Source of the DNA: Promethearchaeota archaeon
Lineage (GTDB): Archaea > Asgardarchaeota > Lokiarchaeia > Sigyniarchaeales > SOKP01
Assembly (NCBI GenBank): GCA_008080735.1
Contig: SHMW01000004.1
Span: forward strand, 1-64,000
Reading direction: 5' to 3'
Length of the DNA: 64,000 nucleotides
The position numbers were made by a program, and so were the translations under genes. The notes under the pieces were generated by a model. That model did no database searches. It had not been told where the DNA came from and worked only from the letters and a program-made list of their open reading frames with translations. Below are positions 1 through 64,000 of this stretch, one piece after another. Each line of letters opens with the position of its first letter. Within the stretch, counting starts at the first letter, position 1.

Positions 1-2
1 AA

Positions 3-149
3 ATCATCGAGATTCTCTATCCTTCCCAAGGACAAATGATGTATGGAGTAGCACGGGGCTGGGTGGTGCTCACCTTACAAATGTTAGTCGAAAAAGGGAG
101 GATCAAATACATAATTGAGAAAGAAGGAGTAAAATTTTATCCGACCTAG
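3..149 (+). CDS. 3' end of a gene running in from the left edge; possibly the C-terminal winged-helix of an MBL-fold hydrolase
   Basis: Open frame IIEILYPSQGQMMYGVARGWVVLTLQMLVEKGRIKYIIEKEGVKFYPT ending at TAG 147-149; family call is tentative. Confidence 0.6.
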   Translation: MIEILYPSQGQMMYGVARGWVVLTLQMLVEKGRIKYIIEKEGVKFYPT

Positions 150-288
150 GCTTTATTCCTGGCTGGAAGGATGCTTATCTAATATAAATGTTTCCGAGAC
201 TTTGCTTACAAAATGTAAGCTCAAAATATAAATCAGTAGTGTTCCTTCAATAACTTGGATGCGATATCATATTATCTCAACTCTTTTT

Positions 289-352
289 CCATAACTCGCG
301 TAAAATGTATGAGTCTGTTTCTCATCAACCTTAATTTTACGCGTAGTTATGG
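289..352 (+). terminator. Long imperfect inverted repeat followed by a T6 tract, between convergent genes
   Basis: CCATAACTCGCGTAAAAT (289-306) pairs with ATTTTACGCGTAGTTATGG (334-352, one bulged T); inner ATGAG/CTCAT; TTTTTT at 353-358. Confidence 0.5.
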
Positions 353-421
353 TTTTTTCTTAAAAAATAGATATAGGAAAAAATAAAAAAAAAATTAAAG
401 AGCAATAGATTATAATTTGGC

Positions 422-1849
422 TTATTTTTCTAATTTTTTTAAGTATTCTTCTTCTTTTTTTTGATGTATCTCATGTAATTCTTCCTTTTTACTTTTCCAT
501 TCAGAACCAGCAAGAGGATAGAAATACATAATAGCTGCGGAAATTAATATTAATATGGCAGGAATAAGTGTAAAGGCAATCATTATCCCAATTTCCGCAG
601 ATTCGGGTTGACTTGCTTCTGGCTCATTAATGAATCCAAATGCACCAATTATAGTTAAAAATAACCAAGGTGCGATTGAATTAGTAGGTTTCGTAATAAG
701 AGCATTCATACCTGCGTAGCTTGTTTCTCTTCGTTTTCCTGTTAGTATCTCATCATTATCTATAATGTCTGCCATAATCATTTGATTAGTAAGGAAATAT
801 CCGCTAAGACCTGCTCCCATTAAAATCATAGCGACTATAGCAGGTGCAAAATTCCAACCTATAATAAATCCAATTATGAATGCTGCGCTTGTAAACAGTA
901 GACAAAATATAAATGTTTTTTTTAATCCCCAGATTTTCACCATTTTACTATATACAGGAAAAAATAGAAACACCATTAAAAAAAATAAGATTAACGGGAC
1001 CATCGCCATAATTCCTTTTAGATCTAAAACGAAATCAACGTAATAGAGAACTCCATTTGTTAATATAAATTGAGCAGTCAAAAATATAAAATTTGAAATC
1101 TCAAAAATCACAAAAGGCTTATTTTTAAATGTTTCAATTATGCTCTCCTTAAAATTTAATGGTTCTTCCATCATTGCATATTTGTTTTCCTTAATATAGT
1201 AGCTACTAACAAACATGATAATTCCTCCAATAATTCCAAATATAATCATAGTGATTCGAAAAATTGGAATTAAAGGATCAACCTCTAAAGGTTCATCACC
1301 AGTTAGTAATATTGCTGGAATTACAAATGATAATAACATTGAGAACGCACTACCTATAGCTCCAAATACCATAAGATTTGATCTGGATTCTTGAGTAATT
1401 GCCATCTCAGCAGGTAAGGAATATGATATTAATCCTATCATGGTGTATAATGTATCAAATGTATATAACATAAATAAAAGATTGAAAAAAAGTGCCAATT
1501 GACTTCCCACGAAGATAGGAAACCAGCTTAAAATGAATAGAAAAGAATATAATGGCGCACCAAATCTTATATATGGTATTCTTCTTCCATATTTTTCAAG
1601 TTTTGTGCGATCTTGAAAAAATCCTAATAATGGATCGTTTATAGCATTCCAAGCAATGAAAATTAACCACGCAAGTCCTGTAAAAGATTCTGCTAATCCT
1701 AATTTTACATTATAGAAATACGTAAAGGATGTAGCTATAACGAGACTAGAAAAAAACCCGCTAGTGAAAGAAATTCCTCCAAATGCTAATTTTGAACTTG
1801 TTGGAATTTCTTCTTCAAAAATCTTTCCTTTAATTGAATCTTCTGACAT
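422..1849 (-). CDS. MFS transporter, GPH (Na+/melibiose symporter-like) family
   Basis: About 12 hydrophobic helices; WNAINDPLLG..DRT..YGRRIPY and ADIIDNDE..TGKRRE motifs. Confidence 0.9.
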   Translation of the reverse strand: MSEDSIKGKIFEEEIPTSSKLAFGGISFTSGFFSSLVIATSFTYFYNVKLGLAESFTGLAWLIFIAWNAINDPLLGFFQDRTKLEKYGRRIPYIRFGAPLYSFLFILSWFPIFVGSQLALFFNLLFMLYTFDTLYTMIGLISYSLPAEMAITQESRSNLMVFGAIGSAFSMLLSFVIPAILLTGDEPLEVDPLIPIFRITMIIFGIIGGIIMFVSSYYIKENKYAMMEEPLNFKESIIETFKNKPFVIFEISNFIFLTAQFILTNGVLYYVDFVLDLKGIMAMVPLILFFLMVFLFFPVYSKMVKIWGLKKTFIFCLLFTSAAFIIGFIIGWNFAPAIVAMILMGAGLSGYFLTNQMIMADIIDNDEILTGKRRETSYAGMNALITKPTNSIAPWLFLTIIGAFGFINEPEASQPESAEIGIMIAFTLIPAILILISAAIMYFYPLAGSEWKSKKEELHEIHQKKEEEYLKKLEK

Positions 1850-1982
1850 AATATAAAACAGTCTTATAATTTTTTGTTAAGATTTTATTAAAATTGTTTA
1901 ATATGTAGAATTGGCTATAATAAAATAAAAATCTTTCACAGTTGTCCTATTTATAAGAGAACATTCCCTAATTTTTACAAAT

Positions 1983-4148
1983 ATGGTGACAAATATCGAT
2001 GAGTTTTCGGAATATTTCGAAGATGAGTTCATAAAAGACAAGAAGATCCACTTTCGTAAATATCAAAACAATATTGTAAAAAGATGTGGGGACCGGAATT
2101 CTTTAGTGGTTCTCCCCACGGGACTAGGGAAAACTATTATTGGGGTATTGCTTATAGCGCATCGTTTTAAAAAATATCCAAGACACGGAAAAGTTCTCAT
2201 CTTGGCCCCAACGCGACCATTAGTTGCGCAACATCTTGAATCATGTGAGAAATTTATCGATATAGATGAAAATAAAATTAATTCATTTACGGGCAAGATC
2301 CCTCCCGAGAAAAGGCTGCTTTTATTCAATAAATCGCAAATTATTATATCGACACCTCAAGTAATCAAAAATGATGTGATGAGGGGCCGTTATGATTTAG
2401 GAAGTGTCTCATTGATAATCTTTGATGAAGCTCACCGTACTAAGGGAAATTACGCCTATAACTTTCTTTCTAAGGAGTATATGAAATCCTGCTCCGATCC
2501 GTTAATCTTAGGACTCACAGCGTCTCCCGGGAAGAATTACGAGACTATTCAAGAGCTTTGTGACAATTTATTTATCGAGAACGTGATCTTTCGAACGTAT
2601 GAAGATGAGGATGTAAGCGAATATATACATGATATTGATATCTTTCTTAAACAGGTTGATCTCCCAATTAAAGTGTTAGAACTAAGCCAGATCATCGAAA
2701 GTCTCTTTGAGAGATTTTTACGATTCTTCATCGAACGGGACCTAATTCAACCACATAAGAGATATTATTCTAAACTAGATTTTTTAAGGATCGCCCAAGA
2801 TTTAACCATTACTTTAAAATACGGTGATTTAATTGAAGAAAGCAGATATGACGGCAGTTTTGGGCAATTAACTTTCACATCCCCAAAAATTATAGACATT
2901 GTCAGAGAAAAACAATTAAATATTCATTCGATCTTCTCCTACTGCTCCAGTTGTATCTCCTTACTCCATGCAAAAGAACTATTAGAAACTCAAGACATTC
3001 GATTATTTATTAATTTTCTCGAACGATTAAAATACAAATCTGACCAAGATAATTTATCAGCTAAACGCATAACCCATTCGGATCACTTTCAATTGATTGA
3101 TTCCCTAGTTGAGCAAGTTGGTTTAGATGAGTTATCCCATCCAAAAATAGATAAGGTTTTAAGTCTCCTTCATGAGGAGATTGATGAATATGATAATGGG
3201 AAAATACTCATTTTTACTCAATATAGAGAAATGGCGGATTTTTTAAAGGATAAAATCAATTTTGTGTTTAAAGGGAAAATCTCCGCAGAAAAATTCATTG
3301 GACAAACATCTAAAATGGATGATAAAGGTTTTACTCAAATAAAACAGATTAATATTTTGCACCAATTTAGGAGAGGTGAAATTAATGTGTTAACAGCAAC
3401 TAGCGTGGCAGAAGAAGGGTTAGATATTCCTAATGTAGATGCTATAATATTTTATGAGCCCGTTGCATCCGAAATACGTCTAATCCAGAGGAGGGGAAGA
3501 ACAGGACGGCATTCGAGTGGAAGATGTTATATTTTAATCACAAATGATACCTTAGATTCTCCATTTTTTAGAGTTTCTAAACGTAAAGAAGAGACAATGA
3601 ACTCGGTGCTACGTGGAGATGGACAAAATCTCGATTTAGCTGGAAATATCAGTCGTTCAAATATTGATTTTAAATCACACTCAAAAGGTCTGTCAGATTT
3701 TGAAGTTATTAAAAACTTTAGAAATAGACGAGAACGAGAAAAAGAGCTTTTAGCAAATCGATCAATTGAGGAAATTTGCGAGGATTTTGATAAGTTCTCT
3801 CAATCTGAAAAATATCAAGAGTTAAAAAATTGCGGTGTGAGCTTTTTTTCTGATGTCGCCAATATTAATAAAACAAAAATAAAGCAAAGAGTCTTAAAAA
3901 TGAAAGGAAAAACACAAAAAAAAGAATACAAAAAAAGAAAACAATATATTAACAACAATGTCAAAACCTTAATCCGATTGGTTGAGACATATAATGAAAA
4001 TGATCGGATTGCAATAGAAAAATTACAAGAATTAGCAGAATTTGAAGAGATTGAGGGAAAGAAATTTTATATTCATCTCAATAGAGCATGTTATTTAGGG
4101 TATCTTAAAAGGGGAAATGATTTTATTACTCTTCTTAAAGAGCTATAA
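1983..4148 (+). CDS. hef: Hef/FANCM/Mph1-like SF2 helicase, no recognisable C-terminal ERCC4 nuclease
   Basis: LPTGLGKT, APTRPLV, DEAH, LTASPG, TSVAEEGLDIP, QRRGRTGR motifs. Confidence 0.9.
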   Translation: MVTNIDEFSEYFEDEFIKDKKIHFRKYQNNIVKRCGDRNSLVVLPTGLGKTIIGVLLIAHRFKKYPRHGKVLILAPTRPLVAQHLESCEKFIDIDENKINSFTGKIPPEKRLLLFNKSQIIISTPQVIKNDVMRGRYDLGSVSLIIFDEAHRTKGNYAYNFLSKEYMKSCSDPLILGLTASPGKNYETIQELCDNLFIENVIFRTYEDEDVSEYIHDIDIFLKQVDLPIKVLELSQIIESLFERFLRFFIERDLIQPHKRYYSKLDFLRIAQDLTITLKYGDLIEESRYDGSFGQLTFTSPKIIDIVREKQLNIHSIFSYCSSCISLLHAKELLETQDIRLFINFLERLKYKSDQDNLSAKRITHSDHFQLIDSLVEQVGLDELSHPKIDKVLSLLHEEIDEYDNGKILIFTQYREMADFLKDKINFVFKGKISAEKFIGQTSKMDDKGFTQIKQINILHQFRRGEINVLTATSVAEEGLDIPNVDAIIFYEPVASEIRLIQRRGRTGRHSSGRCYILITNDTLDSPFFRVSKRKEETMNSVLRGDGQNLDLAGNISRSNIDFKSHSKGLSDFEVIKNFRNRREREKELLANRSIEEICEDFDKFSQSEKYQELKNCGVSFFSDVANINKTKIKQRVLKMKGKTQKKEYKKRKQYINNNVKTLIRLVETYNENDRIAIEKLQELAEFEEIEGKKFYIHLNRACYLGYLKRGNDFITLLKEL

Positions 4149-4157
4149 TTATCCCCA

Positions 4158-7100
4158 TCAAATTTCGATATCTTCTTCTTCTTTTCGTTTTTTAAACAGA
4201 AAATACATCAATCCCAGAATTATAAATGTTGGGATTATCAGGACGAAGAGGTTGAATCCACTTAATAATAGTAGATAATAACTAAGTGTAAGCATGGATG
4301 CAAAAAATGCTATAATGGAGCTATAATGGCTAGTAAAATTCTTTAAACGATTCAAAAATCGATAAAGCTTATAATTCATAGATTTTATGACCTGAAGCTC
4401 CTTTTCATCTATTTTTTCTAGCACATCGGGGTCTTCGTAATAAATACTTATACGCGGATCATACTTTCCTTCCAGCTCACCAGCGCTTATCAAGGTCAGC
4501 ATATGGTCTTGAATATTTTGTTTTTTGATCTTCAATTCTTTATGCAAAAACGAAATTGTCAGAAATCGATTTGAGACAGCTTCAATTGCCATTTCGATGA
4601 AGTTTTTGAGAATTAAACGTTCAAGAGATTTTACTTTTTCGGTTAAAATCGAATCGTAATCATCCAAATATTTATTGAAATCATCTAAAATGTATTTATT
4701 CTTTGTCTCGAAATCATTAGCTTTCCTTCCAAATTCTCTAACCATTCCTATAACATTATTGTTTATTTCATTAACATTTTCTCCGATTTTCTCTGCTCTC
4801 TTATCTATTCTAGAATAGGCCCTTTTGAATTCTTTAATTTCGATGTAGTCTTCCACTCGAGATTGAAGCATACCTAATAATTGACTCAACTTAATTTTGC
4901 AATTGCTGATATATTGCATTAACTGCCCCCGAAAGAGTTCATTTCTTCTAATCAGAATTTTCTGATTAATATTTTTAATAGTTTTATTGTAGTTTTCTAG
5001 AAATTTATTTTTCTTTTTAACGAAATATTCTCGTAATTCTGGGGTTAGTTTTCTCGTTTCTTCTTTTTCTTCCAATTCCTTTTGCAGTTCCTCTTCAATA
5101 TCATTCTGAACATCCAAGATATAATCCTCAAATTCCGCTTTTTTCCGCTCAAAATTTTCCCTTATTCGTTCATAGGATTCCGTTTCTTCTAATAATTCAT
5201 TGAGTTTTGATAATTCTTGTTCAATTTCGACAGCTAAGGAGTTATAATTCTTCTCAATCGTATTCTGGAGTTTTCTGAATAAGTCCAAACTAATTTTTAT
5301 CTTTTTCAGAGCAACTTTGGATTCTTGGATAATATTATTAAAATATTCTTCAGTCTCTTTATAGTCTTTTCTACTATTCAAATCGATATTTAATTCTTTT
5401 ATTTTTTGTTCAAATCGCTCTCGCAGTAAGATCTCAAAATTTTCTAATTCTTCCAAACGATTACTTAATTCTACTATGTTGACACCAAGTGTTCTATTTT
5501 TTATACATGAATCATAGAGACTTAGTGTTTTACTAATGGTTTCATTATTATAGCGAATTATTTTATTGTTGATAAAACTCCTGAGTTCTTTGTTTTTATA
5601 ATAGGAATCGGTATATACTAGAATCTTTTTCTCGTTTTCATGAAGTTCTCCGTTGAACTTCGAGAATTCAATCATTTCTTTGATTCGAGTCTTAATCTCC
5701 TTGCATTTAATATTTAACTTTTTTGAAAGGTTTTTTACATCAATTTGATTGGTACCGGTTTTTTCTGAGAGATATTGAACATTTACAGCAATAATTTTAT
5801 TGGTGTATTCTTCTTTGAGGTTTTTAATCTCATTCCTAAGATATTCATTGAATTTCTCCCATTGCATAATAGTTAATTTCGATTTTTCTTCAAAATCTTC
5901 TATGAGGTCATCGTTCTCCTCGTAAAGATCTGTATAATCTTCATTTAAATCTTCGAAAAATTCTAAAATTTCTTCGAATTTTTCATTCAAATCCTTAATA
6001 CTAAGTTTTTGAAGATATTCCTTCTTATCGAGCTTTTGCTTATAATCGACTAGTTTCTTTCTGCATTCTTGGATATTATCTGATATAAGCGTATCAAATT
6101 TCTCGATTTTTGCCCGATTTCTCTCTTTAATAACTTTCTCTTTTAAATTATGATTTTTTTCAGCAACTATTTCTATGATATTTTCCTCTAATTTATCAAG
6201 CCTCTCTTGAAGATATTGAAATAAAACATATAGTTTCTGTTTTTCTTTTATTTTCCTCTTTACATTTTTATGGAGTTTTTTAATCTCATCAAGTTTTTTA
6301 TCTAAAATAATATCCAATTCATCTTTTATCAAATCAAACGCAGCTTTAAAATCGCTTTCATTTACTTTAAGTTTAGCTTTCTTATCGATGGCGGAAATTT
6401 GCTCTGTTAAATCATTACGCAGCTCCTCTATTTTTCCCATTGTAGCTTTAAAATAGTCCAAACCTTCAGAATAATATAGAAATATTTTCTCTAATTCTTC
6501 CTTGATGCCAACCCAATAAGCGATGAGTTGTTTATGCTTTTTTTTTAGCCTTTCTTCTTTAGATGTTATTTTTTGAGATATGTTATAGACAACCTTATCA
6601 AATTTTTCCATATTAGAAGTTATTTTATTAAATTCTTCGACAATCAAAGTGAAATCTTCATCACTATATCCGTCCTCGAGTGTTTCACCCATAAACTTTC
6701 TAAAGTGATTTATTTCCTTATTAAAATAACTATCTAAATTCTTAAGGCGATTATCAAGCTCCTCTAAAATATTATCGAATTTCCTAATTTCCTCCTTTTC
6801 AGAAATTTTCTCTTTTAGCTGAGAATTAATTTCATTTAATTTCTGACTTAAAATGGAATAAAGATGATTCCATCTGTTAATTTCTGTACCTAATGTGGCT
6901 TTCAAGTTAAGATAATACAAATCTTCATTAAAGGAATTTTCTATGTTTTCGTTCAGAAAATCGGCTTCCATGAGCGCATTTCTAACTATAAAACTCAAGC
7001 GTTCTTTAGCTATTTCTATTTCATTGATATACAAATAACTCTCAATTTCTTCTCTTATCTGTTTAGTGATATTCTTTAATTTTAGTGTCATATTGTAAAT

Positions 7101-8588
7101 ATCGTTTTTAATTTCCCGTAGTATCTTTTTCTCCTCAAAAAGTCGTTCGCTGTTTATTTTTGTGTCAGATACAATAATATTTTCTAAGAAAAAATCCAAG
7201 TAAAAGTAATATTTCGTGAAGAAGAGCATTTTTTTTTTGGTTTTGACCTCTCCATGGAAAAAATGCTGCGCTTTCATATCATCTATTAAATTCTTGAACT
7301 CCCCAATCTTAATTTGACTGTTGGGATATTTTGTATTGAATTTATCCATGATTTCAGATAACGAAATAACACTTTTATTTGAAAGCTGTTCATAAAGCTC
7401 TGAGGCCAAAATCTTTTCGCTGGGAGTTAAATTCCGTAAAAAGTTTTTAAATTCTATATTATTATTCAGAATTTTAAGATTGAATGTATAATTCAAATTA
7501 ATATAAGAGACTATTTCTTCTACCACATTACTAAGTCCAAATAAACTTTTTAATTGTTTTACCTCTATATAACCATTCTTTTCAATTTCTTTGAATAAAG
7601 TTCTTTCAATTTCTTCGATAAATTTGTTCCATATAATGGATAATATGATGATCAATTTGGAAATTTCAATGAGAGAGTTCAATTCCCATGTTGATTCATT
7701 TACAAGTATTTGATTAAGTTTTAAATTAATAAATGAATAAATTCCAGAAGGATTATAATCTAAAAGCCAAGAATAGTTTTCCAAGGTATAACTTACCCAG
7801 AATGTCGTATTAATATTTCCTTTCTTTTCTTTGAAGCTATACCCTCCATCATTTTGTTGATATTCATGTAAAAATTGAATATGTTCCTCTTTTACTCGAA
7901 GTTCTAAATCTAAAATTTTTTGAGATAATAATTTGAACACTATATCGGGTTTTTCTTTCAGATCATCAAGATATGCGTCGAATTTTGATTTATGATTTCT
8001 TACATCAACCCCTAACAATAATAATAATTCCAATACGAAATATAGTGTTCTTGACGGTGAAGTACGTTTACATATTTCACAATTTTTATCCAAACAATGA
8101 ATGAATTCATCATCTTTATCATGAGCGTTAATAAATTCCTTTAATTCTGTTAACACTACGCTCTCTCCCTTTGATTTCAGATAAATGCCAAGAGTTTCCA
8201 TCATCTTCAAACTTGATAATGCATAATAAGTTGACCATATATCTGGTTTGTTTTGCTGAGTATAGGGGGAGCTGAGAAAGCCCAGCATTCCATCTTTTTC
8301 AATTTCACATTGCTCGATGTAATTTATGATATGTTCTTTTAACTCGTCCCTTAGTTCTTCTCTGAGGTATTTATTAAGCAGTAAAAACCAAAAAATGTGT
8401 CTAAGGGACAGATCTTTGAAATCAAATATACTTTTCTTATAGAAATCAAGAAATTGAATCATTTTATCGTATTGGCTGAAGTAAAATGAGCCGATACTTT
8501 GCTTTCCAACTTGAACAAATGATTTGAATGGTTCTTTTTTGAAGACGGTAATGTAAGGATACGCGTTATCCTTGGTCGTGAGGGTCAT
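4158..8588 (-). CDS. 1476-aa protein: N-terminal prenyltransferase/squalene-oxidase-type repeats, long coiled coils, several winged-helix/PCI-like modules, two C-terminal TM helices
   Basis: QQNDGGYS..INTTFWV and PDIWSTYYALSSL repeats; K/E-rich heptads; LTISFLHKELKIKKQNIQDHMLTLISAGELEGKYD; hydrophobic tail. Confidence 0.75.
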   Translation of the reverse strand: MTLTTKDNAYPYITVFKKEPFKSFVQVGKQSIGSFYFSQYDKMIQFLDFYKKSIFDFKDLSLRHIFWFLLLNKYLREELRDELKEHIINYIEQCEIEKDGMLGFLSSPYTQQNKPDIWSTYYALSSLKMMETLGIYLKSKGESVVLTELKEFINAHDKDDEFIHCLDKNCEICKRTSPSRTLYFVLELLLLLGVDVRNHKSKFDAYLDDLKEKPDIVFKLLSQKILDLELRVKEEHIQFLHEYQQNDGGYSFKEKKGNINTTFWVSYTLENYSWLLDYNPSGIYSFINLKLNQILVNESTWELNSLIEISKLIIILSIIWNKFIEEIERTLFKEIEKNGYIEVKQLKSLFGLSNVVEEIVSYINLNYTFNLKILNNNIEFKNFLRNLTPSEKILASELYEQLSNKSVISLSEIMDKFNTKYPNSQIKIGEFKNLIDDMKAQHFFHGEVKTKKKMLFFTKYYFYLDFFLENIIVSDTKINSERLFEEKKILREIKNDIYNMTLKLKNITKQIREEIESYLYINEIEIAKERLSFIVRNALMEADFLNENIENSFNEDLYYLNLKATLGTEINRWNHLYSILSQKLNEINSQLKEKISEKEEIRKFDNILEELDNRLKNLDSYFNKEINHFRKFMGETLEDGYSDEDFTLIVEEFNKITSNMEKFDKVVYNISQKITSKEERLKKKHKQLIAYWVGIKEELEKIFLYYSEGLDYFKATMGKIEELRNDLTEQISAIDKKAKLKVNESDFKAAFDLIKDELDIILDKKLDEIKKLHKNVKRKIKEKQKLYVLFQYLQERLDKLEENIIEIVAEKNHNLKEKVIKERNRAKIEKFDTLISDNIQECRKKLVDYKQKLDKKEYLQKLSIKDLNEKFEEILEFFEDLNEDYTDLYEENDDLIEDFEEKSKLTIMQWEKFNEYLRNEIKNLKEEYTNKIIAVNVQYLSEKTGTNQIDVKNLSKKLNIKCKEIKTRIKEMIEFSKFNGELHENEKKILVYTDSYYKNKELRSFINNKIIRYNNETISKTLSLYDSCIKNRTLGVNIVELSNRLEELENFEILLRERFEQKIKELNIDLNSRKDYKETEEYFNNIIQESKVALKKIKISLDLFRKLQNTIEKNYNSLAVEIEQELSKLNELLEETESYERIRENFERKKAEFEDYILDVQNDIEEELQKELEEKEETRKLTPELREYFVKKKNKFLENYNKTIKNINQKILIRRNELFRGQLMQYISNCKIKLSQLLGMLQSRVEDYIEIKEFKRAYSRIDKRAEKIGENVNEINNNVIGMVREFGRKANDFETKNKYILDDFNKYLDDYDSILTEKVKSLERLILKNFIEMAIEAVSNRFLTISFLHKELKIKKQNIQDHMLTLISAGELEGKYDPRISIYYEDPDVLEKIDEKELQVIKSMNYKLYRFLNRLKNFTSHYSSIIAFFASMLTLSYYLLLLSGFNLFVLIIPTFIILGLMYFLFKKRKEEEDIEI

Positions 8589-8686
8589 TAGTTTCTCAAT
8601 ATCAATAAGACTTTTGTTATTAATACAAATTCATATTAATATTTTTATTGGAAATATAAATTAACGTAAAAATTCTCAATTTGTAT

Positions 8687-9412
8687 TTAATCTACAGTAA
8701 TAGAAATGTCAACATAGGATTCTTCCTTCTCATGAGAGATATTTATCTTTTCTACATTACAGTTAATATTTCGGTTAAACAAACAAGAGAATTGTTGTTC
8801 TATGATTCCTGCTATGATGTAGAAATGGTATATAAAATCTTCGGAGTCTCTAATAAATTCTGAATTTGTAAATCTGTACACTGCTTTTTTACCTGAATTC
8901 TGAATTATTGGTTCAGATATTTTAATGTTCGGTTGCATTAAATCAAAGGAAGGATAAAACTTCCTGAAAGCTTCAAAATAAAGTTTAATGATGGGATTTC
9001 CGCGTATGCCTTCTAATTGCTTTTTAGATTTTTCGCTTTGATCGAAATCAATATATTTCACACTATCTCTGCCAATTTGCTTTAATTTTTCTTTTTCATC
9101 GGAATAATGGTTTTTTATACCCGCAATTATTGCTTTGTAATAAGAAAGAGCGATACGTTTTGGAAAAAAGGCTTGTTTTTTACTGAAGTATAAATTATAT
9201 GCCCCTACTTTTTTCTTATAAATCTCATCTTTATCTTCTAAGATTGAAATATATTTTGATACGGTGTTTCTTGAGAATCCAGTCCCTTTGGCGATATCGG
9301 TCTTAGTTAAACCGCTGGGGTTATTCATTAAGTACTCAAGTATCTCCTTTTTGTAATCGATGCCGTGCTTTTTTCTATTAATTTTTATTACACCCGAACT
9401 GTTAAAACGCAA
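8687..9412 (-). CDS. Winged-HTH transcriptional regulator with a V4R-like C-terminal domain
   Basis: GLTKTDIAKGTGFSRNTVSKYISILE HTH; C-terminal HFYIIAGIIEQ..CNVEKI; TTG start uncertain. Confidence 0.75.
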   Translation of the reverse strand: MRFNSSGVIKINRKKHGIDYKKEILEYLMNNPSGLTKTDIAKGTGFSRNTVSKYISILEDKDEIYKKKVGAYNLYFSKKQAFFPKRIALSYYKAIIAGIKNHYSDEKEKLKQIGRDSVKYIDFDQSEKSKKQLEGIRGNPIIKLYFEAFRKFYPSFDLMQPNIKISEPIIQNSGKKAVYRFTNSEFIRDSEDFIYHFYIIAGIIEQQFSCLFNRNINCNVEKINISHEKEESYVDISITVD

Positions 9413-9447
9413 TAATTTGTTTATATCCGAATTTTGTTAGAATTTAA

Positions 9448-9470
9448 TGATCTCACTTTGTTTGAGATCA
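9448..9470. promoter_or_regulatory. Perfect 8-7-8 inverted repeat, candidate operator between the divergent wHTH and MFS genes
   Basis: TGATCTCA-CTTTGTT-TGAGATCA. Confidence 0.5.
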
Positions 9471-9644
9471 GCTATTCTCTATATTATCTTAATTGCCATA
9501 AAGGTTAAAAAACTTTTTTCAATTTTAGACTGAGAAACTACCTGTCTCTTATCAAAGATGGTAAAATCATTTATTTGTAGTTAAATTCCAATTCGACGTA
9601 GAGAAAGAAATACTATTATATACTTTAAGAAATAAGTAAGATAT

Positions 9645-10928
9645 ATGAAGGAAATGAATGGGGAAAGAAGAACAAGATCGAAATCGTATCTTATTTATTT
9701 AATTATAGTGCTAATGTTTTGTGAGATATTGGATACCTATACTACCAATTATCCCAATGTAATACCTTCAAAAGTTATTGCTGAATTTCTTTCTGGATTT
9801 CCCCAAAACGTTGCAGAAAGTATTTTTGCTATTTCTGTAGCGTTCGCATCTTTCGGAATGTATTTCGTGTTTTTTAACCAATTGCTCGCAGACAGATTTG
9901 GAAGAAAGATTTTATTATCTACAACAATGCTCGGAATGGGACTTTGCTCTCTTTTGTTAATCTTTTCGACAGGTATTATTCAATATACGATATATCTTTT
10001 TTTGTTGTATCTATTCTTTAGCTCTGATATTTGGGTTATATACATCAACGAAGAAAGTCCACCAGATAAACGAGGTCGCCTCACTAATTTAGTTCTTATT
10101 GGAGGTGTGACTGGTTCTATATTATTACCCATATTTAGATCTATTTTTATTACAGAAACCTCTCCTGTAGGCGCTTGGAGAGCGATGCCTATATTCTCGG
10201 TGATCTTAGGTATTCCTTTGAGTATTATCATTTTTTTCACCTTAAAAGAAACCTCTAAATATGAGGAATACAAAATTGAAGAAATTACTATTGAAACAAA
10301 TATTTTAAAAAATAATCTTAAAACCATATTTTCGTCAGAAAGAAGAAAGGAATTTGTAGCGCTGATGTTGATTACTTTTCTAGTAGGTTTTAATTACATA
10401 TTTGTATCTATCGGCGAACAATACATCAATAGCAGCCCAAATTTAACAGAAGGAGACATTAACATTATCGTATTGGTAATGAGTCTTGCAGTTATTCTAG
10501 GGTATCTATTTACTGGGATTTTTGCGGATAAAGTAGGGAGGAAACCATTATTTTATATATATTCTATCCTATTTATTATTTCAATTCTCACAGTGATTCT
10601 CGGGAGTCGCTTAGAGAATCTTGCTATAATTCCTGTCGCAATCGGAGCGGCTCTTGCTAATGTTTCTTATTGGGGTATTGGAGTTGCGATTAGGTTAGTT
10701 GTGGTTGAAGTAATACCCACCGATGTTAGAGGAACGGGAAGCGGACTTAAATCTTTAGTAAGTGCATTTGGAATTACCTTTGGTTTAGTGTTAAGTAGTG
10801 TTATAACCTATTTTTTCTCTTTAGAAATTTCGTTCATCGTGCTGAGTTTGCTATTAGTTTTAAATCTTCCCTTAATTTATAAATTCTTGCGAGAAACTAA
10901 GGGCGTCGAATTGAGTGAGATAAAATAA
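9645..10928 (+). CDS. MFS transporter
   Basis: LADRFGRK and FADKVGRK motif A copies; EESPPDKRG; PTDVRGTG; ETKG. Confidence 0.9.
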   Translation: MKEMNGERRTRSKSYLIYLIIVLMFCEILDTYTTNYPNVIPSKVIAEFLSGFPQNVAESIFAISVAFASFGMYFVFFNQLLADRFGRKILLSTTMLGMGLCSLLLIFSTGIIQYTIYLFLLYLFFSSDIWVIYINEESPPDKRGRLTNLVLIGGVTGSILLPIFRSIFITETSPVGAWRAMPIFSVILGIPLSIIIFFTLKETSKYEEYKIEEITIETNILKNNLKTIFSSERRKEFVALMLITFLVGFNYIFVSIGEQYINSSPNLTEGDINIIVLVMSLAVILGYLFTGIFADKVGRKPLFYIYSILFIISILTVILGSRLENLAIIPVAIGAALANVSYWGIGVAIRLVVVEVIPTDVRGTGSGLKSLVSAFGITFGLVLSSVITYFFSLEISFIVLSLLLVLNLPLIYKFLRETKGVELSEIK

Positions 10929-11030
10929 AAAAGCATGCATATGTAAACAGTACAAGGATTATTGAATTTTAATGATATTTAAACAGGATAAATCATTTTG
11001 GTAAAATATTAAAAATTTGAGAAGATGTAT

Positions 11031-11789
11031 ATGTGTCGAATGCTCATTTTTTACTCACTTAAACCAAGTACTATTCCAATCAATTTATTAAAGAAATTCA
11101 TAAAATCATGTCATTGGGGCTACCTTAACAAATATGATTTAATCGGCCATCATAATGCGGGTTGGGGGTATTCCTATCTTCCGCAAAAACATTCTCAAAA
11201 TTTAGTTATCAAAAGAACTTTAACTCCCATTTATCATTCTCAATGGAAAGATCTCGTCAAGCTTAAAACACGATTTTTCATAATCCACGCTCGAAAGACT
11301 CTTCTCGGTGAGAAAAAATTAGAGAATGTACATCCAATAAACATTGGTGGAAAATATTGTATGACTCATAATGGAACGATTAAAATAGATTCGTTTCCTG
11401 TTCTTAAAAATCCATCTCTTCAACATACCCAAGAAAATACTGATTTAGATACGAGAAAGTATTTATGCACTATTTTGGATCATTTGAACCAAGAGAAAAC
11501 TCTTAAAAATGCGATAGAGAGAACCATAAACAAAATTCAAGTGAGCAGTGCTGCAAATGCATTCTTATTTAATGAAAATGAATGTCATATCATTAAATAC
11601 CAAAAAGATACCTATAATGGCCGGCATATTACTTTGTTTATAGAAAAAACACCAAAACAAATACTAATTAGTACAACTCCTTTAAGTTCTACGGCTTTAG
11701 AAATTCCAAACCATGTTTTATTATCTATTCCTAAAATACAGAGTAAGAAATTAACTATTGACTTACACAAACTCACTCTTAATAATTAA
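11031..11789 (+). CDS. Class II (Ntn) glutamine amidotransferase-like protein
   Basis: Second ATG gives MCRML (N-terminal Cys nucleophile); HNAGWG, HARK, NVHP, THNGTI, TDLDT. Confidence 0.85.
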   Translation: MCRMLIFYSLKPSTIPINLLKKFIKSCHWGYLNKYDLIGHHNAGWGYSYLPQKHSQNLVIKRTLTPIYHSQWKDLVKLKTRFFIIHARKTLLGEKKLENVHPINIGGKYCMTHNGTIKIDSFPVLKNPSLQHTQENTDLDTRKYLCTILDHLNQEKTLKNAIERTINKIQVSSAANAFLFNENECHIIKYQKDTYNGRHITLFIEKTPKQILISTTPLSSTALEIPNHVLLSIPKIQSKKLTIDLHKLTLNN

Positions 11790-11874
11790 ATTGAAGTTTA
11801 ATAATAATCTTATTTAGTTTTAGAGTATTTTTCTAAACAATTAGTAATCTTTTTAATTATTTTCGTGAATTCAA

Positions 11875-13059
11875 ATGGTTTCTAGGCGCTTAAAGGATTT
11901 GGAATACGCTATAAGAGATATCGCTGTCGTGGCAAACGAGGTGCAAAAAACTGGTAAGAAGATTTACCATCTTAATATTGGGGATCCGGTTATCTTTGAT
12001 TTCAAGACACCCCAATATATCTCTCAAGCGTTAGCCGATGCCACATTCGCGGGACAAAATTTCTATGTTGATTCTTTAGGAGTCCCAGAGTTAAGAAAGG
12101 AAGTATGTCGTTATGAAAAAGCGAAAAATTCGATTGAAATTACCCCAAATGATATATTGATTACCAGTGGTGTCACAGAAGGTATTTTTTTCCTTTTAGC
12201 AGGATTATTAGAAGACAATAATGAAATCCTTGTACCAGGTCCCACATATCCTATATATATAAACTATGCAAAATTTTTTGATGGAAATCCAATCGAATAT
12301 GAATTAGATGAGGAAAATGAGTGGGAACCCGACGTAGATGATTTAAGGAGTAAAATAACCGAAAAAACTACTGCGATTCTCATCAGTTCCCCTAACAACC
12401 CTACCGGTGTTTTGTATGATACAAAAAAGATAAGACAGATAATTGATTTAGCCGGAGAGTATGATTTACCAATTATTTCTGATGAAATTTATGATCAGAT
12501 CGTGTTTGAGAAAGAATATACTTGTCCTGCAACTCTAAGTAAGGATGTGCCAATTATAGGACTAAATGGCTTTTCTAAGGCGCATTTAGCTACTGGTTGG
12601 CGATTAGGATATATGTATTTTAATGATCCTACGGGGAAATTGAAACCTCTAAAGGAGGGTATAGAAAAGATGGCGAGAGCGAGACTCTGTGCGAATTCTA
12701 TAGCTCAATTTGCAGCAATAGAAGCGCTTAAGAACCCAGGACCTCATACCGATAGTATGGTGGAAAAGTTAAGAGAAAGAAGAGACTATTCCTATAAACG
12801 TCTTCGACAGATTGAAGGATTGGAGTGTAAGAATGCGGATGGAACTTTTTATTTGTTTCCTAAAATTCTTTTAAATGAATTTCCAAAATGGAATACGGAT
12901 AAAGAATTTGTAATTGAACTGTTGAAAGGAACCGGCATTTGTACGGTTTATGGTTCTGGTTTTGGGTCCTATGGAAAAAACCACTTTAGATTAACGTTTC
13001 TTCCGGAATTAGAAGTATTAGAAACGGTTTATAATCTTCTGGAAAATTTTATTCAATAA
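11875..13059 (+). CDS. PLP-dependent class I/II aminotransferase (alanine aminotransferase-like)
   Basis: YAIRDI, LNIGDP, PNNPTG, SDEIYD, FSKAHLATGWRLG. Confidence 0.9.
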   Translation: MVSRRLKDLEYAIRDIAVVANEVQKTGKKIYHLNIGDPVIFDFKTPQYISQALADATFAGQNFYVDSLGVPELRKEVCRYEKAKNSIEITPNDILITSGVTEGIFFLLAGLLEDNNEILVPGPTYPIYINYAKFFDGNPIEYELDEENEWEPDVDDLRSKITEKTTAILISSPNNPTGVLYDTKKIRQIIDLAGEYDLPIISDEIYDQIVFEKEYTCPATLSKDVPIIGLNGFSKAHLATGWRLGYMYFNDPTGKLKPLKEGIEKMARARLCANSIAQFAAIEALKNPGPHTDSMVEKLRERRDYSYKRLRQIEGLECKNADGTFYLFPKILLNEFPKWNTDKEFVIELLKGTGICTVYGSGFGSYGKNHFRLTFLPELEVLETVYNLLENFIQ

Positions 13060-13131
13060 ACTTCGCACTTACCTTTAGGAAACTGAAAACTCTAAAATTT
13101 GTGGAAATTCCATTCATAATCTTCAAAAATT

Positions 13132-13546
13132 AATAGAGCTCTTGATATTCTTCTACTTTTTTATTGTATTTTTCTCGATATGGAGCTTTTTTAAATTCTC
13201 TCAGCTGATCCCATATGCGACGATCAATTTTAAGAGGTTCTTCTTTATTGCGAAACATTTTAAATTACTCTTTTTTGTAGTTTTTTTTCTTACTTCTTTG
13301 GTGGATAGTATTAAATAAAATAATTAAGGAGCCCAATTTTTGAAAATACGGTTTTTTTAATGGTCTTTGCCAATCACAACTATTATGAATATCGCATTTA
13401 TATGCCCATTTTGATGGATTTAAATCAATATTGTATAAAATTCTGTCCAGAGGGTTTTTGCTTAGAGATACTTCAATCCTTAATGATATCTGGAGATTTC
13501 TGGTGAATTTCCCCTGAATGTCTTCATTTTTTTTAATTGTTTTCAA
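13132..13546 (-). pseudogene. Degraded gene fragments of unknown family
   Basis: 93-aa TTG-start ORF followed by another short open stretch (REPLKIDRRIWDQLREFKKAPYREKYNKKVEEYQELY*); no family recognised. Confidence 0.3.
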
Positions 13547-13606
13547 ATCTTTTAGAATCTTACAAAGAATGATATTATATACTTTAGAATTTTTAGTTAT
13601 ACTATA

Positions 13607-14980
13607 ATGGTTAAAATTGCGTTTATTGGAGCGGGTTCTTTGGTTTTTGGAAAAAATTTACTCACAGATCTCTTTTTGTTTCCTAGGTTAAGGAAGAATT
13701 TGGTTTTATGTTTGGAAGATATCCATCCTGAACGATTAGATTTAATATTTCGCTATGTTAAAAAGTTCAAAGAAGATTTTTTTGATGATCAGAACATATC
13801 TATTGAAAAAACCACCAATCAGAAGAAAGCTATTACAGATGCTAAATACATAATCAACGCAATCCATGTGGGTGGACTTGATGCTTTTAAACTTGATGTG
13901 GAGATACCATTTAAATATGGTGTTTCGCAAGCAGTAGGAGATACTATAGGTCCTGGTGGGGTGTTCCGTTTTTTACGTGCGACAAATGCTCTTAAATCCA
14001 TTTTGCAAGACCTCGAGGAAGTAGGACTTAATGCGACAAATAAGGGCTTAAAATCCATCCTTTTAAATTATGCTAATCCTATGGCAATGAACACATGGTA
14101 TTGCAATACACTCCTTCCCGATTCAACAATAGGGTTATGTCATGGCATCCAAAGCACGGCGAACTTACTTCGTAAATGGGCAAAATTACACCCCGAAAAT
14201 TTTAGTTTTTTTTGCGCTGGCATTAATCATATGGCATGGTTCCTTGAAGTTAGATATAGAGATCCATCAAATCCTTCCGGAATTTGGAAAGACGCATATC
14301 CATTAATTTATCAAACACTTGAAACAGAACCCAGTAAAGGAGAAGCCGAAAAGATTCGAATTGATATGATGAAATCCACGGGAGGGTATTTTATGACAGA
14401 ATCATCTAGGCATTTGAGTGAATATGTTCCATATTACCGAAAATTGCCAAATTTTAAGGAGAAGTTCCAAGGAAAACTCACTGGAGTCTTAGGACAAGCA
14501 GATGACTATTCAATGCAACTAAGACGTCAAGGGAGATTTGAAAAAAAATTAGAAAAAGCATTAAAACGACCGAAACTTTCAGCAAAAAATAGTCCATCAG
14601 ATGAATATGCGCCTCATATAATTAATGCTATGGAAGGAAATATTCCTTTTCGATTCAATGGAAATATTATGAATACAGAACAAAGCTTAATCACCAATCT
14701 TCCCAGAGATTGTTGCGTTGAAGTGCCAATCTTTGCGGATAAGCACGGGATCCACCCTCAAGGAGGGATATCCCTACCAACTGTATGCCAAGCATTGTGT
14801 ATCTCAAATATTATGGTTCAAAAAGCAGCGGTCGAAGGTGCACTTGAGTTTAATAAGGAAAAAATTTATCATGCGATATTACTAGATCCAAACAGCGCCA
14901 GTGTTTGTTCGACGACTGAGATTTATGAAATGGTGGAAGAAATGTTTGAAGCTCAAGCAAAGTGGATACCTCAATTCTAG
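13607..14980 (+). CDS. GH4 NAD-dependent glycoside hydrolase (alpha-galactosidase-like)
   Basis: KIAFIGAGS, GDTIGPGG, LLNYANPM, GLCHG, GINHMAW, TESSRHLSEYVPY. Confidence 0.9.
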   Translation: MVKIAFIGAGSLVFGKNLLTDLFLFPRLRKNLVLCLEDIHPERLDLIFRYVKKFKEDFFDDQNISIEKTTNQKKAITDAKYIINAIHVGGLDAFKLDVEIPFKYGVSQAVGDTIGPGGVFRFLRATNALKSILQDLEEVGLNATNKGLKSILLNYANPMAMNTWYCNTLLPDSTIGLCHGIQSTANLLRKWAKLHPENFSFFCAGINHMAWFLEVRYRDPSNPSGIWKDAYPLIYQTLETEPSKGEAEKIRIDMMKSTGGYFMTESSRHLSEYVPYYRKLPNFKEKFQGKLTGVLGQADDYSMQLRRQGRFEKKLEKALKRPKLSAKNSPSDEYAPHIINAMEGNIPFRFNGNIMNTEQSLITNLPRDCCVEVPIFADKHGIHPQGGISLPTVCQALCISNIMVQKAAVEGALEFNKEKIYHAILLDPNSASVCSTTEIYEMVEEMFEAQAKWIPQF

Positions 14981-15102
14981 GAACAAAAAAAAACTCTTTT
15001 TCTCTACTTAATAATGATCATTTTTATAGGCAAAATATTAAAAAATTAAATGAATAGAAATTCCATTTTTTTAAGCTTTCAAAGTTAAATAATAAGGTTT
15101 AG

Positions 15103-16716
15103 TTAGACTGACTTTACTTTAACGATCTTGTTCAACCCCTTTAAAAGAGCTAAGACTGAGCTCATTACGATATCCTCGTGAGTAGCGCTGGAACGGACAA
15201 TGTTATTGGTTTCCACATCCATAAGTTCAATGGATACATGGCCAAGAGCTTCTGTTCCGCCCGTGACCGCATCGATGTTATAGTCGAGTAGTTGGATTTT
15301 GTTCATCGGTTCGAAACATTTTACTATCGCTTTAACGGACGCATCAACAGGACCAACCCCGACAGAAGATGCCGTACGGGAAGCAAAATCTCCATTATTT
15401 CTAATTTTCAATCGTACCGTCGAAGTAGGAGTGACAGAGCCTGTTAATACCGTTAACTCATCTAGGATAACGAATTGTTCTTCTTTAGGCAACTCACCCA
15501 TTACATCTTTTACGATGGCGAGGAAGTCTTCTTCACTAACTTCGTGTCCTTTATCTCCGAAACTCTTCACATGTTCAAAAATGTTCTTAAATTGATCTTC
15601 GGTTGTATATATCCCCAAATCTTCTAACTTTGCTTTCAAAGCGTGACCTCCAGAGTGCTTGCCTAATTTAATCGAGCTCCGTACAATCTGCTCAACATCA
15701 TCTGACCTTTTAATCCCGATCAATTCGGGGGTAATTGGTTCGTATGAACGAGCATTTTTAATCATAGCATGGGCATGGATTCCCGATTCATGAGCAAACG
15801 CATTTTGACCAATTAGGGGTTGAAGTCTCCCAATTTTTATTTTTCCACCACAATAGCTTTCCACTAATTTGGCAGTAGGAAAAATCAGTCGTGTATTAAT
15901 ATTCATTGGAACTTGATAGAGCGCGTAAAGGGACATAGCAGTTTCCTCAAATGAAGCATTTCCCGCGCGCTCTCCTAGTCCCATGATTGTAGTTTGTGCT
16001 TCTGAAGCGCCATTCTCGAACCCTGCGATAGTATTTGCTACAGCTAATCCAAAATCATTATGACAATGGACTGCGATTCGGATATCTTTTGGCAGGGTTT
16101 CATAATTCTTTCTTACAATATAACCAAATGCGTGTGGACTGATAGTTCCAACTGTGTCCGGAATGTTTACCCGAGTTGCGCCATGGTCTACTGCGGTTTG
16201 GTTTGCTTGTATTAAGAAATCCAAATCAGATCGAGTTGCGTCTTCGGCTGAAAATAAAACTTGATCATAATGCTCGTTTGCATACGAAACATTTTCCCGA
16301 ATGCTCTCAATTACTTCTTCTTTGCTCATGCGTAGTTTTTCTTTCATATGGAGGTCGGATGTTGCGATAAATACATGGATACTGTCCATATCAGCCTCTA
16401 TCACTTTATCGATATCTAATTTTTTCATACGGGCTAATCCCATTACTTCAGAATCTAATCCTAATTGTGCAATATCTTTACAAGCCGCAAAATCTCCTTC
16501 AGAAATGACGGGAAAACCCGCTTCAATAATGTCGATACCCAATTTATCAAGGGCTTGTGCTATTGAAAGCTTTTCTTCATGCGTAAAACTGATTCCCGGT
16601 GTCTGCTCCCCGTCCCGCAAGGTCGTATCGAAGAAATATGCCTTATCTGGAAGGTGAAGAGACTTCCGTAGCTTTCCCATCATCGTCGAAACACTTATTT
16701 CCTTTTTTTCTATCAT
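15103..16716 (-). CDS. leuA: 2-isopropylmalate synthase (citramalate synthase not excluded) with C-terminal regulatory domain
   Basis: DTTLRDGEQ, HCHNDFG, GERAGNA, AHESGIH, GKHSG, GVGPVDA; the upstream Leu-rich leader favours LeuA. Confidence 0.85.
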   Translation of the reverse strand: MIEKKEISVSTMMGKLRKSLHLPDKAYFFDTTLRDGEQTPGISFTHEEKLSIAQALDKLGIDIIEAGFPVISEGDFAACKDIAQLGLDSEVMGLARMKKLDIDKVIEADMDSIHVFIATSDLHMKEKLRMSKEEVIESIRENVSYANEHYDQVLFSAEDATRSDLDFLIQANQTAVDHGATRVNIPDTVGTISPHAFGYIVRKNYETLPKDIRIAVHCHNDFGLAVANTIAGFENGASEAQTTIMGLGERAGNASFEETAMSLYALYQVPMNINTRLIFPTAKLVESYCGGKIKIGRLQPLIGQNAFAHESGIHAHAMIKNARSYEPITPELIGIKRSDDVEQIVRSSIKLGKHSGGHALKAKLEDLGIYTTEDQFKNIFEHVKSFGDKGHEVSEEDFLAIVKDVMGELPKEEQFVILDELTVLTGSVTPTSTVRLKIRNNGDFASRTASSVGVGPVDASVKAIVKCFEPMNKIQLLDYNIDAVTGGTEALGHVSIELMDVETNNIVRSSATHEDIVMSSVLALLKGLNKIVKVKSV

Positions 16717-16807
16717 ACTAATTTACCTATTTGTGATTGTTTTATTTTATACCCCCATTATTCATAAGAGTTAAAGCCTCAGATTCTTATAGAACAATTG
16801 AGGGTTT

Positions 16808-16918
16808 TTATAATAATAAAAGTAAGCCTAACACACATAACAATAAACTTAAGGATTCTAAATGCTCCAAATTAGAATAGAGAAAACCTTTCTTTGTTAT
16901 ATTTTGAAGCATTTTCAT
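16808..16918 (-). promoter_or_regulatory. Leu-rich leader peptide (uORF) upstream of leuA
   Basis: MKMLQNITKKGFLYSNLEHLESLSLLLCVLGLLLLL*; 14 Leu in 36 aa, ending in five consecutive Leu codons, about 90 nt before leuA. Confidence 0.7.
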
Positions 16919-17035
16919 GATAAAATTCCTTTCCGTTTATAGTATATTAAATAAGAAGTCAGAATATCTTAAAAAATTTCCCGATTTTTTTTAGAAGATA
17001 TAAGATTAGCTCGGGGTTATAAATCCAATATTGAT

Positions 17036-17812
17036 TCATAGTGGAACAACTTCAATATTAATGCCCATATTTTTGAGTTTTTCAATAAAATCAGTGGGCG
17101 CAGCCTCATCGGTAATTAGAAAATCAATTTCATCTATCTTAAAAAAGGTGGTGAGTGAATGTTTGCCAAATTTATTTGAATCAATGAGCACTATTACCCT
17201 TTTTGCTTTTTCACACATTATTCGTTTCACATTCATGTCAAGAGGGTTTGGATCCATTAATCCGTTATCTAAGGAGATTCCAAACGCACTTACAAAAGCC
17301 GTATCAACTTGATATTTTTGTATATATTCCTCTGCATCAGGGCCTACAAAGGTAAAGGAGGGTTTTCTTAATATCCCTCCAAAAGATATTACATTTAATT
17401 TAGGGATATGATTCGAAGCTCTATTCAATGTGTATAATCCATTTGTGAGAATGGTAATATTTTCGTATTTTTTCAGATATGGGATCATTTCTAAAACAGT
17501 AGTCCCGCCATCTAAGAAGAGAATCTCATTATCATTTACATAATTATTTGCGGCATAATGAGCTATTGCTTCTTTTTCCTTTGAGGATGCCTTGCTTCTT
17601 AATTTAAATTCCTTCTCTTCAGGATTTAGTTTATCGAGTCGCATTGCACCGCCATGTACTCTGGCAAGAAATCCTTTTTCCTCGAGGAGTTTCAAATCTT
17701 TCCAGATTGTAATTCTTGAGACATCAAACATATTTGTCAGTTCTTCGATTGTTACACTTCCCTGCTTTTTGACTAAGTTAGCGATTCGATTTCTTCTCTC
17801 TCTTGCCAACAT
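17036..17812 (-). CDS. DeoR/GlpR family transcriptional regulator
   Basis: ERRNRI..VSRITIWKDLKLLE..RVHGGA; FLDGGTT; ILTNG; IDSNKFG. Confidence 0.95.
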   Translation of the reverse strand: MLARERRNRIANLVKKQGSVTIEELTNMFDVSRITIWKDLKLLEEKGFLARVHGGAMRLDKLNPEEKEFKLRSKASSKEKEAIAHYAANNYVNDNEILFLDGGTTVLEMIPYLKKYENITILTNGLYTLNRASNHIPKLNVISFGGILRKPSFTFVGPDAEEYIQKYQVDTAFVSAFGISLDNGLMDPNPLDMNVKRIMCEKAKRVIVLIDSNKFGKHSLTTFFKIDEIDFLITDEAAPTDFIEKLKNMGINIEVVPL

Positions 17813-18093
17813 AGATTATACAACCACCTTTTTCTTAGAAATTATTAATTTTCTGATTTTACCCGAATTTTTTAACATACCAAATTTTTGGTTAATATGG
17901 GTTGAATGTATCTTTTTTAGCACTTAGATATTCGCTTTCTTACAGAAAATTATTCAATTCCTATCTAATCATTATTTCACATCAATTTTAATATTTCCTA
18001 AAAAGACAAAGATTTACTCTCTTCACATCAACCAAACGTGATTTAGTGTAGAATTTTTTATGGTTTCTTTTCAAGAATCAAACTCAAATATCA

Positions 18094-19002
18094 TTACTCG
18101 TTCACAATAACATCAAATGATTGGCTTTTCAGCTGTTCCACGATCTTTTCTATTTTATCTTCTCTTAATTCACCCATATCATGATATTCATCTTTCTTCC
18201 CAATTTTCTCATATTTTGTCTTAGCCATACGATTATAGGGCATCAAATGAACTGAACCAGTAAATCTTATCTCTTTCAAGAAGTCAATTATTCCTTGAAT
18301 CGTTTTTTGATCGGTGTTGAAACCGGGGATTAAGGGAATTCGACATATGATTCTCTCAGGACCCACTAGTTTATATATCCGATGAAAGTTATATAAAATG
18401 TTCTCATTACTAACCCCAGTATAATGTTCGTGTAAATCGGCTTCTATGTGCTTAATATCGAATAGAAATAAATCAGCGACAGAAACCAATTTATCCACCA
18501 TTTCTGAATTGAAATATCCGCATGTTTCGATAGCGGTATGAATTCCCTCCTTTTTTACATTCTTAAGTAAATTCATAAGAAATTCTTTTTGCATCGTAGG
18601 CTCTCCTCCCGAAACAGTTATTCCTCCACCAGAATTATCATAAAAAGGCTTATCTCGGAGAATAATCTCAATTATATCTTGAATACTCTTTTCTTCCCCA
18701 ATAATCTCCATTACATTATTAGGGCAAATTTTAACGCAAGCTCCACATTTTTTACATAGCTTTTTTTCTCTAATTATTCGATTATCTGAAAGTATTAACG
18801 CATTTTCCGGGCAGATTTCGACACATTTACCACATAATCCACATTTTTCTTGAAAATAAGCCAATTGAGGTTCTAATTGTTGGGACTCAGGATTCTGACA
18901 CCAAATACAACTAAGAGGACACCCTTTCATGAACACTATAGTTCGAATTCCGGGACCATCATATATGGCATATTGCTGTATATCAAAAATAATACCATTC
19001 AT
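18094..19002 (-). CDS. Glycyl-radical enzyme activating enzyme (radical SAM with 2x[4Fe-4S] insert)
   Basis: DGPGIRT..KGCPLSCIWCQNPE, two CxxCxxCxxxC motifs, GGITVSGGEP; likely start MNGIIFDIQQ at 19002. Confidence 0.95.
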   Translation of the reverse strand: MNGIIFDIQQYAIYDGPGIRTIVFMKGCPLSCIWCQNPESQQLEPQLAYFQEKCGLCGKCVEICPENALILSDNRIIREKKLCKKCGACVKICPNNVMEIIGEEKSIQDIIEIILRDKPFYDNSGGGITVSGGEPTMQKEFLMNLLKNVKKEGIHTAIETCGYFNSEMVDKLVSVADLFLFDIKHIEADLHEHYTGVSNENILYNFHRIYKLVGPERIICRIPLIPGFNTDQKTIQGIIDFLKEIRFTGSVHLMPYNRMAKTKYEKIGKKDEYHDMGELREDKIEKIVEQLKSQSFDVIVNE

Positions 19003-19006
19003 ATTT

Positions 19007-21646
19007 CTAAGTTTTTGAATGTTCAGTTCTGGAGATAATCTCTTCTTGTACTTCTCTTCCAAGATCAACAAAATATGCAGAATATCCCCCAACCTTCACG
19101 ATAATATTTCGAAATTTATCCGGATTATCTTGGGCTGCCCTTAATACCTCGGTAGAAACTACTGTCGGTTGTAACTGTTCCCCACCTAAATCAAAATAGG
19201 TTTTTACTAAGGAAATCCATTTTCTTCTGGCTTCTTCAGTTTTTCCGATACTCGAAGGGTGGAGACGAATATTCACCGCACATCCCATTACATGTTGAAA
19301 ATCAAGAGCCGAAACCGATCGGAGGACTCCCGTTGGACCGTTTACTTCCACATTATAAGGATTACAGCTTGCCGCAAAGGGTTTTCCTCCCAGTCGACCA
19401 TCTGCAGTCGCAATAGAAATCCGACCGTCGTATGTATGTGTGGTCATACTATTTATAAAAGGAGCATAAAACCCATCTTTATACGTTCTATATTTATACG
19501 TCTCTTCGAATATATGGGAGGTCACTTTTCTGGCCAATTCATCGCATTCGGGGTTTCCATTACCCCATTTCCCCTCAATATTCATAATCATCTCATGGAT
19601 GTGTTTATATTGGCCACTGTAGTTATGATCAATCGCGTCAAGTAATTCTTTGAATGTGAGAATTTTTCTCTCAAAAATCAATTTTTTGATAACATATAAA
19701 GAATCAACCGTATTCGCGATACTGGTCATAAAGAGGATACCTTCGCAATCATATATGGCCCCACCTTGAGTGATATCCTTCTTACTTTCAAGACACCCTT
19801 GCATAAAAGCTGAAATAAATGGAGCCGGCAAATATTCGGCATATAATTTATCTCTTATTTTTGAAGCTTGCACGATTTTTTTAATCATATAATCGGCTTG
19901 AGCGAAAAACGCTTCTAAAAATTCATCAAAACGGTAAAATTCATCAGGTTCTCCCGTTTTTAGTCCTGCATTTTTTATTGTACCTACTAAAGTTTTCGCA
20001 TTTCCATTTCGGAGTGCCAAATCAAGCGTTCTGCATAATAATATGGAAGAAAAACCCTCCCCTCCAGTTTTTCCGGGTGCGCACATATCTACACATCCTG
20101 TTATGGCATAGTTTCGGGCATCTTCTTGGGTAAATCCTCTATTTAGTAACGCTTGCATGGCGATTTTGTCATTCATCAATGAAATACTTGAAACACCATG
20201 ATAATATAAATCTGCGACTTTCATCAATAACTTTTCTGGGGTTTTATCGTGGATTCTTACCACAAAATTAAGCGATGCTTTTGACTTATCGGCGGCATCT
20301 AACATGATATAAGTTAAATCATTCGTCGCATCGTCTCCCTCCTTATCCAAACCCCCCATTGTGACGGGTTCTGACCCTTCATAACGCTGGCTGAAATCGC
20401 TGGATGCATTGGAATAAGGTCTCATATTATGACTCATTATTTTTAAAAAGAGCTCCTCAAGCAACTCGCAGGCATCTTCCTCTGTGATTTCATTATCTTG
20501 TAAATCTTTTTTGTAATAGGGATATAAGATTTGGTCTAAACGACCGGGAGCATGGACATTAAATGGCATTGCTAATTCTACAGCCGTTTTTACTGTCCAG
20601 TATGATTGAATTGCCTCTCGAAAGGATTCCGCGGGATATAACGGGACTTTTTTGCAAACAATAAACATATCTTTCAAAATTTCTTTTCTTTCGATATCAT
20701 CAGTAGTGTTAAGTTCCTGTTCAATCCAATCTGCTAGTCTTTCAGAATAAATTATAACTCCGTCAAGAGAAATCTTTATAGATTCGAAAAAACTTTTCTC
20801 TTCTTGAGTAAGATTTCCCTTTTCTAATATATCCACGACCTCATTTTTCATTTGTAGCAACCCTTTCTTTATAGGACTTTCATGATCCAAAATCAAATGG
20901 CCCTGCCAGACACCTAAAGCGGCTCCTATTGCGGTCACCATATCATTTTTTGCAGTTCCTCTAGGAAGCGACCTAATAAAATCTCCGAAATCTCCATCAT
21001 ATATTTGCTCTTCAAGAAATTTTTGTTCAAGTTTCTCGGCTATTGTCTTTCCGTCCCAATAGGGAAGCAATTCTTTTAAAAGTTCTTTTTTATCGTCCTC
21101 GTTTATTTGATATGGATTAATATACCTTTTATCTAAAGTCTCAGTCCCTAACGATGGCATCGCAACCCCAATTTCCTTACTCTCCTTAAGACTATTCAAT
21201 AAACCTGAAATACCTTCTTTTTTAATCTTTTTTATCGCGAATTTTAAATTTCCTTTTATACCAAAAAACCACATAGATCGTTTTTTAAGTTCAATTTCGA
21301 ATACCTTATTGAAGAGACCACGTTCTATATCAATTGGGATACCTAAAAAGTTTTCTGTCCATGTACCCGCAATTCTGTCGTCTGGGTCGATATTAAAACG
21401 CATATTTTCAAATACATTATTCATCGCCAAGGCGACTCTAACATTTCTAGGCAGATCTTGATTTTCAGTTTCTTGCCATTTTTCAGTATAATACTTGGCT
21501 CTTTCGATTGATATAAAGGGAGTATCATCAAGAAATCTTTTCCGTATTCTTTTAATTCGTTCACTAGCAAGATCTTCCATATTAAAGTTTTTAATCTCAC
21601 AGGCATTTGAGATTATTCGCGGAGATTTCTCTTCTGTATCACTCAT
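19007..21646 (-). CDS. Glycyl-radical enzyme (PFL-like family, substrate unknown)
   Basis: C-terminal IIVKVGGYSAYF glycyl loop; ITGCVDMC Cys loop; adjacent activase. Confidence 0.9.
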   Translation of the reverse strand: MSDTEEKSPRIISNACEIKNFNMEDLASERIKRIRKRFLDDTPFISIERAKYYTEKWQETENQDLPRNVRVALAMNNVFENMRFNIDPDDRIAGTWTENFLGIPIDIERGLFNKVFEIELKKRSMWFFGIKGNLKFAIKKIKKEGISGLLNSLKESKEIGVAMPSLGTETLDKRYINPYQINEDDKKELLKELLPYWDGKTIAEKLEQKFLEEQIYDGDFGDFIRSLPRGTAKNDMVTAIGAALGVWQGHLILDHESPIKKGLLQMKNEVVDILEKGNLTQEEKSFFESIKISLDGVIIYSERLADWIEQELNTTDDIERKEILKDMFIVCKKVPLYPAESFREAIQSYWTVKTAVELAMPFNVHAPGRLDQILYPYYKKDLQDNEITEEDACELLEELFLKIMSHNMRPYSNASSDFSQRYEGSEPVTMGGLDKEGDDATNDLTYIMLDAADKSKASLNFVVRIHDKTPEKLLMKVADLYYHGVSSISLMNDKIAMQALLNRGFTQEDARNYAITGCVDMCAPGKTGGEGFSSILLCRTLDLALRNGNAKTLVGTIKNAGLKTGEPDEFYRFDEFLEAFFAQADYMIKKIVQASKIRDKLYAEYLPAPFISAFMQGCLESKKDITQGGAIYDCEGILFMTSIANTVDSLYVIKKLIFERKILTFKELLDAIDHNYSGQYKHIHEMIMNIEGKWGNGNPECDELARKVTSHIFEETYKYRTYKDGFYAPFINSMTTHTYDGRISIATADGRLGGKPFAASCNPYNVEVNGPTGVLRSVSALDFQHVMGCAVNIRLHPSSIGKTEEARRKWISLVKTYFDLGGEQLQPTVVSTEVLRAAQDNPDKFRNIIVKVGGYSAYFVDLGREVQEEIISRTEHSKT

Positions 21647-21782
21647 CTTAGCAACTCATCTCTCTCTTCTTTTTCATTTCTCTTAATTCATATAATTTGT
21701 ATTTTGAATTGATTTAAACCTAATTCTTTTAAGAGATAATTCTGAAATCTCGGAATAGTATACATCTAATTTCTCATCCTCC

Positions 21783-23261
21783 TCAGATTTTCCAATACCC
21801 TAAGAGATGGTTATACATTTTCATAAAGTCATTTTGGAGAACTCTATACTTTTTTACCGCGGTTTCATTAGGAAAGATTACCTCTTTCTTAGAATCTTCT
21901 ATTTTAGCTGTCTTTTCAATATCATCAATTATTTTTAAACCATATGCAGCCAAAAGAGCATTTCCTCTTAGACTGGCTTCTGGCTCATTAATAATAATCT
22001 GGGGTATATTCATTACATTAGCTTTAATATTATACAAGAGCTTATTATTAGTACCTCCTCCAACACAAAACACCTCATCGATATCTACACCCGCTTCTTT
22101 AAAAAGCTGCGCATCTTTTCCAATAGCAAATGACACCCCTTCCATTATGGAGCGCGCGAAATGAGCCGCCTGATGATTTAAAGTTATACCAAAAAACGAC
22201 CCTCGCGCAAGCACGTTTTCGGGACGACGCTCTCCTAATAAATAGGGATAAAAGAGCAATCCCTCGCTTCCTATATCTATCTTACTTGCCATCTTAATCA
22301 TTTCTTCATAGGGGAACTCCTCTTCCTTTACGGAATTTAAAAAATCTCGACACCAAGTCATACTAAGACCCCCACAATCAAGCATAGTAAATGGAGTCCA
22401 TCCGTTAATCACATGTCTAAGATTTTGAATTCCAGGATTAAGTATGGGTTCTTTTCTTTTTACAACAAAAAGGGTGCTTGTACCAGTCATATCAACAGCA
22501 GAATCAGATCTAATAAGACCTAATCCCAACAGAGATACAATGAAATCCCCCCCTCCGGTGAGAACGGGCACATTATTTGGCAGCCCTAACTCTTTGGCAA
22601 CCTCAGATTTGATTTCCCCAATAATTTCATAAGAATCCGTTATTTTGGCAAATTTGGTGATATCGATACCAAGAATTTTCCCCATCTCGTTGGAATAATC
22701 ATTCGTGCTTGTATCGTAGAGATACGTGCCGGAAGCTTCTGAAGGGTCAGTATAAAACTTGCCAGTTAATTTGAAATTGATAAAATCTTTTGGAACGAGA
22801 AACCATTTTGATTTATCGTATATCTTAGGTTGATTCTGTTTTATCCAGCTTACTTTTACACCAGGCCAGCCAGTGGTTATGGGATTTCCTGTAATTTTCG
22901 CAAGTTCTTGCTCATTATATTTTTTTCTTATTTCCTTGCACACTTCTTCAGATCGTTTATCTGACCATATTTGTGTCCATTCTGTGGTAATCATACCGTT
23001 TTTATCGAGACCGACTGGTCCGTGCATTTGACCACATACGCAAATTCCTTTAATTTCCGGTAGCGTGTTGAATTGTTTGATTAATATTTGGATACTTTCT
23101 TTAATTCGCTGCCACCATAATTTTGGCTGCTGTTGTGCCCAACCTGGATGAGGACTATCAACTTTTTGAGCCTTTTTAGCTAATCCTAACACTTTTCCGT
23201 CTGGCTCTAACAAAGCTGCCTTTATTGTTTGAGTTCCAAGATCAATTCCTAATATAGCCAT
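21783..23261 (-). CDS. FGGY-family carbohydrate kinase (xylulokinase-like)
   Basis: LGIDLGT, GQMHG, TDPSEASGT, GGGD, PYLLGER, VGGG. Confidence 0.9.
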   Translation of the reverse strand: MAILGIDLGTQTIKAALLEPDGKVLGLAKKAQKVDSPHPGWAQQQPKLWWQRIKESIQILIKQFNTLPEIKGICVCGQMHGPVGLDKNGMITTEWTQIWSDKRSEEVCKEIRKKYNEQELAKITGNPITTGWPGVKVSWIKQNQPKIYDKSKWFLVPKDFINFKLTGKFYTDPSEASGTYLYDTSTNDYSNEMGKILGIDITKFAKITDSYEIIGEIKSEVAKELGLPNNVPVLTGGGDFIVSLLGLGLIRSDSAVDMTGTSTLFVVKRKEPILNPGIQNLRHVINGWTPFTMLDCGGLSMTWCRDFLNSVKEEEFPYEEMIKMASKIDIGSEGLLFYPYLLGERRPENVLARGSFFGITLNHQAAHFARSIMEGVSFAIGKDAQLFKEAGVDIDEVFCVGGGTNNKLLYNIKANVMNIPQIIINEPEASLRGNALLAAYGLKIIDDIEKTAKIEDSKKEVIFPNETAVKKYRVLQNDFMKMYNHLLGYWKI

Positions 23262-23473
23262 TCTAAAATATTTATTCGAGTTTTTATAAGTTGACTCATC
23301 TATAATAATTCTAGGTTTTATAGAATATTTGAATTATTCCGTATTTAGTAAATGCAGACATCATTTTAAAGCTTATTAACATTTATTAACAAATCCAAAC
23401 TATTTCTTATTTTTGCAATCAGCTATTCCTAACCTCGAGAAATTATAAATTTTAGTATTCATTTTATAGGAAT

Positions 23474-23731
23474 ATGTCCCGAGATGATATTCAATGCTTT
23501 TCTTGCTCCCATTATATAAAAAACTCGTCTTGCGGTGCTTGTGGGGATTCTACGGAGGATCTGATCAAGAGTATTACTTATGTTTTAGAAAATGACATCA
23601 GCGAACCTCAAAATCATGAAATACACGCAAAATATTCTTGTAAAATTGTTCAAAAATATCCGGAAGAGTTTGAGAAATTAAATCCTCTAAAATGCAAATA
23701 TTACATGCCCTCATTTTATAAAATGTTTTGA
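23474..23731 (+). CDS. Small Cys-rich hypothetical protein
   Basis: 85 aa with CFSC, CGAC and further Cys/His; ATG start. Confidence 0.55.
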   Translation: MSRDDIQCFSCSHYIKNSSCGACGDSTEDLIKSITYVLENDISEPQNHEIHAKYSCKIVQKYPEEFEKLNPLKCKYYMPSFYKMF

Positions 23732-23849
23732 TATAAAGAATTTACAAATATTTACGATCATTTACGAATGTTAATTAATCTTTTAGCATTACTAGGAATA
23801 ATTAATTAAAACCTATTGATTAACGTTAGTTTAATTTTATTTTGGTATA

Positions 23850-24803
23850 ATGGACCAGTTTGACTTTAGACTAAGGAAAAAGCGTACTTTCTACTATATT
23901 GGTGTATCAACTCGCCAGTCCTCGATTATGAGAGTCTTTCCCCGCTGGGCTGAATATCTCAATCTGGATGATCCCGATTTTGTGGGTATTAATTGTAAAA
24001 TTCATGCAGACAAACAGAAATACAGAAAGATTGTAAAGTTTATTAAGGATGATGATAATTCACTAGGCGCGTTAGTGACTTCTCATAAAATAGATCTTTA
24101 TGAAGCGGCTCAAGATTTATTTGATGAAGTGGGAAATTTTGCGCAATTATTGGGAGAAGTTAGCTGTATTTCAAAATCCGATAAAATGCTGATTGGCCAC
24201 GCGAAGGATCCAATAACCAGTGGTCTAGCGTTTGATTCATTCATTCCAAAAAACCATTGGAAAGACACGGGAGCGGAAATATTCATAATTGGCGCAGGAG
24301 GGGCATCTTTAGCATTGACGACCTATATCATGCGAGAGTTAGATCCTGATAATAGACCTTCCAAGATATATATCTCTAATAGAAGCATTCCCCGACTCGA
24401 AAAGATGGAAGAGATACATAAAATAATTAATCCCGGAATAGAGATAGAATACTTTCATCATCCTAATCCTGAACAGAACGATGAAATTGTTAACAATCTA
24501 ATAGAAGGCTCACTTGTGATTAATGGGACGGGACTTGGAAAGGATGCTCCCGGCTCTCCCATCACTGATGATGCCGAGTTCCCACAAAATGGGTTTGCTT
24601 GGGATTATAATTATAGAGGAGATTTAGTCTTTTTAGATCAAGCACGCGCACAAGCAGAAGAAAAAGACCTCCATTTTGAGGATGGATGGATTTACTTTTT
24701 ACACGGATGGACGAGAGTGATTGCTGAAGTATTTCATATTGATATTCCCATAGAAGGTCCGAAATTTGAAGAAATATCGCAAATTGCCGTAAAAGCAAAA
24801 TAA
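23850..24803 (+). CDS. Shikimate-dehydrogenase-like NAD(P)-binding oxidoreductase
   Basis: GALVTSHK, IIGAGGAS, INGTGLG, WDYNY. Confidence 0.75.
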   Translation: MDQFDFRLRKKRTFYYIGVSTRQSSIMRVFPRWAEYLNLDDPDFVGINCKIHADKQKYRKIVKFIKDDDNSLGALVTSHKIDLYEAAQDLFDEVGNFAQLLGEVSCISKSDKMLIGHAKDPITSGLAFDSFIPKNHWKDTGAEIFIIGAGGASLALTTYIMRELDPDNRPSKIYISNRSIPRLEKMEEIHKIINPGIEIEYFHHPNPEQNDEIVNNLIEGSLVINGTGLGKDAPGSPITDDAEFPQNGFAWDYNYRGDLVFLDQARAQAEEKDLHFEDGWIYFLHGWTRVIAEVFHIDIPIEGPKFEEISQIAVKAK

Positions 24804-24815
24804 AAGAGGGCATAT

Positions 24816-25418
24816 ATGGTGCAAAAAATAAATAATAAAAAGTCTTTTTCATTAAAATTTGATTTATTAACCGGGCTATCGCCAGGTGCGATATCCAAGA
24901 AACGACTTCTTTCCGATATGAAAGGTATGTATTACGATAAGGATGCCTATGAAAAAATAGTTGTAGAGAAGGATGCCGTAGTCTACGAATTTTATGATTT
25001 AAATATTAATCCAAATCCCGAAAATTTATCGTTTGGTACCACTATCTTATATCCCGGTAAAGTTGGAGATGAATATTATATGACGAAAGGTCATTTCCAC
25101 GATGAGCTCAACACAGCCGAAATTTATTATTGTCTCCGAGGATTTGGATATCTTTTAATGGAGGATCAACAAGGTAGAACGGAAATTCAAGAATTCAAAC
25201 CAAGTATCTCTGTTTATGTTCCACCTGGATTTGCCCATAGAAGTATTAACACTTCTAATGATGAACCTTTAATTACATTCTTTGTATATCGCGCCGATGC
25301 GGGTCATGATTATAAAACGATAGAGGAAAAGGGATTCAGAAAACTAATTATTGAAAAAGGCGGGCAGCCCACCATTATAGACAATCCAAAATGGAATATT
25401 CAAAAAACCAGAAGGTAA
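24816..25418 (+). CDS. Cupin-type glucose-6-phosphate isomerase family protein
   Basis: PGKVGDEYYMTKGHFH, AEIYY, YVPPGFAHRSIN, DAGHDY. Confidence 0.9.
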   Translation: MVQKINNKKSFSLKFDLLTGLSPGAISKKRLLSDMKGMYYDKDAYEKIVVEKDAVVYEFYDLNINPNPENLSFGTTILYPGKVGDEYYMTKGHFHDELNTAEIYYCLRGFGYLLMEDQQGRTEIQEFKPSISVYVPPGFAHRSINTSNDEPLITFFVYRADAGHDYKTIEEKGFRKLIIEKGGQPTIIDNPKWNIQKTRR

Positions 25419-25422
25419 TCGT

Positions 25423-26346
25423 ATGAAAACGGTATATGTCACTCCCCGTTCAATCACCAAAAATCGCCATCCCTCCCTTAAAAGATTAGAAGATTCGGGT
25501 TTTAAGATTATATTGGCAACCCCAGGTAAACAGCCCACAAGAGAGCAGCAATTAGAAATATTACCGGAATGCGAAGCGTATTTGGCGGGAATTGAACCAA
25601 TTGACGGAGAAATATTAGAAAAAGCTTCCAAGCTAAAAATAATCAGCAGAAATGGAGTTGGAATAGATAATATTGATCTCAAAGTTGCCAAAAGATTAGG
25701 AATTCCCGTGAAAATCGCTTCCGGAGCCAATTCTCAAGGAGTTGCCGAATTATCAATCGGTTTAATTTTTAGTGCTATAAGATCAATACCACTTTCAGAC
25801 AAGAGAATGAAAAACGGTTTGTGGGAAAGAGAAAAAGGGATGGAAGTTTTTGGAAAGACGTTAGGAATCATAGGTACGGGGAATATAGGGGAGAAAGTTG
25901 CGAAAATGGCCCTCGCGTTAGGTATGAACGTACTGGGCTATGATTTATATCCAGATATAGATTTTAATCCGTCAGACAAATTTAGTTATTCCGAATTTAA
26001 TGAGCTTTTAAGTAATTCTGATATAATAACACTCCATTGCCCTCCGAGTGATACCCCACTTATAAATAGAAAGACTCTTGAAAAAACAAAGGAAGGTGTG
26101 ATTATAATCAATACAGCAAGAGCGGGAGTGGTCGATGATGAGGCGATATTGGATGGGCTCAATTCAAGAATGATAAAGGTATATGCAACAGATGTATATG
26201 ATGAAGAGCCCCCTAAAATGAATGATTTGATAAAACATAAAAATACAATTACCACTCCTCATATAGGGGGGTATACGGATGAAAGTATTGATCGCGCAGC
26301 TGAGGTTGCAGTTGATAATATAATCGACTTCTTTAGAGAGAGGTGA
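25423..26346 (+). CDS. D-isomer-specific 2-hydroxyacid dehydrogenase (PGDH-like, no ACT domain)
   Basis: RNGVGIDNID, GIIGTGNIG, INTARAG, DVYDEEP, TPHIGG. Confidence 0.9.
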   Translation: MKTVYVTPRSITKNRHPSLKRLEDSGFKIILATPGKQPTREQQLEILPECEAYLAGIEPIDGEILEKASKLKIISRNGVGIDNIDLKVAKRLGIPVKIASGANSQGVAELSIGLIFSAIRSIPLSDKRMKNGLWEREKGMEVFGKTLGIIGTGNIGEKVAKMALALGMNVLGYDLYPDIDFNPSDKFSYSEFNELLSNSDIITLHCPPSDTPLINRKTLEKTKEGVIIINTARAGVVDDEAILDGLNSRMIKVYATDVYDEEPPKMNDLIKHKNTITTPHIGGYTDESIDRAAEVAVDNIIDFFRER

Positions 26347-26349
26347 AAT

Positions 26350-27207
26350 ATGATCGAAAAGGAAGAGGTAGCTTCAATAGTGGACTTTATGAATAATTCT
26401 AATGATTTATCAGAAAAAAAAATTCAATTAGTTTGGTTAGGACAAGCTGGTTTTGCCATGAGATACGGCAATAGCTTAATACTAATAGATCCCTATCTTT
26501 CTGATTATTTATCAAAGAAATATAAAGGGAAGATTTTTCCACATATTCGATTAATGGAACCTCCCATCAAATCAGAAGAGTTAAAATATGTTGATTATGT
26601 TTGTTGTTCTCATCCCCATTCGGATCACATGGATCCAGAAACGGTTACACCCATTTCACATAATAATCCACATTGTAGATTTATAGTACCAGGTCCAGAA
26701 ATAGAGGAAGCTGCTAAACGAGGCATTAATACAGATCAAATTATTCCCGCTTACGTACGACAAACAATTAATTTAAACGAACATATTAAAATTACTCCCA
26801 TACCGGCAAAACATGAAGAATTTAAAACAAATCAGGCAAACGAACATTCTTACTTAGGTTATATTTTTCACATTAATGACAAGATTTTATACCACTCAGG
26901 AGATTCAATCCCATATGATGAATTGTCTCAGCTGTTAGATGATTATAATGTAACTATTGCCCTAATGCCCATAAATGGAAGAGATGAATATCGATTGGAC
27001 AATGGGATTTCGGGAAATTTCAAAATTCCTGAGGTTTTAGACTTATGTCGAAAAACCAAAATTAAGACACTTATAGTCCATCATTTTGGGATGTTTGCTT
27101 ATAATACCGCAACAAAAGAAGAATTAGAATATTTGGAAAATTTCCATGATTTAAACCTTGAAATTATAATACCCAAAATAAATTATATTTATACAATTAA
27201 GACCTAG
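26350..27207 (+). CDS. MBL-fold metallohydrolase (UlaG-like lactonase)
   Basis: WLGQAGF, IDPYLS, SHPHSDHMD, YHSGDS, MPING; AGGTGA ribosome-binding-like motif upstream. Confidence 0.85.
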   Translation: MIEKEEVASIVDFMNNSNDLSEKKIQLVWLGQAGFAMRYGNSLILIDPYLSDYLSKKYKGKIFPHIRLMEPPIKSEELKYVDYVCCSHPHSDHMDPETVTPISHNNPHCRFIVPGPEIEEAAKRGINTDQIIPAYVRQTINLNEHIKITPIPAKHEEFKTNQANEHSYLGYIFHINDKILYHSGDSIPYDELSQLLDDYNVTIALMPINGRDEYRLDNGISGNFKIPEVLDLCRKTKIKTLIVHHFGMFAYNTATKEELEYLENFHDLNLEIIIPKINYIYTIKT

Positions 27208-27241
27208 AAAATAACAAATCACTAATTCAGAATTGATTAAA

Positions 27242-27877
27242 ATGGATATATATAAAAAAATAGAAGAATTAAAAATAGTTCCCGTTGCAGTTATAGGGGA
27301 TGTGGAAAATGCGATTCCACTGGGAAAAACCCTAATAGACGCGGGACTTCCAATTATCGAAATAACTTTTAGAACAGAAGCAGCGGCTGAATCGATATCG
27401 CGCCTGAGAGAAAGATTTCCTAAGTTGTTAGTTGGAGCCGGAACTGTTCTTACGATCCAACACGTTAAAGATGCGGTCGATGCGGGAGTGGAGTTCATCG
27501 TCACTCCGGGATTTAATCCCACTGTGGTGGATTATTGTGTCGAAAATGATATTGGTATTTGTCCTGGATTGAATGCTCCATCCTTTATCGAATGGGGTCT
27601 GGAACGGGGCTTAGATCATTTTAAATTTTATCCCGCTGATTTATCCGGGGGTCCAAAAATGCTTAAAACACTCTCCGGCCCATATCCATCGGTTAAATTT
27701 ATGCCCACGGGTGGAATTGGCAATGAAACTCTCATCGAATATTTAAACCTTGATAATGTATTTTCATGCGGTGGAAGTTGGTTAGTAAAAAAAGACTTAA
27801 TATCCTCGAAAAATTTCGATGAGATAAAAAAAAGGGTGGAGATTGCGGTTTCTTTAGTTAAGTCAGAAATAAAGTGA
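27242..27877 (+). CDS. eda: KDPG/KHG aldolase
   Basis: IEITFRT, VGAGTVL, FIVTPG, KFYPA, FMPTGGI, GGSW. Confidence 0.92.
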   Translation: MDIYKKIEELKIVPVAVIGDVENAIPLGKTLIDAGLPIIEITFRTEAAAESISRLRERFPKLLVGAGTVLTIQHVKDAVDAGVEFIVTPGFNPTVVDYCVENDIGICPGLNAPSFIEWGLERGLDHFKFYPADLSGGPKMLKTLSGPYPSVKFMPTGGIGNETLIEYLNLDNVFSCGGSWLVKKDLISSKNFDEIKKRVEIAVSLVKSEIK

Positions 27878-28058
27878 TCGTATTATACTCCAAAATAATC
27901 TTGAACGAATTTATTTATAATTTTGTTATCTTTTTCGTCGAACATACATATTCTCCAGATTGAAATCTACACTTTAGGTTATTATGGTGTCAAGTTCTGT
28001 GAAACTCAGAAATATTTTTGAAACAATTTTTAAATATTTGATTTGATTAGATGAGTTT

Positions 28059-29615
28059 ATGGTCGAGATAAAAAATGCAATTACTATTAATGTAAATTCG
28101 AAATCTAAACCAATAGATCCGAGAATTTATGGTAATTTTATCGAACATATCGGAGATTGTATTCATAATGGATTATGGACCTATGATCCTGTTAACGTCC
28201 CTTTAGTTGATGAGAATCCATTTTTATCGAGAGTACGAAAAGATGTTTTGAAAGCTGTCAAAGACCTAAAACCTACGATATTACGGGCTTTTGGTGGATG
28301 TTATTCCGATGTTTACCATTGGAAAGATGCTATTGGGCCCAGAGATAAGAGAAAAATCGTTAAAAACCTACATTGGGGAGCGGGTGATTTTGAGACTATT
28401 GAAGGATTAGGACCACTAATTAAAAACCAGTTTGGAACTGACGAATTTTTAACCTTCTGTGAGGAAATTGGTGCTGAGCCCTATTTAAATGTGAACTATG
28501 GAAGTGGCACACCCCAAGAAGCAGCAGAGTGGGTAGAATACTGCAATGGTTCAACGGATTATGAATATGGAGCGTTACGAGCAGAATATGGCAGATCAGA
28601 TCCTTATGAAGTGAAAATATGGGGAGTCGCGAATGAAATTTACGCAAACTGGGAAATGGGCTATGAAAGTTCACCCAAGGACTATGCATTAAAATATCTT
28701 GAGTTTGCGAAAGAAATGAGAAAGAAAGACCCTTCTATTGAATTAGTTGCTGTAGGATGCGATAATTCTGAATGGAATCAAACACTTCTAAGAAATCTTG
28801 GAGAAGATTGGGTCAACTATGTGAGCATTCACAGATATCTCCCCAATACTGCTGGTGCTTCTGCGGGGAGAAAACGGAGAGATAATGAAAAAAGTTATCA
28901 CGCGTTAATGGCCTCAACACCTCTTATTGAAAATTACATAAAGGATACTTGGAGGGATATAACCGCAGCTCTGGGAGAAGATACCAATGTAAGAATCGCT
29001 TTAGATGAATGGGGATTATGGTATCTAATTACAGACGTGATAAGGACGAATTATAATTTACAAGATGGGTTATGGACTGCATTGACATTAATGATATTTC
29101 AAAGGATGTCAGACATATGCCCTATTGCCAATTGGGCTCAATTAATCAATTGTCTTGGGACTATTCAGACGGATCCTGATGGATTAATACTCACCCCTGT
29201 CTATTTAGTATTTAAATTATTTGTAGATCATATGGAACGCAATCTTTTAGAGCAAATTACTGTTAGTTGCCCTACCTTTTCGAGTAAAACTTTCAAAAGT
29301 ATCCCTAGTAGAGGAGACGTTCCCTATATTGAATGCAATGCCACTATTGATGATTCCCGAGAACACCTTTCCATCGTATTTGTGAATAAACACTATTTAG
29401 ATTCACTAACAACAATTTTGAAGCTTGAAGGATTTACTCCTCAAAAGGAAGCAGTATTATTGGAATTGACCAGTGAATCTCCTTTCGATTATAATACCAT
29501 CGAAAATAGAAATAAAGTTAAAATTAACGGCAGAACAATCAAAGATGTTGATTCTAAAATTACAATGCAATTGTCAGCACACTCTATTTCGATTTTAAAG
29601 TTAAAAAAGGCATAA
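28059..29615 (+). CDS. GH51 alpha-L-arabinofuranosidase
   Basis: IYGNFIEH, YHWKDAIGP, FGTDEF, WVEYCN, WGVANE, ALDEWG, NWAQLIN. Confidence 0.9.
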   Translation: MVEIKNAITINVNSKSKPIDPRIYGNFIEHIGDCIHNGLWTYDPVNVPLVDENPFLSRVRKDVLKAVKDLKPTILRAFGGCYSDVYHWKDAIGPRDKRKIVKNLHWGAGDFETIEGLGPLIKNQFGTDEFLTFCEEIGAEPYLNVNYGSGTPQEAAEWVEYCNGSTDYEYGALRAEYGRSDPYEVKIWGVANEIYANWEMGYESSPKDYALKYLEFAKEMRKKDPSIELVAVGCDNSEWNQTLLRNLGEDWVNYVSIHRYLPNTAGASAGRKRRDNEKSYHALMASTPLIENYIKDTWRDITAALGEDTNVRIALDEWGLWYLITDVIRTNYNLQDGLWTALTLMIFQRMSDICPIANWAQLINCLGTIQTDPDGLILTPVYLVFKLFVDHMERNLLEQITVSCPTFSSKTFKSIPSRGDVPYIECNATIDDSREHLSIVFVNKHYLDSLTTILKLEGFTPQKEAVLLELTSESPFDYNTIENRNKVKINGRTIKDVDSKITMQLSAHSISILKLKKA

Positions 29616-29688
29616 CATTCTCAAGAAAATCAAATTATTATCGTAGGTTCAGGTTAATAACAAGAAATAAAGAGTGGAGAAAATTTAC

Positions 29689-30876
29689 TCATAACCTATT
29701 TTTTAAAATTTTGCGAATATCATCCGAGCTTAAATGAACCGGATTATTCTTTAAGCTTGCCTTTTCGATTATTTTGTCAAAATCATCTTCTGCAATCCCG
29801 TAGGCACTTAACTTTTCAATTTCCAAATTATTCGTCCATTTTTCAAGCGTTTCTATTAGTAGGTCTAAATACTTATACAACTCGCCTTTCTTAAAATCTT
29901 CTTCACCTGCCATTAAAGCTCCAATTTCCGAATGTTTCATGAGCGCGGGTCTTCCCTCTATACCTTTTTCTTTTAGCTTTAATATGTTCATCTTAGTAGC
30001 TTCTGCCAAGAGTGTTCCACAAACCACACCATGAGGGATCTCAAAATATCCTCCAATTGGAGAAGCTAGCCCATGTACTATTCCTAATCCCGCATTAGCC
30101 AGAGTGATCCCAGACATCAGAGATCCATAAGCCATCGCCGTACGCACTCCAATATCATCCGATCCAGAAGTGCATGCTGGGACGATATTATCCTTCATAT
30201 ATTTGAGACCACTATAAGCTAAGGCATTGGTCATAGGGTTCCCTTTGGCAGATACATAGGCTTCTAATAACTGAGTAAATGCATCCATTCCACACGCTCC
30301 GGTAATTGATGGTGGACATGTAAGCATTAGTTCTGGATCAACAATAGCGATATTGGGGATATAATTATCATGACGTAAAGACTTTTTAAATCCATCTTCC
30401 CCTACCTTACTAATGACCGCATTTTTAGTTGCTTCACTTCCCGTCCCAGAAGTCGTGGGGATCGCTATATATGGTACTTTTTTACCATCTGGTTTTTTTG
30501 TTCCCACTCCTTCCAAATAATTCACTATTGAATCTTGATAAGGGATCATCGCTGAGATTGCTTTTCCCGCGTCTGTGACGCTCCCCCCTCCTATCCCTAC
30601 GATTACATCTATATTCATAGTCCGATATTTTGCTGCAATTTCATCAATCCTATTTGGGGAGGGCTCTTCCGTAATAAACGCATGCGAGAAGTCAAAACCC
30701 TTCTGTGTTAAGTTTGAGCTAATTATATCCCAATTTCCAGACTTTTCTAAAGAGGTTCCACCTGTAACGATTAAGACATTATTGCCAAACTCAGGGATTA
30801 GTTCATACAATTCAGAAAGCTTGCCCGCTCCAAAAATTATTCGTGGAATACTTGCGAATTCAAATGGTATAATCAT
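29689..30876 (-). CDS. Iron-containing alcohol dehydrogenase
   Basis: GIGGGSVTDAGKA, PTTSGTGSEAT, GLGIVHGLA, PHG. Confidence 0.92.
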   Translation of the reverse strand: MIIPFEFASIPRIIFGAGKLSELYELIPEFGNNVLIVTGGTSLEKSGNWDIISSNLTQKGFDFSHAFITEEPSPNRIDEIAAKYRTMNIDVIVGIGGGSVTDAGKAISAMIPYQDSIVNYLEGVGTKKPDGKKVPYIAIPTTSGTGSEATKNAVISKVGEDGFKKSLRHDNYIPNIAIVDPELMLTCPPSITGACGMDAFTQLLEAYVSAKGNPMTNALAYSGLKYMKDNIVPACTSGSDDIGVRTAMAYGSLMSGITLANAGLGIVHGLASPIGGYFEIPHGVVCGTLLAEATKMNILKLKEKGIEGRPALMKHSEIGALMAGEEDFKKGELYKYLDLLIETLEKWTNNLEIEKLSAYGIAEDDFDKIIEKASLKNNPVHLSSDDIRKILKNRL

Positions 30877-30986
30877 ATTTTTTCACATCAAATTATTTAT
30901 AAATGTTAATATTTGTTTCGAGAACTTTTATTATTCTACAAAAACAATCAAAATTATTTATTTTTTATCTTAAAAAAATAGATTCT

Positions 30987-31748
30987 CTATTTACTAATGT
31001 TATGTAATAATCCTTGTAACTGATGCAAATCTTCATTCATATTCTCTTTAAAATATTCGAAAATGATTGGCCCATTAAAATCTCTATGAATGATAAGTTC
31101 GCTTAAAATCTCCTTTATATTGATTATTCCTTTCTTATCTGTAGTACTAAGATGATTATCGTGAACTCCATCGTTAGTGTGGAGATGGCATTCAAAAATC
31201 GGATTTTTTAGTTTCTTAAGATATGCTAAAGGATCTTTTACTTCTGTTTTTGAGTTGAGTTGGGCTAATTGAGCGTGTCCGATATCAAATGTTATTCCAA
31301 CGTTAGGATATTCCCTGAGGGCCATCATTAGATTATTGAATTTTTCACAAGAAGTATAAGGGGTATTTTCAATACCAATTCTCAATTTAGGGTATGTCTT
31401 CGAGCATAGCTTTAAAAATGGTTGAACTTTTGAGACTAAACGATCCATTTTAGGCTCTGCATGAACCGTGAGAAATTTTGCCTTTATTTTTTGAGCGAAA
31501 TTTAAGGAGTTTTTCATTTCATCACTCCAATTCGAATCTTGTATATCAATTATCGGGGAATGAACCGTGTAAAGTAATTCTTCCCTGATTCTATAATCAT
31601 TTAAAGTGTCAATAAAAGATGGAATGATATCGCGAGGCAAGAATCCATCAAAAAAAATTTCAAAAGCCGACAACTTCATTTCTAATGTATATTCGAGAGA
31701 AAACTTAATTGAATGATGTTTTACGGTTTGAAGACCTATTGGAATCAT
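30987..31748 (-). CDS. Sugar-phosphate isomerase/epimerase, AP-endonuclease-2-type TIM barrel
   Basis: VHSP, IGIENT, TFDIGHA, HLHTNDG..DNHL, IIFE. Confidence 0.8.
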   Translation of the reverse strand: MIPIGLQTVKHHSIKFSLEYTLEMKLSAFEIFFDGFLPRDIIPSFIDTLNDYRIREELLYTVHSPIIDIQDSNWSDEMKNSLNFAQKIKAKFLTVHAEPKMDRLVSKVQPFLKLCSKTYPKLRIGIENTPYTSCEKFNNLMMALREYPNVGITFDIGHAQLAQLNSKTEVKDPLAYLKKLKNPIFECHLHTNDGVHDNHLSTTDKKGIINIKEILSELIIHRDFNGPIIFEYFKENMNEDLHQLQGLLHNISK

Positions 31749-31863
31749 AATTATTAATCATAGTATCAATTAAAGGAAAATTAAATCCTATTAAAATATG
31801 GTTTAAAACATAGCTAAGATTTCTCTCTTTCCTTGTATCGGATTTACTTTATATATAAAACTT

Positions 31864-32550
31864 TTATTTTTCTCGTAGCATTACAATTAACCCATACCCT
31901 AGCAAAATATATCCAATTAAGGCTATAGGATGACCAAATATTCTGGACGTGGTTGTATCTAATAATCCGATGGTTTCAAATAAGAATAATCCAAATGAGC
32001 TAAAAGAAATAATGATAATTCCAACTACGATTAATAACGCATTTTTCCTAACCCACCCTGAACCCCGAATTGCGATAATTAAATGTATTATCAAAGGAAA
32101 TATTATCATGAGGAATGTACCGATATTGAGGAGGATTGAGGCCATGCTTTTATTGAAAATAGCGATATATAATATACTAATAATAAGACTTATGATGGTA
32201 AAAATATATTTTGTCTTTTTATACACGTATTTTTCGAGCAGGAAATTTAAAAGTGTCAATCCAGTTAACAAAATAATGTTTCCAATTCTCCACAGGATAT
32301 CAGAGATATCATCAGGGGCGAAAAAGTCGTGGTAGAAGAAAAAGAATCTGTATATACCCAGTATTGAGAATAATAACACAATCCCAACGATATAAGTTTT
32401 TGTTTGTTCATTTTCAAAGAATCCTTCTTTTCTATAATACATAAACGCAAAAAGTGCAATTAGAAATAATCCTATTCCATTAGTAATCTGTGAAATCATC
32501 ATTATTGTCCGAATTGGCTCGGGATAGTCATAAGCAGAAACCAAAATCAT
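31864..32550 (-). CDS. Hypothetical polytopic membrane protein (about 7 TM)
   Basis: Alternating long hydrophobic segments over 228 aa. Confidence 0.7.
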   Translation of the reverse strand: MILVSAYDYPEPIRTIMMISQITNGIGLFLIALFAFMYYRKEGFFENEQTKTYIVGIVLLFSILGIYRFFFFYHDFFAPDDISDILWRIGNIILLTGLTLLNFLLEKYVYKKTKYIFTIISLIISILYIAIFNKSMASILLNIGTFLMIIFPLIIHLIIAIRGSGWVRKNALLIVVGIIIISFSSFGLFLFETIGLLDTTTSRIFGHPIALIGYILLGYGLIVMLREK

Positions 32551-32784
32551 CTATTATATTCTCTGTTTGGTAATTTTGTTCTCAGTATAAATAATCAATT
32601 TTTTCATATATTTTTTTCTATAAGCAATTCTACAACAAAGGCAAAAATTAAATAGTGGCTAAAAAATGAACTCTTCCTATGAATTCTCTTCTTAGACCAA
32701 ACTTTTTTAGGAAATTAAGATATATAGAAAATCTATAGCAAAACTATAAATCTCTTTACCAATATTACTTTAAAGGAGTCAAAT

Positions 32785-34041
32785 ATGATTAATCATGATG
32801 TAATAATCATCGGGGCGGGATTAGCGGGCTTAACTGCTGCATATAATTTAGCAAAAGAAGAAGTTGATGTAAAAGTGTTTGATCGTTTACCAAAAAGTGG
32901 GATCCTTGACCATCCGTGCGGCTGTATGGTGTCTCCGGTTCCGAATTCTATCACTTTTAAGAACTCGTCCGAAGGTATCCTCTATAAAGAAGTGGATTTC
33001 TTATTTACCGAGGATATGATTTTAGAATATCCTGGAAAGATGGAATTTATCATGCCTAACGGATGTAAGTTTGGAATGGCTATTGAAAATCCGCAAGACG
33101 AGCAAATATTTCAAATCGATAAGGAGAAAGTTTTAATTGAGTTGGCAGAACGCGCAGAAAGGGAGGGTGCACAATTGGAATACGGAACCAATGTATCAAA
33201 GTTATTGATCGAAAAAGGCCAAGTGAAAGGGATCCTCGCGAGCGGTCAGCAGGTTAGAAGCCACCTAGTACTATCGGGAGAAGGCTTATCTCGACGGTTT
33301 TCATATCAAGCGGGTCTGTTTGATTCTGATCCAGAAGCCTATATTTTTTCGTATGCAGTTCACCTGCTAGACTTGCATCTCAAAAAAGAAGAAATCGGAC
33401 AAATAGGTTATTTTGGAGAAAATCTCGTACAAATCCCTAAATCATCGGTCATTTTCCATTCTTATGGTGATGATAAAGCATTAATTTTGATTTCTGTCTT
33501 ATTAGATGAGTATAAATGGTTCTTTGATAAGTCCGTAGAAGAATATTTACTCAATGCAATCTCCAAAGTACCCTTTTTGGAAGAAATATACAAAAGAGGA
33601 AAAGCTTATGAAAAAAATGCTTGCTGGATGAAAATTGCTAAACCTAAAAAATTAGTAGACCACGGGTTTATTGGAATGGGAGATAGCGTGGCTCCTTTAG
33701 GGCATTCATCCAATAGTATCGCAATGTTAATGGGAAAAGAAGCCGCAAATACCGCAATAGAAGCATTGCAAACTCAAGATTATTCTTATTCTGCCCTTAA
33801 ATCTTATAACAAATGGTTAGAGAGTGATTTGTTTGGTGGAGTAGAATTTGAAGCAAAGTTAATTATGACTCTCCTAAATTTTTCAGACTCGGACTTAAAT
33901 AAAATCTGCAACGCTTTTGAAGGGATCAATCTCGAACCGTTTTTCATAGGAAGTAGATGGGATATTATTAAGGCGTCACTCAAATTGTTGTTTAAGAAAC
34001 GAATTCTAAAAAATTGGAAATTAATACGGCAATTATTTTAA
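32785..34041 (+). CDS. FAD-dependent oxidoreductase, geranylgeranyl-reductase/FixC-like
   Basis: DVIIIGAGLAG, PCG, AEREGA, GMGDSV. Confidence 0.75.
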   Translation: MINHDVIIIGAGLAGLTAAYNLAKEEVDVKVFDRLPKSGILDHPCGCMVSPVPNSITFKNSSEGILYKEVDFLFTEDMILEYPGKMEFIMPNGCKFGMAIENPQDEQIFQIDKEKVLIELAERAEREGAQLEYGTNVSKLLIEKGQVKGILASGQQVRSHLVLSGEGLSRRFSYQAGLFDSDPEAYIFSYAVHLLDLHLKKEEIGQIGYFGENLVQIPKSSVIFHSYGDDKALILISVLLDEYKWFFDKSVEEYLLNAISKVPFLEEIYKRGKAYEKNACWMKIAKPKKLVDHGFIGMGDSVAPLGHSSNSIAMLMGKEAANTAIEALQTQDYSYSALKSYNKWLESDLFGGVEFEAKLIMTLLNFSDSDLNKICNAFEGINLEPFFIGSRWDIIKASLKLLFKKRILKNWKLIRQLF

Positions 34042-34097
34042 GTTAATGCAAATAGAATCGGAAAATAAAAAGAAAAGTAGGTTCCCCTATGATACTC

Positions 34098-35252
34098 CTA
34101 TATATTTAGAGGGTATTTCCCATATTTGAGAGCAGTTTCAATCATCCATTCAAGCCGTTGTACCGAAATCTCTGGATGGAAGTTAGCAGGTGATACCATT
34201 CCTCCTCCTCCCGGACCCAATGCTCTTATCACATCTTTTGTGGCCTCTTCTACTTCTGTCTTATCAGCTTTCGTTAGGATATGTCGCGTATCTATATTTC
34301 CCGACAAGCATATCTTATCTCCTACTTTTTCTTTCGCTAAATATGGATCAACTAAAGGAGGCTCTAAACATTGTAGACCGTCAAAACGACATTCAACAAT
34401 AAAATCTAAAAGACTGGTGACATCACCGTCCGTATGGAGGATGTATTTGCACCCCCATTCGTGGAGTTGATCGGCTACTTCTTGGTATCTGGGTAATAAA
34501 TATTTATTAAAATATTTTGGATTAATCATAGGACCGTGACTATGAGCGATATCGCCTCCTTCAAGGAATATTTTTGCCCCACAATCTTTATATGCTCTGA
34601 AAGTCGTGAGAGTATAATCTGTGGTAAATCTAAATCGCTCCTCGATTAATTTCGGATCGTTTTTCAAAGCGCGTGCAAAATTGGCCATCCCCATCCCCTG
34701 CCACACAGGAGGAAAAATTGAGGTTAAAGCATTTTGAGCCACAATACAGATATCATCTTTAATATCTCTGCATTTTCGCTGGACTCCTTTAAAAAACTTT
34801 TTGGCTTTTTTATATTCCTCCTTCAAGTCTGGTTTGGGGTATGCTTCCCAATCGTCTCGATCTTTGATATACCCCCCATAATAATCGGGATAGGGGTTTC
34901 CATCAATATTCCTAACTTTATGCCGTTTTCCAAAAATATCGGTCATTTCCTCCTTACTTTCTAAAATAAATGGAATATATTGTACTCCCACACCATCAAA
35001 TCCTAATTTATGTCCCGCTCGCACCGTTTTTGCGAAAAACGAGATCTGGATATCGTTGAGAATTGCGTTTATTTTGTCAGCCCATGTATCTGGAAACTTT
35101 TCTTCCATCTCATCAAAGACATCGAATGCACTGCTCTCTGGAGCGCCCAATATCTTATCTGCGACATTCCCATCTAAATTTATTGTATGAATTGGCATAC
35201 GGTCAGCTTTGTCTAAATTTAGTGCCGTCCACATTCTTTCAAAACTATTCAT
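34098..35252 (-). CDS. Uroporphyrinogen decarboxylase / MtaA-like family protein
   Basis: MNSFERM..DRMP, GDIAH..GPMINP, LHTDG, LSGNID. Confidence 0.85.
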   Translation of the reverse strand: MNSFERMWTALNLDKADRMPIHTINLDGNVADKILGAPESSAFDVFDEMEEKFPDTWADKINAILNDIQISFFAKTVRAGHKLGFDGVGVQYIPFILESKEEMTDIFGKRHKVRNIDGNPYPDYYGGYIKDRDDWEAYPKPDLKEEYKKAKKFFKGVQRKCRDIKDDICIVAQNALTSIFPPVWQGMGMANFARALKNDPKLIEERFRFTTDYTLTTFRAYKDCGAKIFLEGGDIAHSHGPMINPKYFNKYLLPRYQEVADQLHEWGCKYILHTDGDVTSLLDFIVECRFDGLQCLEPPLVDPYLAKEKVGDKICLSGNIDTRHILTKADKTEVEEATKDVIRALGPGGGGMVSPANFHPEISVQRLEWMIETALKYGKYPLNI

Positions 35253-35489
35253 AATTAAAGGTTTGACGTAATCAAATAAAACTTTTGCTTCTTACAAAAA
35301 AGAAATCGACAGAAGGTCGATCGCTTTGTATTCAAAATTCATTAAGGAACATGGGAATAAATTATGGAAATTAATAGGTAAGGATGCATTTTCTTCAAAA
35401 ACAGAAAAGAAAATAACCCTTGTTTAATTGGTTCAAACGAGAAGGAAAGATTTTTCTCAAAATCACTCAGAAATTATGAGGTGTGGAAA

Positions 35490-36887
35490 ATGTCAAAAAA
35501 AATAAATATGGATACAAATGAAATAGGTTACTATTCTAAACTTCTATTGTCATATTCTCCTAAAAGGGTCGTAAAATATCCGACATCTAAGACAGAGGAG
35601 ATCAGAGTTTTGAGGGTTATATGTCAGCGTCCTTATTATACGGGTTCAGGAATCAATCATGTAAACTTACTTCAAAAAGGGAAAGAAAAAGGCATTAAAC
35701 AAGCCTCAGTTTTTGGTCACCCCGTCGAGGAACCATATCCGCTCAATAATATCTTAGATTCCGAATACACTTATCCAATCACTTTTTTTAACCCAAAAAG
35801 ATCTGATAATGCTTCCGATGTTCCTTTCCCCGTCCCGGGGATGTCGGATGAAATGCCTTATGAATCCACCACCTTCTCCAGATTTGATGAAGAAATGCTG
35901 GAGATCTATTTAGAACAATTTGCGAACCAATTACAAGCAGCAGTCAGTACATTCCAACCAAATATCATCCATTCCCATCACCTCTGGTTGGTCACCTCTT
36001 TATGTAGGGTACTCTTTCCTGAGATTCCTCTAGTCGCAACGTGCCATAATACCGCGCTCCGTCAGATGGAATTAGCTCCTCAGTTACGGGATTTTGTCAA
36101 ATCAACAACTTGGGGGATAGATGCAATCGCAGTAATCGACGAGATACAGCAAAAACGAGTTGAAGAAGTATATGACTTTAATGAAGTAATTCAAGAGAGA
36201 GACCAATTTTTTCATATTGGACAAGGGATAAATACCACTATCTTCTCTCCTCCAAAAAAACCTAAGACAAGAGATTCTGACGAACCAATCAACCTCATTT
36301 ATGTGGGGAAACTAAATTATTCTAAAGGAGTACCTCAGCTCATCAGAGCATTCAAAGAGGTTGCGAAGGAAAGTACCATTCCTCTTCGATTGAATATTAT
36401 TGGCTCAGGGCAAGGACCACAAAAAGAGGAGATAACCTCTATAGGAAAAGAATGCGGTGAGGACGTGTGCTTTTTAGGACAACTGGATCAAGAAACACTT
36501 GCCAAATACTTTCGAAAAAGTGATCTGTTCGTGTTGCCAAGTTTTTATGATGGGCTACCAAAAGTATTACTTGAGGCGCTCTCTTCAGGATGCAGAGCCA
36601 TTATTACCGATCTCCCCGGAATACAAACAACCTTAATAAATAAATGCGGCCCGAATCAGACCGTCCAATTTATTTCAATGCCGGAAATGAAATCTATTGA
36701 CGAACCTCTTTCCGAAGAAATTCCGGAGTTTGTTGAGAATCTAAAAGGTTTGATTAAAAAACAGATTTCTGCTATTCGAGAACAAGAATATAGCTTTGAA
36801 TATGCCCAAGAAGTAAGACGCGCGTTTGGGTGGGACGCTCTATTTCAAACCTATATAGAAAAATATAGACAATTGCTTAATCTTTAA
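35490..36887 (+). CDS. GT4 (GT-B) glycosyltransferase
   Basis: TGSG, PGMSDEMPY, IHSHHLW, YVGKL..SKG, LPSFYDGLPKVLLEALSSG; GAGGTG precedes ATG 35490. Confidence 0.85.
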   Translation: MSKKINMDTNEIGYYSKLLLSYSPKRVVKYPTSKTEEIRVLRVICQRPYYTGSGINHVNLLQKGKEKGIKQASVFGHPVEEPYPLNNILDSEYTYPITFFNPKRSDNASDVPFPVPGMSDEMPYESTTFSRFDEEMLEIYLEQFANQLQAAVSTFQPNIIHSHHLWLVTSLCRVLFPEIPLVATCHNTALRQMELAPQLRDFVKSTTWGIDAIAVIDEIQQKRVEEVYDFNEVIQERDQFFHIGQGINTTIFSPPKKPKTRDSDEPINLIYVGKLNYSKGVPQLIRAFKEVAKESTIPLRLNIIGSGQGPQKEEITSIGKECGEDVCFLGQLDQETLAKYFRKSDLFVLPSFYDGLPKVLLEALSSGCRAIITDLPGIQTTLINKCGPNQTVQFISMPEMKSIDEPLSEEIPEFVENLKGLIKKQISAIREQEYSFEYAQEVRRAFGWDALFQTYIEKYRQLLNL

Positions 36888-36971
36888 TTTTAATTTTTTC
36901 CAAAAATTTTGAGGATGCGTTTGCTTATCATCTAACGAAAAATAAAAAAAGTGAATAGATCTCAAAACCAC

Positions 36972-38819
36972 TTATTTGCAAACATTTTTTCGCTTAATAT
37001 CTACATAATCGGGCATTCGATATTCCCTAAATATATTGATTAATGCTTCTGTTCCGTGATCCATCGCATATTGTATCTCTTCATAATATAAGGGTACTAA
37101 TTGGAGAAAATATATCGCTTTATGTTTATTTATCTTTAAAGTATTGAACTCTTGCGGAATATCACCCATCGGAAAGGTGAATAACCATCCAGTTAACTCT
37201 GTATTCTCAGAGAATGCATCATTTCTCTGCCCTCGCATTGTATGATTTACCCAAAACCATTCTTTATTTTTATGAACATATTCAATAAGATGTAAAAGTT
37301 CTTCGAATGGCCAAGAATAATTGTTTTTCTCAATTTTCCCCTCGGGCATTGGCCAATCTGGAGGTAATTTAATCATCAGTTCCGCAAACCTTAATTCAAA
37401 AATCGCGCGATCCTTTTCTGCTACGTTCATCCTCTCGAAATCGAGCCCCCACCATTTCCAAGAATCTGGAGGGGCATGCATCGGCTTTTCACTCATTCCC
37501 GAGGTAATCAATAGATAATTATTTCTTTCTTTTGTAGGTGGGACAATAAAAATATCTATATGAACCTCAAAATCGCTTCTATCGTGGAGGACATTACCTA
37601 TCTTACCTATATATCTTTCAATATGCTCTTCAATTAATCTAAAGTTTGAATGCAAATGTGATGAATGGTCCTCACTCATTTCTTTTGATAATTTCATTTC
37701 TTCCATTTGACCAGAAACCCACATATGAGACTCTGGATTATCTGTGTTATCAATCCGATGATAAAATGCTTCTCTGATAGAATTCAAGGGCGTTAATGAG
37801 AGCGGATCTGTTCCCAATAACTTTATCCATGCTTTCTTTCTTAATTCTGGATTATAATAATTTTGCGAATTTAAAAAATGCGATTTATTCAAGGCTTTAG
37901 GTGTCCATCCTAAAGTTTCCGTAATTGCTTCTGCAATCTTCTCATTAGGTTTAATAGAGTGTTCAGAAACACTTAAGATTTCACTTGTCAAAGACGCTAT
38001 AATTGCAATCCATACCAAATATCCCTCTAAGATATCTTCGATTGTCTGAATTACATTCAATTTTGGGAATTTAGATTTTTTCCCTTCAAATTTTTTCCCG
38101 ATTTCTTGAATCAATTTATATAATTGCCCTAAAATACCCTCAACTTCGGGGAACATCTTGTTGTATTTATTATATTTTATTCTAATGGAGTTTTGCACTT
38201 CTCGGAAAAGGCGTTTGGACTCACGAATGATCCAATCGGCACTCGATTTTTGAGCGATCTCTTGCTTTAGCTCAGATAAGATGCTCTTAAATCTTTTTTT
38301 TGTCTTTTTCGCTTTTTTTGATTTTCCAGAAAGTTGATATGCTTTGATTAAATTTTGCCAAATAACAAATTGTCTGGGATAGATTTGCAAACCGAGTTGA
38401 AAAGTTTCAATTGCCTTCTCATAATTCTTCTTGTCAAGATAATTCATCCCGATCCCAAATTGCGGAAATGAATATGAGAATTTACGCGTGTCCTCTAAAT
38501 GCCAGCCCGATAACTCAGCAGCATTTCGTTTAGTTTCCTCCAATGGTTTCCCAGTGAGGCATCCTAAGACTCCATAATAAAAAAATTCGAAATCGATCTC
38601 CATTATCGGAAGCTCGAAACGATAGGTGCTTTTGAAATGTTTCACGAGCTCTTGCTTTGAGATTAAGGTTTCATTTCCCAGGAAATGATTTTTAATCTCG
38701 GTTAGAAGGATCCCTTGTTCAGAAAGCTTTTTCATATCTGGTTGCTTTTGAATTTTTCTCTCCTCATCTACTCTTTGGTTTAATTGATGTGATTTAAAAC
38801 ATTTGAAATAACACATCAT
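36972..38819 (-). CDS. TPR-containing protein with a C-terminal suppressor-of-fused (SUFU) domain
   Basis: TPR-like GMNYLDKKNYEKAIETFQLGL; SUFU-like HIDIFIVPPT..LITSGMS..FAELMIKLPPDW..LQLVPLYYEE. Confidence 0.8.
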   Translation of the reverse strand: MMCYFKCFKSHQLNQRVDEERKIQKQPDMKKLSEQGILLTEIKNHFLGNETLISKQELVKHFKSTYRFELPIMEIDFEFFYYGVLGCLTGKPLEETKRNAAELSGWHLEDTRKFSYSFPQFGIGMNYLDKKNYEKAIETFQLGLQIYPRQFVIWQNLIKAYQLSGKSKKAKKTKKRFKSILSELKQEIAQKSSADWIIRESKRLFREVQNSIRIKYNKYNKMFPEVEGILGQLYKLIQEIGKKFEGKKSKFPKLNVIQTIEDILEGYLVWIAIIASLTSEILSVSEHSIKPNEKIAEAITETLGWTPKALNKSHFLNSQNYYNPELRKKAWIKLLGTDPLSLTPLNSIREAFYHRIDNTDNPESHMWVSGQMEEMKLSKEMSEDHSSHLHSNFRLIEEHIERYIGKIGNVLHDRSDFEVHIDIFIVPPTKERNNYLLITSGMSEKPMHAPPDSWKWWGLDFERMNVAEKDRAIFELRFAELMIKLPPDWPMPEGKIEKNNYSWPFEELLHLIEYVHKNKEWFWVNHTMRGQRNDAFSENTELTGWLFTFPMGDIPQEFNTLKINKHKAIYFLQLVPLYYEEIQYAMDHGTEALINIFREYRMPDYVDIKRKNVCK

Positions 38820-39182
38820 ATTTTGTCTTGTGTCTTCTTCTCTCTTAATCTATATAAGCTTAACTGATAATTCATCGATTATTATTTCTGAGATTCTACA
38901 TGCTAAGTATGTGAAAAACATTTCTCTCATGATTTCAATAGTCTTTTTGCTTCTCTCGAAAAAGACCATAATAACTATAGAGTGGATGCTCTATTTATAA
39001 ATTTCAATTCAGTTTTTCTTTAGAGTCAGTAAGACTTTTTAGACCTGAATGTCAGAATTTTATAGAAAAGGTTCTTAAGATTTGGTTCATGATTCCGGTC
39101 AATAGCGAAAATCTTTCTTGTATACAAATGGATATACAATTCTAAAAATAAAAAATAGGAAAATAAAAAATAAAGTGAAGAT

Positions 39183-40592
39183 TTACTCTTCTTCTGGCTC
39201 AAAGCGGGTAAGCTCTAAGATGTAGTCCTCTGAGGGTTTCTCTTGGACATCAAGAAGATCGTATTTATCGATCATCTCGAGAATACCCAACACTTCCATG
39301 CCATGCTCGTACAATTCATTCGCATCTGACAGATTTCTCCAGCAGAACGGACATTCCGTTGTCAAGATATCTGCACCCACGGCATTCGCTTCGTCACATC
39401 GTAAGCTCGCAGTTCTGAGTGAGAAATCAGGATAACCTGCTCGGACTCCACCGCCCGCACCGCAGCACATCGAATTCATCTTAATACGATACATCTCTTG
39501 GAATTCAATACCCACGTCTTCTTCCAATTGCCTTAAGATGGTTCTGGGTTTATCAAACCATTCCTCGAGCTTCTGATCAAGCTTTCGAATATCGAACATT
39601 AAGTTCTTGCTCTGATCAATTAATTCTTGCTCGAAATCCACTCCAAAGTGTCTCCCAGTGTGGCAAGGGTCGTGGTATGTGACCTTTTTGCCTTTTAATT
39701 CTTTGTTCGCTTTGAATTTGATCTTTCCATCCTTAATCAGTTTGGCAATCAGTTCGAACGCGTGAAGAGTCTCAAATGGGAGATCCTCATCTTCGCTCAT
39801 CCATTTCGGATAATCGATGGTAAAGGTTCTGTAGCATCCCGCACATGAGAAAAAGACCTTCTTTAAGTTCTTGAAGCTTTCAAGGTTCTTGTTCATAAGT
39901 TCTTGGGCAGTATCTACAGCGCCTACTCTGAAGAACGGACTTCCACAGCACACTTCATCGGAAATTAAGGTGAAATTGATTCCAAGCTTCTCGAAGATCT
40001 TACATGTTGCCTCGGCAATGTTTTTCTGACGATAGCTCGCGGTACAACCTACATAATAACCGATCGTTGCGTCCTTGTTGTCAATGTATTTTTCTAATCC
40101 CGCATCTTTGGCCCATTGGAATCTCTCGCCCGCCTTACCACCGTATGGGTTGTTTAATTCCTTTACTAATCTATCGACTAATTGATGTTTGTCGATCATC
40201 GGTACTCCTGCTTCTACACACGCAGCTCGGAGAGATTCGATAATATCGACGGTTGGAACCTTGTTTTCGCATTGCGCAGAACACATACCGCATGTAATAC
40301 ATGGCATGATGACATCTCGAACCGACTCGGAAAATTCCAAATCACCGCTCAAAATTGAACGCGCAATCCAGATTTTTCCGGCATTCCAAAATGCTTCCCA
40401 TCCGTATTCTATCCCTGCTGGACAAGAGTCCACCATACCTTCATACAGAACGGTTTTTTGTTTCCCTTCATATTCACCAATACCCTTTTGGCTTGGTTTA
40501 CCAGAATATGCGAATCGGCATGCTTTACAATGGATACATCGGAAGACATCATTTTTGAGTTCTTGTAATCTTTCCATTCCAGTTTTTGACAT
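39183..40592 (-). CDS. (Fe-S)-binding protein, HdrD/GlpC/GlcF-like
   Basis: CIHCKAC, CITCGMC..C, two CCG domains (EVCCGSP, SMCCGAGGG), YHDPCH. Confidence 0.92.
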   Translation of the reverse strand: MSKTGMERLQELKNDVFRCIHCKACRFAYSGKPSQKGIGEYEGKQKTVLYEGMVDSCPAGIEYGWEAFWNAGKIWIARSILSGDLEFSESVRDVIMPCITCGMCSAQCENKVPTVDIIESLRAACVEAGVPMIDKHQLVDRLVKELNNPYGGKAGERFQWAKDAGLEKYIDNKDATIGYYVGCTASYRQKNIAEATCKIFEKLGINFTLISDEVCCGSPFFRVGAVDTAQELMNKNLESFKNLKKVFFSCAGCYRTFTIDYPKWMSEDEDLPFETLHAFELIAKLIKDGKIKFKANKELKGKKVTYHDPCHTGRHFGVDFEQELIDQSKNLMFDIRKLDQKLEEWFDKPRTILRQLEEDVGIEFQEMYRIKMNSMCCGAGGGVRAGYPDFSLRTASLRCDEANAVGADILTTECPFCWRNLSDANELYEHGMEVLGILEMIDKYDLLDVQEKPSEDYILELTRFEPEEE

Positions 40593-40618
40593 ATTATTTT
40601 TAACCTCTTTGGTTTAAA

Positions 40619-42133
40619 TTATGGTAGAGCTAATCTACCTGGATGCATTATCATATTAGGATCAACAAGCTTTTTGAAAGCCCTCAAATATTTCCAGTAC
40701 ATTGCTGCATCATAGTACGCTTGAATATGGATATATGGATCTGGTCTGTAATTTAACCAGCCTTGCTTTAATCCGTATTCTGTGGTTTCTCTGTTCAGAT
40801 CTTGGACTTTTTCGAACTCCTTCGGGTCTGTGCTGTCGAAACAGATGATTGGCATACAAATCGCTTGGCGACATCGCTCGATAGACGCAATCCACATTTC
40901 CAGGTGCATCTTGAGGTAAGATGCGATAACTGGTGGAAAGTCGTATTTCTCCATCGCGGCATTATACATCTCGGCGAAGTGAGCACATTCATTCCATGGT
41001 GTGTACCACGTAATAAATAGGAAGCCCGCTTCCCAGAAGCTATACGGAATCGCTATTTTATTCGGTTTCTTCATTCTGCTCTCGATCTGCTTCGGATGTA
41101 ATTCCCACGGTCGCATCGCATCACCGTCTTTCGCTCGATTGGCAGCATAATCCTTACAATGGTTATTAATAGTATCAACAACATGCTCTAACTCTTTCTC
41201 TGATTGTGCCCAGCATTCCCAGTTCATCCACCACTCCGGAATACCAATCTTCTCAAAGAAAGCATATTCGTGAGGAATCTTATCTTTCGGCCATCGAGTC
41301 ATGACTAAGGGATAATTTCCCCCTTGTACCATAACGGTATTGTGAGCAACGCCAAATTCTTTCATACCTAATTCGAGCGTGACATCCTGCATATCATATG
41401 GGTTTGACATACCCCATGCGACCACAGTTTTTGCGTCTGGATGAGGATAAATCTTGACAGCAGCTTTCGTGACAACTCCTAATGCTCCTTGGGAGCCCAT
41501 CAAAAAGGACCACATGTCAGGCCCCAAACCATATTTATAGAACGGTTTTGCGCCTGGAAGAGCCCAAGAGCCAGTTTTTACGACATCACCATTTGGGAAC
41601 ACAATCTCGGCGCACATGAAATTGTCGCCTTGAGGTCCGACCGATGATGTATATAAGGAAAACCCTCTGTCAATCGCATCGCCCATAACGGTCGCCGCGG
41701 GAGGAGCTCCATCCGCGATTGGAGGTGCCCAATCAGGGTGGTTCTTATGCATATATGCCCAGAGCTGCCCGTTCGTGACGCCTGGTTCAATGATCGCATA
41801 ACGATTATCTTCATCGATTTCCAGAATTCTGTCCATCCGTCCTAAATCGAGCATAACGCCCGCTGGTTTAATAGTCGGGCATGCAAACCCTCCGGAGAGT
41901 CCCGCTGAAATGGGAGAGACGGCGATCTTCTCATCAGAACAGTATAAGAGAATCTTTCTGATTTCTTCGACGTATTTGGGTCGCAGTACGACATCAGGAA
42001 TCTGACTTTCCAAGCCCATGACGGATTTTGCGAGGTAGGACGCGGTGATGGCTTCATCCATCGTGGCGTATTCCTTCCCGACGATACCCTCGAAGGCTTG
42101 GAGGTCTTTTTCGGTTGGTGCTTTATAACTCAT
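40619..42133 (-). CDS. FAD-binding oxidoreductase (GlcD/VAO family); candidate in-frame 30-nt intron at 40898-40927
   Basis: PDVVLRP, LDLGRMDRILEID, IEPGV, GSQGALGVVTK, KKLVDPNMIMHPG. Confidence 0.9.
   Translation of the reverse strand: MSYKAPTEKDLQAFEGIVGKEYATMDEAITASYLAKSVMGLESQIPDVVLRPKYVEEIRKILLYCSDEKIAVSPISAGLSGGFACPTIKPAGVMLDLGRMDRILEIDEDNRYAIIEPGVTNGQLWAYMHKNHPDWAPPIADGAPPAATVMGDAIDRGFSLYTSSVGPQGDNFMCAEIVFPNGDVVKTGSWALPGAKPFYKYGLGPDMWSFLMGSQGALGVVTKAAVKIYPHPDAKTVVAWGMSNPYDMQDVTLELGMKEFGVAHNTVMVQGGNYPLVMTRWPKDKIPHEYAFFEKIGIPEWWMNWECWAQSEKELEHVVDTINNHCKDYAANRAKDGDAMRPWELHPKQIESRMKKPNKIAIPYSFWEAGFLFITWYTPWNECAHFAEMYNAAMEKYDFPPVIASYLKMHLEMWIASIERCRQAICMPIICFDSTDPKEFEKVQDLNRETTEYGLKQGWLNYRPDPYIHIQAYYDAAMYWKYLRAFKKLVDPNMIMHPGRLALP
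40898..40927 (-). other. Candidate BHL-type mRNA intron (30 nt, in frame)
   Basis: ATCGCATCTTACCTCAAGATGCACCTGGAA; central helix CCAG/CTGG; cut sites TT|A and AA|A; 7-bp stem with ACCTC loop. Confidence 0.6.
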
Positions 42134-42366
42134 ATTATTCAGCTTTTTCTTTTTTTTATATAGTTAATTTTATAAACTATTAATGTTGTTTTTGAAAATT
42201 AATCGTCCTAATTAAAAATTTCTTATATGTTTTGCATAAAAAGAGTAATGGTTTCTTATAATTTCAATGATGAAGTTTTAAAAGGCGATCATTTGATTTG
42301 CTTATAAAAACTCGGAAAGGTATTTTTGAAGTTTAATACCTTTTTATGAAATTCTTTCCTAATTTC

Positions 42367-42648
42367 TCAGAAGAAAATAGATATGTGTTTATCTTTATTG
42401 ATTAAGTCCTTTTCAACAGTCATTTCTAGGGGTTCTTGATCTCTTCTTAAGGAAATATAATGTGTTTGGGCATCGACAATCTCGAGTTCCTTTCCCTCAA
42501 ATAACTGGACTAATTCCTCTAATTTATCTGCGTAAGTATCCAATTCTTTAGCTCAACCGAACAACGCGAGTTTAGCATTATCATCCGTATAACGGAGATG
42601 ATTCGCTAAATGATCACCTTGTTTCAGATGTAAAGATAAAGTATATTT
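42367..42648 (-). pseudogene. Start-less paralog of 43477-43797 with an internal TGA
   Basis: KYTLSLHLKQGDHLANHL..KLALFG*AKEL aligns by eye with EYSLFVHWKQGEHLAYYL..KKAILDWDNN; TGA 42553-42555 sits at the Trp position. Confidence 0.7.
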
Positions 42649-43128
42649 TTATTCAACAAATAAATCCTCTCTCTCATCCTTATCCAAGTAATTTTGTAAT
42701 TGTAAATGGATTAAGGCAGATGTTTTATCATAATCCTGTTCCTTAACAATTTTTCTGATTCTTTCGACTAAAAAAGGTTCGGTATATGCTCCAAATTTCC
42801 CTCTCATCATTAAACCAAACTCAGAGTCTATTATTGCATTTCTTTTACCTTTGTTCATTTTTGATAATTCGTTTATGAGGAATTTAATCATACTATATTT
42901 TTTAATAAGTGAAATCGAATCCTGTGTATCTAGGAAATCAATGAAAGAGATAGAATGTAAATCGAAAATAGTATCTAAATCTCTGTTTACAATTGCTAAT
43001 CCCAATCTTCTTAAATATTCAGACGATAATGACTCTCCAATACATCCAACAAACTCCGACTCCCAAAAACCATCTATAGGATCGTTATTTAGTGCTAAAA
43101 TGATATCAAAGAGTTTTCTATTAATCAT
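42649..43128 (-). CDS. Hypothetical protein
   Basis: 159-aa ATG ORF whose start overlaps the stop of the upstream frame (ATGATTAA). Confidence 0.6.
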   Translation of the reverse strand: MINRKLFDIILALNNDPIDGFWESEFVGCIGESLSSEYLRRLGLAIVNRDLDTIFDLHSISFIDFLDTQDSISLIKKYSMIKFLINELSKMNKGKRNAIIDSEFGLMMRGKFGAYTEPFLVERIRKIVKEQDYDKTSALIHLQLQNYLDKDEREDLFVE

Positions 43129-43471
43129 CTTGAAAATATCTTTTCATTTTTCGTTCACCTAAATTTCTAATTATAGTTTCAAGAAGAATTTTATATTCAA
43201 AAGAATACCAGGAATGTAATTTATTTTCAAATTTATCTAAAAAGTTTTCTCTTAAATCATTAGTTTCAAAAATAGTCTCGATTGTGAGAATTAATATTTC
43301 ATTTTTAAGAGACTTATCCCTAATCTTATATCTACGAGAATATCCTTCTTTGTATTCTTCAAACGGTCATAGAGTTTCCCTAATCTCAAATAAAAAATCT
43401 ATTAATTCATCATTTTTTTCAATAGAATCCAATCTTTCTTGTAAAGCCTTTATACACAATTTAAAATTCAT
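43121..43471 (-). pseudogene. Hypothetical ORF (117 codons) with one internal TGA
   Basis: MNFKLCIKAL..RETL*PFEEYKEGYSRRY..YFQDD*; TGA at 43367-43369; abuts both neighbours. Confidence 0.6.
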
Positions 43472-43476
43472 TCATT

Positions 43477-43797
43477 TCAATCCTTTTCATACTTTTTGAT
43501 GACTAAATTTTGTTTAGCGGCATCTTCTAAGGCTTTTTCATCCCCCGCTAGTATTATGGAATGATCACTGCATAGGGATATTTTTAAGTTCTTATCCTTG
43601 AATAGTCCTAACAATTTTCTGATTTTATTTGCGCTTTTTCGGAAATTATTGTCCCAATCTAGTATTGCCTTTTTGGTATCATAATCGCGTTTTTCTAAAT
43701 AGTAGGCTAGGTGCTCTCCTTGTTTCCAGTGAACAAATAATGAATATTCTTCATTTTTGGAAGTTTCTTTGTTTTCCATATTTATCTTTTTTGACAT
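43477..43797 (-). CDS. Hypothetical protein (intact paralog of 42367-42648)
   Basis: 106-aa ATG ORF; the local paralog supports coding status. Confidence 0.7.
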   Translation of the reverse strand: MSKKINMENKETSKNEEYSLFVHWKQGEHLAYYLEKRDYDTKKAILDWDNNFRKSANKIRKLLGLFKDKNLKISLCSDHSIILAGDEKALEDAAKQNLVIKKYEKD

Positions 43798-43892
43798 TTA
43801 TTGAATTTTGTGTTATTAAATAATAAATTAACCCTAAATATTTGTTCCATTATTTAGAACCTTCATGATTATGTGAGAACCCTTTAAAAAAA

Positions 43893-44864
43893 TTATGTCT
43901 CGTTATTGTCAAAATAATCGGTAATTTTTCTCTGAGTGAATAAGAATATGATTTCATTTTTAATATCACTTATCCTTCCGGTAATTGTCTCCGTATTCCT
44001 TAGAATAATTCTAAAATGATTTATTCCTAATTTTCTTATAATTTCTGGAATTTCAATCTTTTCATGAATTTCTTCAGCTAAAAAGTGCAGGAACATTCGA
44101 ACTTTCGATCTTAGTGCTTCTTTTTCTTGTCTCCCAATATTAATTTCTCTACAATTATGTCTTAAAATATAATTAATAAATTCCATAACTCTAAAGTCTG
44201 TATCTTTTTCTTTTATCTTCCTTGAAATTATGAACTGTAAAAAGGAGTTAGTCAAAATAATGCCCGCATTTCTCTCAATATTTATTTTCCCATCCTTAGT
44301 TCCTGAAATGTCTAATATATCATCTAAAAGAAACGGAATGTAAACTTTTTCCCAAATATCATTCTGATTTGATATTTCCATCAAATTGTTTATATATTTA
44401 TGGTTTAAGGTTCCCTCTTTTACATTTAGCTCAAAAAACTTTTTGTTTTTTAAATCTATACAATATACATTTACTGGTTTTAAAATTGGAACAGTATCTA
44501 TTATTTTTAAAATAATATCTTCAGGTGAGTTATAAAATACATAATCTATGAAGACTTCTGCTTTAGAATTTACTGGAATTAGAGTGCTATCAAAATTCTT
44601 TACTTGAATTTGCAAATAGTTCTTATATTGAGGTTTTATGCTATTATTTATATCATTTTTTGAAAAAATGGTTCTTTTTTTAAATTCAAAAATTAAATAG
44701 AAATTAATCCCTTCGAGTTCATAATAACCTATAAAATCAGGTTTTACAGTACTTTCGTTACTTAATTCAATATCTAATTCAAAAACGCCCTTGATTAACC
44801 CTCCTACGGATTTCATCGCCGCTATAAGGAAATTGATGACTTTAGTTTGGTCCGACAATCTCAT
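43893..44864 (-). CDS. Hypothetical protein with a possible PD-(D/E)xK nuclease motif
   Basis: VKPDFIGY..LIFEFKKR; very AT-rich. Confidence 0.55.
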   Translation of the reverse strand: MRLSDQTKVINFLIAAMKSVGGLIKGVFELDIELSNESTVKPDFIGYYELEGINFYLIFEFKKRTIFSKNDINNSIKPQYKNYLQIQVKNFDSTLIPVNSKAEVFIDYVFYNSPEDIILKIIDTVPILKPVNVYCIDLKNKKFFELNVKEGTLNHKYINNLMEISNQNDIWEKVYIPFLLDDILDISGTKDGKINIERNAGIILTNSFLQFIISRKIKEKDTDFRVMEFINYILRHNCREINIGRQEKEALRSKVRMFLHFLAEEIHEKIEIPEIIRKLGINHFRIILRNTETITGRISDIKNEIIFLFTQRKITDYFDNNET

Positions 44865-44865
44865 A

Positions 44866-45942
44866 TTAATTCGCTAGGTTAATGTTTTCATTATCAACTT
44901 CTAATTCAATATTCGGGTCTAGGTGTGTTTGGAGATTAGAAAATAAACGCAATATGATGTTTCCACATGAATCACTATTTAAATTGATAAAAAGTTTATC
45001 CATGAAAATTTGTAATGTGAATCTTCCACCTGTATGTTCATCGATACAATTATATAATATAAAATCTTTCTCCCGAACTTGCTCAAAAATGATAATCTTA
45101 AATATTTTACGATTTTTCATTAATATCTTATAAATTTTTTGGGGATCTATTGCTGTCTTCAGTTGAATCCTATATAATTGACCTTTTAATTCACGCCAAT
45201 CCGTACGATAATTTTCTATTAATTCGATCTTTGAGTTATAATCATCTCTTATTAGTTCAATAAAGTCTAGATGTTTGTGAAAATCATATCCCTTATTGAT
45301 CGTGAACCTTCCATTTCTATAAAAATCTTCTTTTATAATTATTTCTTTATCGATATCTTCAAAAACGTAATTTAATGAATTAAAATTTATGGGTAAATTG
45401 ATATTGTCTATGAAATATTGCATACTATTAGCTTGCTTTGGCCATAACCTCATTGTGTAATTCAAAAGCTTTTCTTTTATGGGATCTCCCTCATCAAAGA
45501 AAAGTTGTTTAAATTTTATACTTACCCCCATTGAATCAGAACTATATATTTTCCAATATTTTGTAAGCATCTGATTTGTTAAATATATTCTATCTTGAAG
45601 ATAACTATTCCAAAATAAATCTTCAATTTTTGATTTTATTATTTTTTGAGATTCGATATTATGTAAAATCCAAAATCTATGGTTTGTAGTATCAGCATAT
45701 ATAAAATAATCTTCATTATTTGGTGATTTTATTAACACATTGAAAAAGTTTTCCTCTTTGGAAGGAATAATTGTAATCTTATCATACCTATTTCCAAATT
45801 CCTCAATAGAATCAAAATTCGACTCAATAATATTTCCTTTAATTTGATTTTGAATTCGTTCTTCATCTGAATATTCATTTTTTAGCACAGATTCAAAATA
45901 TTGGTACCAATCCGATTTGTATTCAAAAATCTTATCCATCAT
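44866..45942 (-). CDS. Hypothetical protein
   Basis: 358-aa ORF, 1 nt from the next gene; very AT-rich. Confidence 0.7.
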   Translation of the reverse strand: MMDKIFEYKSDWYQYFESVLKNEYSDEERIQNQIKGNIIESNFDSIEEFGNRYDKITIIPSKEENFFNVLIKSPNNEDYFIYADTTNHRFWILHNIESQKIIKSKIEDLFWNSYLQDRIYLTNQMLTKYWKIYSSDSMGVSIKFKQLFFDEGDPIKEKLLNYTMRLWPKQANSMQYFIDNINLPINFNSLNYVFEDIDKEIIIKEDFYRNGRFTINKGYDFHKHLDFIELIRDDYNSKIELIENYRTDWRELKGQLYRIQLKTAIDPQKIYKILMKNRKIFKIIIFEQVREKDFILYNCIDEHTGGRFTLQIFMDKLFINLNSDSCGNIILRLFSNLQTHLDPNIELEVDNENINLAN

Positions 45943-46099
45943 AAATTTTAAATTTTGTTATTTTTGATCATTTAAAAGGATCTTTTCTATTTAGATATTG
46001 AGGGTGTAATAAGATATGAATTTATTATTAGAAAAGAAGATTTTTATTATAAATATATATGAAAATTCAGAGGTATGTATAGTTATTTTTTAATTTTTC

Positions 46100-46324
46100 C
46101 CAAGGAAAACGAATTTTTCCTCCGCATCGATTAATTCATGTTCCATTCTTCCTTAGTGAAACTGGGCTGTTGCATTTTTCGCGCTCAACCTATTCCATCA
46201 TCTTGTACAAGGAAACGCCCGGCATGGTAGCTGCTTCAGCCAAGCTCACAAGACCTTTCTGATATAACATAACCGCTTCATTCATTTTACATTCTGAAAT
46301 TTGTTTAAGCAAGAATTTACGCAT
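46100..46324 (-). pseudogene. UPF0175-family (putative antitoxin) pseudogene
   Basis: MRKFLLKQ..EAVMLYQKGLVSLAEAATMPGVSLYKMME*VEREK, then an apparent frameshift; 3' end approximate. Confidence 0.6.
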
Positions 46325-46447
46325 CTCTTTTATTTTTTATTCCTAATCTAAATTATACAATTTTTAAAACACAAAATCCAATTTATCTCTACGTATTAAC
46401 ATAATGTAATATTTTGTCTAATCTCTTGAAATAAAAAATCGGATAAA

Positions 46448-46630
46448 TTAAAGTATTTGACGTTTCATCAGATAATAGAGTAAGAAGTTAAGAATTCCCC
46501 CAATAATCCCCGCATAAAAGCCCGTATCGAACCACCAATCGGTAGCATCAATTCCAATTTTTCTCATATTTTCGAATATAATCGTCGAAATATATTGATA
46601 ATTATGAAATCTCAGCAAAAAATACCCCAT
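46448..46630 (-). CDS. Small membrane peptide or gene fragment
   Basis: 60-aa ATG ORF with one hydrophobic helix. Confidence 0.4.
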   Translation of the reverse strand: MGYFLLRFHNYQYISTIIFENMRKIGIDATDWWFDTGFYAGIIGGILNFLLYYLMKRQIL

Positions 46631-46709
46631 ATTCTTTTATTATCACTATCTTTATATAGGTTTGAGAGTTTTATCATAATAAGACGTTCCACGCTAGGGG
46701 TTGGATTGT

Positions 46710-48440
46710 ATGGTATTTCGGGAAAAACAATATGAAATGATTTTATCGCAGATCATCGATAAGTTCTCCAAAATTAATGGAGAAGCGGAAGAGAGACCTG
46801 AGAACAAAAAAATTTCCAAGAAATTAAACGAATTAAAACTGATTTTAAAATCCCTAAGAAATAATCCCGGGAAAAATCCATTAGAGGTAATTCAAACCAT
46901 TAAAAATAGAATAAACAACGACTCAATAATTCCACAATTATCCGGAAACGACTATTTTCAGTGGATCATAAATAATATGGATGATATCGTCTCAATTTTT
47001 GACAGTAATTTAAATTTAGAATTTATAAATAATGCTCAAGAGCGCTATTCTGGATTTACTAAAGAAGAAATTGTTGGAAAAAACACTGCTAGATATATTC
47101 ATCCCGATGACCAATTTAAAGTGCTTTCCGTGCTCAAAAATTCGTATAAGAAGGGTTATGGAGAAGCGGAATATCGTATGAGAACTAAGGAGGGGAAATA
47201 TGTGTGGTTACACGGTAAGGGACATTTGGTTAAAAAAGGTGGAAAAACCAAAATAATCATCATAGGAAGAGACATCACGCAGAGAAAGAAGTTGGAAAAC
47301 CAGTTAACGCATTGGAATAAGAAACTTGAAGAAAGGGTCGAAAGACGCACGAGGAGACTGAAAGAATCGCAAGAAAAATACAAGATCCTCACTGAAAACG
47401 TAAGTGATTTGATTATGAGTATTGATTCAAATCTTAATATAGACTACTTCAACCATCAAATTCATAAAGAAATATTAGGATATAAAGAAGACGAGTTAAT
47501 GAATGAACCAGTATCCAATATTCTACATCCAGAAGAATATCAAAAAGCTTTAGATACAGTTAAACAAACTTTTGAAAATGGTAGTGGTAAACTCGAATTT
47601 CGAGTCAAGCATAAGAATGGCAACTTTTTGTGGTTTGAGTCAAAAGCAAGGAGATATACTAATGAGGAGGGGGAGAGAAAAGTTATAGTCATATCTCGAG
47701 ATATAACCAAAAGAAGAGAGTTTGAGCACCAATTAAAAGAACTGAATAAACTGAAGTCAGATCTCCTCAGACGGGCTTCTCATGAATTAAAAACCCCTTT
47801 AGTCGCAATCAAAGGATATACGAATTTCCTATTGGAAAATTATAGCCAGTTTACGCATGATGATATAATTGATGTCTTGACTCAAATTCGCTCTGGTGCA
47901 GAGAGATTACAAGATCTCATCAATGAGATTTTAAAAGCATCTAAACTTGAATTAAAGGCAGATTCATTCCACCCAGAATATGAGGACCTTACATTTTTGA
48001 TACAGTTTGTTATTGATGAATTACAAGGATATATCCGCACTCGTCAGCATCAATTAGAGGTTAATCTTCACGAGGATTTAAGAGTAAAATGTGAAAAAGA
48101 AAAGATCTATGAGGTTTTTACAAATCTCTTATCAAATGCGATAAAATATACCCCGAAAAGGGGAAAAATCACGGTCAAATCACAAAAACTTGAAGATAAA
48201 ATTATTATAAGTGTCAAGGATACGGGTATTGGATTTACTCAAAACGAAAAGAAGCAAATATTTAAGAAATTTGGTAAGATTGAAAGATATGGGAATGGTT
48301 ATGATATAGAAATTGATGGTCATGGATTAGGCTTATATAATTCTAAGAAATTAATTGAATTACATGGCGGAGAATTATGGATGAAATCTCCTGGTAGAAA
48401 TAGAGGATCAACATTCTACTTTTCTCTACCGAGGAGCTGA
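46710..48440 (+). CDS. PAS-PAS sensor histidine kinase
   Basis: Two PAS domains (IHPDD, LHPEE); ASHELKTPL; NLLSNAIKYT; DTGIG; GHGLGL; GSTFYFSLP. Confidence 0.95.
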   Translation: MVFREKQYEMILSQIIDKFSKINGEAEERPENKKISKKLNELKLILKSLRNNPGKNPLEVIQTIKNRINNDSIIPQLSGNDYFQWIINNMDDIVSIFDSNLNLEFINNAQERYSGFTKEEIVGKNTARYIHPDDQFKVLSVLKNSYKKGYGEAEYRMRTKEGKYVWLHGKGHLVKKGGKTKIIIIGRDITQRKKLENQLTHWNKKLEERVERRTRRLKESQEKYKILTENVSDLIMSIDSNLNIDYFNHQIHKEILGYKEDELMNEPVSNILHPEEYQKALDTVKQTFENGSGKLEFRVKHKNGNFLWFESKARRYTNEEGERKVIVISRDITKRREFEHQLKELNKLKSDLLRRASHELKTPLVAIKGYTNFLLENYSQFTHDDIIDVLTQIRSGAERLQDLINEILKASKLELKADSFHPEYEDLTFLIQFVIDELQGYIRTRQHQLEVNLHEDLRVKCEKEKIYEVFTNLLSNAIKYTPKRGKITVKSQKLEDKIIISVKDTGIGFTQNEKKQIFKKFGKIERYGNGYDIEIDGHGLGLYNSKKLIELHGGELWMKSPGRNRGSTFYFSLPRS

Positions 48441-48557
48441 AATCTGTTTAATTTCAATTTTTTCTGTTTTCAGCCTTTTATAATATTCAATTTAGGTTTA
48501 TATATTTTCATTCCTTACCTAAAAAGGTGAAAATACTAAATTTTTCCTAAGAAGAAA

Positions 48558-50180
48558 ATGACCAAATCACAGTTTGATTGTATAATTATTGGGGGTGGTG
48601 CCACCGGAGCTGGTATAGCAAGGGATCTTAGCTTGAGAGGATTGAAAGTGTGTTTAGTGGAGAAGAAAGATCTAAGTGAAGGTACCACTGGTCGTTGTCA
48701 TGCGATGCTTCATTCTGGTGGGAGATATGTGTATAAGGATAAGGTTGCTGCCACCGAATGTGCCGAAGAAAGTGAAATTCTATTGAAAATTGCGCCCCAT
48801 ATCACTGAATTATGCGGAGGATATTTTGTTGCGGTAGATGACGAAGATGTAGAATATGGGAATATCTTTCGAGAAAGTTGTAAAAAGGCAAAGGTTTGGT
48901 GCGAGGAAATGTCTCCCCAAGAGTTTTTACAAGAGGAGCCGAAATGTAATGAAAATATAAAACGAGTATTTAAAGTTAAAGATGGATATATAGACCCATT
49001 CTTACTTACAATTTATAATGCCTATGACGCTAAACTTAACGGCGCGGAAATCCGTACATATTCAAAGGCAACTGACTTAATTTTCGAAAATGACAGAATA
49101 ATTGGAATAAAGGTTTTGGATAAGCTTCATAATACAACTTACGAACTTTATGGAAAAATCACGATTAATGCGACTGGGCCTTGGGCAGCATATTTAGAAA
49201 AAGACTTACAATTGGAAAAGAATTTAGAAATCGCGCCCACGATGGGCACTCTTTTAGTAATTAAGAATCGATTAGTTTCACACCTTATTAATCGTCTGCG
49301 AGAACCAGGCGACGGAGATATAATAGTTCCGAGTCATCAGTCCGTTATTTTAGGTACCACATCTAAACTTGTAGCTTTAGAAGAATTAGACAACTTACTC
49401 CCCGATAAAGAAGAGATAAAATATCTTTTGAATCTTGGAGAGTATTTAATCCCCTCTATTAAAGATCATCGAATAATTCGCTTCTATTCTGGTGCGCGAC
49501 CTCTCATAGCAAGCGGTGGTCCATTGCGAGAGGCTTCAAGAAAATTTGACATTATTGATTATAGCGATGAAGGATATGAAGGGTTGCTAACGATTTTTGG
49601 CGGAAAATTGACAACATATCGTCTCATGGCAGAAAAAACAGCTGATCTCATCTGCGAAAAACTCAATTATGAAGCGGAGTGTCAAACGGCTCAGAAACCA
49701 TTACCAGGAGGAGAGCAAAAGATAACTCAAAAAGTCTTCGAAAAGGAACTTAAAGTAGATGAGAAAACCGCATTTGATATGCAATATAAATGGGGTACAT
49801 ACTACAGCGATATTCTTTCTTTGTGTGAAACTTGTATGGATTCTTATACATCTCTTAATAAACCAAGAACCATCTGTGAATGTGAAAACGTGACAGAACC
49901 GGAGCTATCGTGGACAAATAAGAATTTAATGGTAAAAGTTATGGATGATTATCGTAGAAGAACTCGACAAGGAATGGGGCCTTGTCAAGGTCAATTTTGT
50001 TATTATAAATTGGCAAACTTGGAAGCAAAATGGACCGAAAAAAGTCACTCTCAAATCATGGAAGAATTAAAGACCGCACTCCAGAAAAGATGGAAAATAG
50101 AACCTTCCGCAAATGAATACCAACTTAGACAGATTAAACTAGCGAAATACGTGTATCTCTTAGGAGGGAATTTAAAATGA
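48558..50180 (+). CDS. glpA: Anaerobic glycerol-3-phosphate dehydrogenase subunit A
   Basis: IIGGGATGAGIARD, GTTGRCHAMLHSGGRY, GGKLTTYRLMAE, CECENV..RRRTRQGMGPCQGQFC. Confidence 0.92.
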   Translation: MTKSQFDCIIIGGGATGAGIARDLSLRGLKVCLVEKKDLSEGTTGRCHAMLHSGGRYVYKDKVAATECAEESEILLKIAPHITELCGGYFVAVDDEDVEYGNIFRESCKKAKVWCEEMSPQEFLQEEPKCNENIKRVFKVKDGYIDPFLLTIYNAYDAKLNGAEIRTYSKATDLIFENDRIIGIKVLDKLHNTTYELYGKITINATGPWAAYLEKDLQLEKNLEIAPTMGTLLVIKNRLVSHLINRLREPGDGDIIVPSHQSVILGTTSKLVALEELDNLLPDKEEIKYLLNLGEYLIPSIKDHRIIRFYSGARPLIASGGPLREASRKFDIIDYSDEGYEGLLTIFGGKLTTYRLMAEKTADLICEKLNYEAECQTAQKPLPGGEQKITQKVFEKELKVDEKTAFDMQYKWGTYYSDILSLCETCMDSYTSLNKPRTICECENVTEPELSWTNKNLMVKVMDDYRRRTRQGMGPCQGQFCYYKLANLEAKWTEKSHSQIMEELKTALQKRWKIEPSANEYQLRQIKLAKYVYLLGGNLK

Positions 50181-51481
50181 ATAATGATGAAAACAGAAAG
50201 ATATTGGATGTATGTATTGTTGGAGATGGCTTTGCCGGACTCAATTGCGCCCGCCTATTAGCCAAAAAGAGTATAAAGTGTGAAATTTTTTCAAAAGGCT
50301 ATGGGGCTTCACAATTATGGGTTGGAACCTTCGATTTCTTAAATTATGAAGGAGGATCTCTTCAAAATGCTTATAGTAGATTTATTAATGATTTTCCTGA
50401 CCACCCTTATAAGTATTTATCTTATGATGAGGTAAAACAATCATTTAATGAATTTTTTCAAGAATTTCCGGGATTCAACTATTTTCTCGAGCATGACAAT
50501 TTTGTAAATAAACAGGTACTTACTCTAATTGGTAATTTAAAACCATGTATAGGAATATGGCATTCGATTTTCAATGAGTTTGATGAGTTATCTCCAGACA
50601 CTACAATTCTTTTAATAGATTTTCACGAGTTTAATAATAGTGCAATGTACTTGGTTAAAAAAGGATTGGAAAGTAAATATGAATCCATTTTTAGCATCGT
50701 CAAACTATCTTTCACGGAAGTATTGACATGTTGGGGAATTGGCAAAGATGATAAAGAGTTAGACAACTTAAGCGATTTTAGGATTGGGAATTTTTTTGAT
50801 TCTAATTATGAAAATCTTCGTCCTTTTTGTGAGTATCTTCAAGACCAAGTGAAAAAATCTTATCCTGACTTAGAACAAGGAAGGGTCAAATATATCCTAT
50901 TTCCTCCTATTCTTGGAATTGATAAAAACTCTCAGATCATAAAATCATTAGGGAAGCTTCTTGGGATTCCATGTCGAGAAGTCGTGGCATTTTCTCCATC
51001 TTTAATGTCTAAAAGGCTGATGAAAATATTTGATTCCAAAATAGATTCATATTCCATTACCCGTAATAAAAGATTGGAGCTAGTAGATTTAAAAATAGCA
51101 AAAAATGAGGGAAAAAGAGTGTGGCAGCTCATTTTTAAAAACTCTAAAGGTGATGAGAAGATAATTTTCTCAAACTATGTTATATTTGCAATAGGATCTG
51201 TTTTTAAGACGGGATTGTTTGAATCTAAGCATAATCTTGAGCTAAAGTTGAAAAATTTAGATATTCAAATTCCTAATAACTTTTCTTCGAATTTCGAGAT
51301 TCAATTCTCGAATGGAACAACAGAATCAGGACTTTTTGCTTGCGGTGCTGCTTCCTATGTATTGTGTGAGAATTTGGACGATGATCTTGAAATTAAATAC
51401 GGAGCGGGCTTGGGTCTCGCAATTTCTACTTCATTTAGAATTTCCAATTATATAAGCGATAAAGTACAAAAAGAATTTTAA
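50177..51481 (+). CDS. glpB: Divergent GlpB-like flavoprotein subunit
   Basis: ATGA overlap with glpA; IVGDGFAG, PDHPY, FPPILG, GAGLGLAISTS. Confidence 0.7.
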   Translation: MNNDENRKILDVCIVGDGFAGLNCARLLAKKSIKCEIFSKGYGASQLWVGTFDFLNYEGGSLQNAYSRFINDFPDHPYKYLSYDEVKQSFNEFFQEFPGFNYFLEHDNFVNKQVLTLIGNLKPCIGIWHSIFNEFDELSPDTTILLIDFHEFNNSAMYLVKKGLESKYESIFSIVKLSFTEVLTCWGIGKDDKELDNLSDFRIGNFFDSNYENLRPFCEYLQDQVKKSYPDLEQGRVKYILFPPILGIDKNSQIIKSLGKLLGIPCREVVAFSPSLMSKRLMKIFDSKIDSYSITRNKRLELVDLKIAKNEGKRVWQLIFKNSKGDEKIIFSNYVIFAIGSVFKTGLFESKHNLELKLKNLDIQIPNNFSSNFEIQFSNGTTESGLFACGAASYVLCENLDDDLEIKYGAGLGLAISTSFRISNYISDKVQKEF

Positions 51482-51497
51482 AACGTATCTTTTTATC

Positions 51498-52298
51498 CTA
51501 TTTTACAATCCTTCTTTTGATCGCTATCTTATGCCCGATGTATGCTCCTCCAAGAGATGCGATGATAATAAAAGGCAAAAATGCTAAAATGATATAGATA
51601 AGCACCGGTTGCACAGACAAAAAGTACGTTATTATAATTATTATAAAATATATCAAGGCATTTATAAAGGATACTTTAAGATTCAGCGATAACAATCCTG
51701 AAATAAAATTTGCTATACCAAATACGATCACCAACTCCGCAAAAGAAAATAGGACTATCTGTGGTATCAAACGTGTTAAAATCTGCTCTATTGTAAAGAA
51801 GTTTGGATTTGGTGATAAAACTAAGTACTCTGTAGCAAAAATATTTAAAAGTGTAAACAAGATTGATAGTGGAGTTAATATAATCCAAGTCAATGCAAAG
51901 CGCACGGGAAGTGAATACGTGGTATAACGCTTCAGATTGGTTTGCAGTATCTCCTCGATATTACTCCTGTCTATCACTTCTAATTCATAATCAGGTGAAA
52001 ACTCATCAATAAAATCTTGTAATAAATCTTTTAAAAAGTTGCTAACCAATTCATTATTATCTTTTGAACTCACAATTGCCGCTCCGAAAATTTTTTCCTC
52101 TGGTTTTGGCTCGAGAATTAATTTATTATCCTCTCCAAGATCGACGAATTTAACCACGCTTTCAAGCGCTTCTCTGCTAAAATTCGCAACAGAGGCAAAA
52201 AAACCTATTAAAATATTATCATCATATGGTTGGTCCATAAAATTCTTCGAATATAAGAGAATGCCATTTCTTTTGAGTATATATACACTTTTTATCAT
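51498..52298 (-). CDS. Longin-like domain fused to about four C-terminal TM helices
   Basis: MIKSVYILKRNGILLYSKNF..ILIGFFASVANFSRE..FLKDLLQDFIDEF, then hydrophobic helices. Confidence 0.65.
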   Translation of the reverse strand: MIKSVYILKRNGILLYSKNFMDQPYDDNILIGFFASVANFSREALESVVKFVDLGEDNKLILEPKPEEKIFGAAIVSSKDNNELVSNFLKDLLQDFIDEFSPDYELEVIDRSNIEEILQTNLKRYTTYSLPVRFALTWIILTPLSILFTLLNIFATEYLVLSPNPNFFTIEQILTRLIPQIVLFSFAELVIVFGIANFISGLLSLNLKVSFINALIYFIIIIITYFLSVQPVLIYIILAFLPFIIIASLGGAYIGHKIAIKRRIVK

Positions 52299-52331
52299 TT
52301 TAATCCTCTTGAATATTTTTTAATGTTATTT

Positions 52332-54047
52332 TTAATATGTTAATTCTAAAAATTGAGCGACTTCTGTCAAGGATGCTCTATAACGTTTAAAACTATAAAG
52401 ATCTGGTCCAAATATATGGATTAATTTTTTTATTATCTCATTAGGCGCTTCTTTAGGAAATAGTTTGTATTTTTCGTATTTTCTTTCTTCAATTACTATT
52501 GCTGATTTCAGCTCAAATAATTTGTTAATTGCTTCAGTATTTGGATAATTCAGTTCCACGGTAATCAATTCCCCAGATTGAGGTATTTTTTCTATGAGTT
52601 CTTCTTTGGTTCCACATTCTAAACCTTTTTCTGTAATAGTTAGTACCTTATCACAATCAGAAATAATGGTTTCTGGACCGTGAACTATTAATGCTACATG
52701 AAACTCTCTTTTTACATCTTCTAAATATTTCTTAAATTTCTCGTATTGGAGCCGATTTAAAATACCCTTTGGAAGTGAGAACATAATGATATCAGGAGAT
52801 TGTATAAGAGCCCGAGCAATACAAAATAGAAAATAATCTAACGCTTTTAAATCAGATACTGTATTTTTTCTTTTATTATACACTCCCGTAATTTGAAGTG
52901 CCCTCTTCCTAAGTTGTCGTCTTTCGCGATAATCCTGTAGAAATGATACGCTTTTCCAAAAAGGTCCTTTCGTCATCCATTCATCAAACAGAGTTGTAAG
53001 CTCAGACTCTCGTAAAATATTCATAAATTCTTCTTTGCTCCGTTGTCCCTTTATCTTTGTTTCCACATTATATTTAATCGCCTTTTTCAGCTTCATGCCC
53101 GCCATTTTAGAATCAATTGCTTCAGGAACAATGAATATCTTTTCTAAATCCTCTTCAGTGGTTAACTGAATAAATTTACCGAATATTTTTATAGTACCCG
53201 AAAACTGATGGCTTTTTCCTGCGATCGTAGAAAAAAATCTCATTATATTAATCTGTTCTCTACTTGATTCTGAGGAACCTTCATATAAAATTCCTAATGA
53301 TTGTCCTCTCGTAAGCCTAAAACTTATATCTTCCAATTCATCGCTGATTGAGACATCTTCTAATAAAAGATGTTGATAATTTTTGTAAAAATTCCGAATC
53401 TCTAAAATAGATAGAATAATATCTATTAATTCCTCAATTAAATCGATAATATGAGGTGGATTTAACTCATCCCAATTTCTAATAATATCTAATTGGGAAA
53501 ACTCTTCTAGTTTTATTATTCGGGACAGAAAACGTGAGAAATTTATATTTGGTTGAAGCGGGTAATTTTCAAAATTGATATCCAATTGTACATAAAACCC
53601 TGGAAAATAAATTCTTACTCTTCGATGATAAGGTATCTGGTCGAGTTGATAATTCTCAAAATTATCATTGAGAAGTTCTAATTCTCTATCTACTTCTTTT
53701 AAATGGTGTTGAAATTCCCTCTCGATTAATTTATCAATTCTCTGAATGATTTTTCTTGGACTTATTAAACCATCCTCGTCAAAATCCGGTTCGACCAAGA
53801 TTTCATTAAAATCTACTGTCGTTTCTATTGGGGTATTGATTTTTAATAGTGGAACACCTTTTTCTAATACATCCGTGTTAGTAAAGAATAAAACCTCGAT
53901 AAAACTTTTTTTATATTCTAAATCTAAAACGGTCGCTAATCCAAAGGTCCCTTGCCGAAAGATTAACCAATATTTTTCTGAAAACCGAATTGCATCAGTT
54001 ATTTTTTTTCTGAGAATTTCTAATTCTTCTTTCCTTGTTCTACTCAA
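52332..54047 (-). CDS. UEV/RWD-like domain(s) fused to a degenerate ABC ATPase domain
   Basis: LDINFENYPLQPNINF..NWDELNPPHIIDLIEEL; ABC-like ISFRLTRGQSLGIL and IARALIQSPDIIMFSLP without Walker A lysine or Walker B DE; likely TTG start 54047 overlaps the upstream stop. Confidence 0.65.
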   Translation of the reverse strand: MSRTRKEELEILRKKITDAIRFSEKYWLIFRQGTFGLATVLDLEYKKSFIEVLFFTNTDVLEKGVPLLKINTPIETTVDFNEILVEPDFDEDGLISPRKIIQRIDKLIEREFQHHLKEVDRELELLNDNFENYQLDQIPYHRRVRIYFPGFYVQLDINFENYPLQPNINFSRFLSRIIKLEEFSQLDIIRNWDELNPPHIIDLIEELIDIILSILEIRNFYKNYQHLLLEDVSISDELEDISFRLTRGQSLGILYEGSSESSREQINIMRFFSTIAGKSHQFSGTIKIFGKFIQLTTEEDLEKIFIVPEAIDSKMAGMKLKKAIKYNVETKIKGQRSKEEFMNILRESELTTLFDEWMTKGPFWKSVSFLQDYRERRQLRKRALQITGVYNKRKNTVSDLKALDYFLFCIARALIQSPDIIMFSLPKGILNRLQYEKFKKYLEDVKREFHVALIVHGPETIISDCDKVLTITEKGLECGTKEELIEKIPQSGELITVELNYPNTEAINKLFELKSAIVIEERKYEKYKLFPKEAPNEIIKKLIHIFGPDLYSFKRYRASLTEVAQFLELTY

Positions 54048-57000
54048 TTTCTGGCACCTCCATTGCTCTAAATCTAAAGTATTGTTCCATAACACTGTCC
54101 GATTGCTTTAATCCAAGTATACTGTTTTCTCCAAACGTTTTTTCTAGCTCCTCGCGAACTTCATTCAAATTAAGGTTCGTGAGCAATGCAAAATCCGTCC
54201 CTACCTTATTTTCCAATGCCTTGTCTATTCCTTCAATTTTCTCTAATCTCTCAACAGCATCTTCTTGAATATCGTAGAAGAAAAGCTCAATAGTTCTCCC
54301 ATCACCGGGTAATTGAGACAATAGTTGTCTAGGCGTGCCAAAATCGATCATACCCCTTCCTCTTCCAAATACAACTACTTTATTACAGAATCGTGATTCT
54401 TCAGGATAATGACTGATTACTATTAAGGTGGTATTATATTTCTCATTAATTTGAGTAAGTGCGAGCCATAAATTCTCACGCACAACTGGGTCTAAGCCCG
54501 AAGTAGGCTCGTCCAGTATGCAAAAGATTGGATTATGAATCAGACCCATAGCAATACTCACCCGACGCTTCTGCCCACCCGATAGATTTTTTACAAGCTC
54601 ATTCATCTTATCTTCAATTTCGAGACTTCGAAGAAGTCGTTTGGACTTGCTTACTATTTCTTTTTCGGTTAGACCATATTGCTTTCCAAAATAGATAAGG
54701 TTTTGCAGAGTAGTAAAATCAGTATAGATCTTGCCTAAATCTTGAGGAACATAACCATAAATAGGTCTAATTTTCCGTTTATTTTTTTTTACATCCATTC
54801 CATAAATTTCACATATTCCCGTATATTTGCGCATTCCTAATAAAGCTTTTACGAAGGTGGACTTACCCGCTCCACTTTCTCCTAAAACGCCCAATATCTC
54901 ACCGTGTTCTAATTCAAGCGAAACACCATCCACAATTAGTTTCTTTCCGATATAAATATCTAAATTTTCACAATAAACCGCTGAAAAACGTTTAAGATAA
55001 TTTATATTTAAATCTCCTTCTAGTCCGATCATTGACTTTAAAATTTTCATCACGCGTTCATTAAGATAAGACAATATACTGATGACGATGAAAGCTACTA
55101 TGAGCAGTGCTTCTGATATCATTAACCATATTAATAAATTACTCCACGGCAATGGATCAAATGCCTGGTCATATCGAATTTCATCTATGATCACTAAACC
55201 ATATGGCGTGTTTCTTAAATCGCCCCCAAATGATGGAATATCGCCAACCCCTCCCGTATTTAGACTAATGCATCGTCTATACCATTCGGTAAGAGTTTTG
55301 ATATCTTCGGGTTGTGAACGATATCGATATAAAGCAATCGAACCTAAATAGGTAGATATGAATGAGGAGGGTAATTCAGTTAATTGGGAAAGAAACGGGA
55401 TAATATTAAAGCTCCCCTCCTCTTTTTGGGCGCCTTTTAAAAATTCTATTGCAGCAATTTTAGAAAGAGGTTCTAAATTCAATATTTTATGAATTTCCAA
55501 TCCATAATATGTAGAGATTACATCCGAATGAAATCCGTGAATAATGGAAAATCCTCCATCGGGATTCTGTCCAGAAGAGATCCAGTGAGTAAGAGTATTT
55601 TGATCTATTAGATTAAGAGCATTTAGATCATTCAAACTTTTAATTGCCCAATAGGTACTTTCTGTGGTGGAAATATTCGTGTCAATCAGATCTTTAAGAA
55701 GTAACTCATAAGCAGGTCCGAAATATGATAAAAGTAACTCAAAATCCTCCCCAAGTTTGAATCCTCCATCCGGATTCTGTAAATTAGCTAAATAATTGAC
55801 TGTTGCGGTCACATTTGGGAGATTTTGAAGCGTATACGGTTTAAATAACTGGTATAGAAATACAGCGCAGTAAGTGGAAAATATTGATGAATTAGCTAAA
55901 GGTTGGGAGCCGAATCCCCCATCCTCGGGATTATAACACGAATTTACAAAATTTATTATGCTATTTATATCTATGTATGTTATATATTTTTCTGAATTCC
56001 AATTATAAAGAGCCAAAACGCCGAGATAATTGATTTGAAGATTCGTCTCACCGATGAGACCATTGAAGGCTTGATATTCATACAACCAATTATAATAGTT
56101 TATTTTAAAAGAATCATCAATTACTAAACTACCATTTTTTTCTAATAAAAAGATTGAATTCATTCCACCCCATCCCGATGTGAAATCGGAAACGTTTATC
56201 GCCCAATGAGGACCAAATCCGCCGTCCAAATTAGTACAATTTGTTACAAATTCTTTAGTTTGTGTTTGATTAATAAAAAAACTATTATTAAAATGATAAA
56301 TATTCCATAATGAATAATAAGTTGCCGATATGTCTGAAATCGCGGCTTGAGTAGATGATCTGAACCCCCCATCCAATGGATTATACAATAGATTATAATA
56401 TCCGAAAATTGCTAATTCTTCTGAAGAATTATATGTATACCCCATTTCTAAATACGCTCGAACGCCATAATATGTGGTTTCAGCGGTCACTGTCGTATAG
56501 GAACGATTAGAATACCTATAACTCCCAGAAAATCCTATTGAGTAGTTCCCTAACAATTTAATATAAGCGGTAATAGACGCATTATTCGTTTCGAGAATAG
56601 AGTTAGCGTTGAGTCTTTTTACGAGCTTAATTGCATAGTATGTAGAGATGATATCTGCCTCGGGGACTTCCTCATTATATTTAAATCCCATCCCCCCTTC
56701 ATCTAATGAATTATTGATGTAATCGATTGTCCGATTTATTCTATCTTGATGCTCGGGTGCATCTAAATAACTCCCGTTGAGCAAATCGATCGTTTCAATA
56801 ACCTTATATGTAGAATACATATCGCCAAGACCTCCTATATCAGAATAAGACCCATCGGGATTTTGTTTTTCAAATAAATAATCTAAGAAAAATTCCCGCT
56901 TACTCTCGCTTAGGTTGGGATTATTCACAGGATGGACAAAATGAGATGTGTTAAATAATGGACTGGAAAAATTAATGGAATCGATAGCTCGATAATTCGA

Positions 57001-57207
57001 ATCTATTGTTGGTTCTACGAACAAGTTGTCGGGATTTTGATGAGTGCCAGAAAAATACGCCATATTGTTTTTATAGCTTTTCACTTGAGCTTCACTAAAA
57101 TATTCAATAAACGGAATATTGATTAATCCTAATACAATTAATTCTCCGATGAACAACCCGATAATCAATAATAAATACTTGATTCGGCGTTTTTTCTTTC
57201 TGTCTAT
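54040..57207 (-). CDS. Signal anchor + prenyltransferase/squalene-oxidase repeat domain + TM + intact ABC ATPase
   Basis: Repeats QNPDGSY, NPLDGGF, NLDGGFG, NPEDGGFG, QNPDGGF x2; GESGAGKST, LSGGQ, LDEPTSGLD, ISH; start either TTG 57168 or ATA 57207. Confidence 0.85.
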   Translation of the reverse strand: MDRKKKRRIKYLLLIIGLFIGELIVLGLINIPFIEYFSEAQVKSYKNNMAYFSGTHQNPDNLFVEPTIDSNYRAIDSINFSSPLFNTSHFVHPVNNPNLSESKREFFLDYLFEKQNPDGSYSDIGGLGDMYSTYKVIETIDLLNGSYLDAPEHQDRINRTIDYINNSLDEGGMGFKYNEEVPEADIISTYYAIKLVKRLNANSILETNNASITAYIKLLGNYSIGFSGSYRYSNRSYTTVTAETTYYGVRAYLEMGYTYNSSEELAIFGYYNLLYNPLDGGFRSSTQAAISDISATYYSLWNIYHFNNSFFINQTQTKEFVTNCTNLDGGFGPHWAINVSDFTSGWGGMNSIFLLEKNGSLVIDDSFKINYYNWLYEYQAFNGLIGETNLQINYLGVLALYNWNSEKYITYIDINSIINFVNSCYNPEDGGFGSQPLANSSIFSTYCAVFLYQLFKPYTLQNLPNVTATVNYLANLQNPDGGFKLGEDFELLLSYFGPAYELLLKDLIDTNISTTESTYWAIKSLNDLNALNLIDQNTLTHWISSGQNPDGGFSIIHGFHSDVISTYYGLEIHKILNLEPLSKIAAIEFLKGAQKEEGSFNIIPFLSQLTELPSSFISTYLGSIALYRYRSQPEDIKTLTEWYRRCISLNTGGVGDIPSFGGDLRNTPYGLVIIDEIRYDQAFDPLPWSNLLIWLMISEALLIVAFIVISILSYLNERVMKILKSMIGLEGDLNINYLKRFSAVYCENLDIYIGKKLIVDGVSLELEHGEILGVLGESGAGKSTFVKALLGMRKYTGICEIYGMDVKKNKRKIRPIYGYVPQDLGKIYTDFTTLQNLIYFGKQYGLTEKEIVSKSKRLLRSLEIEDKMNELVKNLSGGQKRRVSIAMGLIHNPIFCILDEPTSGLDPVVRENLWLALTQINEKYNTTLIVISHYPEESRFCNKVVVFGRGRGMIDFGTPRQLLSQLPGDGRTIELFFYDIQEDAVERLEKIEGIDKALENKVGTDFALLTNLNLNEVREELEKTFGENSILGLKQSDSVMEQYFRFRAMEVPEIE

Positions 57208-57238
57208 TATTATTCACCTGGTTTATGTATTGCTTTTT

Positions 57239-58269
57239 CTACTTTTCTAATAATTCTAATCTATCTTTCTCTTCCTCTCTTTTGATTCGTAATTGGAAAT
57301 AACGTCTAAAATTTGCAACATCTCTGCTCATTGCCATTATCTTGACTTCTCTTTCCAGTAAATAGTCGATAAGAGGGAGTAAATTTTCCTCGAAATCTTC
57401 TAAAAATACCTCGACTACATCATTACCTACTCGAGATACTTCTTCACAATGCTCAAAATCCGCTATTATATCAATGATCTCTCCTGTGAGGTTTTCAATC
57501 GATAATCTCGCTAGTAATCCATTGCTTGGTAGAGAGGAAATTAAATTATGGGGGGTATCGAAATCAAGTAATTTTCCTTTCCTTAAGATTGCGGTCTTAT
57601 CACAGACAAGTGCCGCCTCTAAATCATGTGTGATGATAAACATTGTAGTCCCTAGTTTTCGGTTTAATTTCTTAAGATAATTAAGGATATCATAACGCTT
57701 ATTGGCGTCTACACCTTTTATCCAAATTAATTGAGATAATTAATTTGTGTGGTAGGTTCATCTAAAAATAAGACGCCTGGATTATGAATAAGCCCTATAG
57801 CCATTGAGACTCTCTTTTTTTCTCCTCCACTAAGACTTTTTAGTGGGTTTTTCCATGTATCTTCGGGAATATCAAGTATAGAAAATAACTCTCTAGCACG
57901 TTTTCTTGCGTCCTTTTTTGTCATCCCGTAATTTGATCCGAATATTTCTACATTAACTAGCGGGGAAAGTTCATAATAGAGATTTAGTAATTCTAACTGT
58001 GGAACATAACCAATATTACTTAATATCTCAGAGTGATTTCTTTTCTTAGCAGGATTCAGACCAGTGACCATTATATCACCTGACCAATTGTTTTTCTTGA
58101 TTTGACAAGTTAGAACTCTAATTATAGTTGTCTTTCCAGCTCCAGATATTCCAAATAATCCAATTAATTCCTTTTTTTTAACATTGAAAGATACATTATG
58201 AATAATTTGAGAATCACCAAAAAACACATTAAGATTCTCAACATCAACAGATACTTGATTTAAAATCAA
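57239..58269 (-). CDS. ABC ATP-binding protein interrupted by a 32-nt candidate intron; join(57749..58269, 57239..57716), 332 aa if spliced
   Basis: GISGAGKTT, LSGGE, LFLDEPTT in the 5' part; GVDANKRYDILNYLKKLNRKLGTTMFIITHDLE resumes in another frame 32 nt later. Confidence 0.85.
57717..57748 (-). other. Candidate BHB-type mRNA intron (32 nt)
   Basis: ACAAATTAATTATCTCAATTAATTTGGATAAA; 10-bp perfect stem with ATCTC loop; bulges AC|A and AA|A flank TACC/GATA; removal restores frame and D-loop. Confidence 0.8.
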
Positions 58270-58476
58270 ACACCACCACTAAGTAGGAAGTTTTTCTCAT
58301 TTTCATTACAATAAATTATACCTAAATTAGTAAACATTACTTTAATTAATGATTTAATGATATTTACAATTTTTAAAATTATGTTAATAAGAAAATTGTT
58401 TAAATTATTTTATTTTTTGTGGGATTTTGACTACTCTTAAAACTCTAAATAACCCGAGAGAATTTTTAAATGAAAT

Positions 58477-59697
58477 TTACTTATTATATCGTTTTAATAT
58501 CAAATGAATCCAATTAATAGTATTAATAAAAATATTGGGAGTGGTATCTGAGTCTTGTGGTGTGGAATGCGAACCATAATTTGATAAAATTCCAAAAGTT
58601 TTATAAACTGAAGATCTTTCAATATGAGTGTCTTGTTTATTTTCAGGAGTTTCTTTTAGGATTTTATGTTTTTCCAGCGTTTCTAGATTTTTCATCATAT
58701 TTTTTGGCTTTTTCCCGAAGCTTTTGATAATTTCTTTCACCACCCCTCAAGAACATTTTTAATCAATGATAAGGGTGCTTTACGTTTGGAGTCAAACAAT
58801 TCCTGCGCTTCATTAAAATCTCGAAGAGCAGTTTTAAAATTGTATTTAATTAATAGCTGATTAATTTCTTTTATTTCTCTTTTAAATTGATCCACAATTT
58901 TTTGTTTTAATATGTCATTCTGTGTTTTGCATTTCTCAGTGTTAAAGTCTTCAATATTTTCTGTAGCTCTTTGGCATACCTTTGTTCCGTTTTCTTTAAT
59001 TTCTATTAATTCATTTAATCTAGGTTCAAAAGTACTATTTTCGAGGATTTTATTTATTTTATCTAATATTTTAGGTAATTCTTGAAAATTCTCTTTATAT
59101 TTTCCCCTTAATTCTTTCTTTGATAATTTATCTAAAATATTTCTAAATATAGTTAGAGCTTCGGCATAATTTCTATAACTTTGAAGGTATTTATCTAATT
59201 TATAATAAATTTCTCCTAAAATTAAGAAATTTTTGACTTTAAGTTTAATATCCCCTATTTCCTTACTAATATCAATTGATTTCTTAGCAAAATTAATAGC
59301 TTTATTATTTTCTCCTTTACTTTTATAAATCACTGCTAAATCGTAATATGTTGCACAGATTTCTCGTCTAATATTACTTTCTTGAGCAATCTTTAAGGCA
59401 TTTAGAGTAGATTGCTCAGATCTCTCGTAATTCCCTTTTCTGAGATAAATCTTCCCTAAATCTAATAAAACTATGATCTTGCAGCCCTTTAAATTATTCC
59501 CTTCACTATATTCTAACATATAATACAATATCTCCTCTTCATTATCGAACTCTTCAAGAGTTCCTAAAGTTGAAAGAATATTTATAAAAAATGTAAGAAT
59601 TCTATCAGAATCTTGAATATTTTCATAAGAATTTAATGCTAGATTTATATAATTGTTAAATTGATCTATATCTCTCAATTCGAGATAAATATCAGAT
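58477..59697 (-). pseudogene. 5'-truncated TPR-repeat gene with a frameshifted C-terminal helical (Abi_C/HEPN-like?) domain
   Basis: TPRs LDLGKIYLRKGNYERS, YYDLAVIYKSKGENNKAI, LILGEIYYKLDKY; frame open back to the junction near 59700; frameshift in GAGGGGTGGTG near 58740 links to VVKEIIKSF..ILSNYGSHS. Confidence 0.6.
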
Positions 59698-59823
59698 AAA
59701 TAATCCTATCAATTCTCCTTCATTAACTTCAAATGATACATCATGGATAATATGGGCATCTCCAAAAGAGACATTTAGTTTATCCACCTCTACGACTGGA
59801 ATAACATTATTTATAGCATTCAT
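59692..59823 (-). pseudogene. Orphan 5' end (43 codons) of the ABC ATP-binding gene
   Basis: MNAINNVIPVVEVDKLNVSFGDAHIIHDVSFEVNEGELIGLFI* matches by eye VDVENLNVFFGDSQIIHNVSFNVKKKELIGLF of the gene starting at 58269; ATG lies 2 nt after the permease stop. Confidence 0.8.
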
Positions 59824-59825
59824 AT

Positions 59826-61067
59826 TTACACTTCATACCTCCGTTTGTAGAATAGAATGAATGTGACTATATTCAATACGATGCTTATCCCAAGAAGGAA
59901 AAAGAAATGAAATCCAAATACAGTCTTTCCTTTTGCCAAAATAGCTTCCACCATCGGACTTCCATGTGTTAATGGCAATATATTCGCAAAGACTCGTAAA
60001 TAGATGGGCATCGATCCTAATGGAACAAAAATACCACTGAGCAAAATAATAACAATGAAAAATGCAAAGAATAACTGATTTGCCTCCGTTTTACTCTTAC
60101 TGAGAGAACTAATGAAAAGACCGAGACTAATTCCAGTGTATCCTAGGATATATATCGCTAGGAACAGCTCAGATAAGGACCCCTTCAAATAAAGACCGCC
60201 AAATATAGAAGCTAAAAGTATGAGAAGAGTTTGTAGAAATAATACTAACGAGTAAGTGATATATTTCGAGATGAGTACTTCTGCTCGTTTTACGGGGGTG
60301 AGTAATAATCGTGCTATGGGTTTTTCTTTCACGATCACTAGAATCGTCAATACATTTGCGATTCCGAAAATCATCAAAGGCAAAATCATAATCAAATTCG
60401 AGTTCAAGCTGGCATTATAATCTGCTGGAATTGAAAACTCTTCATTCGGCTCTAATACAATTTGAGGAGTCAAATTATTCGCTGAGATAAAAAGATTCAC
60501 AGAATCATATATCGCATTCAATATTTTTTGAATATCTGCGATTCGTGAAGAATCTGGTATACACTCGATCGAGGCGGGGAGCTCATATTCAAGCATCTCA
60601 CTAAATTCTAAAGGAACAACAATAATGCATTTTATTTCTCCATGTAATAACATATTTCTAGCAGTTTCCATCGAATATCTTTGTTCGGGGTTTGTGGTAT
60701 TATAAAATGCTATTAGATTCAAAGAGTCTGTCTCATTGACCGCGTTTATGTATGGAATGGTATAATTATCCCATGTGGTTTCTGTATAATTATTATTGGG
60801 ATTAATAAAGGTGTTTGAATCATTTGAGACGATTACTACGGGAAATGCACTTCCATTACCCGCTTCTTGATTCATAAAAGAAAATAACATAATGATTCCA
60901 GGAGGTAATAGTAGCGCGATGACTAAATTCCACGGATCAGTCCGTAATAGTCTAAATTCTTTTTTAATTTGTTTAAAAAGGCGAAATAAGCTGTTCTTCA
61001 AATTTATTATTGTTCTTTTGAAAGAACTCTTTTGATTTTTATCTGTTTTCTGTTCTTTCACCATCAA
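59826..61067 (-). CDS. ABC-2 type permease with a large extracytoplasmic domain
   Basis: IKKEFRLLRTD, RLLLTPVKRAEVLISK, LLSGIFVPLGSMP, LPLTH. Confidence 0.9.
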   Translation of the reverse strand: MMVKEQKTDKNQKSSFKRTIINLKNSLFRLFKQIKKEFRLLRTDPWNLVIALLLPPGIIMLFSFMNQEAGNGSAFPVVIVSNDSNTFINPNNNYTETTWDNYTIPYINAVNETDSLNLIAFYNTTNPEQRYSMETARNMLLHGEIKCIIVVPLEFSEMLEYELPASIECIPDSSRIADIQKILNAIYDSVNLFISANNLTPQIVLEPNEEFSIPADYNASLNSNLIMILPLMIFGIANVLTILVIVKEKPIARLLLTPVKRAEVLISKYITYSLVLFLQTLLILLASIFGGLYLKGSLSELFLAIYILGYTGISLGLFISSLSKSKTEANQLFFAFFIVIILLSGIFVPLGSMPIYLRVFANILPLTHGSPMVEAILAKGKTVFGFHFFFLLGISIVLNIVTFILFYKRRYEV

Positions 61068-62203
61068 ACCTCCACCTTTTTAAACATATATACTATATAA
61101 GCTAATGCATCATATATAAGCGCAATAATTACTACAATCAACAATGAATAGATATCTACGGGCAATCCTTTCAACGTGATTTCCAATACCAATGGTATTG
61201 AATGATACAATGGGAACGAATAAATTATTGCTTGCATAAATACGGGCAAATTATCGGCACTAATAAACTGCCCTGAAAATATTAATATGACAATAAAAAA
61301 CATAATATATAACTGATTTGCTTGTTGATCGGTGCCACTTAGAGACGAAATAAATAGACCTATTGACACCCCAGAAAATCCAATGGCAAGCAGAACTAGA
61401 AATAATTCAAAGAGAGATCCAAGACTATAAAGCCCAAAGAGAGCTGTCGCAACAAAGATTTCCGCTACTTGTATGCTCATTATTGCTGAATTTGCGATAA
61501 GTTTACTTAATATAATTGACCTTTTTGAGGTTGGAGTAATCAGCATTCGAGGTAATGGTCCTTCAGAAACAATTGATAAGCAAGATAAATTCATCGTGGT
61601 TCCAATAATAATTAACGGAATAGTCAGCGCAAATGCGTAGTTCACGACCTGAGCCTCCCAGAATGGTACTTCAAATTCTAAATATGGTATGAAATATGTG
61701 AAATTGGCGGTTTTTCCAATTTTTATTCTAAATTGAGCGATTGGCTCGAACATGGTCACGTTTATAGCACTTACTGCATCTGAATCTGAGCCGTCTATAT
61801 AAAAAATTATTGGAATATCAGTATTATTCTCAACTGTTTCCGAAAAATTTTCGGGAAGGACTAAGAACACATCAATGACTTCATCTTTTAACCATTGGGT
61901 ATAAAATGATTTTGCTTCTTCATATTCTTCTGGATTAGTAACATTACGATAGCCCTTGAATCCAAAAGATGATAAATTACCTTCAAACACATTAATAAAA
62001 TCGTCCGCATATTGGGACGAATTTTCGGGGAAATTCTCATATGTGGGAATACTATCTTTTGAAATAATAGATACATTGAAGAATTCAGTAGGACCCCCTC
62101 CTGAGGTTAACCCGAATACTATAATTAAGATCAGTGGGATTGCAAATAAGAGAATTAGAGTACGCTTATCACTTCGTATTCTCCCAAACTCCTTTCTTAT
62201 CAA
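61064..62203 (-). CDS. ABC-2 type permease with a large extracytoplasmic domain
   Basis: RKEFGRIRSDKRT, RMLITPTSKRSIILSK, FSGQF..NLP, FPLYH; ATGA overlap with the next permease. Confidence 0.9.
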   Translation of the reverse strand: MIRKEFGRIRSDKRTLILLFAIPLILIIVFGLTSGGGPTEFFNVSIISKDSIPTYENFPENSSQYADDFINVFEGNLSSFGFKGYRNVTNPEEYEEAKSFYTQWLKDEVIDVFLVLPENFSETVENNTDIPIIFYIDGSDSDAVSAINVTMFEPIAQFRIKIGKTANFTYFIPYLEFEVPFWEAQVVNYAFALTIPLIIIGTTMNLSCLSIVSEGPLPRMLITPTSKRSIILSKLIANSAIMSIQVAEIFVATALFGLYSLGSLFELFLVLLAIGFSGVSIGLFISSLSGTDQQANQLYIMFFIVILIFSGQFISADNLPVFMQAIIYSFPLYHSIPLVLEITLKGLPVDIYSLLIVVIIALIYDALAYIVYMFKKVEV

Positions 62204-62521
62204 TCCACTTAATTTAATTTTAAATACCTCTGATTTCGTTCTGCTGAAATTTTAAACTTATTCTGATAACAATTATAAAATAAACATAAAAATTTGTTTT
62301 AAAAAATCTATTTTTTTCGAAATTATTCAATTAGATTAGATAGATTAGATAGTCTTGTAATAAAAAGTTGATTCAGACATTACGATAAGATGAATATCTA
62401 ATTACAAAATTACTTGGGATGTTTAGATATTTATGAAGATTGAAGAAACCTATAAATATAAGTTAATCTGAATTAAAACCTAAAAGAGCGACTATTTGGA
62501 AGAAGAATTTTACTTAAGAAT

Positions 62522-63157
62522 ATGAGTTTATTAGAAGAATTAAAAAATAGTGTAATTGAGGGAGAACCTACAAAATCTGCCGAAATTGCAGATCAGATCG
62601 TAAAAAATAAGGGAAATATTCAGGAAGCGATAATCAAGGGACTGAATGCTGCTATGCTTGAAGTTAGCAGATTATATAAATCAAAGGAATATTATTTACC
62701 CGAAATAATAATTGCATCTGATGCATTGTATAGTGCGTTAGAGGTGTTTAAACCACATCTCGAAAAGGTTACATTAAAGAAGAAAGCTGTAGTGGTAATT
62801 GGTGTGGTGCGCGGAGATATTCATGATATTGGAAAAAACCTTACCAAGTTATTTTTGGAAGCCATGGGGTATGAAGTTATTGATTGTGGAAGAAATGTGA
62901 AAGCAGAGACCTTTATTGAGAAAATTCGCGAACATGATGCGGATATTCTCGCTCTTTCAACTCTTATGAATCCAACTCTAGAAAGCATCAGTGAACTTAT
63001 TGAAATTCTTAAAAAAGAGGGTATATACAGCAAATTAACGATATTGATTGGTGGTGCGGCTACGAACGAAGAATTTTCAAAAAAAATCGGGGTAACCTAT
63101 TGTAGAGAGGCTTTTGAAGCTATTGAGGTGTTAGATAGAAAATATGGGGGGAAATAA
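62522..63157 (+). CDS. Corrinoid (B12-binding) methyl-carrier protein, MtaC-like
   Basis: YYLPEII cap domain; GDIHDIGKN; LSTLM; IGGA. Confidence 0.92.
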   Translation: MSLLEELKNSVIEGEPTKSAEIADQIVKNKGNIQEAIIKGLNAAMLEVSRLYKSKEYYLPEIIIASDALYSALEVFKPHLEKVTLKKKAVVVIGVVRGDIHDIGKNLTKLFLEAMGYEVIDCGRNVKAETFIEKIREHDADILALSTLMNPTLESISELIEILKKEGIYSKLTILIGGAATNEEFSKKIGVTYCREAFEAIEVLDRKYGGK

Positions 63158-63160
63158 GAC

Positions 63161-64000
63161 ATGGAATCAATAACAGAAAAGTTAAATACGAACTTTTTTA
63201 AGGGTGTATTGGCGCAGGAGGGCTTTTCGGTTCCGGCTGTACCGATTATACTTGGCTATTCAATTTGGGCTTATTCCCATTATAAAAAAATTCCCGCAGA
63301 AAGAATTATGAGAAATGGAGAATTCCACGCCGCAGCACAATTATATGTTGCAAAAAAATATGAACTCCCGTTTGTGGTTACCTTCACAGATCTCAATCTT
63401 ATTGGAGAAGCATTGGGAGCCCAATTAACTTACTTGCCCGATGTGATTCCTGTTCATGAATCTCCTGCAATTCAAAATTTAGATGAGATAAATAACCTTT
63501 CTCCCGCTAATCCTGAAAAAGATGGAAGATTGCCCGTAATCGTGAAGACCGCCGAAATTTTCAGTGAAAAATTTAAAGCTGATGAACATATTTTAATGGC
63601 TGGATGTGAAGGTCCCGTCACTGCAAGTGGCTCGATTGTAGGGATGGAAAACTTAATGAGAAATATGATTAATCGACCCGAAAAAGTTCACAAGGTGTTA
63701 GATATCGCCTCTCAGAGTATAATCCGCTTTTTAAATGCCCAATTAAAACGAGGAATGGAATTTGTAACACTCGCGGATCCAAGTGCCTCTTGTACTTGTA
63801 TCTCTCCGGAATTCTTTAAGGAATTTGCGCGTCCGTATTATAAAAAGATTGTAAAACAGGTTAATTCCCCTATTTTTATGATTCATATCTGTGGAGAAGT
63901 CCTACCAATCTTAAAAGATCTAATAAGAATTCCAAAGATGATGATTATTAGCGTTGATGATGTCGATATGGCACAGGCTAAAAAAATAATTGGAAATAAA
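63161..64000 (+). CDS. MtaA/CmuA-like methyltransferase (URO-D fold), truncated by the window end
   Basis: EALGA, PEKDGRLP, EGPVT, ADPSAS..ISPEFFKEFARPY, IHICG; follows the corrinoid gene. Confidence 0.85.
   Translation, partial: MESITEKLNTNFFKGVLAQEGFSVPAVPIILGYSIWAYSHYKKIPAERIMRNGEFHAAAQLYVAKKYELPFVVTFTDLNLIGEALGAQLTYLPDVIPVHESPAIQNLDEINNLSPANPEKDGRLPVIVKTAEIFSEKFKADEHILMAGCEGPVTASGSIVGMENLMRNMINRPEKVHKVLDIASQSIIRFLNAQLKRGMEFVTLADPSASCTCISPEFFKEFARPYYKKIVKQVNSPIFMIHICGEVLPILKDLIRIPKMMIISVDDVDMAQAKKIIGNK

Follow-up and report, generated by a model that had tools for sequence, protein, structure and literature searches.

A leucine-rich upstream reading frame between conserved RNA hairpins precedes leuA in Promethearchaeota and may report leucine through the ribosome

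The leuA locus and its leader

The window, by which we mean the whole 64-kb stretch of DNA that was analyzed, carries a leuA gene whose product combines HMGL-like, HCS_D2, and LeuA_dimer domains (Pfam) and scores 580.8 bits against NCBIfam NF002085 (cut-off 517; Table 1). On the ORF map, leuA is monocistronic at this locus: the adjoining gene at 13607-14980 is convergent, and the gene upstream (17812-17036), which encodes a DeoR-type regulator, is separated from leuA by a gap of 319 nt with a G+C content of 25-27%. The host is an Asgard (Promethearchaeota) archaeon; its 4.1-Mb genome contains 3 TBP genes and no sigma-70, a combination that identifies an archaeon, and SSU rRNA was not found in the MAG. 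Aragorn detected 12 tRNAs in this genome.

A preliminary description of the DNA had pointed to an unannotated leucine-rich uORF of 36 codons in the gap before leuA, and this uORF is present as claimed, with 10 leucines in its last 14 codons, five consecutive leucine codons adjoining its stop, and 91 nt between the stop and the leuA ATG. The concern that an AT-rich background alone might produce such an enrichment was ruled out by a scan of all six frames of the 4.1-Mb genome, in which just 1 of 171,604 stop-terminated open windows, the uORF itself, reached at least 10 leucines per 14 codons and 14 of the 171,604 ended in LLLLL plus stop. A looser genome-wide scan for short ORFs upstream of long ORFs with at least 5 of one residue in 7 codons returned 128 single-residue-rich short ORFs (30 of them rich in leucine). 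Loosely leucine-rich uORFs are thus common and would be background in an AT-rich genome, whereas the density of the leuA uORF is not, and chance is excluded as its source. TTA is the commonest leucine codon genome-wide (40%), so the run in the leader is built from ordinary and not from rare codons.

Across the genome, Shine-Dalgarno (SD) k-mers are sharply concentrated between -15 and -11 relative to start codons, with 701 per 5-nt bin where the background is about 130, which indicates that SD-led initiation is the rule in this host. The SD sites of the uORF and of leuA both lie at the genome-preferred distance, and the uORF is probably translated, as far as its sequence context can tell. Evidence for a promoter comes from positional k-mer profiles together with a conserved box: in 41 of 47 related leaders, a box of the TTTTTAA/TTTATAA type has a median position of -58 relative to the uORF ATG (10th to 90th percentile, -73 to -55), preceded by purines as in the window. 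This placement suggests a transcription start some 25-30 nt 5' of the uORF ATG. Downstream of the second hairpin, the linker that leads to leuA has a median length of 37 nt among the related leaders, the motif AAAUAGGU before leuA is conserved among related loci, and an SD-like word precedes leuA in 45 of 51 relatives. So short a linker should leave leuA no space for a promoter of its own between hairpin and SD. With the TATA-like box at -58 and the covariation at the RNA level described below, this suggests that uORF and leuA lie on a common transcript.

Table 1. Features of the leuA leader, in coordinates of the window
Feature	Position	Strand	Details
leuA, 2-isopropylmalate synthase	15103..16716	(-)	537 aa; ATG at 16716; C-terminal allosteric LeuA_dimer domain
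A-rich unpaired linker	16717..16750	(-)	Carries leuA SD AGGT 16728-16725, 9-12 nt before ATG
Post-stop hairpin	16751..16805	(-)	55 nt; -17.6 kcal/mol, z -3.26; starts 5 nt after the first base of the stop
Outer helix P1	ACCCUCA/UUGUUC 16805-16792 with GAAUAA/UGGGGGU 16763-16751	(-)	Cognate advantage -3.5 kcal/mol
Inner helix P2	AUAAGA 16790-16785 with UCUUAU 16769-16764	(-)	Cognate advantage -2.8 kcal/mol
Clade-specific alternative hairpin	16777..16803	(-)	CCUCA:UGAGG, inner GUUCU:AGAAU; -7.8 kcal/mol, z -3.25
Leader-peptide uORF	16808..16918	(-)	ATG 16918, TAA 16810-16808; 36 codons plus stop; MKMLQNITKKGFLYSNLEHLESLSLLLCVLGLLLLL, then stop
Leu-rich sensor stretch (putative)	16811..16852	(-)	Last 14 codons LSLLLCVLGLLLLL, 10 Leu; unpaired, between the two hairpins
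5' hairpin domain	16843..16940	(-)	Buries uORF SD and start region; -20.4 kcal/mol, z -2.80 vs shuffles
H1 helix of 5' hairpin	AAUGCUUCAAA 16913-16903 with UUUGGAGCAUU 16871-16861	(-)	Cognate advantage -1.8 kcal/mol
SD:X helix of 5' hairpin	AAGGA 16931-16927 with UCCUU 16855-16851	(-)	Cognate advantage -2.4 kcal/mol
uORF Shine-Dalgarno-like sequence	16926..16934	(-)	GGAAAGGAA; 8-16 nt 5' of uORF ATG
Promoter-like element	16969..16983	(-)	Purine-rich BRE-like CGGGAAA, then TATA-like TTTTTTAA (16976-16969)

Distribution of the uORF and its amino acid runs

Searching 40 related genomes together with a collection of one genome per species yielded 53 distinct Promethearchaeota leuA leaders, so that the expectation of leucine-rich uORFs before leuA in related genomes was confirmed. 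The uORF is kept in about 52 Promethearchaeota leuA loci, mostly with 31-41 codons and an ATG start, and its end, LLLL(L) plus stop, lies at a distance of 82-132 nt from leuA; the loci without a Leu-run uORF are one with Ns, one family-2 locus, and those of the G+C-rich families 3 and 4. Inspection by eye and folding show one order of parts in all leaders, which runs from the TATA-like box over the uORF SD, the 5' hairpin, the Leu run, the stop, and the long hairpin to the linker and the leuA SD. An SD-like word precedes the uORF in 32 of 51 relatives, in which start codons were picked automatically. Each of the last four codons encodes leucine in 47-51 of the 53 leaders, and codons -5 and -6 mix TTA, CTC, CTT, and CTA. 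Such switching between the TTR and CTN codon families while leucine is kept argues for selection on decoding and not on a base motif.

The genome-wide scan for residue runs also brought up an Ile-run uORF (MKHKIIPKESFIIIIGII, then stop) on contig 12, 114 nt before a LeuA paralogue that was identified as a citramalate synthase, cimA (TIGR00977, 706 bits, cut-off 450). Citramalate synthase catalyzes the first step of the pyruvate route to isoleucine. The Ile uORF, with the consensus MKKIIP...IIIIGII plus stop, is kept in 13 of 13 family relatives with upstream sequence, and 3' of it lies a conserved helix, GAAAUUUUAAAC/GUUUAAAAUUUC, that in several species is often followed by a T-run. The idea that cognate uORFs might also precede ilv, his, or trp genes was borne out by the Ile uORF before cimA; hisG in the host genome has no His uORF, and a TrpE-family gene was not found in this 93%-complete MAG. 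Among the remaining 126 residue-run hits, those checked precede unrelated genes; a His-run uORF before a histidine kinase and an Arg-run uORF before an AMMECR1 protein were discarded as chance hits.

Outside the Promethearchaeota, about 17 Altiarchaeota genomes carry a different uORF, ...GNPxLxLLLLLRLR(E/A) plus stop, 107-227 nt before leuA, and there the hairpin overlaps the last codons and the stop. The occurrence of a Leu run with leuA in two phyla and of an Ile run with cimA fits a sensor that reads codons better than readings in which the peptide has its own function or the RNA is a protein site. The first of these would take the uORF for a small hydrophobic (membrane) protein that is co-transcribed with leuA by happenstance. 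Its leucine-rich C-terminus is indeed hydrophobic and of trans-membrane length, and the ORF is conserved and equipped with an SD. However, the peptide is free to vary outside the Leu run, its conserved N-terminal words MKMLQ and SLS coincide with strands of RNA helices, and the element stands always and only before leuA (with a single site in the whole genome for the covariance model described below). Codon content, and not a function of the peptide, is also what the Ile counterpart upstream of cimA and the unrelated Altiarchaeota uORF with its Leu run point to. A membrane protein of this kind consequently appears extremely unlikely.

RNA helices around the leucine run

The Leu run lies between a 5' hairpin and a post-stop hairpin (Table 1), and the latter was found as a single hairpin in 53 of 53 leaders, beginning 3-7 nt after the first base of the stop, ending near +59, and showing a mean z of -3.8. 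Pairings were assessed without an alignment by a duplex test, in which 13 windows were anchored on the two start codons and the stop and the duplex energies of strands from the same species were compared with those of strands from different species. Over all window pairs and the related leaders, a clear cognate advantage emerged for four pairings only, which are P1 and P2 of the post-stop hairpin and SD:X and H1 of the 5' hairpin, a structure that the preliminary description does not mention. SD:X joins the uORF SD to a UCCUU-type segment just 5' of the Leu stretch, H1 joins the first codons to a segment about 40 nt downstream, and compensatory changes were seen in the helices of this 5' hairpin among relatives. 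Since a helix that includes the uORF SD site has a cognate advantage, the uORF SD region must be transcribed.

A covariance model of the post-stop hairpin gave the same picture. Over 44 forward-strand rows, from which reverse-strand matches had been taken out first, 83% of the cells are canonical pairs and 17 of the 18 pairs show compensatory double changes, in an alignment that was fitted to the model and therefore leans towards its structure; controls in which the partner was slid by 1-3 columns reached 45-67% paired cells and 4-8 compensatory pairs, and the alignment-free duplex test agrees with the modeled hairpin. The model has a single site in the whole host genome and recovers the related loci. 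RNAalifold returned no structure on a plain MAFFT alignment of the 53 leaders because the strands are misaligned there, and it recovered the structure on a subset of 17 sequences. Further candidates for conserved pairings were rejected for want of a cognate advantage. They would have joined the Leu tract to the A-rich linker, the leuA initiation region to the P1 5' strand, and the P1 3' strand either to segment X or to the P2 3' arm; nor did the 3' strand of the hairpin show an advantage with any other competing partner.

Two conserved and covarying helices are also what one would expect if the RNA were a binding site for a protein or a small ligand, with uORF translation irrelevant and the Leu codons a by-product of a U-rich motif, and the actinobacterial LEU element has been interpreted in this way after mutations of its Leu codons did not fit attenuation (PMC1262725). 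Several properties of the Asgard leaders speak against such a site, which we consider quite improbable. The TTR/CTN switching keeps leucine, the ORF is maintained together with its ATG and SD, and its stop is fixed 3-7 nt before the hairpin; an Ile run takes the place of the Leu run before citramalate synthase, and another phylum has a different Leu uORF. No conserved unpaired motif was found between the helices besides the Leu codons.

The preliminary description had further proposed a set of competing pairings around the stop, all of which are present in the window: CCTCA (16803-16799) with TGAGG (16781-16777), ACCCTCA (16805-16799) with TGGGGGT (16757-16751), ATAAGA (16790-16785) with TCTTAT (16769-16764), and TTTTATT in the Leu tract (16821-16815), which is complementary to AATAAAA (16746-16740). 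Across the family, the pairings that build the long hairpin proved conserved, whereas CCTCA:TGAGG is confined to the eight closest relatives and the pairing of the Leu tract with AATAAAA found no support. In these eight relatives, the P1 5' strand is complementary to the P2 loop (on average -5.4 kcal/mol; the remaining 45 leaders have about 0) and both sides of the local pairing change together, for example as CCUU/AAGG or GCUUC/GGAGC. The alternative hairpin excludes P1/P2 and could form first during transcription. From the comparison of leaders, the local CCUCA:UGAGG pairing thus belongs to a small clade as an add-on and not to the conserved core, and the claimed switch between mutually exclusive pairings did not hold up as a conserved feature, the duplex test backing only four helices that do not compete.

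Such a switch would be central to attenuation of the bacterial type, in which CCUCA:UGAGG and the long hairpin would act as antiterminator and terminator or the reverse, a stalled ribosome would choose between them, and RNA polymerase would terminate at the hairpin. In the window, the two mutually exclusive folds both beat shuffled sequences (z -3.25 and -3.26), the covarying complementarity of P1 5' strand and P2 loop is kept in the eight closest relatives, and the helix of the Ile leader is followed by a T-run in several species. We nevertheless give this scheme only a slim chance. The local pairing vanishes in the other 45 leaders, and its family-wide advantage is just -0.4 to -0.9 kcal/mol. 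Intrinsic termination in archaea depends on oligo-U tracts and not on hairpins, and the absence of a hairpin-plus-U terminator, as stated in the preliminary description, holds: the post-stop hairpin of the window is followed by AUAAAAUAAAAC, and at least 4 T within 15 nt after the hairpin occur in 6 of the 53 leaders and at least 5 T in 2 of them. No Rfam family reached its gathering score in the 64-kb window, and positions 16717-16983 had no match even at E values of up to 10.

The consequences of ribosome position were simulated by masking ribosome footprints during folding. The probability that the P1 5' strand is unpaired rose from 0.19 to 0.91 when a footprint was placed at the stop and stayed at 0.19 with footprints in the Leu run, and this opening of the 5' strand of the hairpin by a ribosome at the stop was the sole state-dependent change. 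The leuA SD showed no masking, as the initiation region had an unpaired probability of 0.58-0.67 at every simulated ribosome position. This result bears directly on translational control, by which the position of the uORF ribosome would alter access to the leuA SD and start codon, either through a stem between Leu run and SD, of the kind suggested for the actinobacterial LEU element, or through re-initiation across the hairpin base. The U-rich Leu run does pair weakly with the A-rich initiation region of leuA in the global fold of the window, and the stop of the uORF, at the base of a stable hairpin, is thereby within about 30 nt of the leuA SD. Beyond the constant openness of the initiation region, however, the Leu region has 4.4 expected pairs with it compared with 5.2 when the initiation region is shuffled, and the stem has no cognate advantage. 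Re-initiation after full translation of the uORF would moreover raise leuA expression under ample leucine, and for a biosynthetic gene this sign would be wrong. All in all, control of this kind seems very improbable.

Ribosome position, leuA output, and known leader systems

The preliminary description had read the leader as leucine-sensing and ribosome-read, and this reading is supported by the conservation of the uORF, the Leu run at its stop, the SD, and the flanking helices in 53 loci. We consider it fairly probable that the leader acts in cis and uses the ribosome as a leucine gauge for leuA. From its promoter-like, position-fixed box, transcription would start shortly upstream of the uORF, whose SD and start would be usable only until the downstream strands of the 5' hairpin have been made. 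If the uORF start is closed by downstream RNA in this way, it should mainly be one pioneer ribosome, following behind the polymerase, that reads the uORF. With ample charged tRNA-Leu, this ribosome would cross the 10 Leu codons, reach the stop, and cover the C/U-rich 5' strand of the post-stop hairpin, which, judging by geometry and masked folding, would then stay open. With scarce leucine, it would still be 15-42 nt upstream, delayed in the Leu stretch, so that the hairpin could fold once transcribed. Whether the hairpin is folded or open would then set leuA expression. A ribosome stalled on the last 1-2 Leu codons would also cover the hairpin base and so blur both states.

For a biosynthetic gene the starved state should be ON, so that by logic alone the folded hairpin would be expected to favor leuA expression. 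With no conserved alternative structure, no U-tract terminator, and no SD masking, the link from ribosome position to leuA output is conjecture, but the absence of both terminator and SD masking makes it probable that whatever lowers expression in the open state depends on a factor. The archaeal factor aCPSF1/FttA terminates transcription on ribosome-free RNA, and it is encoded in the host genome (TIGR03675, 885 bits). We favor, as a guess, an output step in which folding of the hairpin would protect nascent RNA that carries no ribosome up to the moment when ribosomes engage the leuA SD, 22 nt beyond the hairpin. In an open leader, about 60-90 nt of naked RNA might instead become a target of aCPSF1/FttA for factor-dependent termination or for cleavage, in an archaeal counterpart of Rho-type polarity. 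This specific version of the output, with the hairpin as a shield from FttA, is unlikely as we judge it. The reverse arrangement could also hold, with an inhibitory hairpin that is blocked when a ribosome stalls on the last Leu codons, and it fits the Altiarchaeota geometry, with a hairpin overlapping the last codons, at least as well. A wider claim would be that there is an archaeal form of attenuation, in which a pioneer ribosome on a codon run sets the folding of a post-stop hairpin that shields from aCPSF1/FttA, that serves several pathways (Leu/leuA and Ile/cimA) and arose at least twice, in Asgard archaea and in Altiarchaeota. We regard this as unlikely overall, if by no means far-fetched.

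Textbooks present leader-peptide attenuation as a result of the coupling between transcription and translation, and it is regarded as an invention of bacteria. The Asgard leader resembles the enterobacterial leaders leuL (RF00512 Leu_leader), trpL, hisL, ilvL, and pheL in its short ORF with a run of end-product codons before the cognate gene. As in leuL-type leaders, the regulatory codons lie beside a helix that a ribosome at the stop would cover, the ribosome-binding site of the leader can be closed by downstream RNA, and there is a sister leader, here for isoleucine. It differs from them in that it stands under a TBP/TFB promoter in a host without sigma factor, that it has neither a Rho-independent terminator nor a conserved antiterminator/terminator pair, that its Leu run adjoins the stop, and that there is no similarity in sequence or model and no Rfam match. 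Since two features that define the leuL/trpL/hisL family, the terminator and the antiterminator pair, are absent and Rfam gave no match, we do not count the Asgard leader as a member of it.

In the tnaC leader of the E. coli tnaC-tnaA operon, the nascent peptide and free tryptophan stall the ribosome at the stop and thereby induce a catabolic operon. In such tnaC/Rho-type leaders as in the proposed Asgard mechanism, access to the RNA just downstream depends on a ribosome positioned at the uORF stop or close to it, and an intrinsic terminator is not needed. In the proposed Asgard sensor, by contrast, the signal would come from Leu codons that are decoded slowly ahead of a biosynthetic gene, and a role of FttA is a guess. 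By analogy, factor-dependent control of the tnaC/Rho type is a conceivable template for a version that depends on aCPSF1/FttA. A looser and purely geometric analogy is offered by the ribosome shunt on the 35S leader of CaMV, as known from plant pararetroviruses, where a short ORF ends a few nt before a stable stem and the main start follows shortly after. The shunt is eukaryotic and scanning-dependent, and it would give the wrong sign for leucine control. Bacterial leader peptides without terminators have been proposed to act through Rho (PMC1262725).

Another system for comparison is the actinobacterial LEU element (Seliverstov et al. 2005, PMC1262725), which shares with the Asgard leader a Leu-codon uORF before leuA, a conserved RNA structure, and the lack of an obvious terminator. 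Its defining features are a pseudoknot and a base stem that joins the Leu run to the leuA SD (PMC1262725). The corresponding Asgard stem does no better than the shuffled control, and the elements belong to different domains of life and have no sequence similarity. As for the pseudoknot, the Asgard pairing of P1 5' strand and P2 loop would be pseudoknot-compatible with P2 but competes with P1, and it occurs in the eight close relatives only. A Streptomyces leuA leader with Leu codons is cited in the same paper (PMC1262725) as not behaving like a classical attenuator on mutation, which means that Leu codons before leuA are in themselves no proof of function.

Full-text literature searches returned no report of leader-peptide attenuation in archaea, and the archaeal Ribo-seq literature mentions uORFs in general terms only. 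In its sensing part, the Asgard leader would resemble known leader-peptide control, which is, as far as these searches showed, undescribed in archaea. The output step may be new, given that the leader lacks the customary terminator and antiterminator. If the proposed reading is true, ribosome-read metabolite sensing exists in the archaeal domain, and here in the Asgard archaea as the closest prokaryotic relatives of eukaryotes. It would then also provide a natural handle on archaeal transcription-translation coupling and factor-dependent termination, and it would account for an unannotated conserved intergenic RNA before genes of branched-chain amino acid synthesis. Gene callers miss uORFs of this kind, which in metabolic reconstructions of uncultured Asgard archaea could flag the synthesis of leucine and isoleucine as regulated and thus functional.

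Branched-chain pathway leaders and tRNA content of the genome

Leader peptides in the 4.1-Mb Promethearchaeota genome were seen only before leuA and cimA, the entry enzymes of branched-chain pathways. The second case is an Ile-run uORF with the peptide MKHKIIPKESFIIIIGII-stop, located 114 nt upstream of a gene on contig 12 that is assigned to citramalate synthase (TIGR00977, 706 bits), and it is kept in all 13 of 13 family relatives. A helix formed by GAAAUUUUAAAC and GUUUAAAAUUUC is conserved 3' of this uORF and is often followed by a T-run, and the start AUGAAA can pair with a UUUCAU directly 3' of the stop. Compared with the Leu leader, the Ile leader looks more similar to a classical four-segment attenuator. 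No His-codon uORF was found before hisG (contig 49, 3828-4382, minus strand), and the search of the whole genome did not find a gene of the TrpE/chorismate-binding family. As to gene context, leuA stands single here and its downstream neighbor, which encodes 457 aa, is convergent.

In this 93%-complete MAG, aragorn detected only 12 tRNA genes across the whole genome, and SSU rRNA is absent from the assembly; possibly, many of the tRNA genes are interrupted or split, or have just not been assembled.

Coordinates of leader-associated features
Feature	Location	Remark
Potential hairpin and T6 run behind DeoR-type gene	window 17013-16969, minus strand	
Second A/T-rich motif	window 16955-16943 and equivalent place in relatives	TTATTTAATAT here, TTTTATAA(A/T) in relatives
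leuA and downstream neighbor	window 13607-16716	neighbor 13607-14980, plus strand
Y-shaped fold	loci L066, L070-L073, L075, L078, L080	one sub-clade
Altiarchaeota Leu leader	loci L101, L105, L108, L109, L111, L113, L153-L170, L177	before leuA
Ile-run leader uORF	contig 12, 45142-47061 (locus L116); uORF at oriented positions 150-207	gene L116:1-1599:-

Leu leaders in Altiarchaeota and a variant fold

Altiarchaeota are a second archaeal phylum carrying a Leu leader, which probably is of independent origin. In around 17 genomes, a distinct conserved uORF ending in (S/R)GNPxLxLLLLLRLR(E/A)-stop lies 107-227 nt upstream of leuA, and its last three codons (CUG CGA GAG) form the 5' strand of a G+C-rich hairpin.

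One sub-clade has a Y-shaped fold instead of the post-stop hairpin of the Promethearchaeota leader, with two small hairpins inside an outer helix CCCCUC/GGGGGG. The interior has been rebuilt, while the outer helix and the spacing from the stop are retained.

Putative promoter region of the Leu leader

Directly 3' of the DeoR-type gene, a potential CCCCGA...UCGGG hairpin is followed by a T6 run. Because this run is also the TATA-like box of the Leu leader, the terminator signal of the DeoR-type gene and the leader promoter may overlap. A second conserved A/T-rich motif lies ca. 33-38 nt upstream of the uORF ATG, close to the inferred transcription start; possible roles are those of an initiator region, a second TATA box or a factor site.

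Follow-up and report, generated by a model that had tools for sequence, protein, structure and literature searches.

A candidate tRNA-type intron concealed in frame within a Lokiarchaeial FAD oxidoreductase gene

A 30-nt insert in the FAD-binding oxidoreductase gene of a Promethearchaeota archaeon very probably belongs to the bulge-helix-bulge (BHB) class of introns. The gene lies on the minus strand of the window, i.e. the whole 64,000-nt stretch of DNA that was analysed. On the evidence of comparative sequence, the insert is likely to be at least partly spliced today, and the reading favoured on balance is that of a facultative intron whose incomplete splicing yields two forms of the protein, perhaps en route to exonization. 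More tentative is the fuller proposal of a partly spliced EndA-type mRNA intron by which one gene could yield proteins of 494 and 504 aa, with selection acting on RNA motif and codons together. The gene, its neighbour and the insert are as follows.

40619..42133, minus strand: host gene, FAD-binding oxidoreductase of 504 aa (494 aa without the insert), from the ORF and PF01565
39183..40592, minus strand: downstream partner, CCG / 4Fe-4S protein (GlcF/HdrD-like) of 469 aa
40898..40927, minus strand: 30-nt insert, encoding IASYLKMHLE if read (intron nt 1 = 40927, nt 30 = 40898)

The host gene product is a member of the VAO/PCMH flavoprotein superfamily (PF01565, FAD_binding_4, at E = 1e-20), and the solved structures nearest to its profile are p-cresol methylhydroxylase and vanillyl-alcohol oxidase. 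The CCG / 4Fe-4S protein is the probable electron-accepting subunit; on JGI contig L061 its gene likewise lies 3' of the oxidoreductase gene. Orthologs of the oxidoreductase were detected in 35 of 41 related genomes, and the nearest database homologs are 494-495 aa long. All 24 of 24 aligned homologs (55-94% identity) have a gap exactly at IASYLKMHLE, between the nearly invariant V402 and M413, and excision of the insert leaves ...FPPV-MWIASIER, as in these homologs. The initial annotation, which covered the insert plus its pairing flanks (40889-40940), had read the minus-strand sequence exactly and had held that the canonical cut rule removes just these ten codons; the homolog gap bears this out. 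Its further statement that annotation would miss such an intron also holds, the insert being read as ten extra residues. With the insert, which is in-frame and stop-free, the 504-aa ORF remains unbroken, so frame restoration needs no removal, and in this the insert departs from an obligatory intron of the cbf5 type.

By pattern search the insert is missing from 158 of 161 genomes of the class; the search returned only the present genome (G000) and G003, of the same genus, plus one chance match in G116 that is not the ortholog. Together with G003, Logan contig L059 and JGI contigs L060 and L061 carry it (two other independent assemblies and two JGI contigs). A pattern scan of JGI metagenomes for more insert alleles gave 0 matches, a search of short protein fragments gave no additional allele carrying the insert, and the protein collection contained no insert-less product identical in its exon parts. 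Within the genome no further copies were found at up to 7 mismatches. An assembly artefact is contradicted by the presence of the insert in three species-level assemblies as well as in the JGI contigs. Short inserts are bypassed in some mitochondria, and a translational bypass (hop) element was considered beside the artefact; the take-off codon GUU does not match the pre-landing codon GAA, and other members of the insert class covary in the BHB helix, so that bypass or artefact is scarcely conceivable.

The RNA elements around the insert are listed below.

40930..40933, minus strand: H_a, the CCAG strand that exon 1 contributes to the central 4-bp helix; next to it, UU (40929-40928) opens the 5' splice loop
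40900..40903, minus strand: H_b, the CUGG strand that the intron contributes to the central helix; the AAA bulge (40899-40897) comes next
between 40898 and 40897, minus strand: predicted 3' cut, inside the AAA bulge
40906..40924, minus strand: inner hairpin h', a 7-bp stem (40924-40918 with 40912-40906) with loop ACCUC (40917-40913)
40891..40896, minus strand: outer helix h, exon-2 bases UG UGG A (Met-Trp codons), pairing with exon-1 bases 40934-40937

RNAfold returned the fold that had been described from the sequence by eye: a hairpin whose 7-bp stem carries a 5-nt loop, a 5x2 internal loop, the CCAG/CUGG 4-bp helix, an A-rich 3' bulge and an exon-exon helix. The folding energy of the insert region is -17.6 kcal/mol (z = -2.4 against shuffles). 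By the canonical BHB rule each cut falls two bases beyond a strand of the central helix, two exon bases after the exon-1 strand and two intron bases after the intron strand, and the cuts so predicted, UU/A and AA/A (the slash marking the cut), excise precisely the 30 nt that homologs lack. Owing to a repeated AT the border can slide by 0 to +2 nt, and only shift 0 obeys the rule. In that register the central helix H is 4/4 Watson-Crick, the 3' bulge is AAA, h has 2 bp and the inner 7-bp stem is offset from the splice sites by two unpaired bases on each side; both flanking helices thus have the 2 bp or more expected of them (h = 2, h' = 7). In the MFE fold h extends to 4 bp with a 5-nt bulge. 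The strict hBHBh' form has two 3-nt bulges, whereas here only the 3' bulge is canonical and the 5' site is a 5x2 internal loop. The motif is a relaxed BHL / hBH-L form. Given this 5' loop and a 2-bp outer helix in the canonical register, the substrate may be poor or dead.

For a fixed position and L = 30, a fraction of 4.2e-5 of genome positions combine H 4/4 with h of at least 2 bp and an inner stem of at least 7 bp; allowing for three registers raises this to 1.3e-4. This exact-register geometry, with a chance of about 1e-4, tells against a plain in-frame insertion or local DNA duplication with a fortuitous RNA fold. Such an event would account for a length that is a multiple of three, the lack of a stop, the codon-like evolution described below and the occurrence of IAS twice. 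The initial annotation had itself allowed for a small duplication on the last ground; this did not hold up, as similarity between insert and flanks is that of shuffled sequence (its best local score is 7, and shuffled sequences average 7.0; p = 0.63), and tandem duplication was rejected. The same gene moreover carries a narrow class of 29-34 nt inserts, including members whose length is not a multiple of three. A plain insertion is accordingly most improbable, and unrelated causes together remain very improbable.

The insert has company throughout the genome. Eight more inserts of 29-37 nt were checked in protein genes of this genome, namely those for RNase HII, DnaG, AMP phosphorylase, Csp, prpE-like and acetoacetate-CoA ligases and an ABC ATPase, and one more gene. 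All follow the same rule, and excision restores conserved motifs. The inserts break the frame in RNase HII, dnaG, ABC ATPase and others. In RNase HII, three species of the genus have CGGG/CCCG, UGGG/CCCA and AGGG/CCUU, respectively, as the central helix, i.e. exon and intron covary, and compensatory changes of inner-stem pairs are seen in RNase HII, the contig C11 gene and AMP phosphorylase. The dnaG intron is present in five genomes. Orthologs free of an intron are free of it to the base. One of these introns lies 17 kb away from the insert and serves as a positive control in the same window.

57717..57748, minus strand: 32-nt frame-breaking BHB intron in the ABC ATPase, between Walker B (LDEPT) and the D-loop

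The control intron is identical in G006 and precisely missing from the orthologs in G003, G004 and G005; Pfam searches with the two ABC ATPase pieces were uninformative, as the model stops at Walker B. In geometry, some frame-breaking members are as relaxed as the insert in the oxidoreductase gene (site E in G003 and RNase HII in G000). Class members are most often 30 nt long (1 + 9 + 5 + 9 + 4 + 2), a length shared by about half of 17 inserts (G000 contigs C1, C11, C25, C30, C43, C49 and C77, and loci L004, L020 and L059). Because of this modal length many class inserts must be in-frame, and stop-free hidden introns should be common in these genomes. With 34% GC in this genome, a genome-wide scan finds hBHBh' motifs as often as a mirror-geometry control does, and with a frame-fusion filter there were 97 real against 112 control matches; a motif scan alone therefore cannot provide a census of the class. 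In every insert checked, the four exon bases just before the 5' cut find their complement in the intron strand of the central helix, which suggests that the arrival site is picked, or retained, through intron-target base pairing.

The enzymes for such splicing appear to be at hand. Of two EndA paralogs, the alpha-type one on contig C72 is nearest to the catalytic alpha subunits of A. pernix and Sulfolobus and has the Tyr, His and Lys residues along with K-P-R of the Crenarchaea-specific loop (CSL); the other, the beta-type one on contig C37, is without the catalytic Tyr and His. Two RtcB genes are also present. By these features the genome encodes a predicted broad-specificity (alpha-beta)2 EndA plus RtcB. 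The CSL and its Lys44 confer BHL-motif cleavage on EndA (PMC3241643), and Asgard archaea have been reported to possess (alpha-beta)2 EndA with a CSL insert (PMC5829648). This agrees with the premise of the initial annotation that some archaeal endonucleases accept relaxed motifs. A run of ARAGORN on the whole genome gave only 12 tRNA genes without introns, with erratic intron calls that are too unreliable for comparing intron styles; most tRNA genes must be interrupted, some at unusual positions.

The oxidoreductase gene itself is a hot spot for introns: taking all genomes together, it has at least seven sites of insertion (L059:188-1990, L004, L020). In relatives, inserts of 29-34 nt occupy about six other sites, and several break the frame. 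Besides the same 30-nt insert at the same site, G003 has a second in-frame 30-nt insert at RPD/PYIH and a 29-nt insert at HPG/RLALP that ruins the invariant C-terminus unless removed. In G010, inserts of 34 and 32 nt throw MWIASIER...ICMPI out of frame, and a 31-nt insert lies at HPG/RLALP. The gene on L059 has five inserts, two frame-breaking and three in-frame and stop-free; one 30-nt insert on L059 contains stops. In G014 an in-frame 33-nt insert follows CFDS. The corresponding 11-residue, Cys-containing insertion is shared by L014 and protein P0015 and satisfies the cut rule, with 33 nt, H 3/4, h of 9 bp and a 6-bp stem adjacent, which makes it a possible further hidden in-frame intron. 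The length class in this gene fits an RNA-level element and not a protein-level insertion, because it is narrow (29-34 nt) and independent of divisibility by three. Judging from the reading frames, the oxidoreductase transcripts of G003 and L059 cannot do without splicing at other sites.

The history of the gene may be mixed within the genus. Although G006 (contig C59) is syntenic and 89% identical in the ABC region, it is only 83% identical (aa) in the oxidoreductase gene, while G003, G001 and G004 are 94-95% identical (aa) in the oxidoreductase gene as against about 70% (nt) in the ABC region. This conflict between gene trees (window 40619-42133 against 57200-58300) suggests that the oxidoreductase gene recombined within the genus.

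Three distinct alleles of the insert are available, those of G000 (identical on two JGI contigs), G003 and L059, their DNA having been reached through the 90% protein cluster of the window's product. The differences, at intron nt 6, 9, 12 and 24, each fall on a third codon position; every one of these four changes is synonymous, and the ten residues are invariant. For four random transitions the probability that all are synonymous is 0.0077, a coding-constraint argument that draws on four substitutions among three alleles only. At the RNA level, A to G at nt 6 retains its pair as G.U, U to C at nt 9 opens a pair and shortens the inner stem from 7 to 5 bp, and nt 12 (in the loop) and nt 24 are unpaired. 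Across the alleles, neither helix H nor B2 varies; in the inner stem a single A-U gives way to G.U and a single pair opens. The BHB core (CCAG, CUGG and the AAA bulge) is the same in all three, including four synonymous sites inside it, and a 5-bp inner stem is still in the range of frame-breaking class members. The initial annotation had named conserved residues with synonymous, stem-breaking changes as the outcome that would speak against an intron. Such a pattern is present in part: the ten residues are kept, whereas the core is untouched and the shortened stem is within the class range. Its claim of a hidden BHL intron stands likewise in architecture, exact borders and genomic company, and is weakened by the conservation of ten residues through four synonymous changes, one of which shortens the stem.

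Because substitutions are synonymous only, the retained form would be translated, and the ten codons of 40898-40927 seem to have been seen by selection. The in-frame RPD/PYIH insert of the same gene differs by six events among three alleles with 0/6 synonymous (Fisher p = 0.005 against this insert); as it shows no coding constraint, translation of retained introns leaves no general mark. In the frame-breaking HPG/RLALP insert, hairpin variation is confined to the loop. Closely related alleles without the insert (P0122, P0124, in both of which the H_a Pro codon is CCT) show that the ten residues are dispensable, and strong purifying selection on dispensable residues would be odd.

G000 and G003, whose oxidoreductase genes differ at 48% of third positions gene-wide and are not sisters in the gene tree, are almost the same over a 68-nt tract around the insert (P = 7e-5). 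An RNA-level constraint on this tract was rejected, as the insert-less relatives P0122 and P0124 have the same flanks; the tract reflects recent common ancestry or recombination. Low divergence was also rejected as evidence of translation, since the frame-breaking ABC intron is identical in G000 and G006.

The pattern of these alleles bears on two further explanations. An ordinary, efficiently removed BHB intron would be in-frame and stop-free by chance, its unspliced product negligible and the synonymous-only pattern coincidental. Geometry and class membership agree with this, as does the modal length of 30 nt, and about half of the in-frame members are expected to be stop-free by chance. It is nonetheless distinctly unlikely in view of the probability of 0.008 for four all-synonymous changes and of a pattern significantly unlike that of the RPD/PYIH insert. 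The alternative of an exonized intron, which came as a BHB intron but is no longer (or never was) cut owing to its imperfect 5' site, would have the ten codons always translated. It gains from the synonymous-only differences, the one change that shortens the inner stem, the relaxed 5' site with its 2-bp helix h, and the tolerance of the modelled protein fold for a loop at this place. It must also explain why the BHB core and its four synonymous sites are constant in three alleles when insert-less sister alleles differ at the H_a Pro codon, and it meets equally relaxed class members in genes that cannot work unspliced, besides the need, in G003 and L059, for the same transcript to be spliced elsewhere. 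Exonization is thus regarded as unlikely. At least partial splicing is likely because equally relaxed members sit in genes unworkable if unspliced, and because the same transcript must be spliced elsewhere while the BHB core is intact in all alleles. Facultative splicing, the preferred reading, accommodates both the RNA motif and the codon pattern, and the two-isoform idea of the initial annotation, or exonization, fits the data better than a silent hidden intron.

Structure prediction with and without the ten residues, a comparison that had been proposed, leaves the fold unchanged. In the AF2 model of the longer protein (pTM 0.72) the residues form a low-confidence loop between the helix 380-396 and the strand MWIASI; the model of a natural ortholog that has no insert (pTM 0.75) bridges the two with a confident turn of six residues. 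In these models retention appears plausible, not obviously useful. The tryptic peptide expected from the spliced form is YDFPPVMWIASIER; insert-specific peptides would be one ending ...IASYLK and one starting MHLEMW....

Starting from what is established here (the insert, its borders, geometry and class, the enzymes and the codon-like substitutions), we infer cleavage, ligation and a ratio of two forms along the following lines. The insert would be one of the ~30-nt tRNA-type (bulge-helix-bulge/loop) introns that populate protein genes of this Lokiarchaeial genus. In the pre-mRNA, CCAG of exon 1 would pair with CUGG of the intron, and the (alpha-beta)2 endonuclease is predicted to cut two bases past each helix strand, at UU/A and AA/A. 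RtcB would then join the exons, giving the 494-aa consensus protein. Message left unspliced, having no stop in the 30 nt, could be translated to the 504-aa protein with a ten-residue loop before the strand MWIASI, and by the substitution pattern this retained form may be both made and under selection.

A Lokiarchaeial genus thus has EndA-type introns in many protein genes, up to five in one, with 30 nt the commonest length. A sizeable share of them must be in-frame and stop-free and hence invisible to gene callers. Hidden introns of this type inflate annotated proteins and are not necessarily silent, as the ten codons bearing a translation mark suggest; if this is true, there would be a route for such introns to become short protein insertions. 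The gene could also serve as a clean test system, since it occurs in nature in alleles that carry the intron and alleles that lack it, and a frame-breaking intron for use as a control lies 17 kb away. Were both forms made, the locus would represent a simple, protein-only alternative splicing without a spliceosome in the archaeal lineage nearest eukaryotes.

Splicing of HAC1/XBP1 mRNA is cytoplasmic and removes a short intron defined by stem-loops; a protein endonuclease cuts, a tRNA ligase (RtcB in animals) seals, and spliced and unspliced mRNAs give different proteins. The proposed process would work alike, but HAC1/XBP1 differs in its endonuclease, IRE1, in being a regulated frame switch and in being eukaryotic; an analogy only is intended, with no claim of nuclease homology. 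A further comparison is with the non-canonical (BHL, HBh', hBH) tRNA introns, which, as here, combine a splice site in a canonical 3-nt bulge with a second one in a loop beside a 4-bp helix (PMC3241643, PMC5829648). Their (alpha-beta)2 EndA has its counterpart in the alpha/beta pair and CSL K-P-R of this genome; unlike in those introns, the substrate here would be an mRNA, and Pro/Val codons make up the exon strand of the helix. The tRNA introns of Asgard archaea described in a 2026 preprint share with the present introns the same lineages, the same splicing motif and frequent recent gains; that preprint concerns tRNA genes only and leaves mRNA introns unmentioned. In the literature searched, endonuclease-type introns in archaeal coding sequences are documented for cbf5 only, whose pre-mRNA has a BHB intron in Crenarchaeota (Watanabe 2002; Yoshinari 2006; Yokobori 2009, PMC2738675). 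Both the cbf5 intron and the present insert are BHB introns in protein-coding sequence, presumed to be cut by a hetero-oligomeric splicing endonuclease, and both vary in presence between related species. Removal of the cbf5 intron is needed for the protein, whereas here the frame is open and the insert evolves like codons; in further contrast to cbf5, the host is an Asgard archaeon and the intron is one of many in its genome, with up to five in the same gene.

What the first reader, a model, noticed from the sequence alone, without database searches (positions are those of the whole stretch)
40898..57748. The two inserts share a signature: a possible family of mRNA mini-introns
Seen: two unrelated genes about 17 kb apart carry inserts of similar size (30 and 32 nt). 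Both begin with A, end in AA before an exonic A, and cap their stems with TT-A(T/C)CTC-AA although the stem sequences differ entirely. In each, the insert 3' end is complementary to its own upstream exon. Other AYCTCAA occurrences I checked by eye lacked this stem and bulge geometry. Inference: a shared loop on unrelated stems suggests common origin or a shared loop-binding factor. Two candidates in 64 kb would imply many genome-wide, i.e. an endonuclease/ligase-based mRNA splicing layer that could explain apparently split Asgard genes.
Basis: inference. Interest (0 to 1): 0.9.

Follow-up and report, generated by a model that had tools for sequence, protein, structure and literature searches.

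The report
tRNA-type mini-introns in Asgard protein genes
Two ~30-base hairpin inserts in an ABC-transporter gene and an oxidase gene of a Loki-type Asgard archaeon are real, have the shape cut by the tRNA-splicing enzyme, and belong to a family that interrupts at least nine genes here, so these cells very probably splice many mRNAs, published for archaeal coding sequences only for cbf5.

Summary
Both inserts are real. Orthologue alignments show precise insertions of 32 nt (ABC ATPase; frameshift plus stop) and 30 nt (FAD-linked oxidase; in frame, no stop). Each is present in a few related genomes and absent from most.

Both fold as bulge-helix-bulge (BHB) motifs. Two 3-nt bulges flank a 4-bp helix made of exon bases -6..-3 and the intron's 3' part. 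Stem and exon-intron helix keep pairing through compensatory changes.

Both ABC exons show third-codon-position substitution excess between insert-bearing genomes. The genome encodes two EndA paralogues and two RtcB ligases, and its tRNA T-loop introns have the same ~30-nt build.

I verified at least nine such inserts in this genome, including one in the P-loop of its only detected aIF2-gamma gene. A congener has four of its own. Oxidase orthologues across 71 Promethearchaeota MAGs show eight insertion sites.

Caveats:
- No RNA data exist, so splicing is inferred.
- Descriptor searches show no bulk enrichment over controls.
- The count is about ten or a few more, not the ~130 that two per 64 kb would imply.
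- The AYCUC loop recurs but is not conserved among orthologous copies.

This scan has noted the same thing in at least 85 other genomes. The papers I could search describe it only for cbf5.

The parts
57717..57748 (-). Mini-intron B, 32 nt, in the ABC-transporter ATPase gene. It causes a frameshift and carries an in-frame TAA.
   Evidence: The insertion is precise relative to the intron-less orthologues G020, G003, G002 and G005. Removing it gives LDEPTT-GVDANKR, as in those orthologues.
57723..57747 (-). Inner hairpin h' of intron B: 10-bp stem (57747-57738 with 57732-57723) and loop AUCUC (57737-57733).
   Evidence: Fold. In one search, 96.6% of the cells of this helix are paired and three pairs change on both sides.
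57751..57754 (-). Exon half (UACC) of the 4-bp central helix H of intron B. It pairs with the intron bases GAUA at 57719-57722.
   Evidence: Pairing is 3 of 4 in G000. It is 4 of 4 in G008 (UACC/GGUA) and in G019 (AACU/AGUU). Two of the four pairs change on both sides.
57749..58269 (-). ABC ATPase exon 1.
   Evidence: PF00005 ABC_tran, E = 5e-25. Substitutions show third-codon-position excess.
57239..57716 (-). ABC ATPase exon 2, read in the frame restored by removing the insert.
   Evidence: Translation. Differences between insert-bearing genomes at codon positions 1/2/3 are 23/8/70 (G000 vs G006) and 44/22/82 (G000 vs G008).
40898..40927 (-). Mini-intron A, 30 nt, in the FAD-linked oxidase gene. 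It is in frame, has no stop, and would encode IASYLKMHLE if retained.
   Evidence: The insertion is precise. It is present only in G000 and G003 and absent from 10 other aligned orthologues, and no other of 71 MAG orthologues carries an insert at this site.
40906..40924 (-). Inner hairpin of intron A: 7-bp stem GCAUCUU/AAGAUGC with loop ACCUC. It is set off from the bulges by a 2x2 internal loop (UC/AC).
   Evidence: Fold. The G003 copy changes one A-U pair to G.U, which still pairs.
40930..40933 (-). Exon half (CCAG) of the central helix H of intron A. It pairs with the intron bases CUGG at 40900-40903.
   Evidence: Read directly from the sequence: 4 of 4 Watson-Crick pairs. The best register found has H = 4.
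40619..42133 (-). Host gene of intron A: FAD-linked oxidase, 504 aa with the insert and 494 aa without it.
   Evidence: PF01565 FAD_binding_4, E = 1e-20. Orthologues are found in 37 of the 41 genomes searched, G000 included.

Best explanation
Both inserts are bulge-helix-bulge (BHB) mini-introns of the kind found in this lineage's tRNA genes, sitting inside protein-coding genes.

Proposed mechanism. In the pre-mRNA, four exon bases lying 3-6 nt upstream of the 5' junction pair with four intron bases lying 3-6 nt upstream of the 3' junction. This 4-bp helix is flanked by two 3-nt bulges on opposite strands. An intron hairpin (h') lies on one side and a short exon-exon helix (h) on the other. 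The splicing endonuclease EndA cuts after the second base of each bulge, and RtcB joins the exons. Two EndA paralogues are present here, consistent with the broad-specificity (alpha-beta)2 type.

Consequences. For the ABC ATPase this restores the reading frame (…LDEPTT|GVDANKR…). For the oxidase it removes ten codons that orthologues lack.

What is shown: precise insertion, BHB geometry, covariation, selection on both exons, presence of the enzymes, and family membership with tRNA introns.

What is inferred: cleavage and ligation in the cell, and how efficient they are. This matters most for the in-frame oxidase insert, which could also be tolerated unspliced.

The family turns over quickly. 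None of the nine inserts that differ between G000 and its congener G005 is shared, while others are older (AMP phosphorylase; the aIF2-gamma site is occupied in at least five genera).
For: 1. The insertions are precise and polymorphic.

2. Pairing is kept through change:
- ABC intron: 96% of cells paired against 21-48% when partners are slid. Five pairs change on both sides, two of them in the exon-intron helix. 2 of 500 shuffles reach this.
- Acetyl-CoA-synthetase intron: 91.7% paired, five double changes, 0 of 500 shuffles.
- aIF2-gamma intron: 91.7% paired, five double changes, 0 of 500 shuffles. A synonymous exon change CAU to CAC is matched by an intron change A to G.

3. Both ABC exons evolve with third-position excess between insert-bearing genomes, for example exon 2 at 23/8/70. 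The pattern matches that between insert-free genomes.

4. The only eIF2_C match in this 93%-complete genome is on a gene broken in its P-loop by a 29-nt insert. Five other genomes carry an insert at the same site.

5. The genome has two EndA paralogues and two RtcB genes.

6. tRNA T-loop introns of this genome have the same build. C69:7208 is 30 nt with a 9-bp stem, loop AUCUC, H helix GUUC/GAAC and bulge AA|A. C41:30324 is a second example.

7. Pfam shows single domains split by the inserts. AMP-binding profile positions 7-208 and 223-372 lie on either side of the acetyl-CoA-synthetase insert. ABC_tran ends at the ABC insert.

8. The inserts are present in independently assembled contigs of a second sample.
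Against: No RNA evidence was available, so no spliced junction has been seen.

The central helix of the ABC intron has a C.A mismatch in G000.

The oxidase intron has a relaxed h' (a 2x2 internal loop) and only a 2-bp outer helix. It neither shifts the frame nor carries a stop, so it could persist as a tolerated 10-residue insertion.

BHB descriptors are not enriched genome-wide over frame-shifted, register-shifted or complement-swapped controls.

The EndA subunit type is inferred from copy number only.
Confidence: 0.8

Rival explanations
1. The inserts are small DNA-level palindromic insertion elements or footprints that are not removed from the RNA. The ABC gene would then be a pseudogene or two separate polypeptides, and the oxidase would simply carry ten extra residues.
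For: The inserts are hairpin palindromes of uniform size with patchy presence among close relatives, as mobile DNA would be. The oxidase insert is in frame and free of stops. Descriptor searches show no enrichment.
Against: Exon 2 of the ABC gene keeps third-position excess in insert-bearing lineages.

The exon-intron helix covaries, which a DNA element has no reason to maintain.

The only detected aIF2-gamma gene is interrupted in six genomes.

Inserts sit inside catalytic motifs of otherwise intact genes.

Neither window insert has terminal inverted repeats plus a target-site duplication.
Confidence: 0.1
2. Only the frame-breaking inserts are spliced. The in-frame oxidase insert (40898-40927) is mostly retained and translated, or it is spliced in only part of the transcripts and so yields two isoforms.
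For: It has no stop and no frameshift. Its h' is set off by a 2x2 internal loop and its outer helix is only 2 bp. Its two known copies differ by just two substitutions, so covariation cannot be tested.
Against: It has the full family signature: it starts with A, ends with AA before an exonic A, has a pentaloop ACCUC and is 30 nt long. Its central helix is a perfect 4 bp.

The insertion is exactly 30 nt at a site where all other orthologues are contiguous.

Other sites in the same gene family carry frame-breaking inserts of 29, 31, 32 and 34 nt.
Confidence: 0.2
3. The ribosome skips the insert by translational bypassing or programmed frameshifting, rather than the RNA being spliced.
For: There is a stable hairpin and a stop codon shortly after the 5' junction of the ABC insert. 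This superficially resembles the coding gap of phage T4 gene 60; that comparison rests on my own knowledge.
Against: No matching take-off and landing codons flank the 32 nt.

The conserved features are those of a BHB: 3-nt bulges, a 4-bp exon-intron helix and covariation. The same build occurs in tRNA genes, where translation plays no part.

Insert lengths of 29-37 nt in many unrelated genes would each need their own bypass signals.
Confidence: 0.02

Closest known systems
BHB intron of the cbf5 (pseudouridine synthase) pre-mRNA in Desulfurococcales and Sulfolobales (Watanabe 2002; Yokobori 2009, PMC2738675)
   Same: It is a protein-coding gene interrupted by a short intron that folds into a bulge-helix-bulge motif. 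The tRNA splicing endonuclease and ligase remove it. It is gained and lost among related species.
   Different: It concerns one gene in Thermoproteota (Crenarchaeota). Here at least nine unrelated genes are affected in one Promethearchaeota genome. The inserts have a uniform 29-37-nt hairpin build shared with the host's tRNA introns, and they turn over rapidly between congeners. Splicing of cbf5 was shown experimentally; here it is inferred.
BHB intron in the 5' UTR of Haloferax volcanii HVO_1309 mRNA (PMC7714728)
   Same: It is an mRNA substrate of the archaeal splicing endonuclease outside tRNA and rRNA.
   Different: It lies in the untranslated leader, not in the coding sequence, and is a single case.
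Non-canonical tRNA introns of Asgard archaea (PMC11291895; bioRxiv 10.64898/2026.10.13.758758)
   Same: The lineage is the same and the enzyme is presumably the same. In this genome the architecture is also the same: about 30 nt, a 9-bp hairpin, a pentaloop such as AUCUC, four bases pairing with the exon, and an AA|A bulge. These introns also show repeated gains.
   Different: Those papers treat tRNA genes only. The hosts here are mRNAs, where removal must restore a reading frame.
IRE1/RtcB splicing of HAC1 and XBP1 mRNA in eukaryotes (mentioned in PMC8718801; otherwise my own knowledge)
   Same: It is spliceosome-independent cutting of an mRNA at stem-loops, followed by ligation with a tRNA ligase. 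Removal of a short intron changes the reading frame.
   Different: The endonuclease is different (IRE1, not EndA/TSEN). The event is regulated by stress and is not constitutive removal of many introns.

Membership tests
Archaeal BHB (EndA-dependent) introns | [quoted passage not shown] | tested here: met
   ABC intron: bulges AC|A and AA|A, central helix UACC/GAUA (3 of 4 in G000; 4 of 4 in G008 and G019). Oxidase intron: bulges UU|A and AA|A, central helix CCAG/CUGG (4 of 4)..
Archaeal BHB (EndA-dependent) introns | Flanking helices h (exon-exon) and h' (intron-intron). Relaxed forms that lack one of them are known substrates of (alpha-beta)2 and epsilon2 enzymes (PMC5829648). | tested here: met
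   ABC intron: h is ACC/GGU (3 bp) and h' is 10 bp. Oxidase intron: h is CA/UG (2 bp) and h' is 7 bp behind a 2x2 internal loop, so it is a relaxed form.
Archaeal BHB (EndA-dependent) introns | Cutting after the second base of each bulge gives the functional mature RNA. | tested here: met
   The predicted junctions coincide exactly with the insertion boundaries defined by intron-less orthologues, and they restore the frame or the orthologous length.
Archaeal BHB (EndA-dependent) introns | The structure is maintained in evolution (covariation). | tested here: met
   92-96% of cells paired, five pairs with changes on both sides in each set, and 0-2 of 500 shuffles reaching this. This could not be tested for the oxidase intron, which has only two near-identical copies.
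Archaeal BHB (EndA-dependent) introns | The host encodes the splicing endonuclease and an RtcB-type ligase. | tested here: met
   PF01974 matches twice (C72, C37) and PF01139 matches twice (C10, C1), all above the curated cut-offs.
Archaeal BHB (EndA-dependent) introns | Cleavage by EndA and a ligated product are observed, as spliced RNA or a circular intron. | not testable with these tools
   No RNA run holds this DNA. Only DNA contigs could be laid on the window.
cbf5 pre-mRNA intron family | The intron lies in the cbf5 gene of Desulfurococcales or Sulfolobales. | tested here: not met
   The hosts are an ABC ATPase and an FAD oxidase in a Promethearchaeota MAG. These inserts work like the cbf5 intron but are not members of that family.
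MITE-like or palindromic DNA insertion elements | Terminal inverted repeats at the element ends, plus a target-site duplication. | tested here: not met
   The palindrome is internal: 1 nt lies 5' of it and 6 nt lie 3' of it. Neither window insert is flanked by a direct repeat.
Translational bypass (phage T4 gene 60 type) | Matching take-off and landing codons flank the gap. | tested here: not met
   The take-off codon would be ACA/ACC. No matching codon lies at the 3' end of the 32 nt.

The most novel reading that the evidence does not exclude
The ~30-nt hairpin introns are one actively spreading family that colonises both tRNA genes and protein-coding genes of Lokiarchaeia-type Asgard archaea.

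New copies would arrive at sites able to form a BHB, for example by reversal of the EndA/RtcB reaction followed by reverse transcription and recombination. The recurrent A-pyrimidine-pyrimidine-U-C pentaloop and the A…AA|A ends would be functional marks of the element, or of a factor that binds it.

If so, a spliceosome-free mRNA-splicing layer is obligatory for expression of core genes such as aIF2-gamma in these relatives of eukaryotes.
Probability: 0.3. Interest if true: 0.9.

Novelty: new variant of a known kind. Interest (0 to 1): 0.8.

Why it matters
In the papers I could search, protein-coding BHB introns in archaea rest on cbf5 alone, plus one intron in a 5' UTR. PMC7714728 says so explicitly.

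Here one Asgard genome needs the tRNA-splicing machinery for at least nine genes. One of them is its only detected aIF2-gamma gene, which is cut inside the GTP-binding loop. One ordinary enzyme gene shows eight independent insertion sites across 71 related MAGs.

This has three consequences.
1. Gene callers split or truncate these genes, so 'split' or 'pseudogene' calls in Asgard MAGs need re-reading.
2. It offers a natural system for asking how introns arrive. The recent tRNA-intron census names this as the open problem. Coding frames now give an exact read-out of intron boundaries.
3. It shows endonuclease/ligase-type mRNA splicing as a routine layer of gene expression in the archaeal group closest to eukaryotes.

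Tried and rejected
RNA evidence. The look-up of sequencing runs listed no RNA holder. Only two DNA runs from one study hold the stretch, so expression and splicing could not be examined.

Bulk statistics. All of the following were flat:
- A loose BHB scan gave 552,041 hits. ORF-restoring hits at the true frame numbered 3,728, against 3,645-3,790 at shifted frames.
- Compact hairpins gave 89 against 93-101.
- The bulge-size grid around all hairpins showed no excess at the (3,3) register.
- The refined family descriptor compared with its complement-swapped twin gave 2 vs 0, 6 vs 5 and 8 vs 6.
Motif searching alone therefore cannot find or count these introns in a genome that is about 66% A+T.

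Loop census. Among Watson-Crick hairpins with a 5-nt loop, ATCTC occurs 13 times against 4.4 expected. This is suggestive, but most of those hairpins have no BHB context.

Paralogue-based split-gene scan. It recovered only the ABC and acetyl-CoA-synthetase cases. Otherwise it found mostly genes with a single in-frame stop, or frameshifts.

Fused-peptide scan against G005. With loose filters it was swamped by adjacent-gene junctions carrying a ribosome-binding site and ATG. With strict filters only the ABC and acetyl-CoA-synthetase inserts passed as absent from G005.

Unfinished items:
- PMC3064391 is not held.
- ARAGORN handles only single introns and found 26 tRNAs, so I made no full tRNA-intron census.


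Full report
What is in the window

All coordinates in this section are on the minus strand. An ABC-transporter ATPase gene reads …LFLDEPTT and then runs into 32 nt (57748..57717) that shift the frame and carry a TAA. The frame resumes with GVDANKRYD…. Pfam's ABC_tran model ends at the break.

About 17 kb away, the FAD-linked oxidase ORF 40619-42133 is continuous. It contains a 30-nt stretch (40927..40898) with a 7-bp hairpin.

Both stretches start with A, end in AA and are followed by an exonic A. Both have a pentaloop, AUCUC and ACCUC, closed by U-A pairs.

Are they inserts?

Yes. I aligned the orthologous DNA of related genomes.

- ABC insert. It sits at the identical site in G000, in G006 (same genus, identical insert), in G008 (33 nt) and in G019 (31 nt). 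G020, G003, G002 and G005 read …ACNAC|NGGNGT… without it.
- Oxidase insert. It is present only in G000 and G003. Ten other orthologues are contiguous there, with a gap of exactly 30 columns.

Logan contigs from two sediment metagenome runs cover both places without differences. One of those runs is not the likely source of the assembly. The inserts are therefore in the DNA and are not assembly artefacts.

Geometry

I wrote the archaeal BHB rule as a register. Exon bases -6..-3 pair with intron bases -6..-3 counted from the 3' junction. The bases at -2, -1 and +1 of each junction form a 3-nt bulge. The intron hairpin starts at +2. An exon-exon helix closes the motif.

- ABC insert. It fits with no slack: h is ACC/GGU, H is UACC/GAUA (one C.A mismatch), the bulges are AC|A and AA|A, and h' is 10 bp.
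- Oxidase insert. It fits with H as CCAG/CUGG (4 of 4), bulges UU|A and AA|A, h as CA/UG, and h' as 7 bp behind a 2x2 internal loop. This is a relaxed form.

The predicted cut sites coincide with the boundaries given by the intron-less orthologues.

Covariation

- ABC intron. Its three distinct versions keep 96% of the pairs, against 21-48% when partners are slid. Five pairs change on both sides. Two of these lie in the central exon-intron helix: UACC/GGUA in G008 and AACU/AGUU in G019.
- Acetyl-CoA-synthetase intron. I found this third intron in G000 myself, at C43:27376 (30 nt). It splits an acetyl-CoA-synthetase-like gene between AMP-binding profile positions 208 and 223. Its four versions show five double changes, and 0 of 500 shuffles reach this.
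- aIF2-gamma intron. A 29-nt insert breaks GHVDHG|KT of aIF2-gamma on contig C123. Copies in six genomes from at least five genera show the same behaviour. A synonymous His codon change in the exon (CAU to CAC) is matched by an A-to-G change in the intron.

Is the broken gene alive?

Between insert-bearing genomes, both ABC exons accumulate differences mainly at third codon positions. For G000 against G006, exon 1 shows 6/0/16 and exon 2 shows 23/8/70 at positions 1/2/3. For G000 against G008 the figures are 46/21/89 and 44/22/82. Insert-free pairs show the same pattern. Exon 2 is therefore translated in the frame that only removal of the insert provides.

The aIF2-gamma gene is the only eIF2_C match in this 93%-complete genome.

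Machinery and kin

The genome has two EndA paralogues and two RtcB genes. ARAGORN finds introns in 16 of the 26 tRNAs it can call.

Among hairpins with AUCUC-like loops, the best BHB in the genome is a tRNA T-loop intron at C69:7208. It is 30 nt long with a 9-bp stem, loop AUCUC, central helix GUUC/GAAC and bulge AA|A. Two more tRNA T-loop introns lie at C7:74663 and C41:30324. The mRNA inserts are thus built like the tRNA introns of the same cell.

How many?

Motif-based counts fail, because every control matches the true register. I therefore fetched 2.57 Mb (69%) of the congener G005 and ran reciprocal tblastn.

Inserts private to G000:
- ABC ATPase;
- FAD oxidase;
- acetyl-CoA synthetase;
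- a Rab-like GTPase (C1:13385, 30 nt, with a TAA);
- aIF2-gamma.

Inserts private to G005:
- C5, about 511985-511954 (32 nt, loop AUCUC);
- C10:447293 (30 nt);
- C12:325025 (30 nt);
- C10, about 139540-139517 (31 nt).

I then checked in the sequence four leads noted by other first readers of this genome:
- AMP phosphorylase DKHST|GGVPGNK. G005 carries an insert at the same site, with a different but still complementary stem.
- C11:35446.
- RNase HII GIDEAG|R|GPVLGP.
- An acyl-CoA-ligase-like gene on C30 (37 nt).

That gives at least nine inserts in G000.

In my hand tally of the nine inserts that differ between G000 and G005, eight start with A, eight end in AA, eight are followed by A, and seven have a 5-nt loop. 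Lengths are 29-32 nt.

Across 71 Promethearchaeota MAGs, the oxidase gene alone carries 29-34-nt inserts at eight different sites. One of these is shared by six genomes, and G003 has two inserts.

The shared loop

As a free motif it is at chance level. Orthologous copies drift: ATTTA, TAAAC, ATCAC, TCTTT. Even so, AUCUC or ACCUC appears in five independent inserts, and most pentaloops of the family end in C (my hand tally) in a genome with 17% C.

I read this as a real tendency of the family. I cannot say whether it reflects common descent or a functional constraint. It is puzzling that loops look more alike across loci than stems do.

Literature

The papers I could search document BHB introns in archaeal mRNAs for cbf5 (PMC2738675) and for the 5' UTR of Haloferax HVO_1309 (PMC7714728). 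The latter states that cbf5 was the only other example. The Asgard papers deal with tRNA introns only (PMC11291895; bioRxiv 10.64898/2026.10.13.758758).

Notes of this scan report the same kind of insert in at least 85 other genomes. I used them as leads only.

Verdict

The reading as EndA/RtcB-spliced mRNA mini-introns is well supported by comparative evidence, but it is unproven at the RNA level. The oxidase insert is the weaker of the two, because it could be tolerated unspliced.

Noticed in passing
G000:C123:~296-324 (+) (locus L251): The only eIF2_C (aIF2-gamma) gene of the genome is broken inside its P-loop GHVDHG|KT by a 29-nt frameshifting BHB insert. The same site is occupied in G017, G020, G008, G015 and G009 and is empty in at least 12 other relatives.
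   Followed up: yes
G000:C69:7208 (+), C7:74663 (-), C41:30324 (+): These are tRNA genes with 28-30-nt introns inside the T-loop (GGTTCGA|…|ATCC). The introns have the same hairpin, pentaloop and AA|A build as the mRNA inserts.
   Followed up: partly
L172 (G003, WJIS01000054.1) and loci L188, L195, L222, L224, L229-L234, L241, L247: FAD-oxidase orthologues carry 29-34-nt inserts at seven further sites. G003 has two inserts in the one gene. Six MAGs share a 31-32-nt insert near the 5' end.
   Followed up: partly
G000:C13:35643, C87:5332, C42:15365, C49:19240: A multi-copy gene family (ORFs of about 124-183 aa followed by about 413-462 aa) is interrupted by a single in-frame stop at the same place in every copy, while paralogues align straight across it. 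This could be readthrough, Sec or Pyl recoding, or a mobile element. I did not check which stop codon is involved.
   Followed up: no
G000:C42:6470 and C13:49147; compare window 52332-57168 (-): Large ORFs of about 1040 aa are followed by an overlapping ORF of about 160 aa in another frame, and both match the same paralogue. The window has a similar 1042-aa ORF (54040-57168) overlapping a 587-aa ORF (52332-54095). This may be a programmed frameshift or a fused and split family.
   Followed up: no
G000:C18:6924 (-): This is a further 30-nt candidate. It has a 9-bp stem, a 4-of-4 central helix and bulge AA|A, and its removal joins ORFs of 101 and 194 codons. I did not compare it with relatives.
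   Followed up: no
G000:C6:82161-82167 (-): A conserved frame carries 14 extra bases relative to G005, and further on it has two in-frame stops. It looks like an antisense or non-coding conserved region rather than a gene.
   Followed up: no
G005:C12:296966-297348: G005 has about 354 extra bases inside the orthologue of a G000 ORF (o6985, more than 850 aa). This is far larger than the mini-introns. It could be an intein, a larger intron or an insertion.
   Followed up: no
G000:C140: This short contig has a very high G+C content, unlike the rest of the genome (about 34% G+C). It is probably a contaminant contig of the MAG, whose contamination estimate is 7%.
   Followed up: no
G000:C43:16844-16865 (-): A gene shows a -1 frameshift relative to its G005 homologue (about 42% identity). 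The paralogue scan also flagged it. No BHB is present.
   Followed up: no

What the first reader, a model, noticed from the sequence alone, without database searches (positions are those of the whole stretch)
57713..57757. 32-nt bulge-helix-bulge intron candidate splitting an ABC ATPase at its D-loop
Seen: on the minus strand the gene reads GAT GAA CCT ACC AC|ACAAATTAATT-ATCTC-AATTAATTTG-GATAAA|A GGT GTA GAC. The insert adds stops and a frameshift, so the ORF track shows two fragments. It folds as exon helix ACC/GGT, 3-nt bulge AAA, 4-bp central helix TACC/GATA (one C-A mismatch), 3-nt bulge ACA, then a perfect 10-bp stem. Established: archaeal splicing endonucleases (EndA) cut after the second base of each 3-nt bulge. 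Applying that rule removes exactly 57717-57748 and gives LFLDEPTT-GVDANKR, matching LDEPTS-GLDPVVR in the neighbouring intact ATPase; the joined frame is 999 nt with no other lesion. BHB introns are typical of tRNA and rRNA; the mRNA case I know is cbf5 in some Crenarchaeota. Inference: a tRNA-type intron in the mRNA of a transport gene in a probable Asgard archaeon.
Basis: partly seen in the sequence, partly recalled or inferred. Interest (0 to 1): 0.95.

Follow-up and report, generated by a model that had tools for sequence, protein, structure and literature searches.

The report
tRNA-type intron splits Asgard ABC-ATPase gene
A 32-base insert that breaks a transporter ATPase gene of a Loki-type Asgard archaeon has the shape of the introns that archaea cut out of tRNAs. 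Comparison with about 150 related gene copies indicates it is cut out of the messenger RNA, which published work documents inside an archaeal coding sequence for one gene only (cbf5).

Summary
Observation confirmed. On the minus strand, window 57717-57748 is a 32-nt insert between the Walker B motif (LFLDEPT) and the D-loop (TGVD) of a DrrA-like ABC-2 ATPase gene. With its flanks it forms helix / 3-nt bulge / 4-bp helix / 3-nt bulge / 10-bp hairpin. The central helix has one C-A mismatch.

Cutting after the second base of each bulge gives a 999-nt, 332-codon frame with no other lesion.

The single sequence is weak evidence. The fold z-score is only -1.9, and loose BHB-like motifs occur about once per 65 nt in this 34% GC genome.

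The comparative evidence is strong:
- 37 of about 150 orthologous copies carry a 31-34 nt insert at exactly this codon. They come from independent Promethearchaeota MAGs and metagenomes.
- The rest read PTTGVD without a break.
- Hairpin sequences differ between lineages, but the bulge-helix-bulge geometry is kept. 93.5% of pair cells are paired (13-48% in slid controls) and 8 of 13 pairs show compensatory changes.
- Every complete copy becomes a full-length frame after rule-based splicing.
- dN/dS is 0.06-0.18 between intron-bearing copies.
- The genome encodes two EndA subunits and two RtcB ligases.

Splicing itself is inferred, not shown. The scan had already noted orthologous and other such introns in Asgard genomes.

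The parts
57749..58269 (-). Exon 1 of the ABC-2-type (DrrA-like) ATPase gene. It holds 173 codons from TTG 58269 (Walker A, signature LSGGE, Walker B LFLDEPT) plus the first two bases (AC) of the split Thr codon.
   Evidence: Pfam ABC_tran, E 1e-24, profile positions 2-136 of 137. The start position agrees with the ATG of the intact orthologue L027.
57717..57748 (-). 32-nt BHB intron: A, 10-bp stem arm, loop ATCTC, stem arm, GATA, AA. Read in the exon 1 frame it gives a TAA stop after 8 codons, and its length shifts the frame.
   Evidence: Absent at exactly this point in 14 of 20 orthologues. Present with length 31-34 nt in 37 independent loci besides this window.
57239..57716 (-). Exon 2: the third base (A) of the split Thr codon, then the D-loop GVD, the H-loop region (FIITHD) and the C-terminal regulatory domain; 158 codons plus a stop.
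   Evidence: open frame, P0002; orthologues 55-86% identical. No start codon until Met25 of this piece.
57751..57757 (-). 5' exon strand of the BHB: outer helix ACC (57757-57755) and central helix TACC (57754-57751). These are the wobble base of the Glu codon, the Pro codon and the first Thr codon.
   Evidence: columns 7-13 pair with columns 45-54. Synonymous positions covary with their partners; codon choice here is restricted in intron-bearing copies only.
57748..57750 (-). 5' bulge ACA. Predicted cut between 57749 and 57748.
   Evidence: ACA is invariant in 26 of 26 distinct intron-bearing sequences. Cut rule from PMC2738675.
57723..57747 (-). Intron-internal hairpin (h'): perfect 10-bp stem with a 5-nt loop.
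   Evidence: The stem sequence differs completely in other lineages but a stem is kept.
57719..57722 (-). 3' strand of the central helix (GATA), inside the intron. It pairs with exon TACC with one C-A mismatch.
   Evidence: Relatives have GGTA, AGTT or GGTT, each matching its own exon. Close relatives have GGTA, GGCA or GATA.
57713..57718 (-). 3' bulge AAA (57718-57716; predicted cut between 57717 and 57716) and the 3' exon strand of the outer helix, GGT (57715-57713, the Gly codon).
   Evidence: the Gly wobble base covaries with the Glu wobble base (GC 9, AU 8, GU 6 of 26).

Best explanation
The insert is an archaeal bulge-helix-bulge (tRNA-type) intron inside the coding sequence of an ABC-2 exporter ATPase.

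Inferred mechanism:
1. The gene is transcribed with the 32 nt.
2. Exon and intron bases fold into an outer 3-bp exon-exon helix, a 4-bp exon-intron helix flanked by two 3-nt bulges on opposite strands, and an intron hairpin.
3. The host's heteromeric splicing endonuclease (two EndA-family subunits) cuts after the second base of each bulge.
4. RtcB joins the exons, recreating the Thr codon AC|A and the reading frame LFLDEPT-T-GVD.

Unspliced mRNA can only give a 181-residue truncated protein without the D-loop and H-loop.

Shown here: the anatomy, exact frame restoration, conservation at one codon, covariation, purifying selection on intron-bearing genes, and presence of the enzymes. Inferred: cleavage and ligation of this transcript.

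The intron is old in this gene family. It tracks the host lineage and has been removed precisely many times, probably by recombination with intronless alleles or copies.
For: 1. Exact fit. The BHB rule removes 57717-57748 and gives a 999-nt frame. The product PTTGVD equals the uninterrupted sequence of about 110 intronless orthologues.

2. Recurrence in independent data.
- The genome search set: 5 of 19 related genomes besides this one. These genomes reappear in the next set.
- Species-representative genome contigs: 15 of 67 loci.
- Metagenome contigs: 19 of 78 loci.
- Three further loci, from JGI and Logan assemblies.
- All sit at the same codon. Lengths are 31, 32, 33 or 34 nt, so no single frameshift can rescue them, and the 33-nt form carries a stop.

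3. Structure, tested on 26 distinct sequences.
- 93.5% of pair cells are paired, against 13-48% when partners are slid by 1-3 columns.
- 8 of 13 pairs have changes on both sides, and 0 of 500 shuffles reach the covariation score.
- The central helix occurs as TACC/GGTA, AACT/AGTT, AACC/GGTT and GACT/AGTT.
- The outer helix pairs the Glu wobble base with the Gly wobble base (A-U, G-C, G-U).
- Minimum-energy folds of L137, L127, L046 and L032 reproduce the textbook hBHBh' shape.

4. Function is kept.
- All 24 complete intron-bearing genes give 303-361 aa frames after rule-based splicing.
- dN/dS is 0.06-0.18 between intron-bearing pairs.
- This copy and L026 have dS 0.53 yet identical introns.

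5. Exon codons are constrained only where an intron is present.
- First Thr codon is ACC or ACT in 27 of 27 intron-bearing copies, against 44 of 98 intronless ones.
- Second Thr codon is ACA in 26 of 27, against 33 of 98.

6. Machinery.
- Two EndA-family genes are present, one matching the catalytic half and one the structural half of fused enzymes. This fits the (alpha beta)2 broad-specificity enzyme reported for Asgard archaea (PMC5829648).
- Two RtcB genes are present.
- tRNA genes of the same genome carry clean hBHBh' introns of 18-28 nt.
Against: - No RNA evidence for this lineage. The 5.8-billion protein collection holds no full-length or junction-spanning protein more than 75% identical to this copy.
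- The central helix of this copy has a C-A mismatch, and RNAfold does not form it.
- The single-sequence fold is not significant (z -1.88).
- BHB-like motifs are frequent by chance in this AT-rich genome. My genome-wide scan (motif plus ORF joining) did not exceed its controls: 390 against 327-370. The motif alone therefore proves nothing.
- Archaeal transcription and translation are coupled, so some transcripts should be translated before splicing.
Confidence: 0.88

Rival explanations
1. The gene is a decaying pseudogene, broken by a small palindromic insertion (a MITE-like element or a replication slip), and the BHB likeness is chance.
For: Loose BHB-like motifs are common in this genome (128,274 hits). 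The fold z-score is only -1.88. The central helix has a mismatch.
Against: - The same site is occupied in 37 other independent loci, with different insert sequences and covarying helices.
- Both halves stay open and full length, and dN/dS is 0.06-0.18.
- The hairpin occurs once in the genome, and the flanks repeat only one base.
Confidence: 0.03
2. The insert stays in the mRNA and ribosomes skip it: translational bypassing as in phage T4 gene 60 or the byp elements of yeast mitochondria, or a programmed frameshift.
For: A hairpin and an early stop codon directly after the take-off region resemble gene 60. This would explain a functional gene without any RNA processing.
Against: - There are no matching take-off and landing codons. 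The triplet before GGN is AAA, AGA, TAA, TCA, TGA, TTA, AAT, ACA or CAA in different copies.
- Lengths of 31-34 nt fall in all three frame classes.
- Conserved pairing between exon bases and intron bases, and the two 3-nt bulges, have no role in bypassing.
Confidence: 0.03
3. The motif is cut by EndA but mainly as a control or decay point: splicing is inefficient or conditional, so the intron acts as a negative regulator rather than a neutral passenger.
For: - A negative regulatory role was proposed for the cbf5 intron (PMC2738675).
- The intron evolves much more slowly than fourfold synonymous sites: 0.89 against 0.48 identity at 80-90% protein identity.
- The relaxed central helix in this clade could lower cutting efficiency.
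Against: - Nothing here measures efficiency.
- Slow intron evolution is expected anyway, because 24 of the 32 intron positions are paired.
- At least 17 independent presence/absence changes suggest that the intron is dispensable.

This reading refines the best explanation rather than replacing it.
Confidence: 0.05
4. Assembly or sequencing artefact in this MAG.
For: None beyond the fact that the genome is a 140-contig metagenome assembly with 7% estimated contamination.
Against: Identical or near-identical inserts appear in assemblies from different studies and pipelines: NCBI MAGs, JGI metagenomes and a Logan assembly of SRR7048228.
Confidence: 0.01

Closest known systems
cbf5 (pseudouridine synthase) pre-mRNA intron of Desulfurococcales and Sulfolobales (Watanabe 2002; Yokobori 2009, PMC2738675)
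   Same: - A short BHB intron inside a coding sequence that disrupts the frame.
- Cut sites between the 2nd and 3rd bulge residues coincide with the exon borders.
- Relaxed motifs handled by a hetero-oligomeric endonuclease.
- Located at a catalytic motif.
- Patchy distribution explained by secondary loss.
   Different: - Different gene (ABC-2 transporter ATPase, Walker B / D-loop junction) and different phylum (Promethearchaeota, Asgard).
- cbf5 of this genome is uninterrupted.
- Presence and absence are far more scattered here, with at least 17 changes among 127 sequences.
- Splicing of cbf5 was shown by cDNA and in vitro cleavage. Here it is inferred.
BHB intron in the 5' UTR of Haloferax volcanii HVO_1309 (PMC7714728)
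   Same: An mRNA substrate of the tRNA splicing endonuclease outside tRNA and rRNA. The excised part is expected to circularise.
   Different: That intron (46 nt) lies in an untranslated leader and does not interrupt a reading frame. It was shown by circRNA-seq and in vitro cleavage.
Archaeal tRNA introns, including the abundant multi-intron tRNA genes of Asgard archaea (PMC11291895; bioRxiv 10.64898/2026.10.13.758758)
   Same: The same hBHBh' architecture and size range. tRNA genes of this genome carry 18-28 nt examples. The same enzymes are presumed to act.
   Different: The host RNA is a translated mRNA. The exon strands of the motif are codons, so structure and coding constrain the same bases. 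Neither paper mentions introns in coding genes.
Unconventional HAC1/XBP1 mRNA splicing in eukaryotes (IRE1 cleavage; ligation by tRNA ligase or RtcB)
   Same: A small frame-changing intron (26 nt in XBP1) is removed from a cytoplasmic mRNA by a structure-specific endonuclease, and RtcB-type ligation follows. This comparison rests on my own knowledge.
   Different: The nuclease is IRE1, not a tRNA splicing endonuclease. The sites are two stem-loops, not a BHB. That splicing is stress-regulated. No homology is implied.

Membership tests
Archaeal BHB (splicing-endonuclease) intron | Two 3-nt bulges on opposite strands, separated by a 4-bp helix | tested here: met
   bulges ACA and AAA, helix TACC/GATA (3 of 4 pairs in this copy); the helix is 97% paired across 26 distinct sequences, and 23 of 26 have all four pairs.
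Archaeal BHB (splicing-endonuclease) intron | Flanking helices h (exon-exon) and h' (intron-internal) | tested here: met
   ACC/GGT and a perfect 10-bp stem; h is 96% paired with A-U/G-C/G-U covariation, and the two outer h' pairs are 100% paired with 8 double changes each.
Archaeal BHB (splicing-endonuclease) intron | Cutting after the 2nd bulge base on each strand yields the mature sequence | tested here: met
   the frame is restored in all 31 intron-bearing loci tested (this copy included); the product equals the intronless orthologues.
Archaeal BHB (splicing-endonuclease) intron | The host encodes the splicing endonuclease and an RtcB ligase | tested here: met
   two EndA-family proteins (200 and 205 aa, TIGR00324 above its cut-off); two RtcB genes (570 and 556 bits).
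Archaeal BHB (splicing-endonuclease) intron | Cleavage and exon ligation observed (cDNA, circular intron, or in vitro cutting) | not testable with these tools
   No transcript data could be reached. Searches found no junction-spanning product for this lineage.
cbf5-type pre-mRNA intron (strict sense) | The intron lies in the cbf5 gene at the catalytic Asp codon | tested here: not met
   cbf5 of this genome is one open 340-aa frame without stops. The intron studied here is in an ABC ATPase gene.
Translational bypass element (T4 gene 60 / byp type) | Matching take-off and landing codons flank the gap | tested here: not met
   the take-off would be ACA, but the triplet before the resumed frame varies (AAA, AGA, TAA, TCA, TGA, TTA, AAT, CAA) and is ACA in one lineage only.
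MITE or other repeated DNA insertion | Several copies in the genome and a target-site duplication | tested here: not met
   a single copy with up to 2 mismatches in 4.15 Mb. The flanks share only one base (A).
Group I or group II self-splicing intron | A ribozyme core of hundreds of nucleotides | tested here: not met
   The insert is 32 nt; no intron family of Rfam matches window 57200-58300.

The most novel reading that the evidence does not exclude
This intron may be one visible member of a large, evolutionarily fluid population of EndA/RtcB-spliced micro-introns in protein-coding genes of Loki-type Asgard archaea. These cells would then splice messenger RNAs routinely. Introns would sit at conserved motifs and would be exchanged or erased by recombination between intron-plus and intron-minus alleles. 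Mosaic divergence that ends at the intron site in sister pairs hints at this.
Probability: 0.55. Interest if true: 0.9.

Novelty: new member of a known kind. Interest (0 to 1): 0.78.

Why it matters
Since 2002, splicing of an archaeal coding sequence by the tRNA machinery has been documented for one gene, cbf5, in Crenarchaeota. A 2020 study still called cbf5 the only such mRNA, apart from a haloarchaeal 5' UTR.

This case is in the archaeal group closest to eukaryotes. It has dozens of natural variants that serve as a ready-made mutational series. It shows that:
- protein-coding genes in Asgard genomes can be mis-annotated as two fragments or as pseudogenes;
- coding and RNA-structure constraints act on the same codons;
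- such introns are lost precisely and often.

It also gives a compact, testable substrate (about 60 nt) for Asgard EndA and RtcB. It bears on how endonuclease/ligase-type mRNA splicing, as in HAC1/XBP1, could arise from tRNA processing.

Tried and rejected
1. Genome-wide search for further coding-sequence BHB introns in this genome.
- I used a relaxed hBHBh' pattern plus the requirement that rule-based removal joins two stop-free stretches of at least 70 codons. This gave 390 hits.
- Controls with the splice sites displaced by 1-2 nt gave 327-370.
- A paralogue-spanning filter gave 12, against 10-16 in controls.
- The scan is not specific, because gene boundaries pass it. I make no claim on numbers. 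Only the focal site stood out, with 32 paralogue hits spanning the junction.

2. Same-site introns in other ABC ATPases of this genome: none.

3. Other candidates inside the window: six further pattern hits all look like gene boundaries.

4. Transcript-level evidence: two searches of the 5.8-billion protein collection, for a full-length or junction-spanning product close to this copy, found nothing above 75% identity. None of the intron-bearing lineages has an identical uninterrupted protein among the hits.

5. Reverse transcriptase as an agent of intron loss: no RVT_1 match in this 93%-complete genome.

6. RNAalifold on the MAFFT alignment recovered only the outer helix and the base of the hairpin. 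The central helix is supported by pair counts and by single-sequence folds of relatives.

7. PNAS 2011 (PMC3064391) on archaeal intron evolution is not held and could not be read.

Full report
**The sequence.** On the minus strand the window reads GAT GAA CCT ACC AC, then 32 nt, then A GGT GTA GAC.
- Exon 1 (58269-57749) encodes 173 residues with a full ABC_tran match that ends at the Walker B motif LFLDEPT.
- Exon 2 (57716-57239) is open for 158 codons and starts with the D-loop GVD.
- Read through, the insert gives TAA after eight codons and shifts the frame, which explains the two ORF fragments.
- The insert holds a perfect 10-bp inverted repeat that occurs once in the 4.15-Mb, 33.6% GC genome.

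**The motif in this copy.** The topology is that of an archaeal hBHBh' motif.
- The 5' strand runs ACC-TACC-ACA-stem.
- The 3' strand runs stem-GATA-AAA-GGT.
- The central helix has a C-A mismatch.
- RNAfold forms the outer helix and the hairpin but not the central helix, and the energy is unremarkable (z -1.88).
- A relaxed BHB pattern hits this AT-rich genome 128,274 times, so the shape alone is weak evidence.
- A hit with exactly the position and length that homology requires is expected with a probability of about 3e-4 to 7e-4.

**Orthologues decide the matter.**
- The C-terminal half finds one clear orthologue in each of 19 related genomes, next to the same 1040-1090-aa fusion protein.
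- In 14 genomes the gene is continuous and reads P-T-T-G-V-D. In five genomes, plus this one, an insert of 31-34 nt sits between AC and the third base of the second Thr codon.
- A scan of species-representative genomes gave 15 of 67 loci with the insert. These largely include the five genomes above.
- A scan of metagenome contigs gave 19 of 78.
- Three closer relatives from JGI and Logan assemblies carry it too.
- Record titles name Promethearchaeota, Promethearchaeia and similar Asgard labels.
- Independent assemblies rule out an artefact.

**Structure conservation.** Hairpin sequences differ completely between lineages. Examples are CAAATTAATT..., CTATTAAGTT..., TCCATACTAGCG... and TTTTTCAGTT.... 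The geometry stays fixed.
- On 26 distinct sequences (alignment A2), 93.5% of pair cells form standard pairs, against 13-48% when partners are slid.
- 8 of 13 pairs show changes on both sides, and no shuffle of 500 reaches the covariation score.
- The central helix appears as TACC/GGTA, AACT/AGTT, AACC/GGTT and GACT/AGTT.
- The outermost pair links the wobble base of the Glu codon to the wobble base of the Gly codon 40 nt downstream (A-U 8, G-C 9, G-U 6).
- The 5' bulge is always ACA.
- Folds of L137, L127, L046 and L032 give the textbook shape without any constraint.
- Codon choice at the exon strands is restricted only in intron-bearing copies.

**The genes are alive.**
- Applying the rule (cut between the second and third bulge residues, as stated for cbf5 in PMC2738675) turns every complete intron-bearing locus into a 303-361 aa frame. 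This is the length range of intronless copies.
- dN/dS between intron-bearing pairs is 0.06-0.18.
- This copy and L026 differ at synonymous sites (dS 0.53) yet have identical introns.
- In the own clade the central helix tolerates GATA, GGCA or GGTA. This fits a broad-specificity enzyme.

**Machinery.**
- The genome has two EndA-family genes of 200 and 205 aa. One matches the catalytic half and the other the structural half of fused enzymes. This is as expected for the (alpha beta)2 enzyme with the L1 loop reported for Asgard archaea (PMC5829648).
- It has two RtcB genes.
- ARAGORN finds only 26 tRNAs, 16 of them with introns. Several carry clean hBHBh' motifs of 18-28 nt.
- cbf5 itself is uninterrupted.

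**Evolution.**
- On a FastTree of 127 distinct spliced proteins, the 26 intron-bearing rows need 22 changes of state, at least 17 of them forced by well-supported branches. This is no fewer than shuffled labels need.
- Intron identity nevertheless follows host protein identity (Spearman 0.58), and intron types are clade-specific.
- The simplest reading is an old intron, vertical descent and many precise losses.
- Some intron-plus/intron-minus sister pairs show mosaic divergence that switches at or next to the intron site. This suggests recombination between alleles.
- No reverse transcriptase was found.

**Rivals.**
- Pseudogene: rejected by selection and recurrence.
- Bypassing or frameshifting: rejected by the missing landing codon, the three length classes and the exon-intron pairing.
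- Repeated DNA element: rejected by the single copy.
- Artefact: rejected by independent assemblies.
- Still open: how efficient or regulated the splicing is.

**Literature and earlier notes.**
- Papers I could search report BHB introns in one coding sequence (cbf5) and one 5' UTR (PMC2738675, PMC7714728).
- Papers on Asgard introns treat tRNA genes only.
- Earlier notes of this scan describe other such introns in this genome, and an orthologous ABC-ATPase intron in another genome for which environmental-RNA support is claimed. I could not verify the RNA claim. The comparative part agrees with my own results.

Noticed in passing
L146 vs L150; L041 vs L076/L107 (loci): Intron-plus and intron-minus sister genes show mosaic divergence that changes at the intron site. 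L146 vs L150 has 8-21 differences per 45 nt upstream of the junction and 0-5 downstream. L041 vs L107 has 15 differences in the 45 nt just upstream and 0-7 elsewhere. This looks like recombination or conversion tracts tied to intron loss or gain.
   Followed up: partly
whole genome G000: ARAGORN finds only 26 tRNA genes in a 93%-complete genome, 16 of them with introns. Many tRNA genes are probably hidden by multiple or non-canonical introns, as reported for other Asgard archaea.
   Followed up: no
window 54040-62203, minus strand: The intron-bearing ATPase lies in a conserved cluster: two ABC-2 permeases (61064-62203, 59826-61067), the ATPase, and a 1042-aa protein that combines a prenyltransferase alpha-alpha toroid domain with a second ABC ATPase (54040-57168). 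In this genome a 313-aa TPR protein ORF (58737-59678) lies between permease and ATPase. In L177-L179 the ATPase follows the permease within about 200 nt.
   Followed up: partly
L030 / G002 contig 22 (protein P0004, 530 aa) and P0008: Some intronless orthologues are annotated as 530-aa proteins (open frame 533 aa), about 190 residues longer than the usual 330-350 aa. This could be an N-terminal extension or a fusion.
   Followed up: no
window 57768-57851, plus strand: A sub-threshold Rfam match to the cyanobacterial sRNA PsrR1 (27.7 bits against a gathering score of 42, E 0.008) lies antisense to exon 1. It is most likely chance in AT-rich sequence.
   Followed up: no
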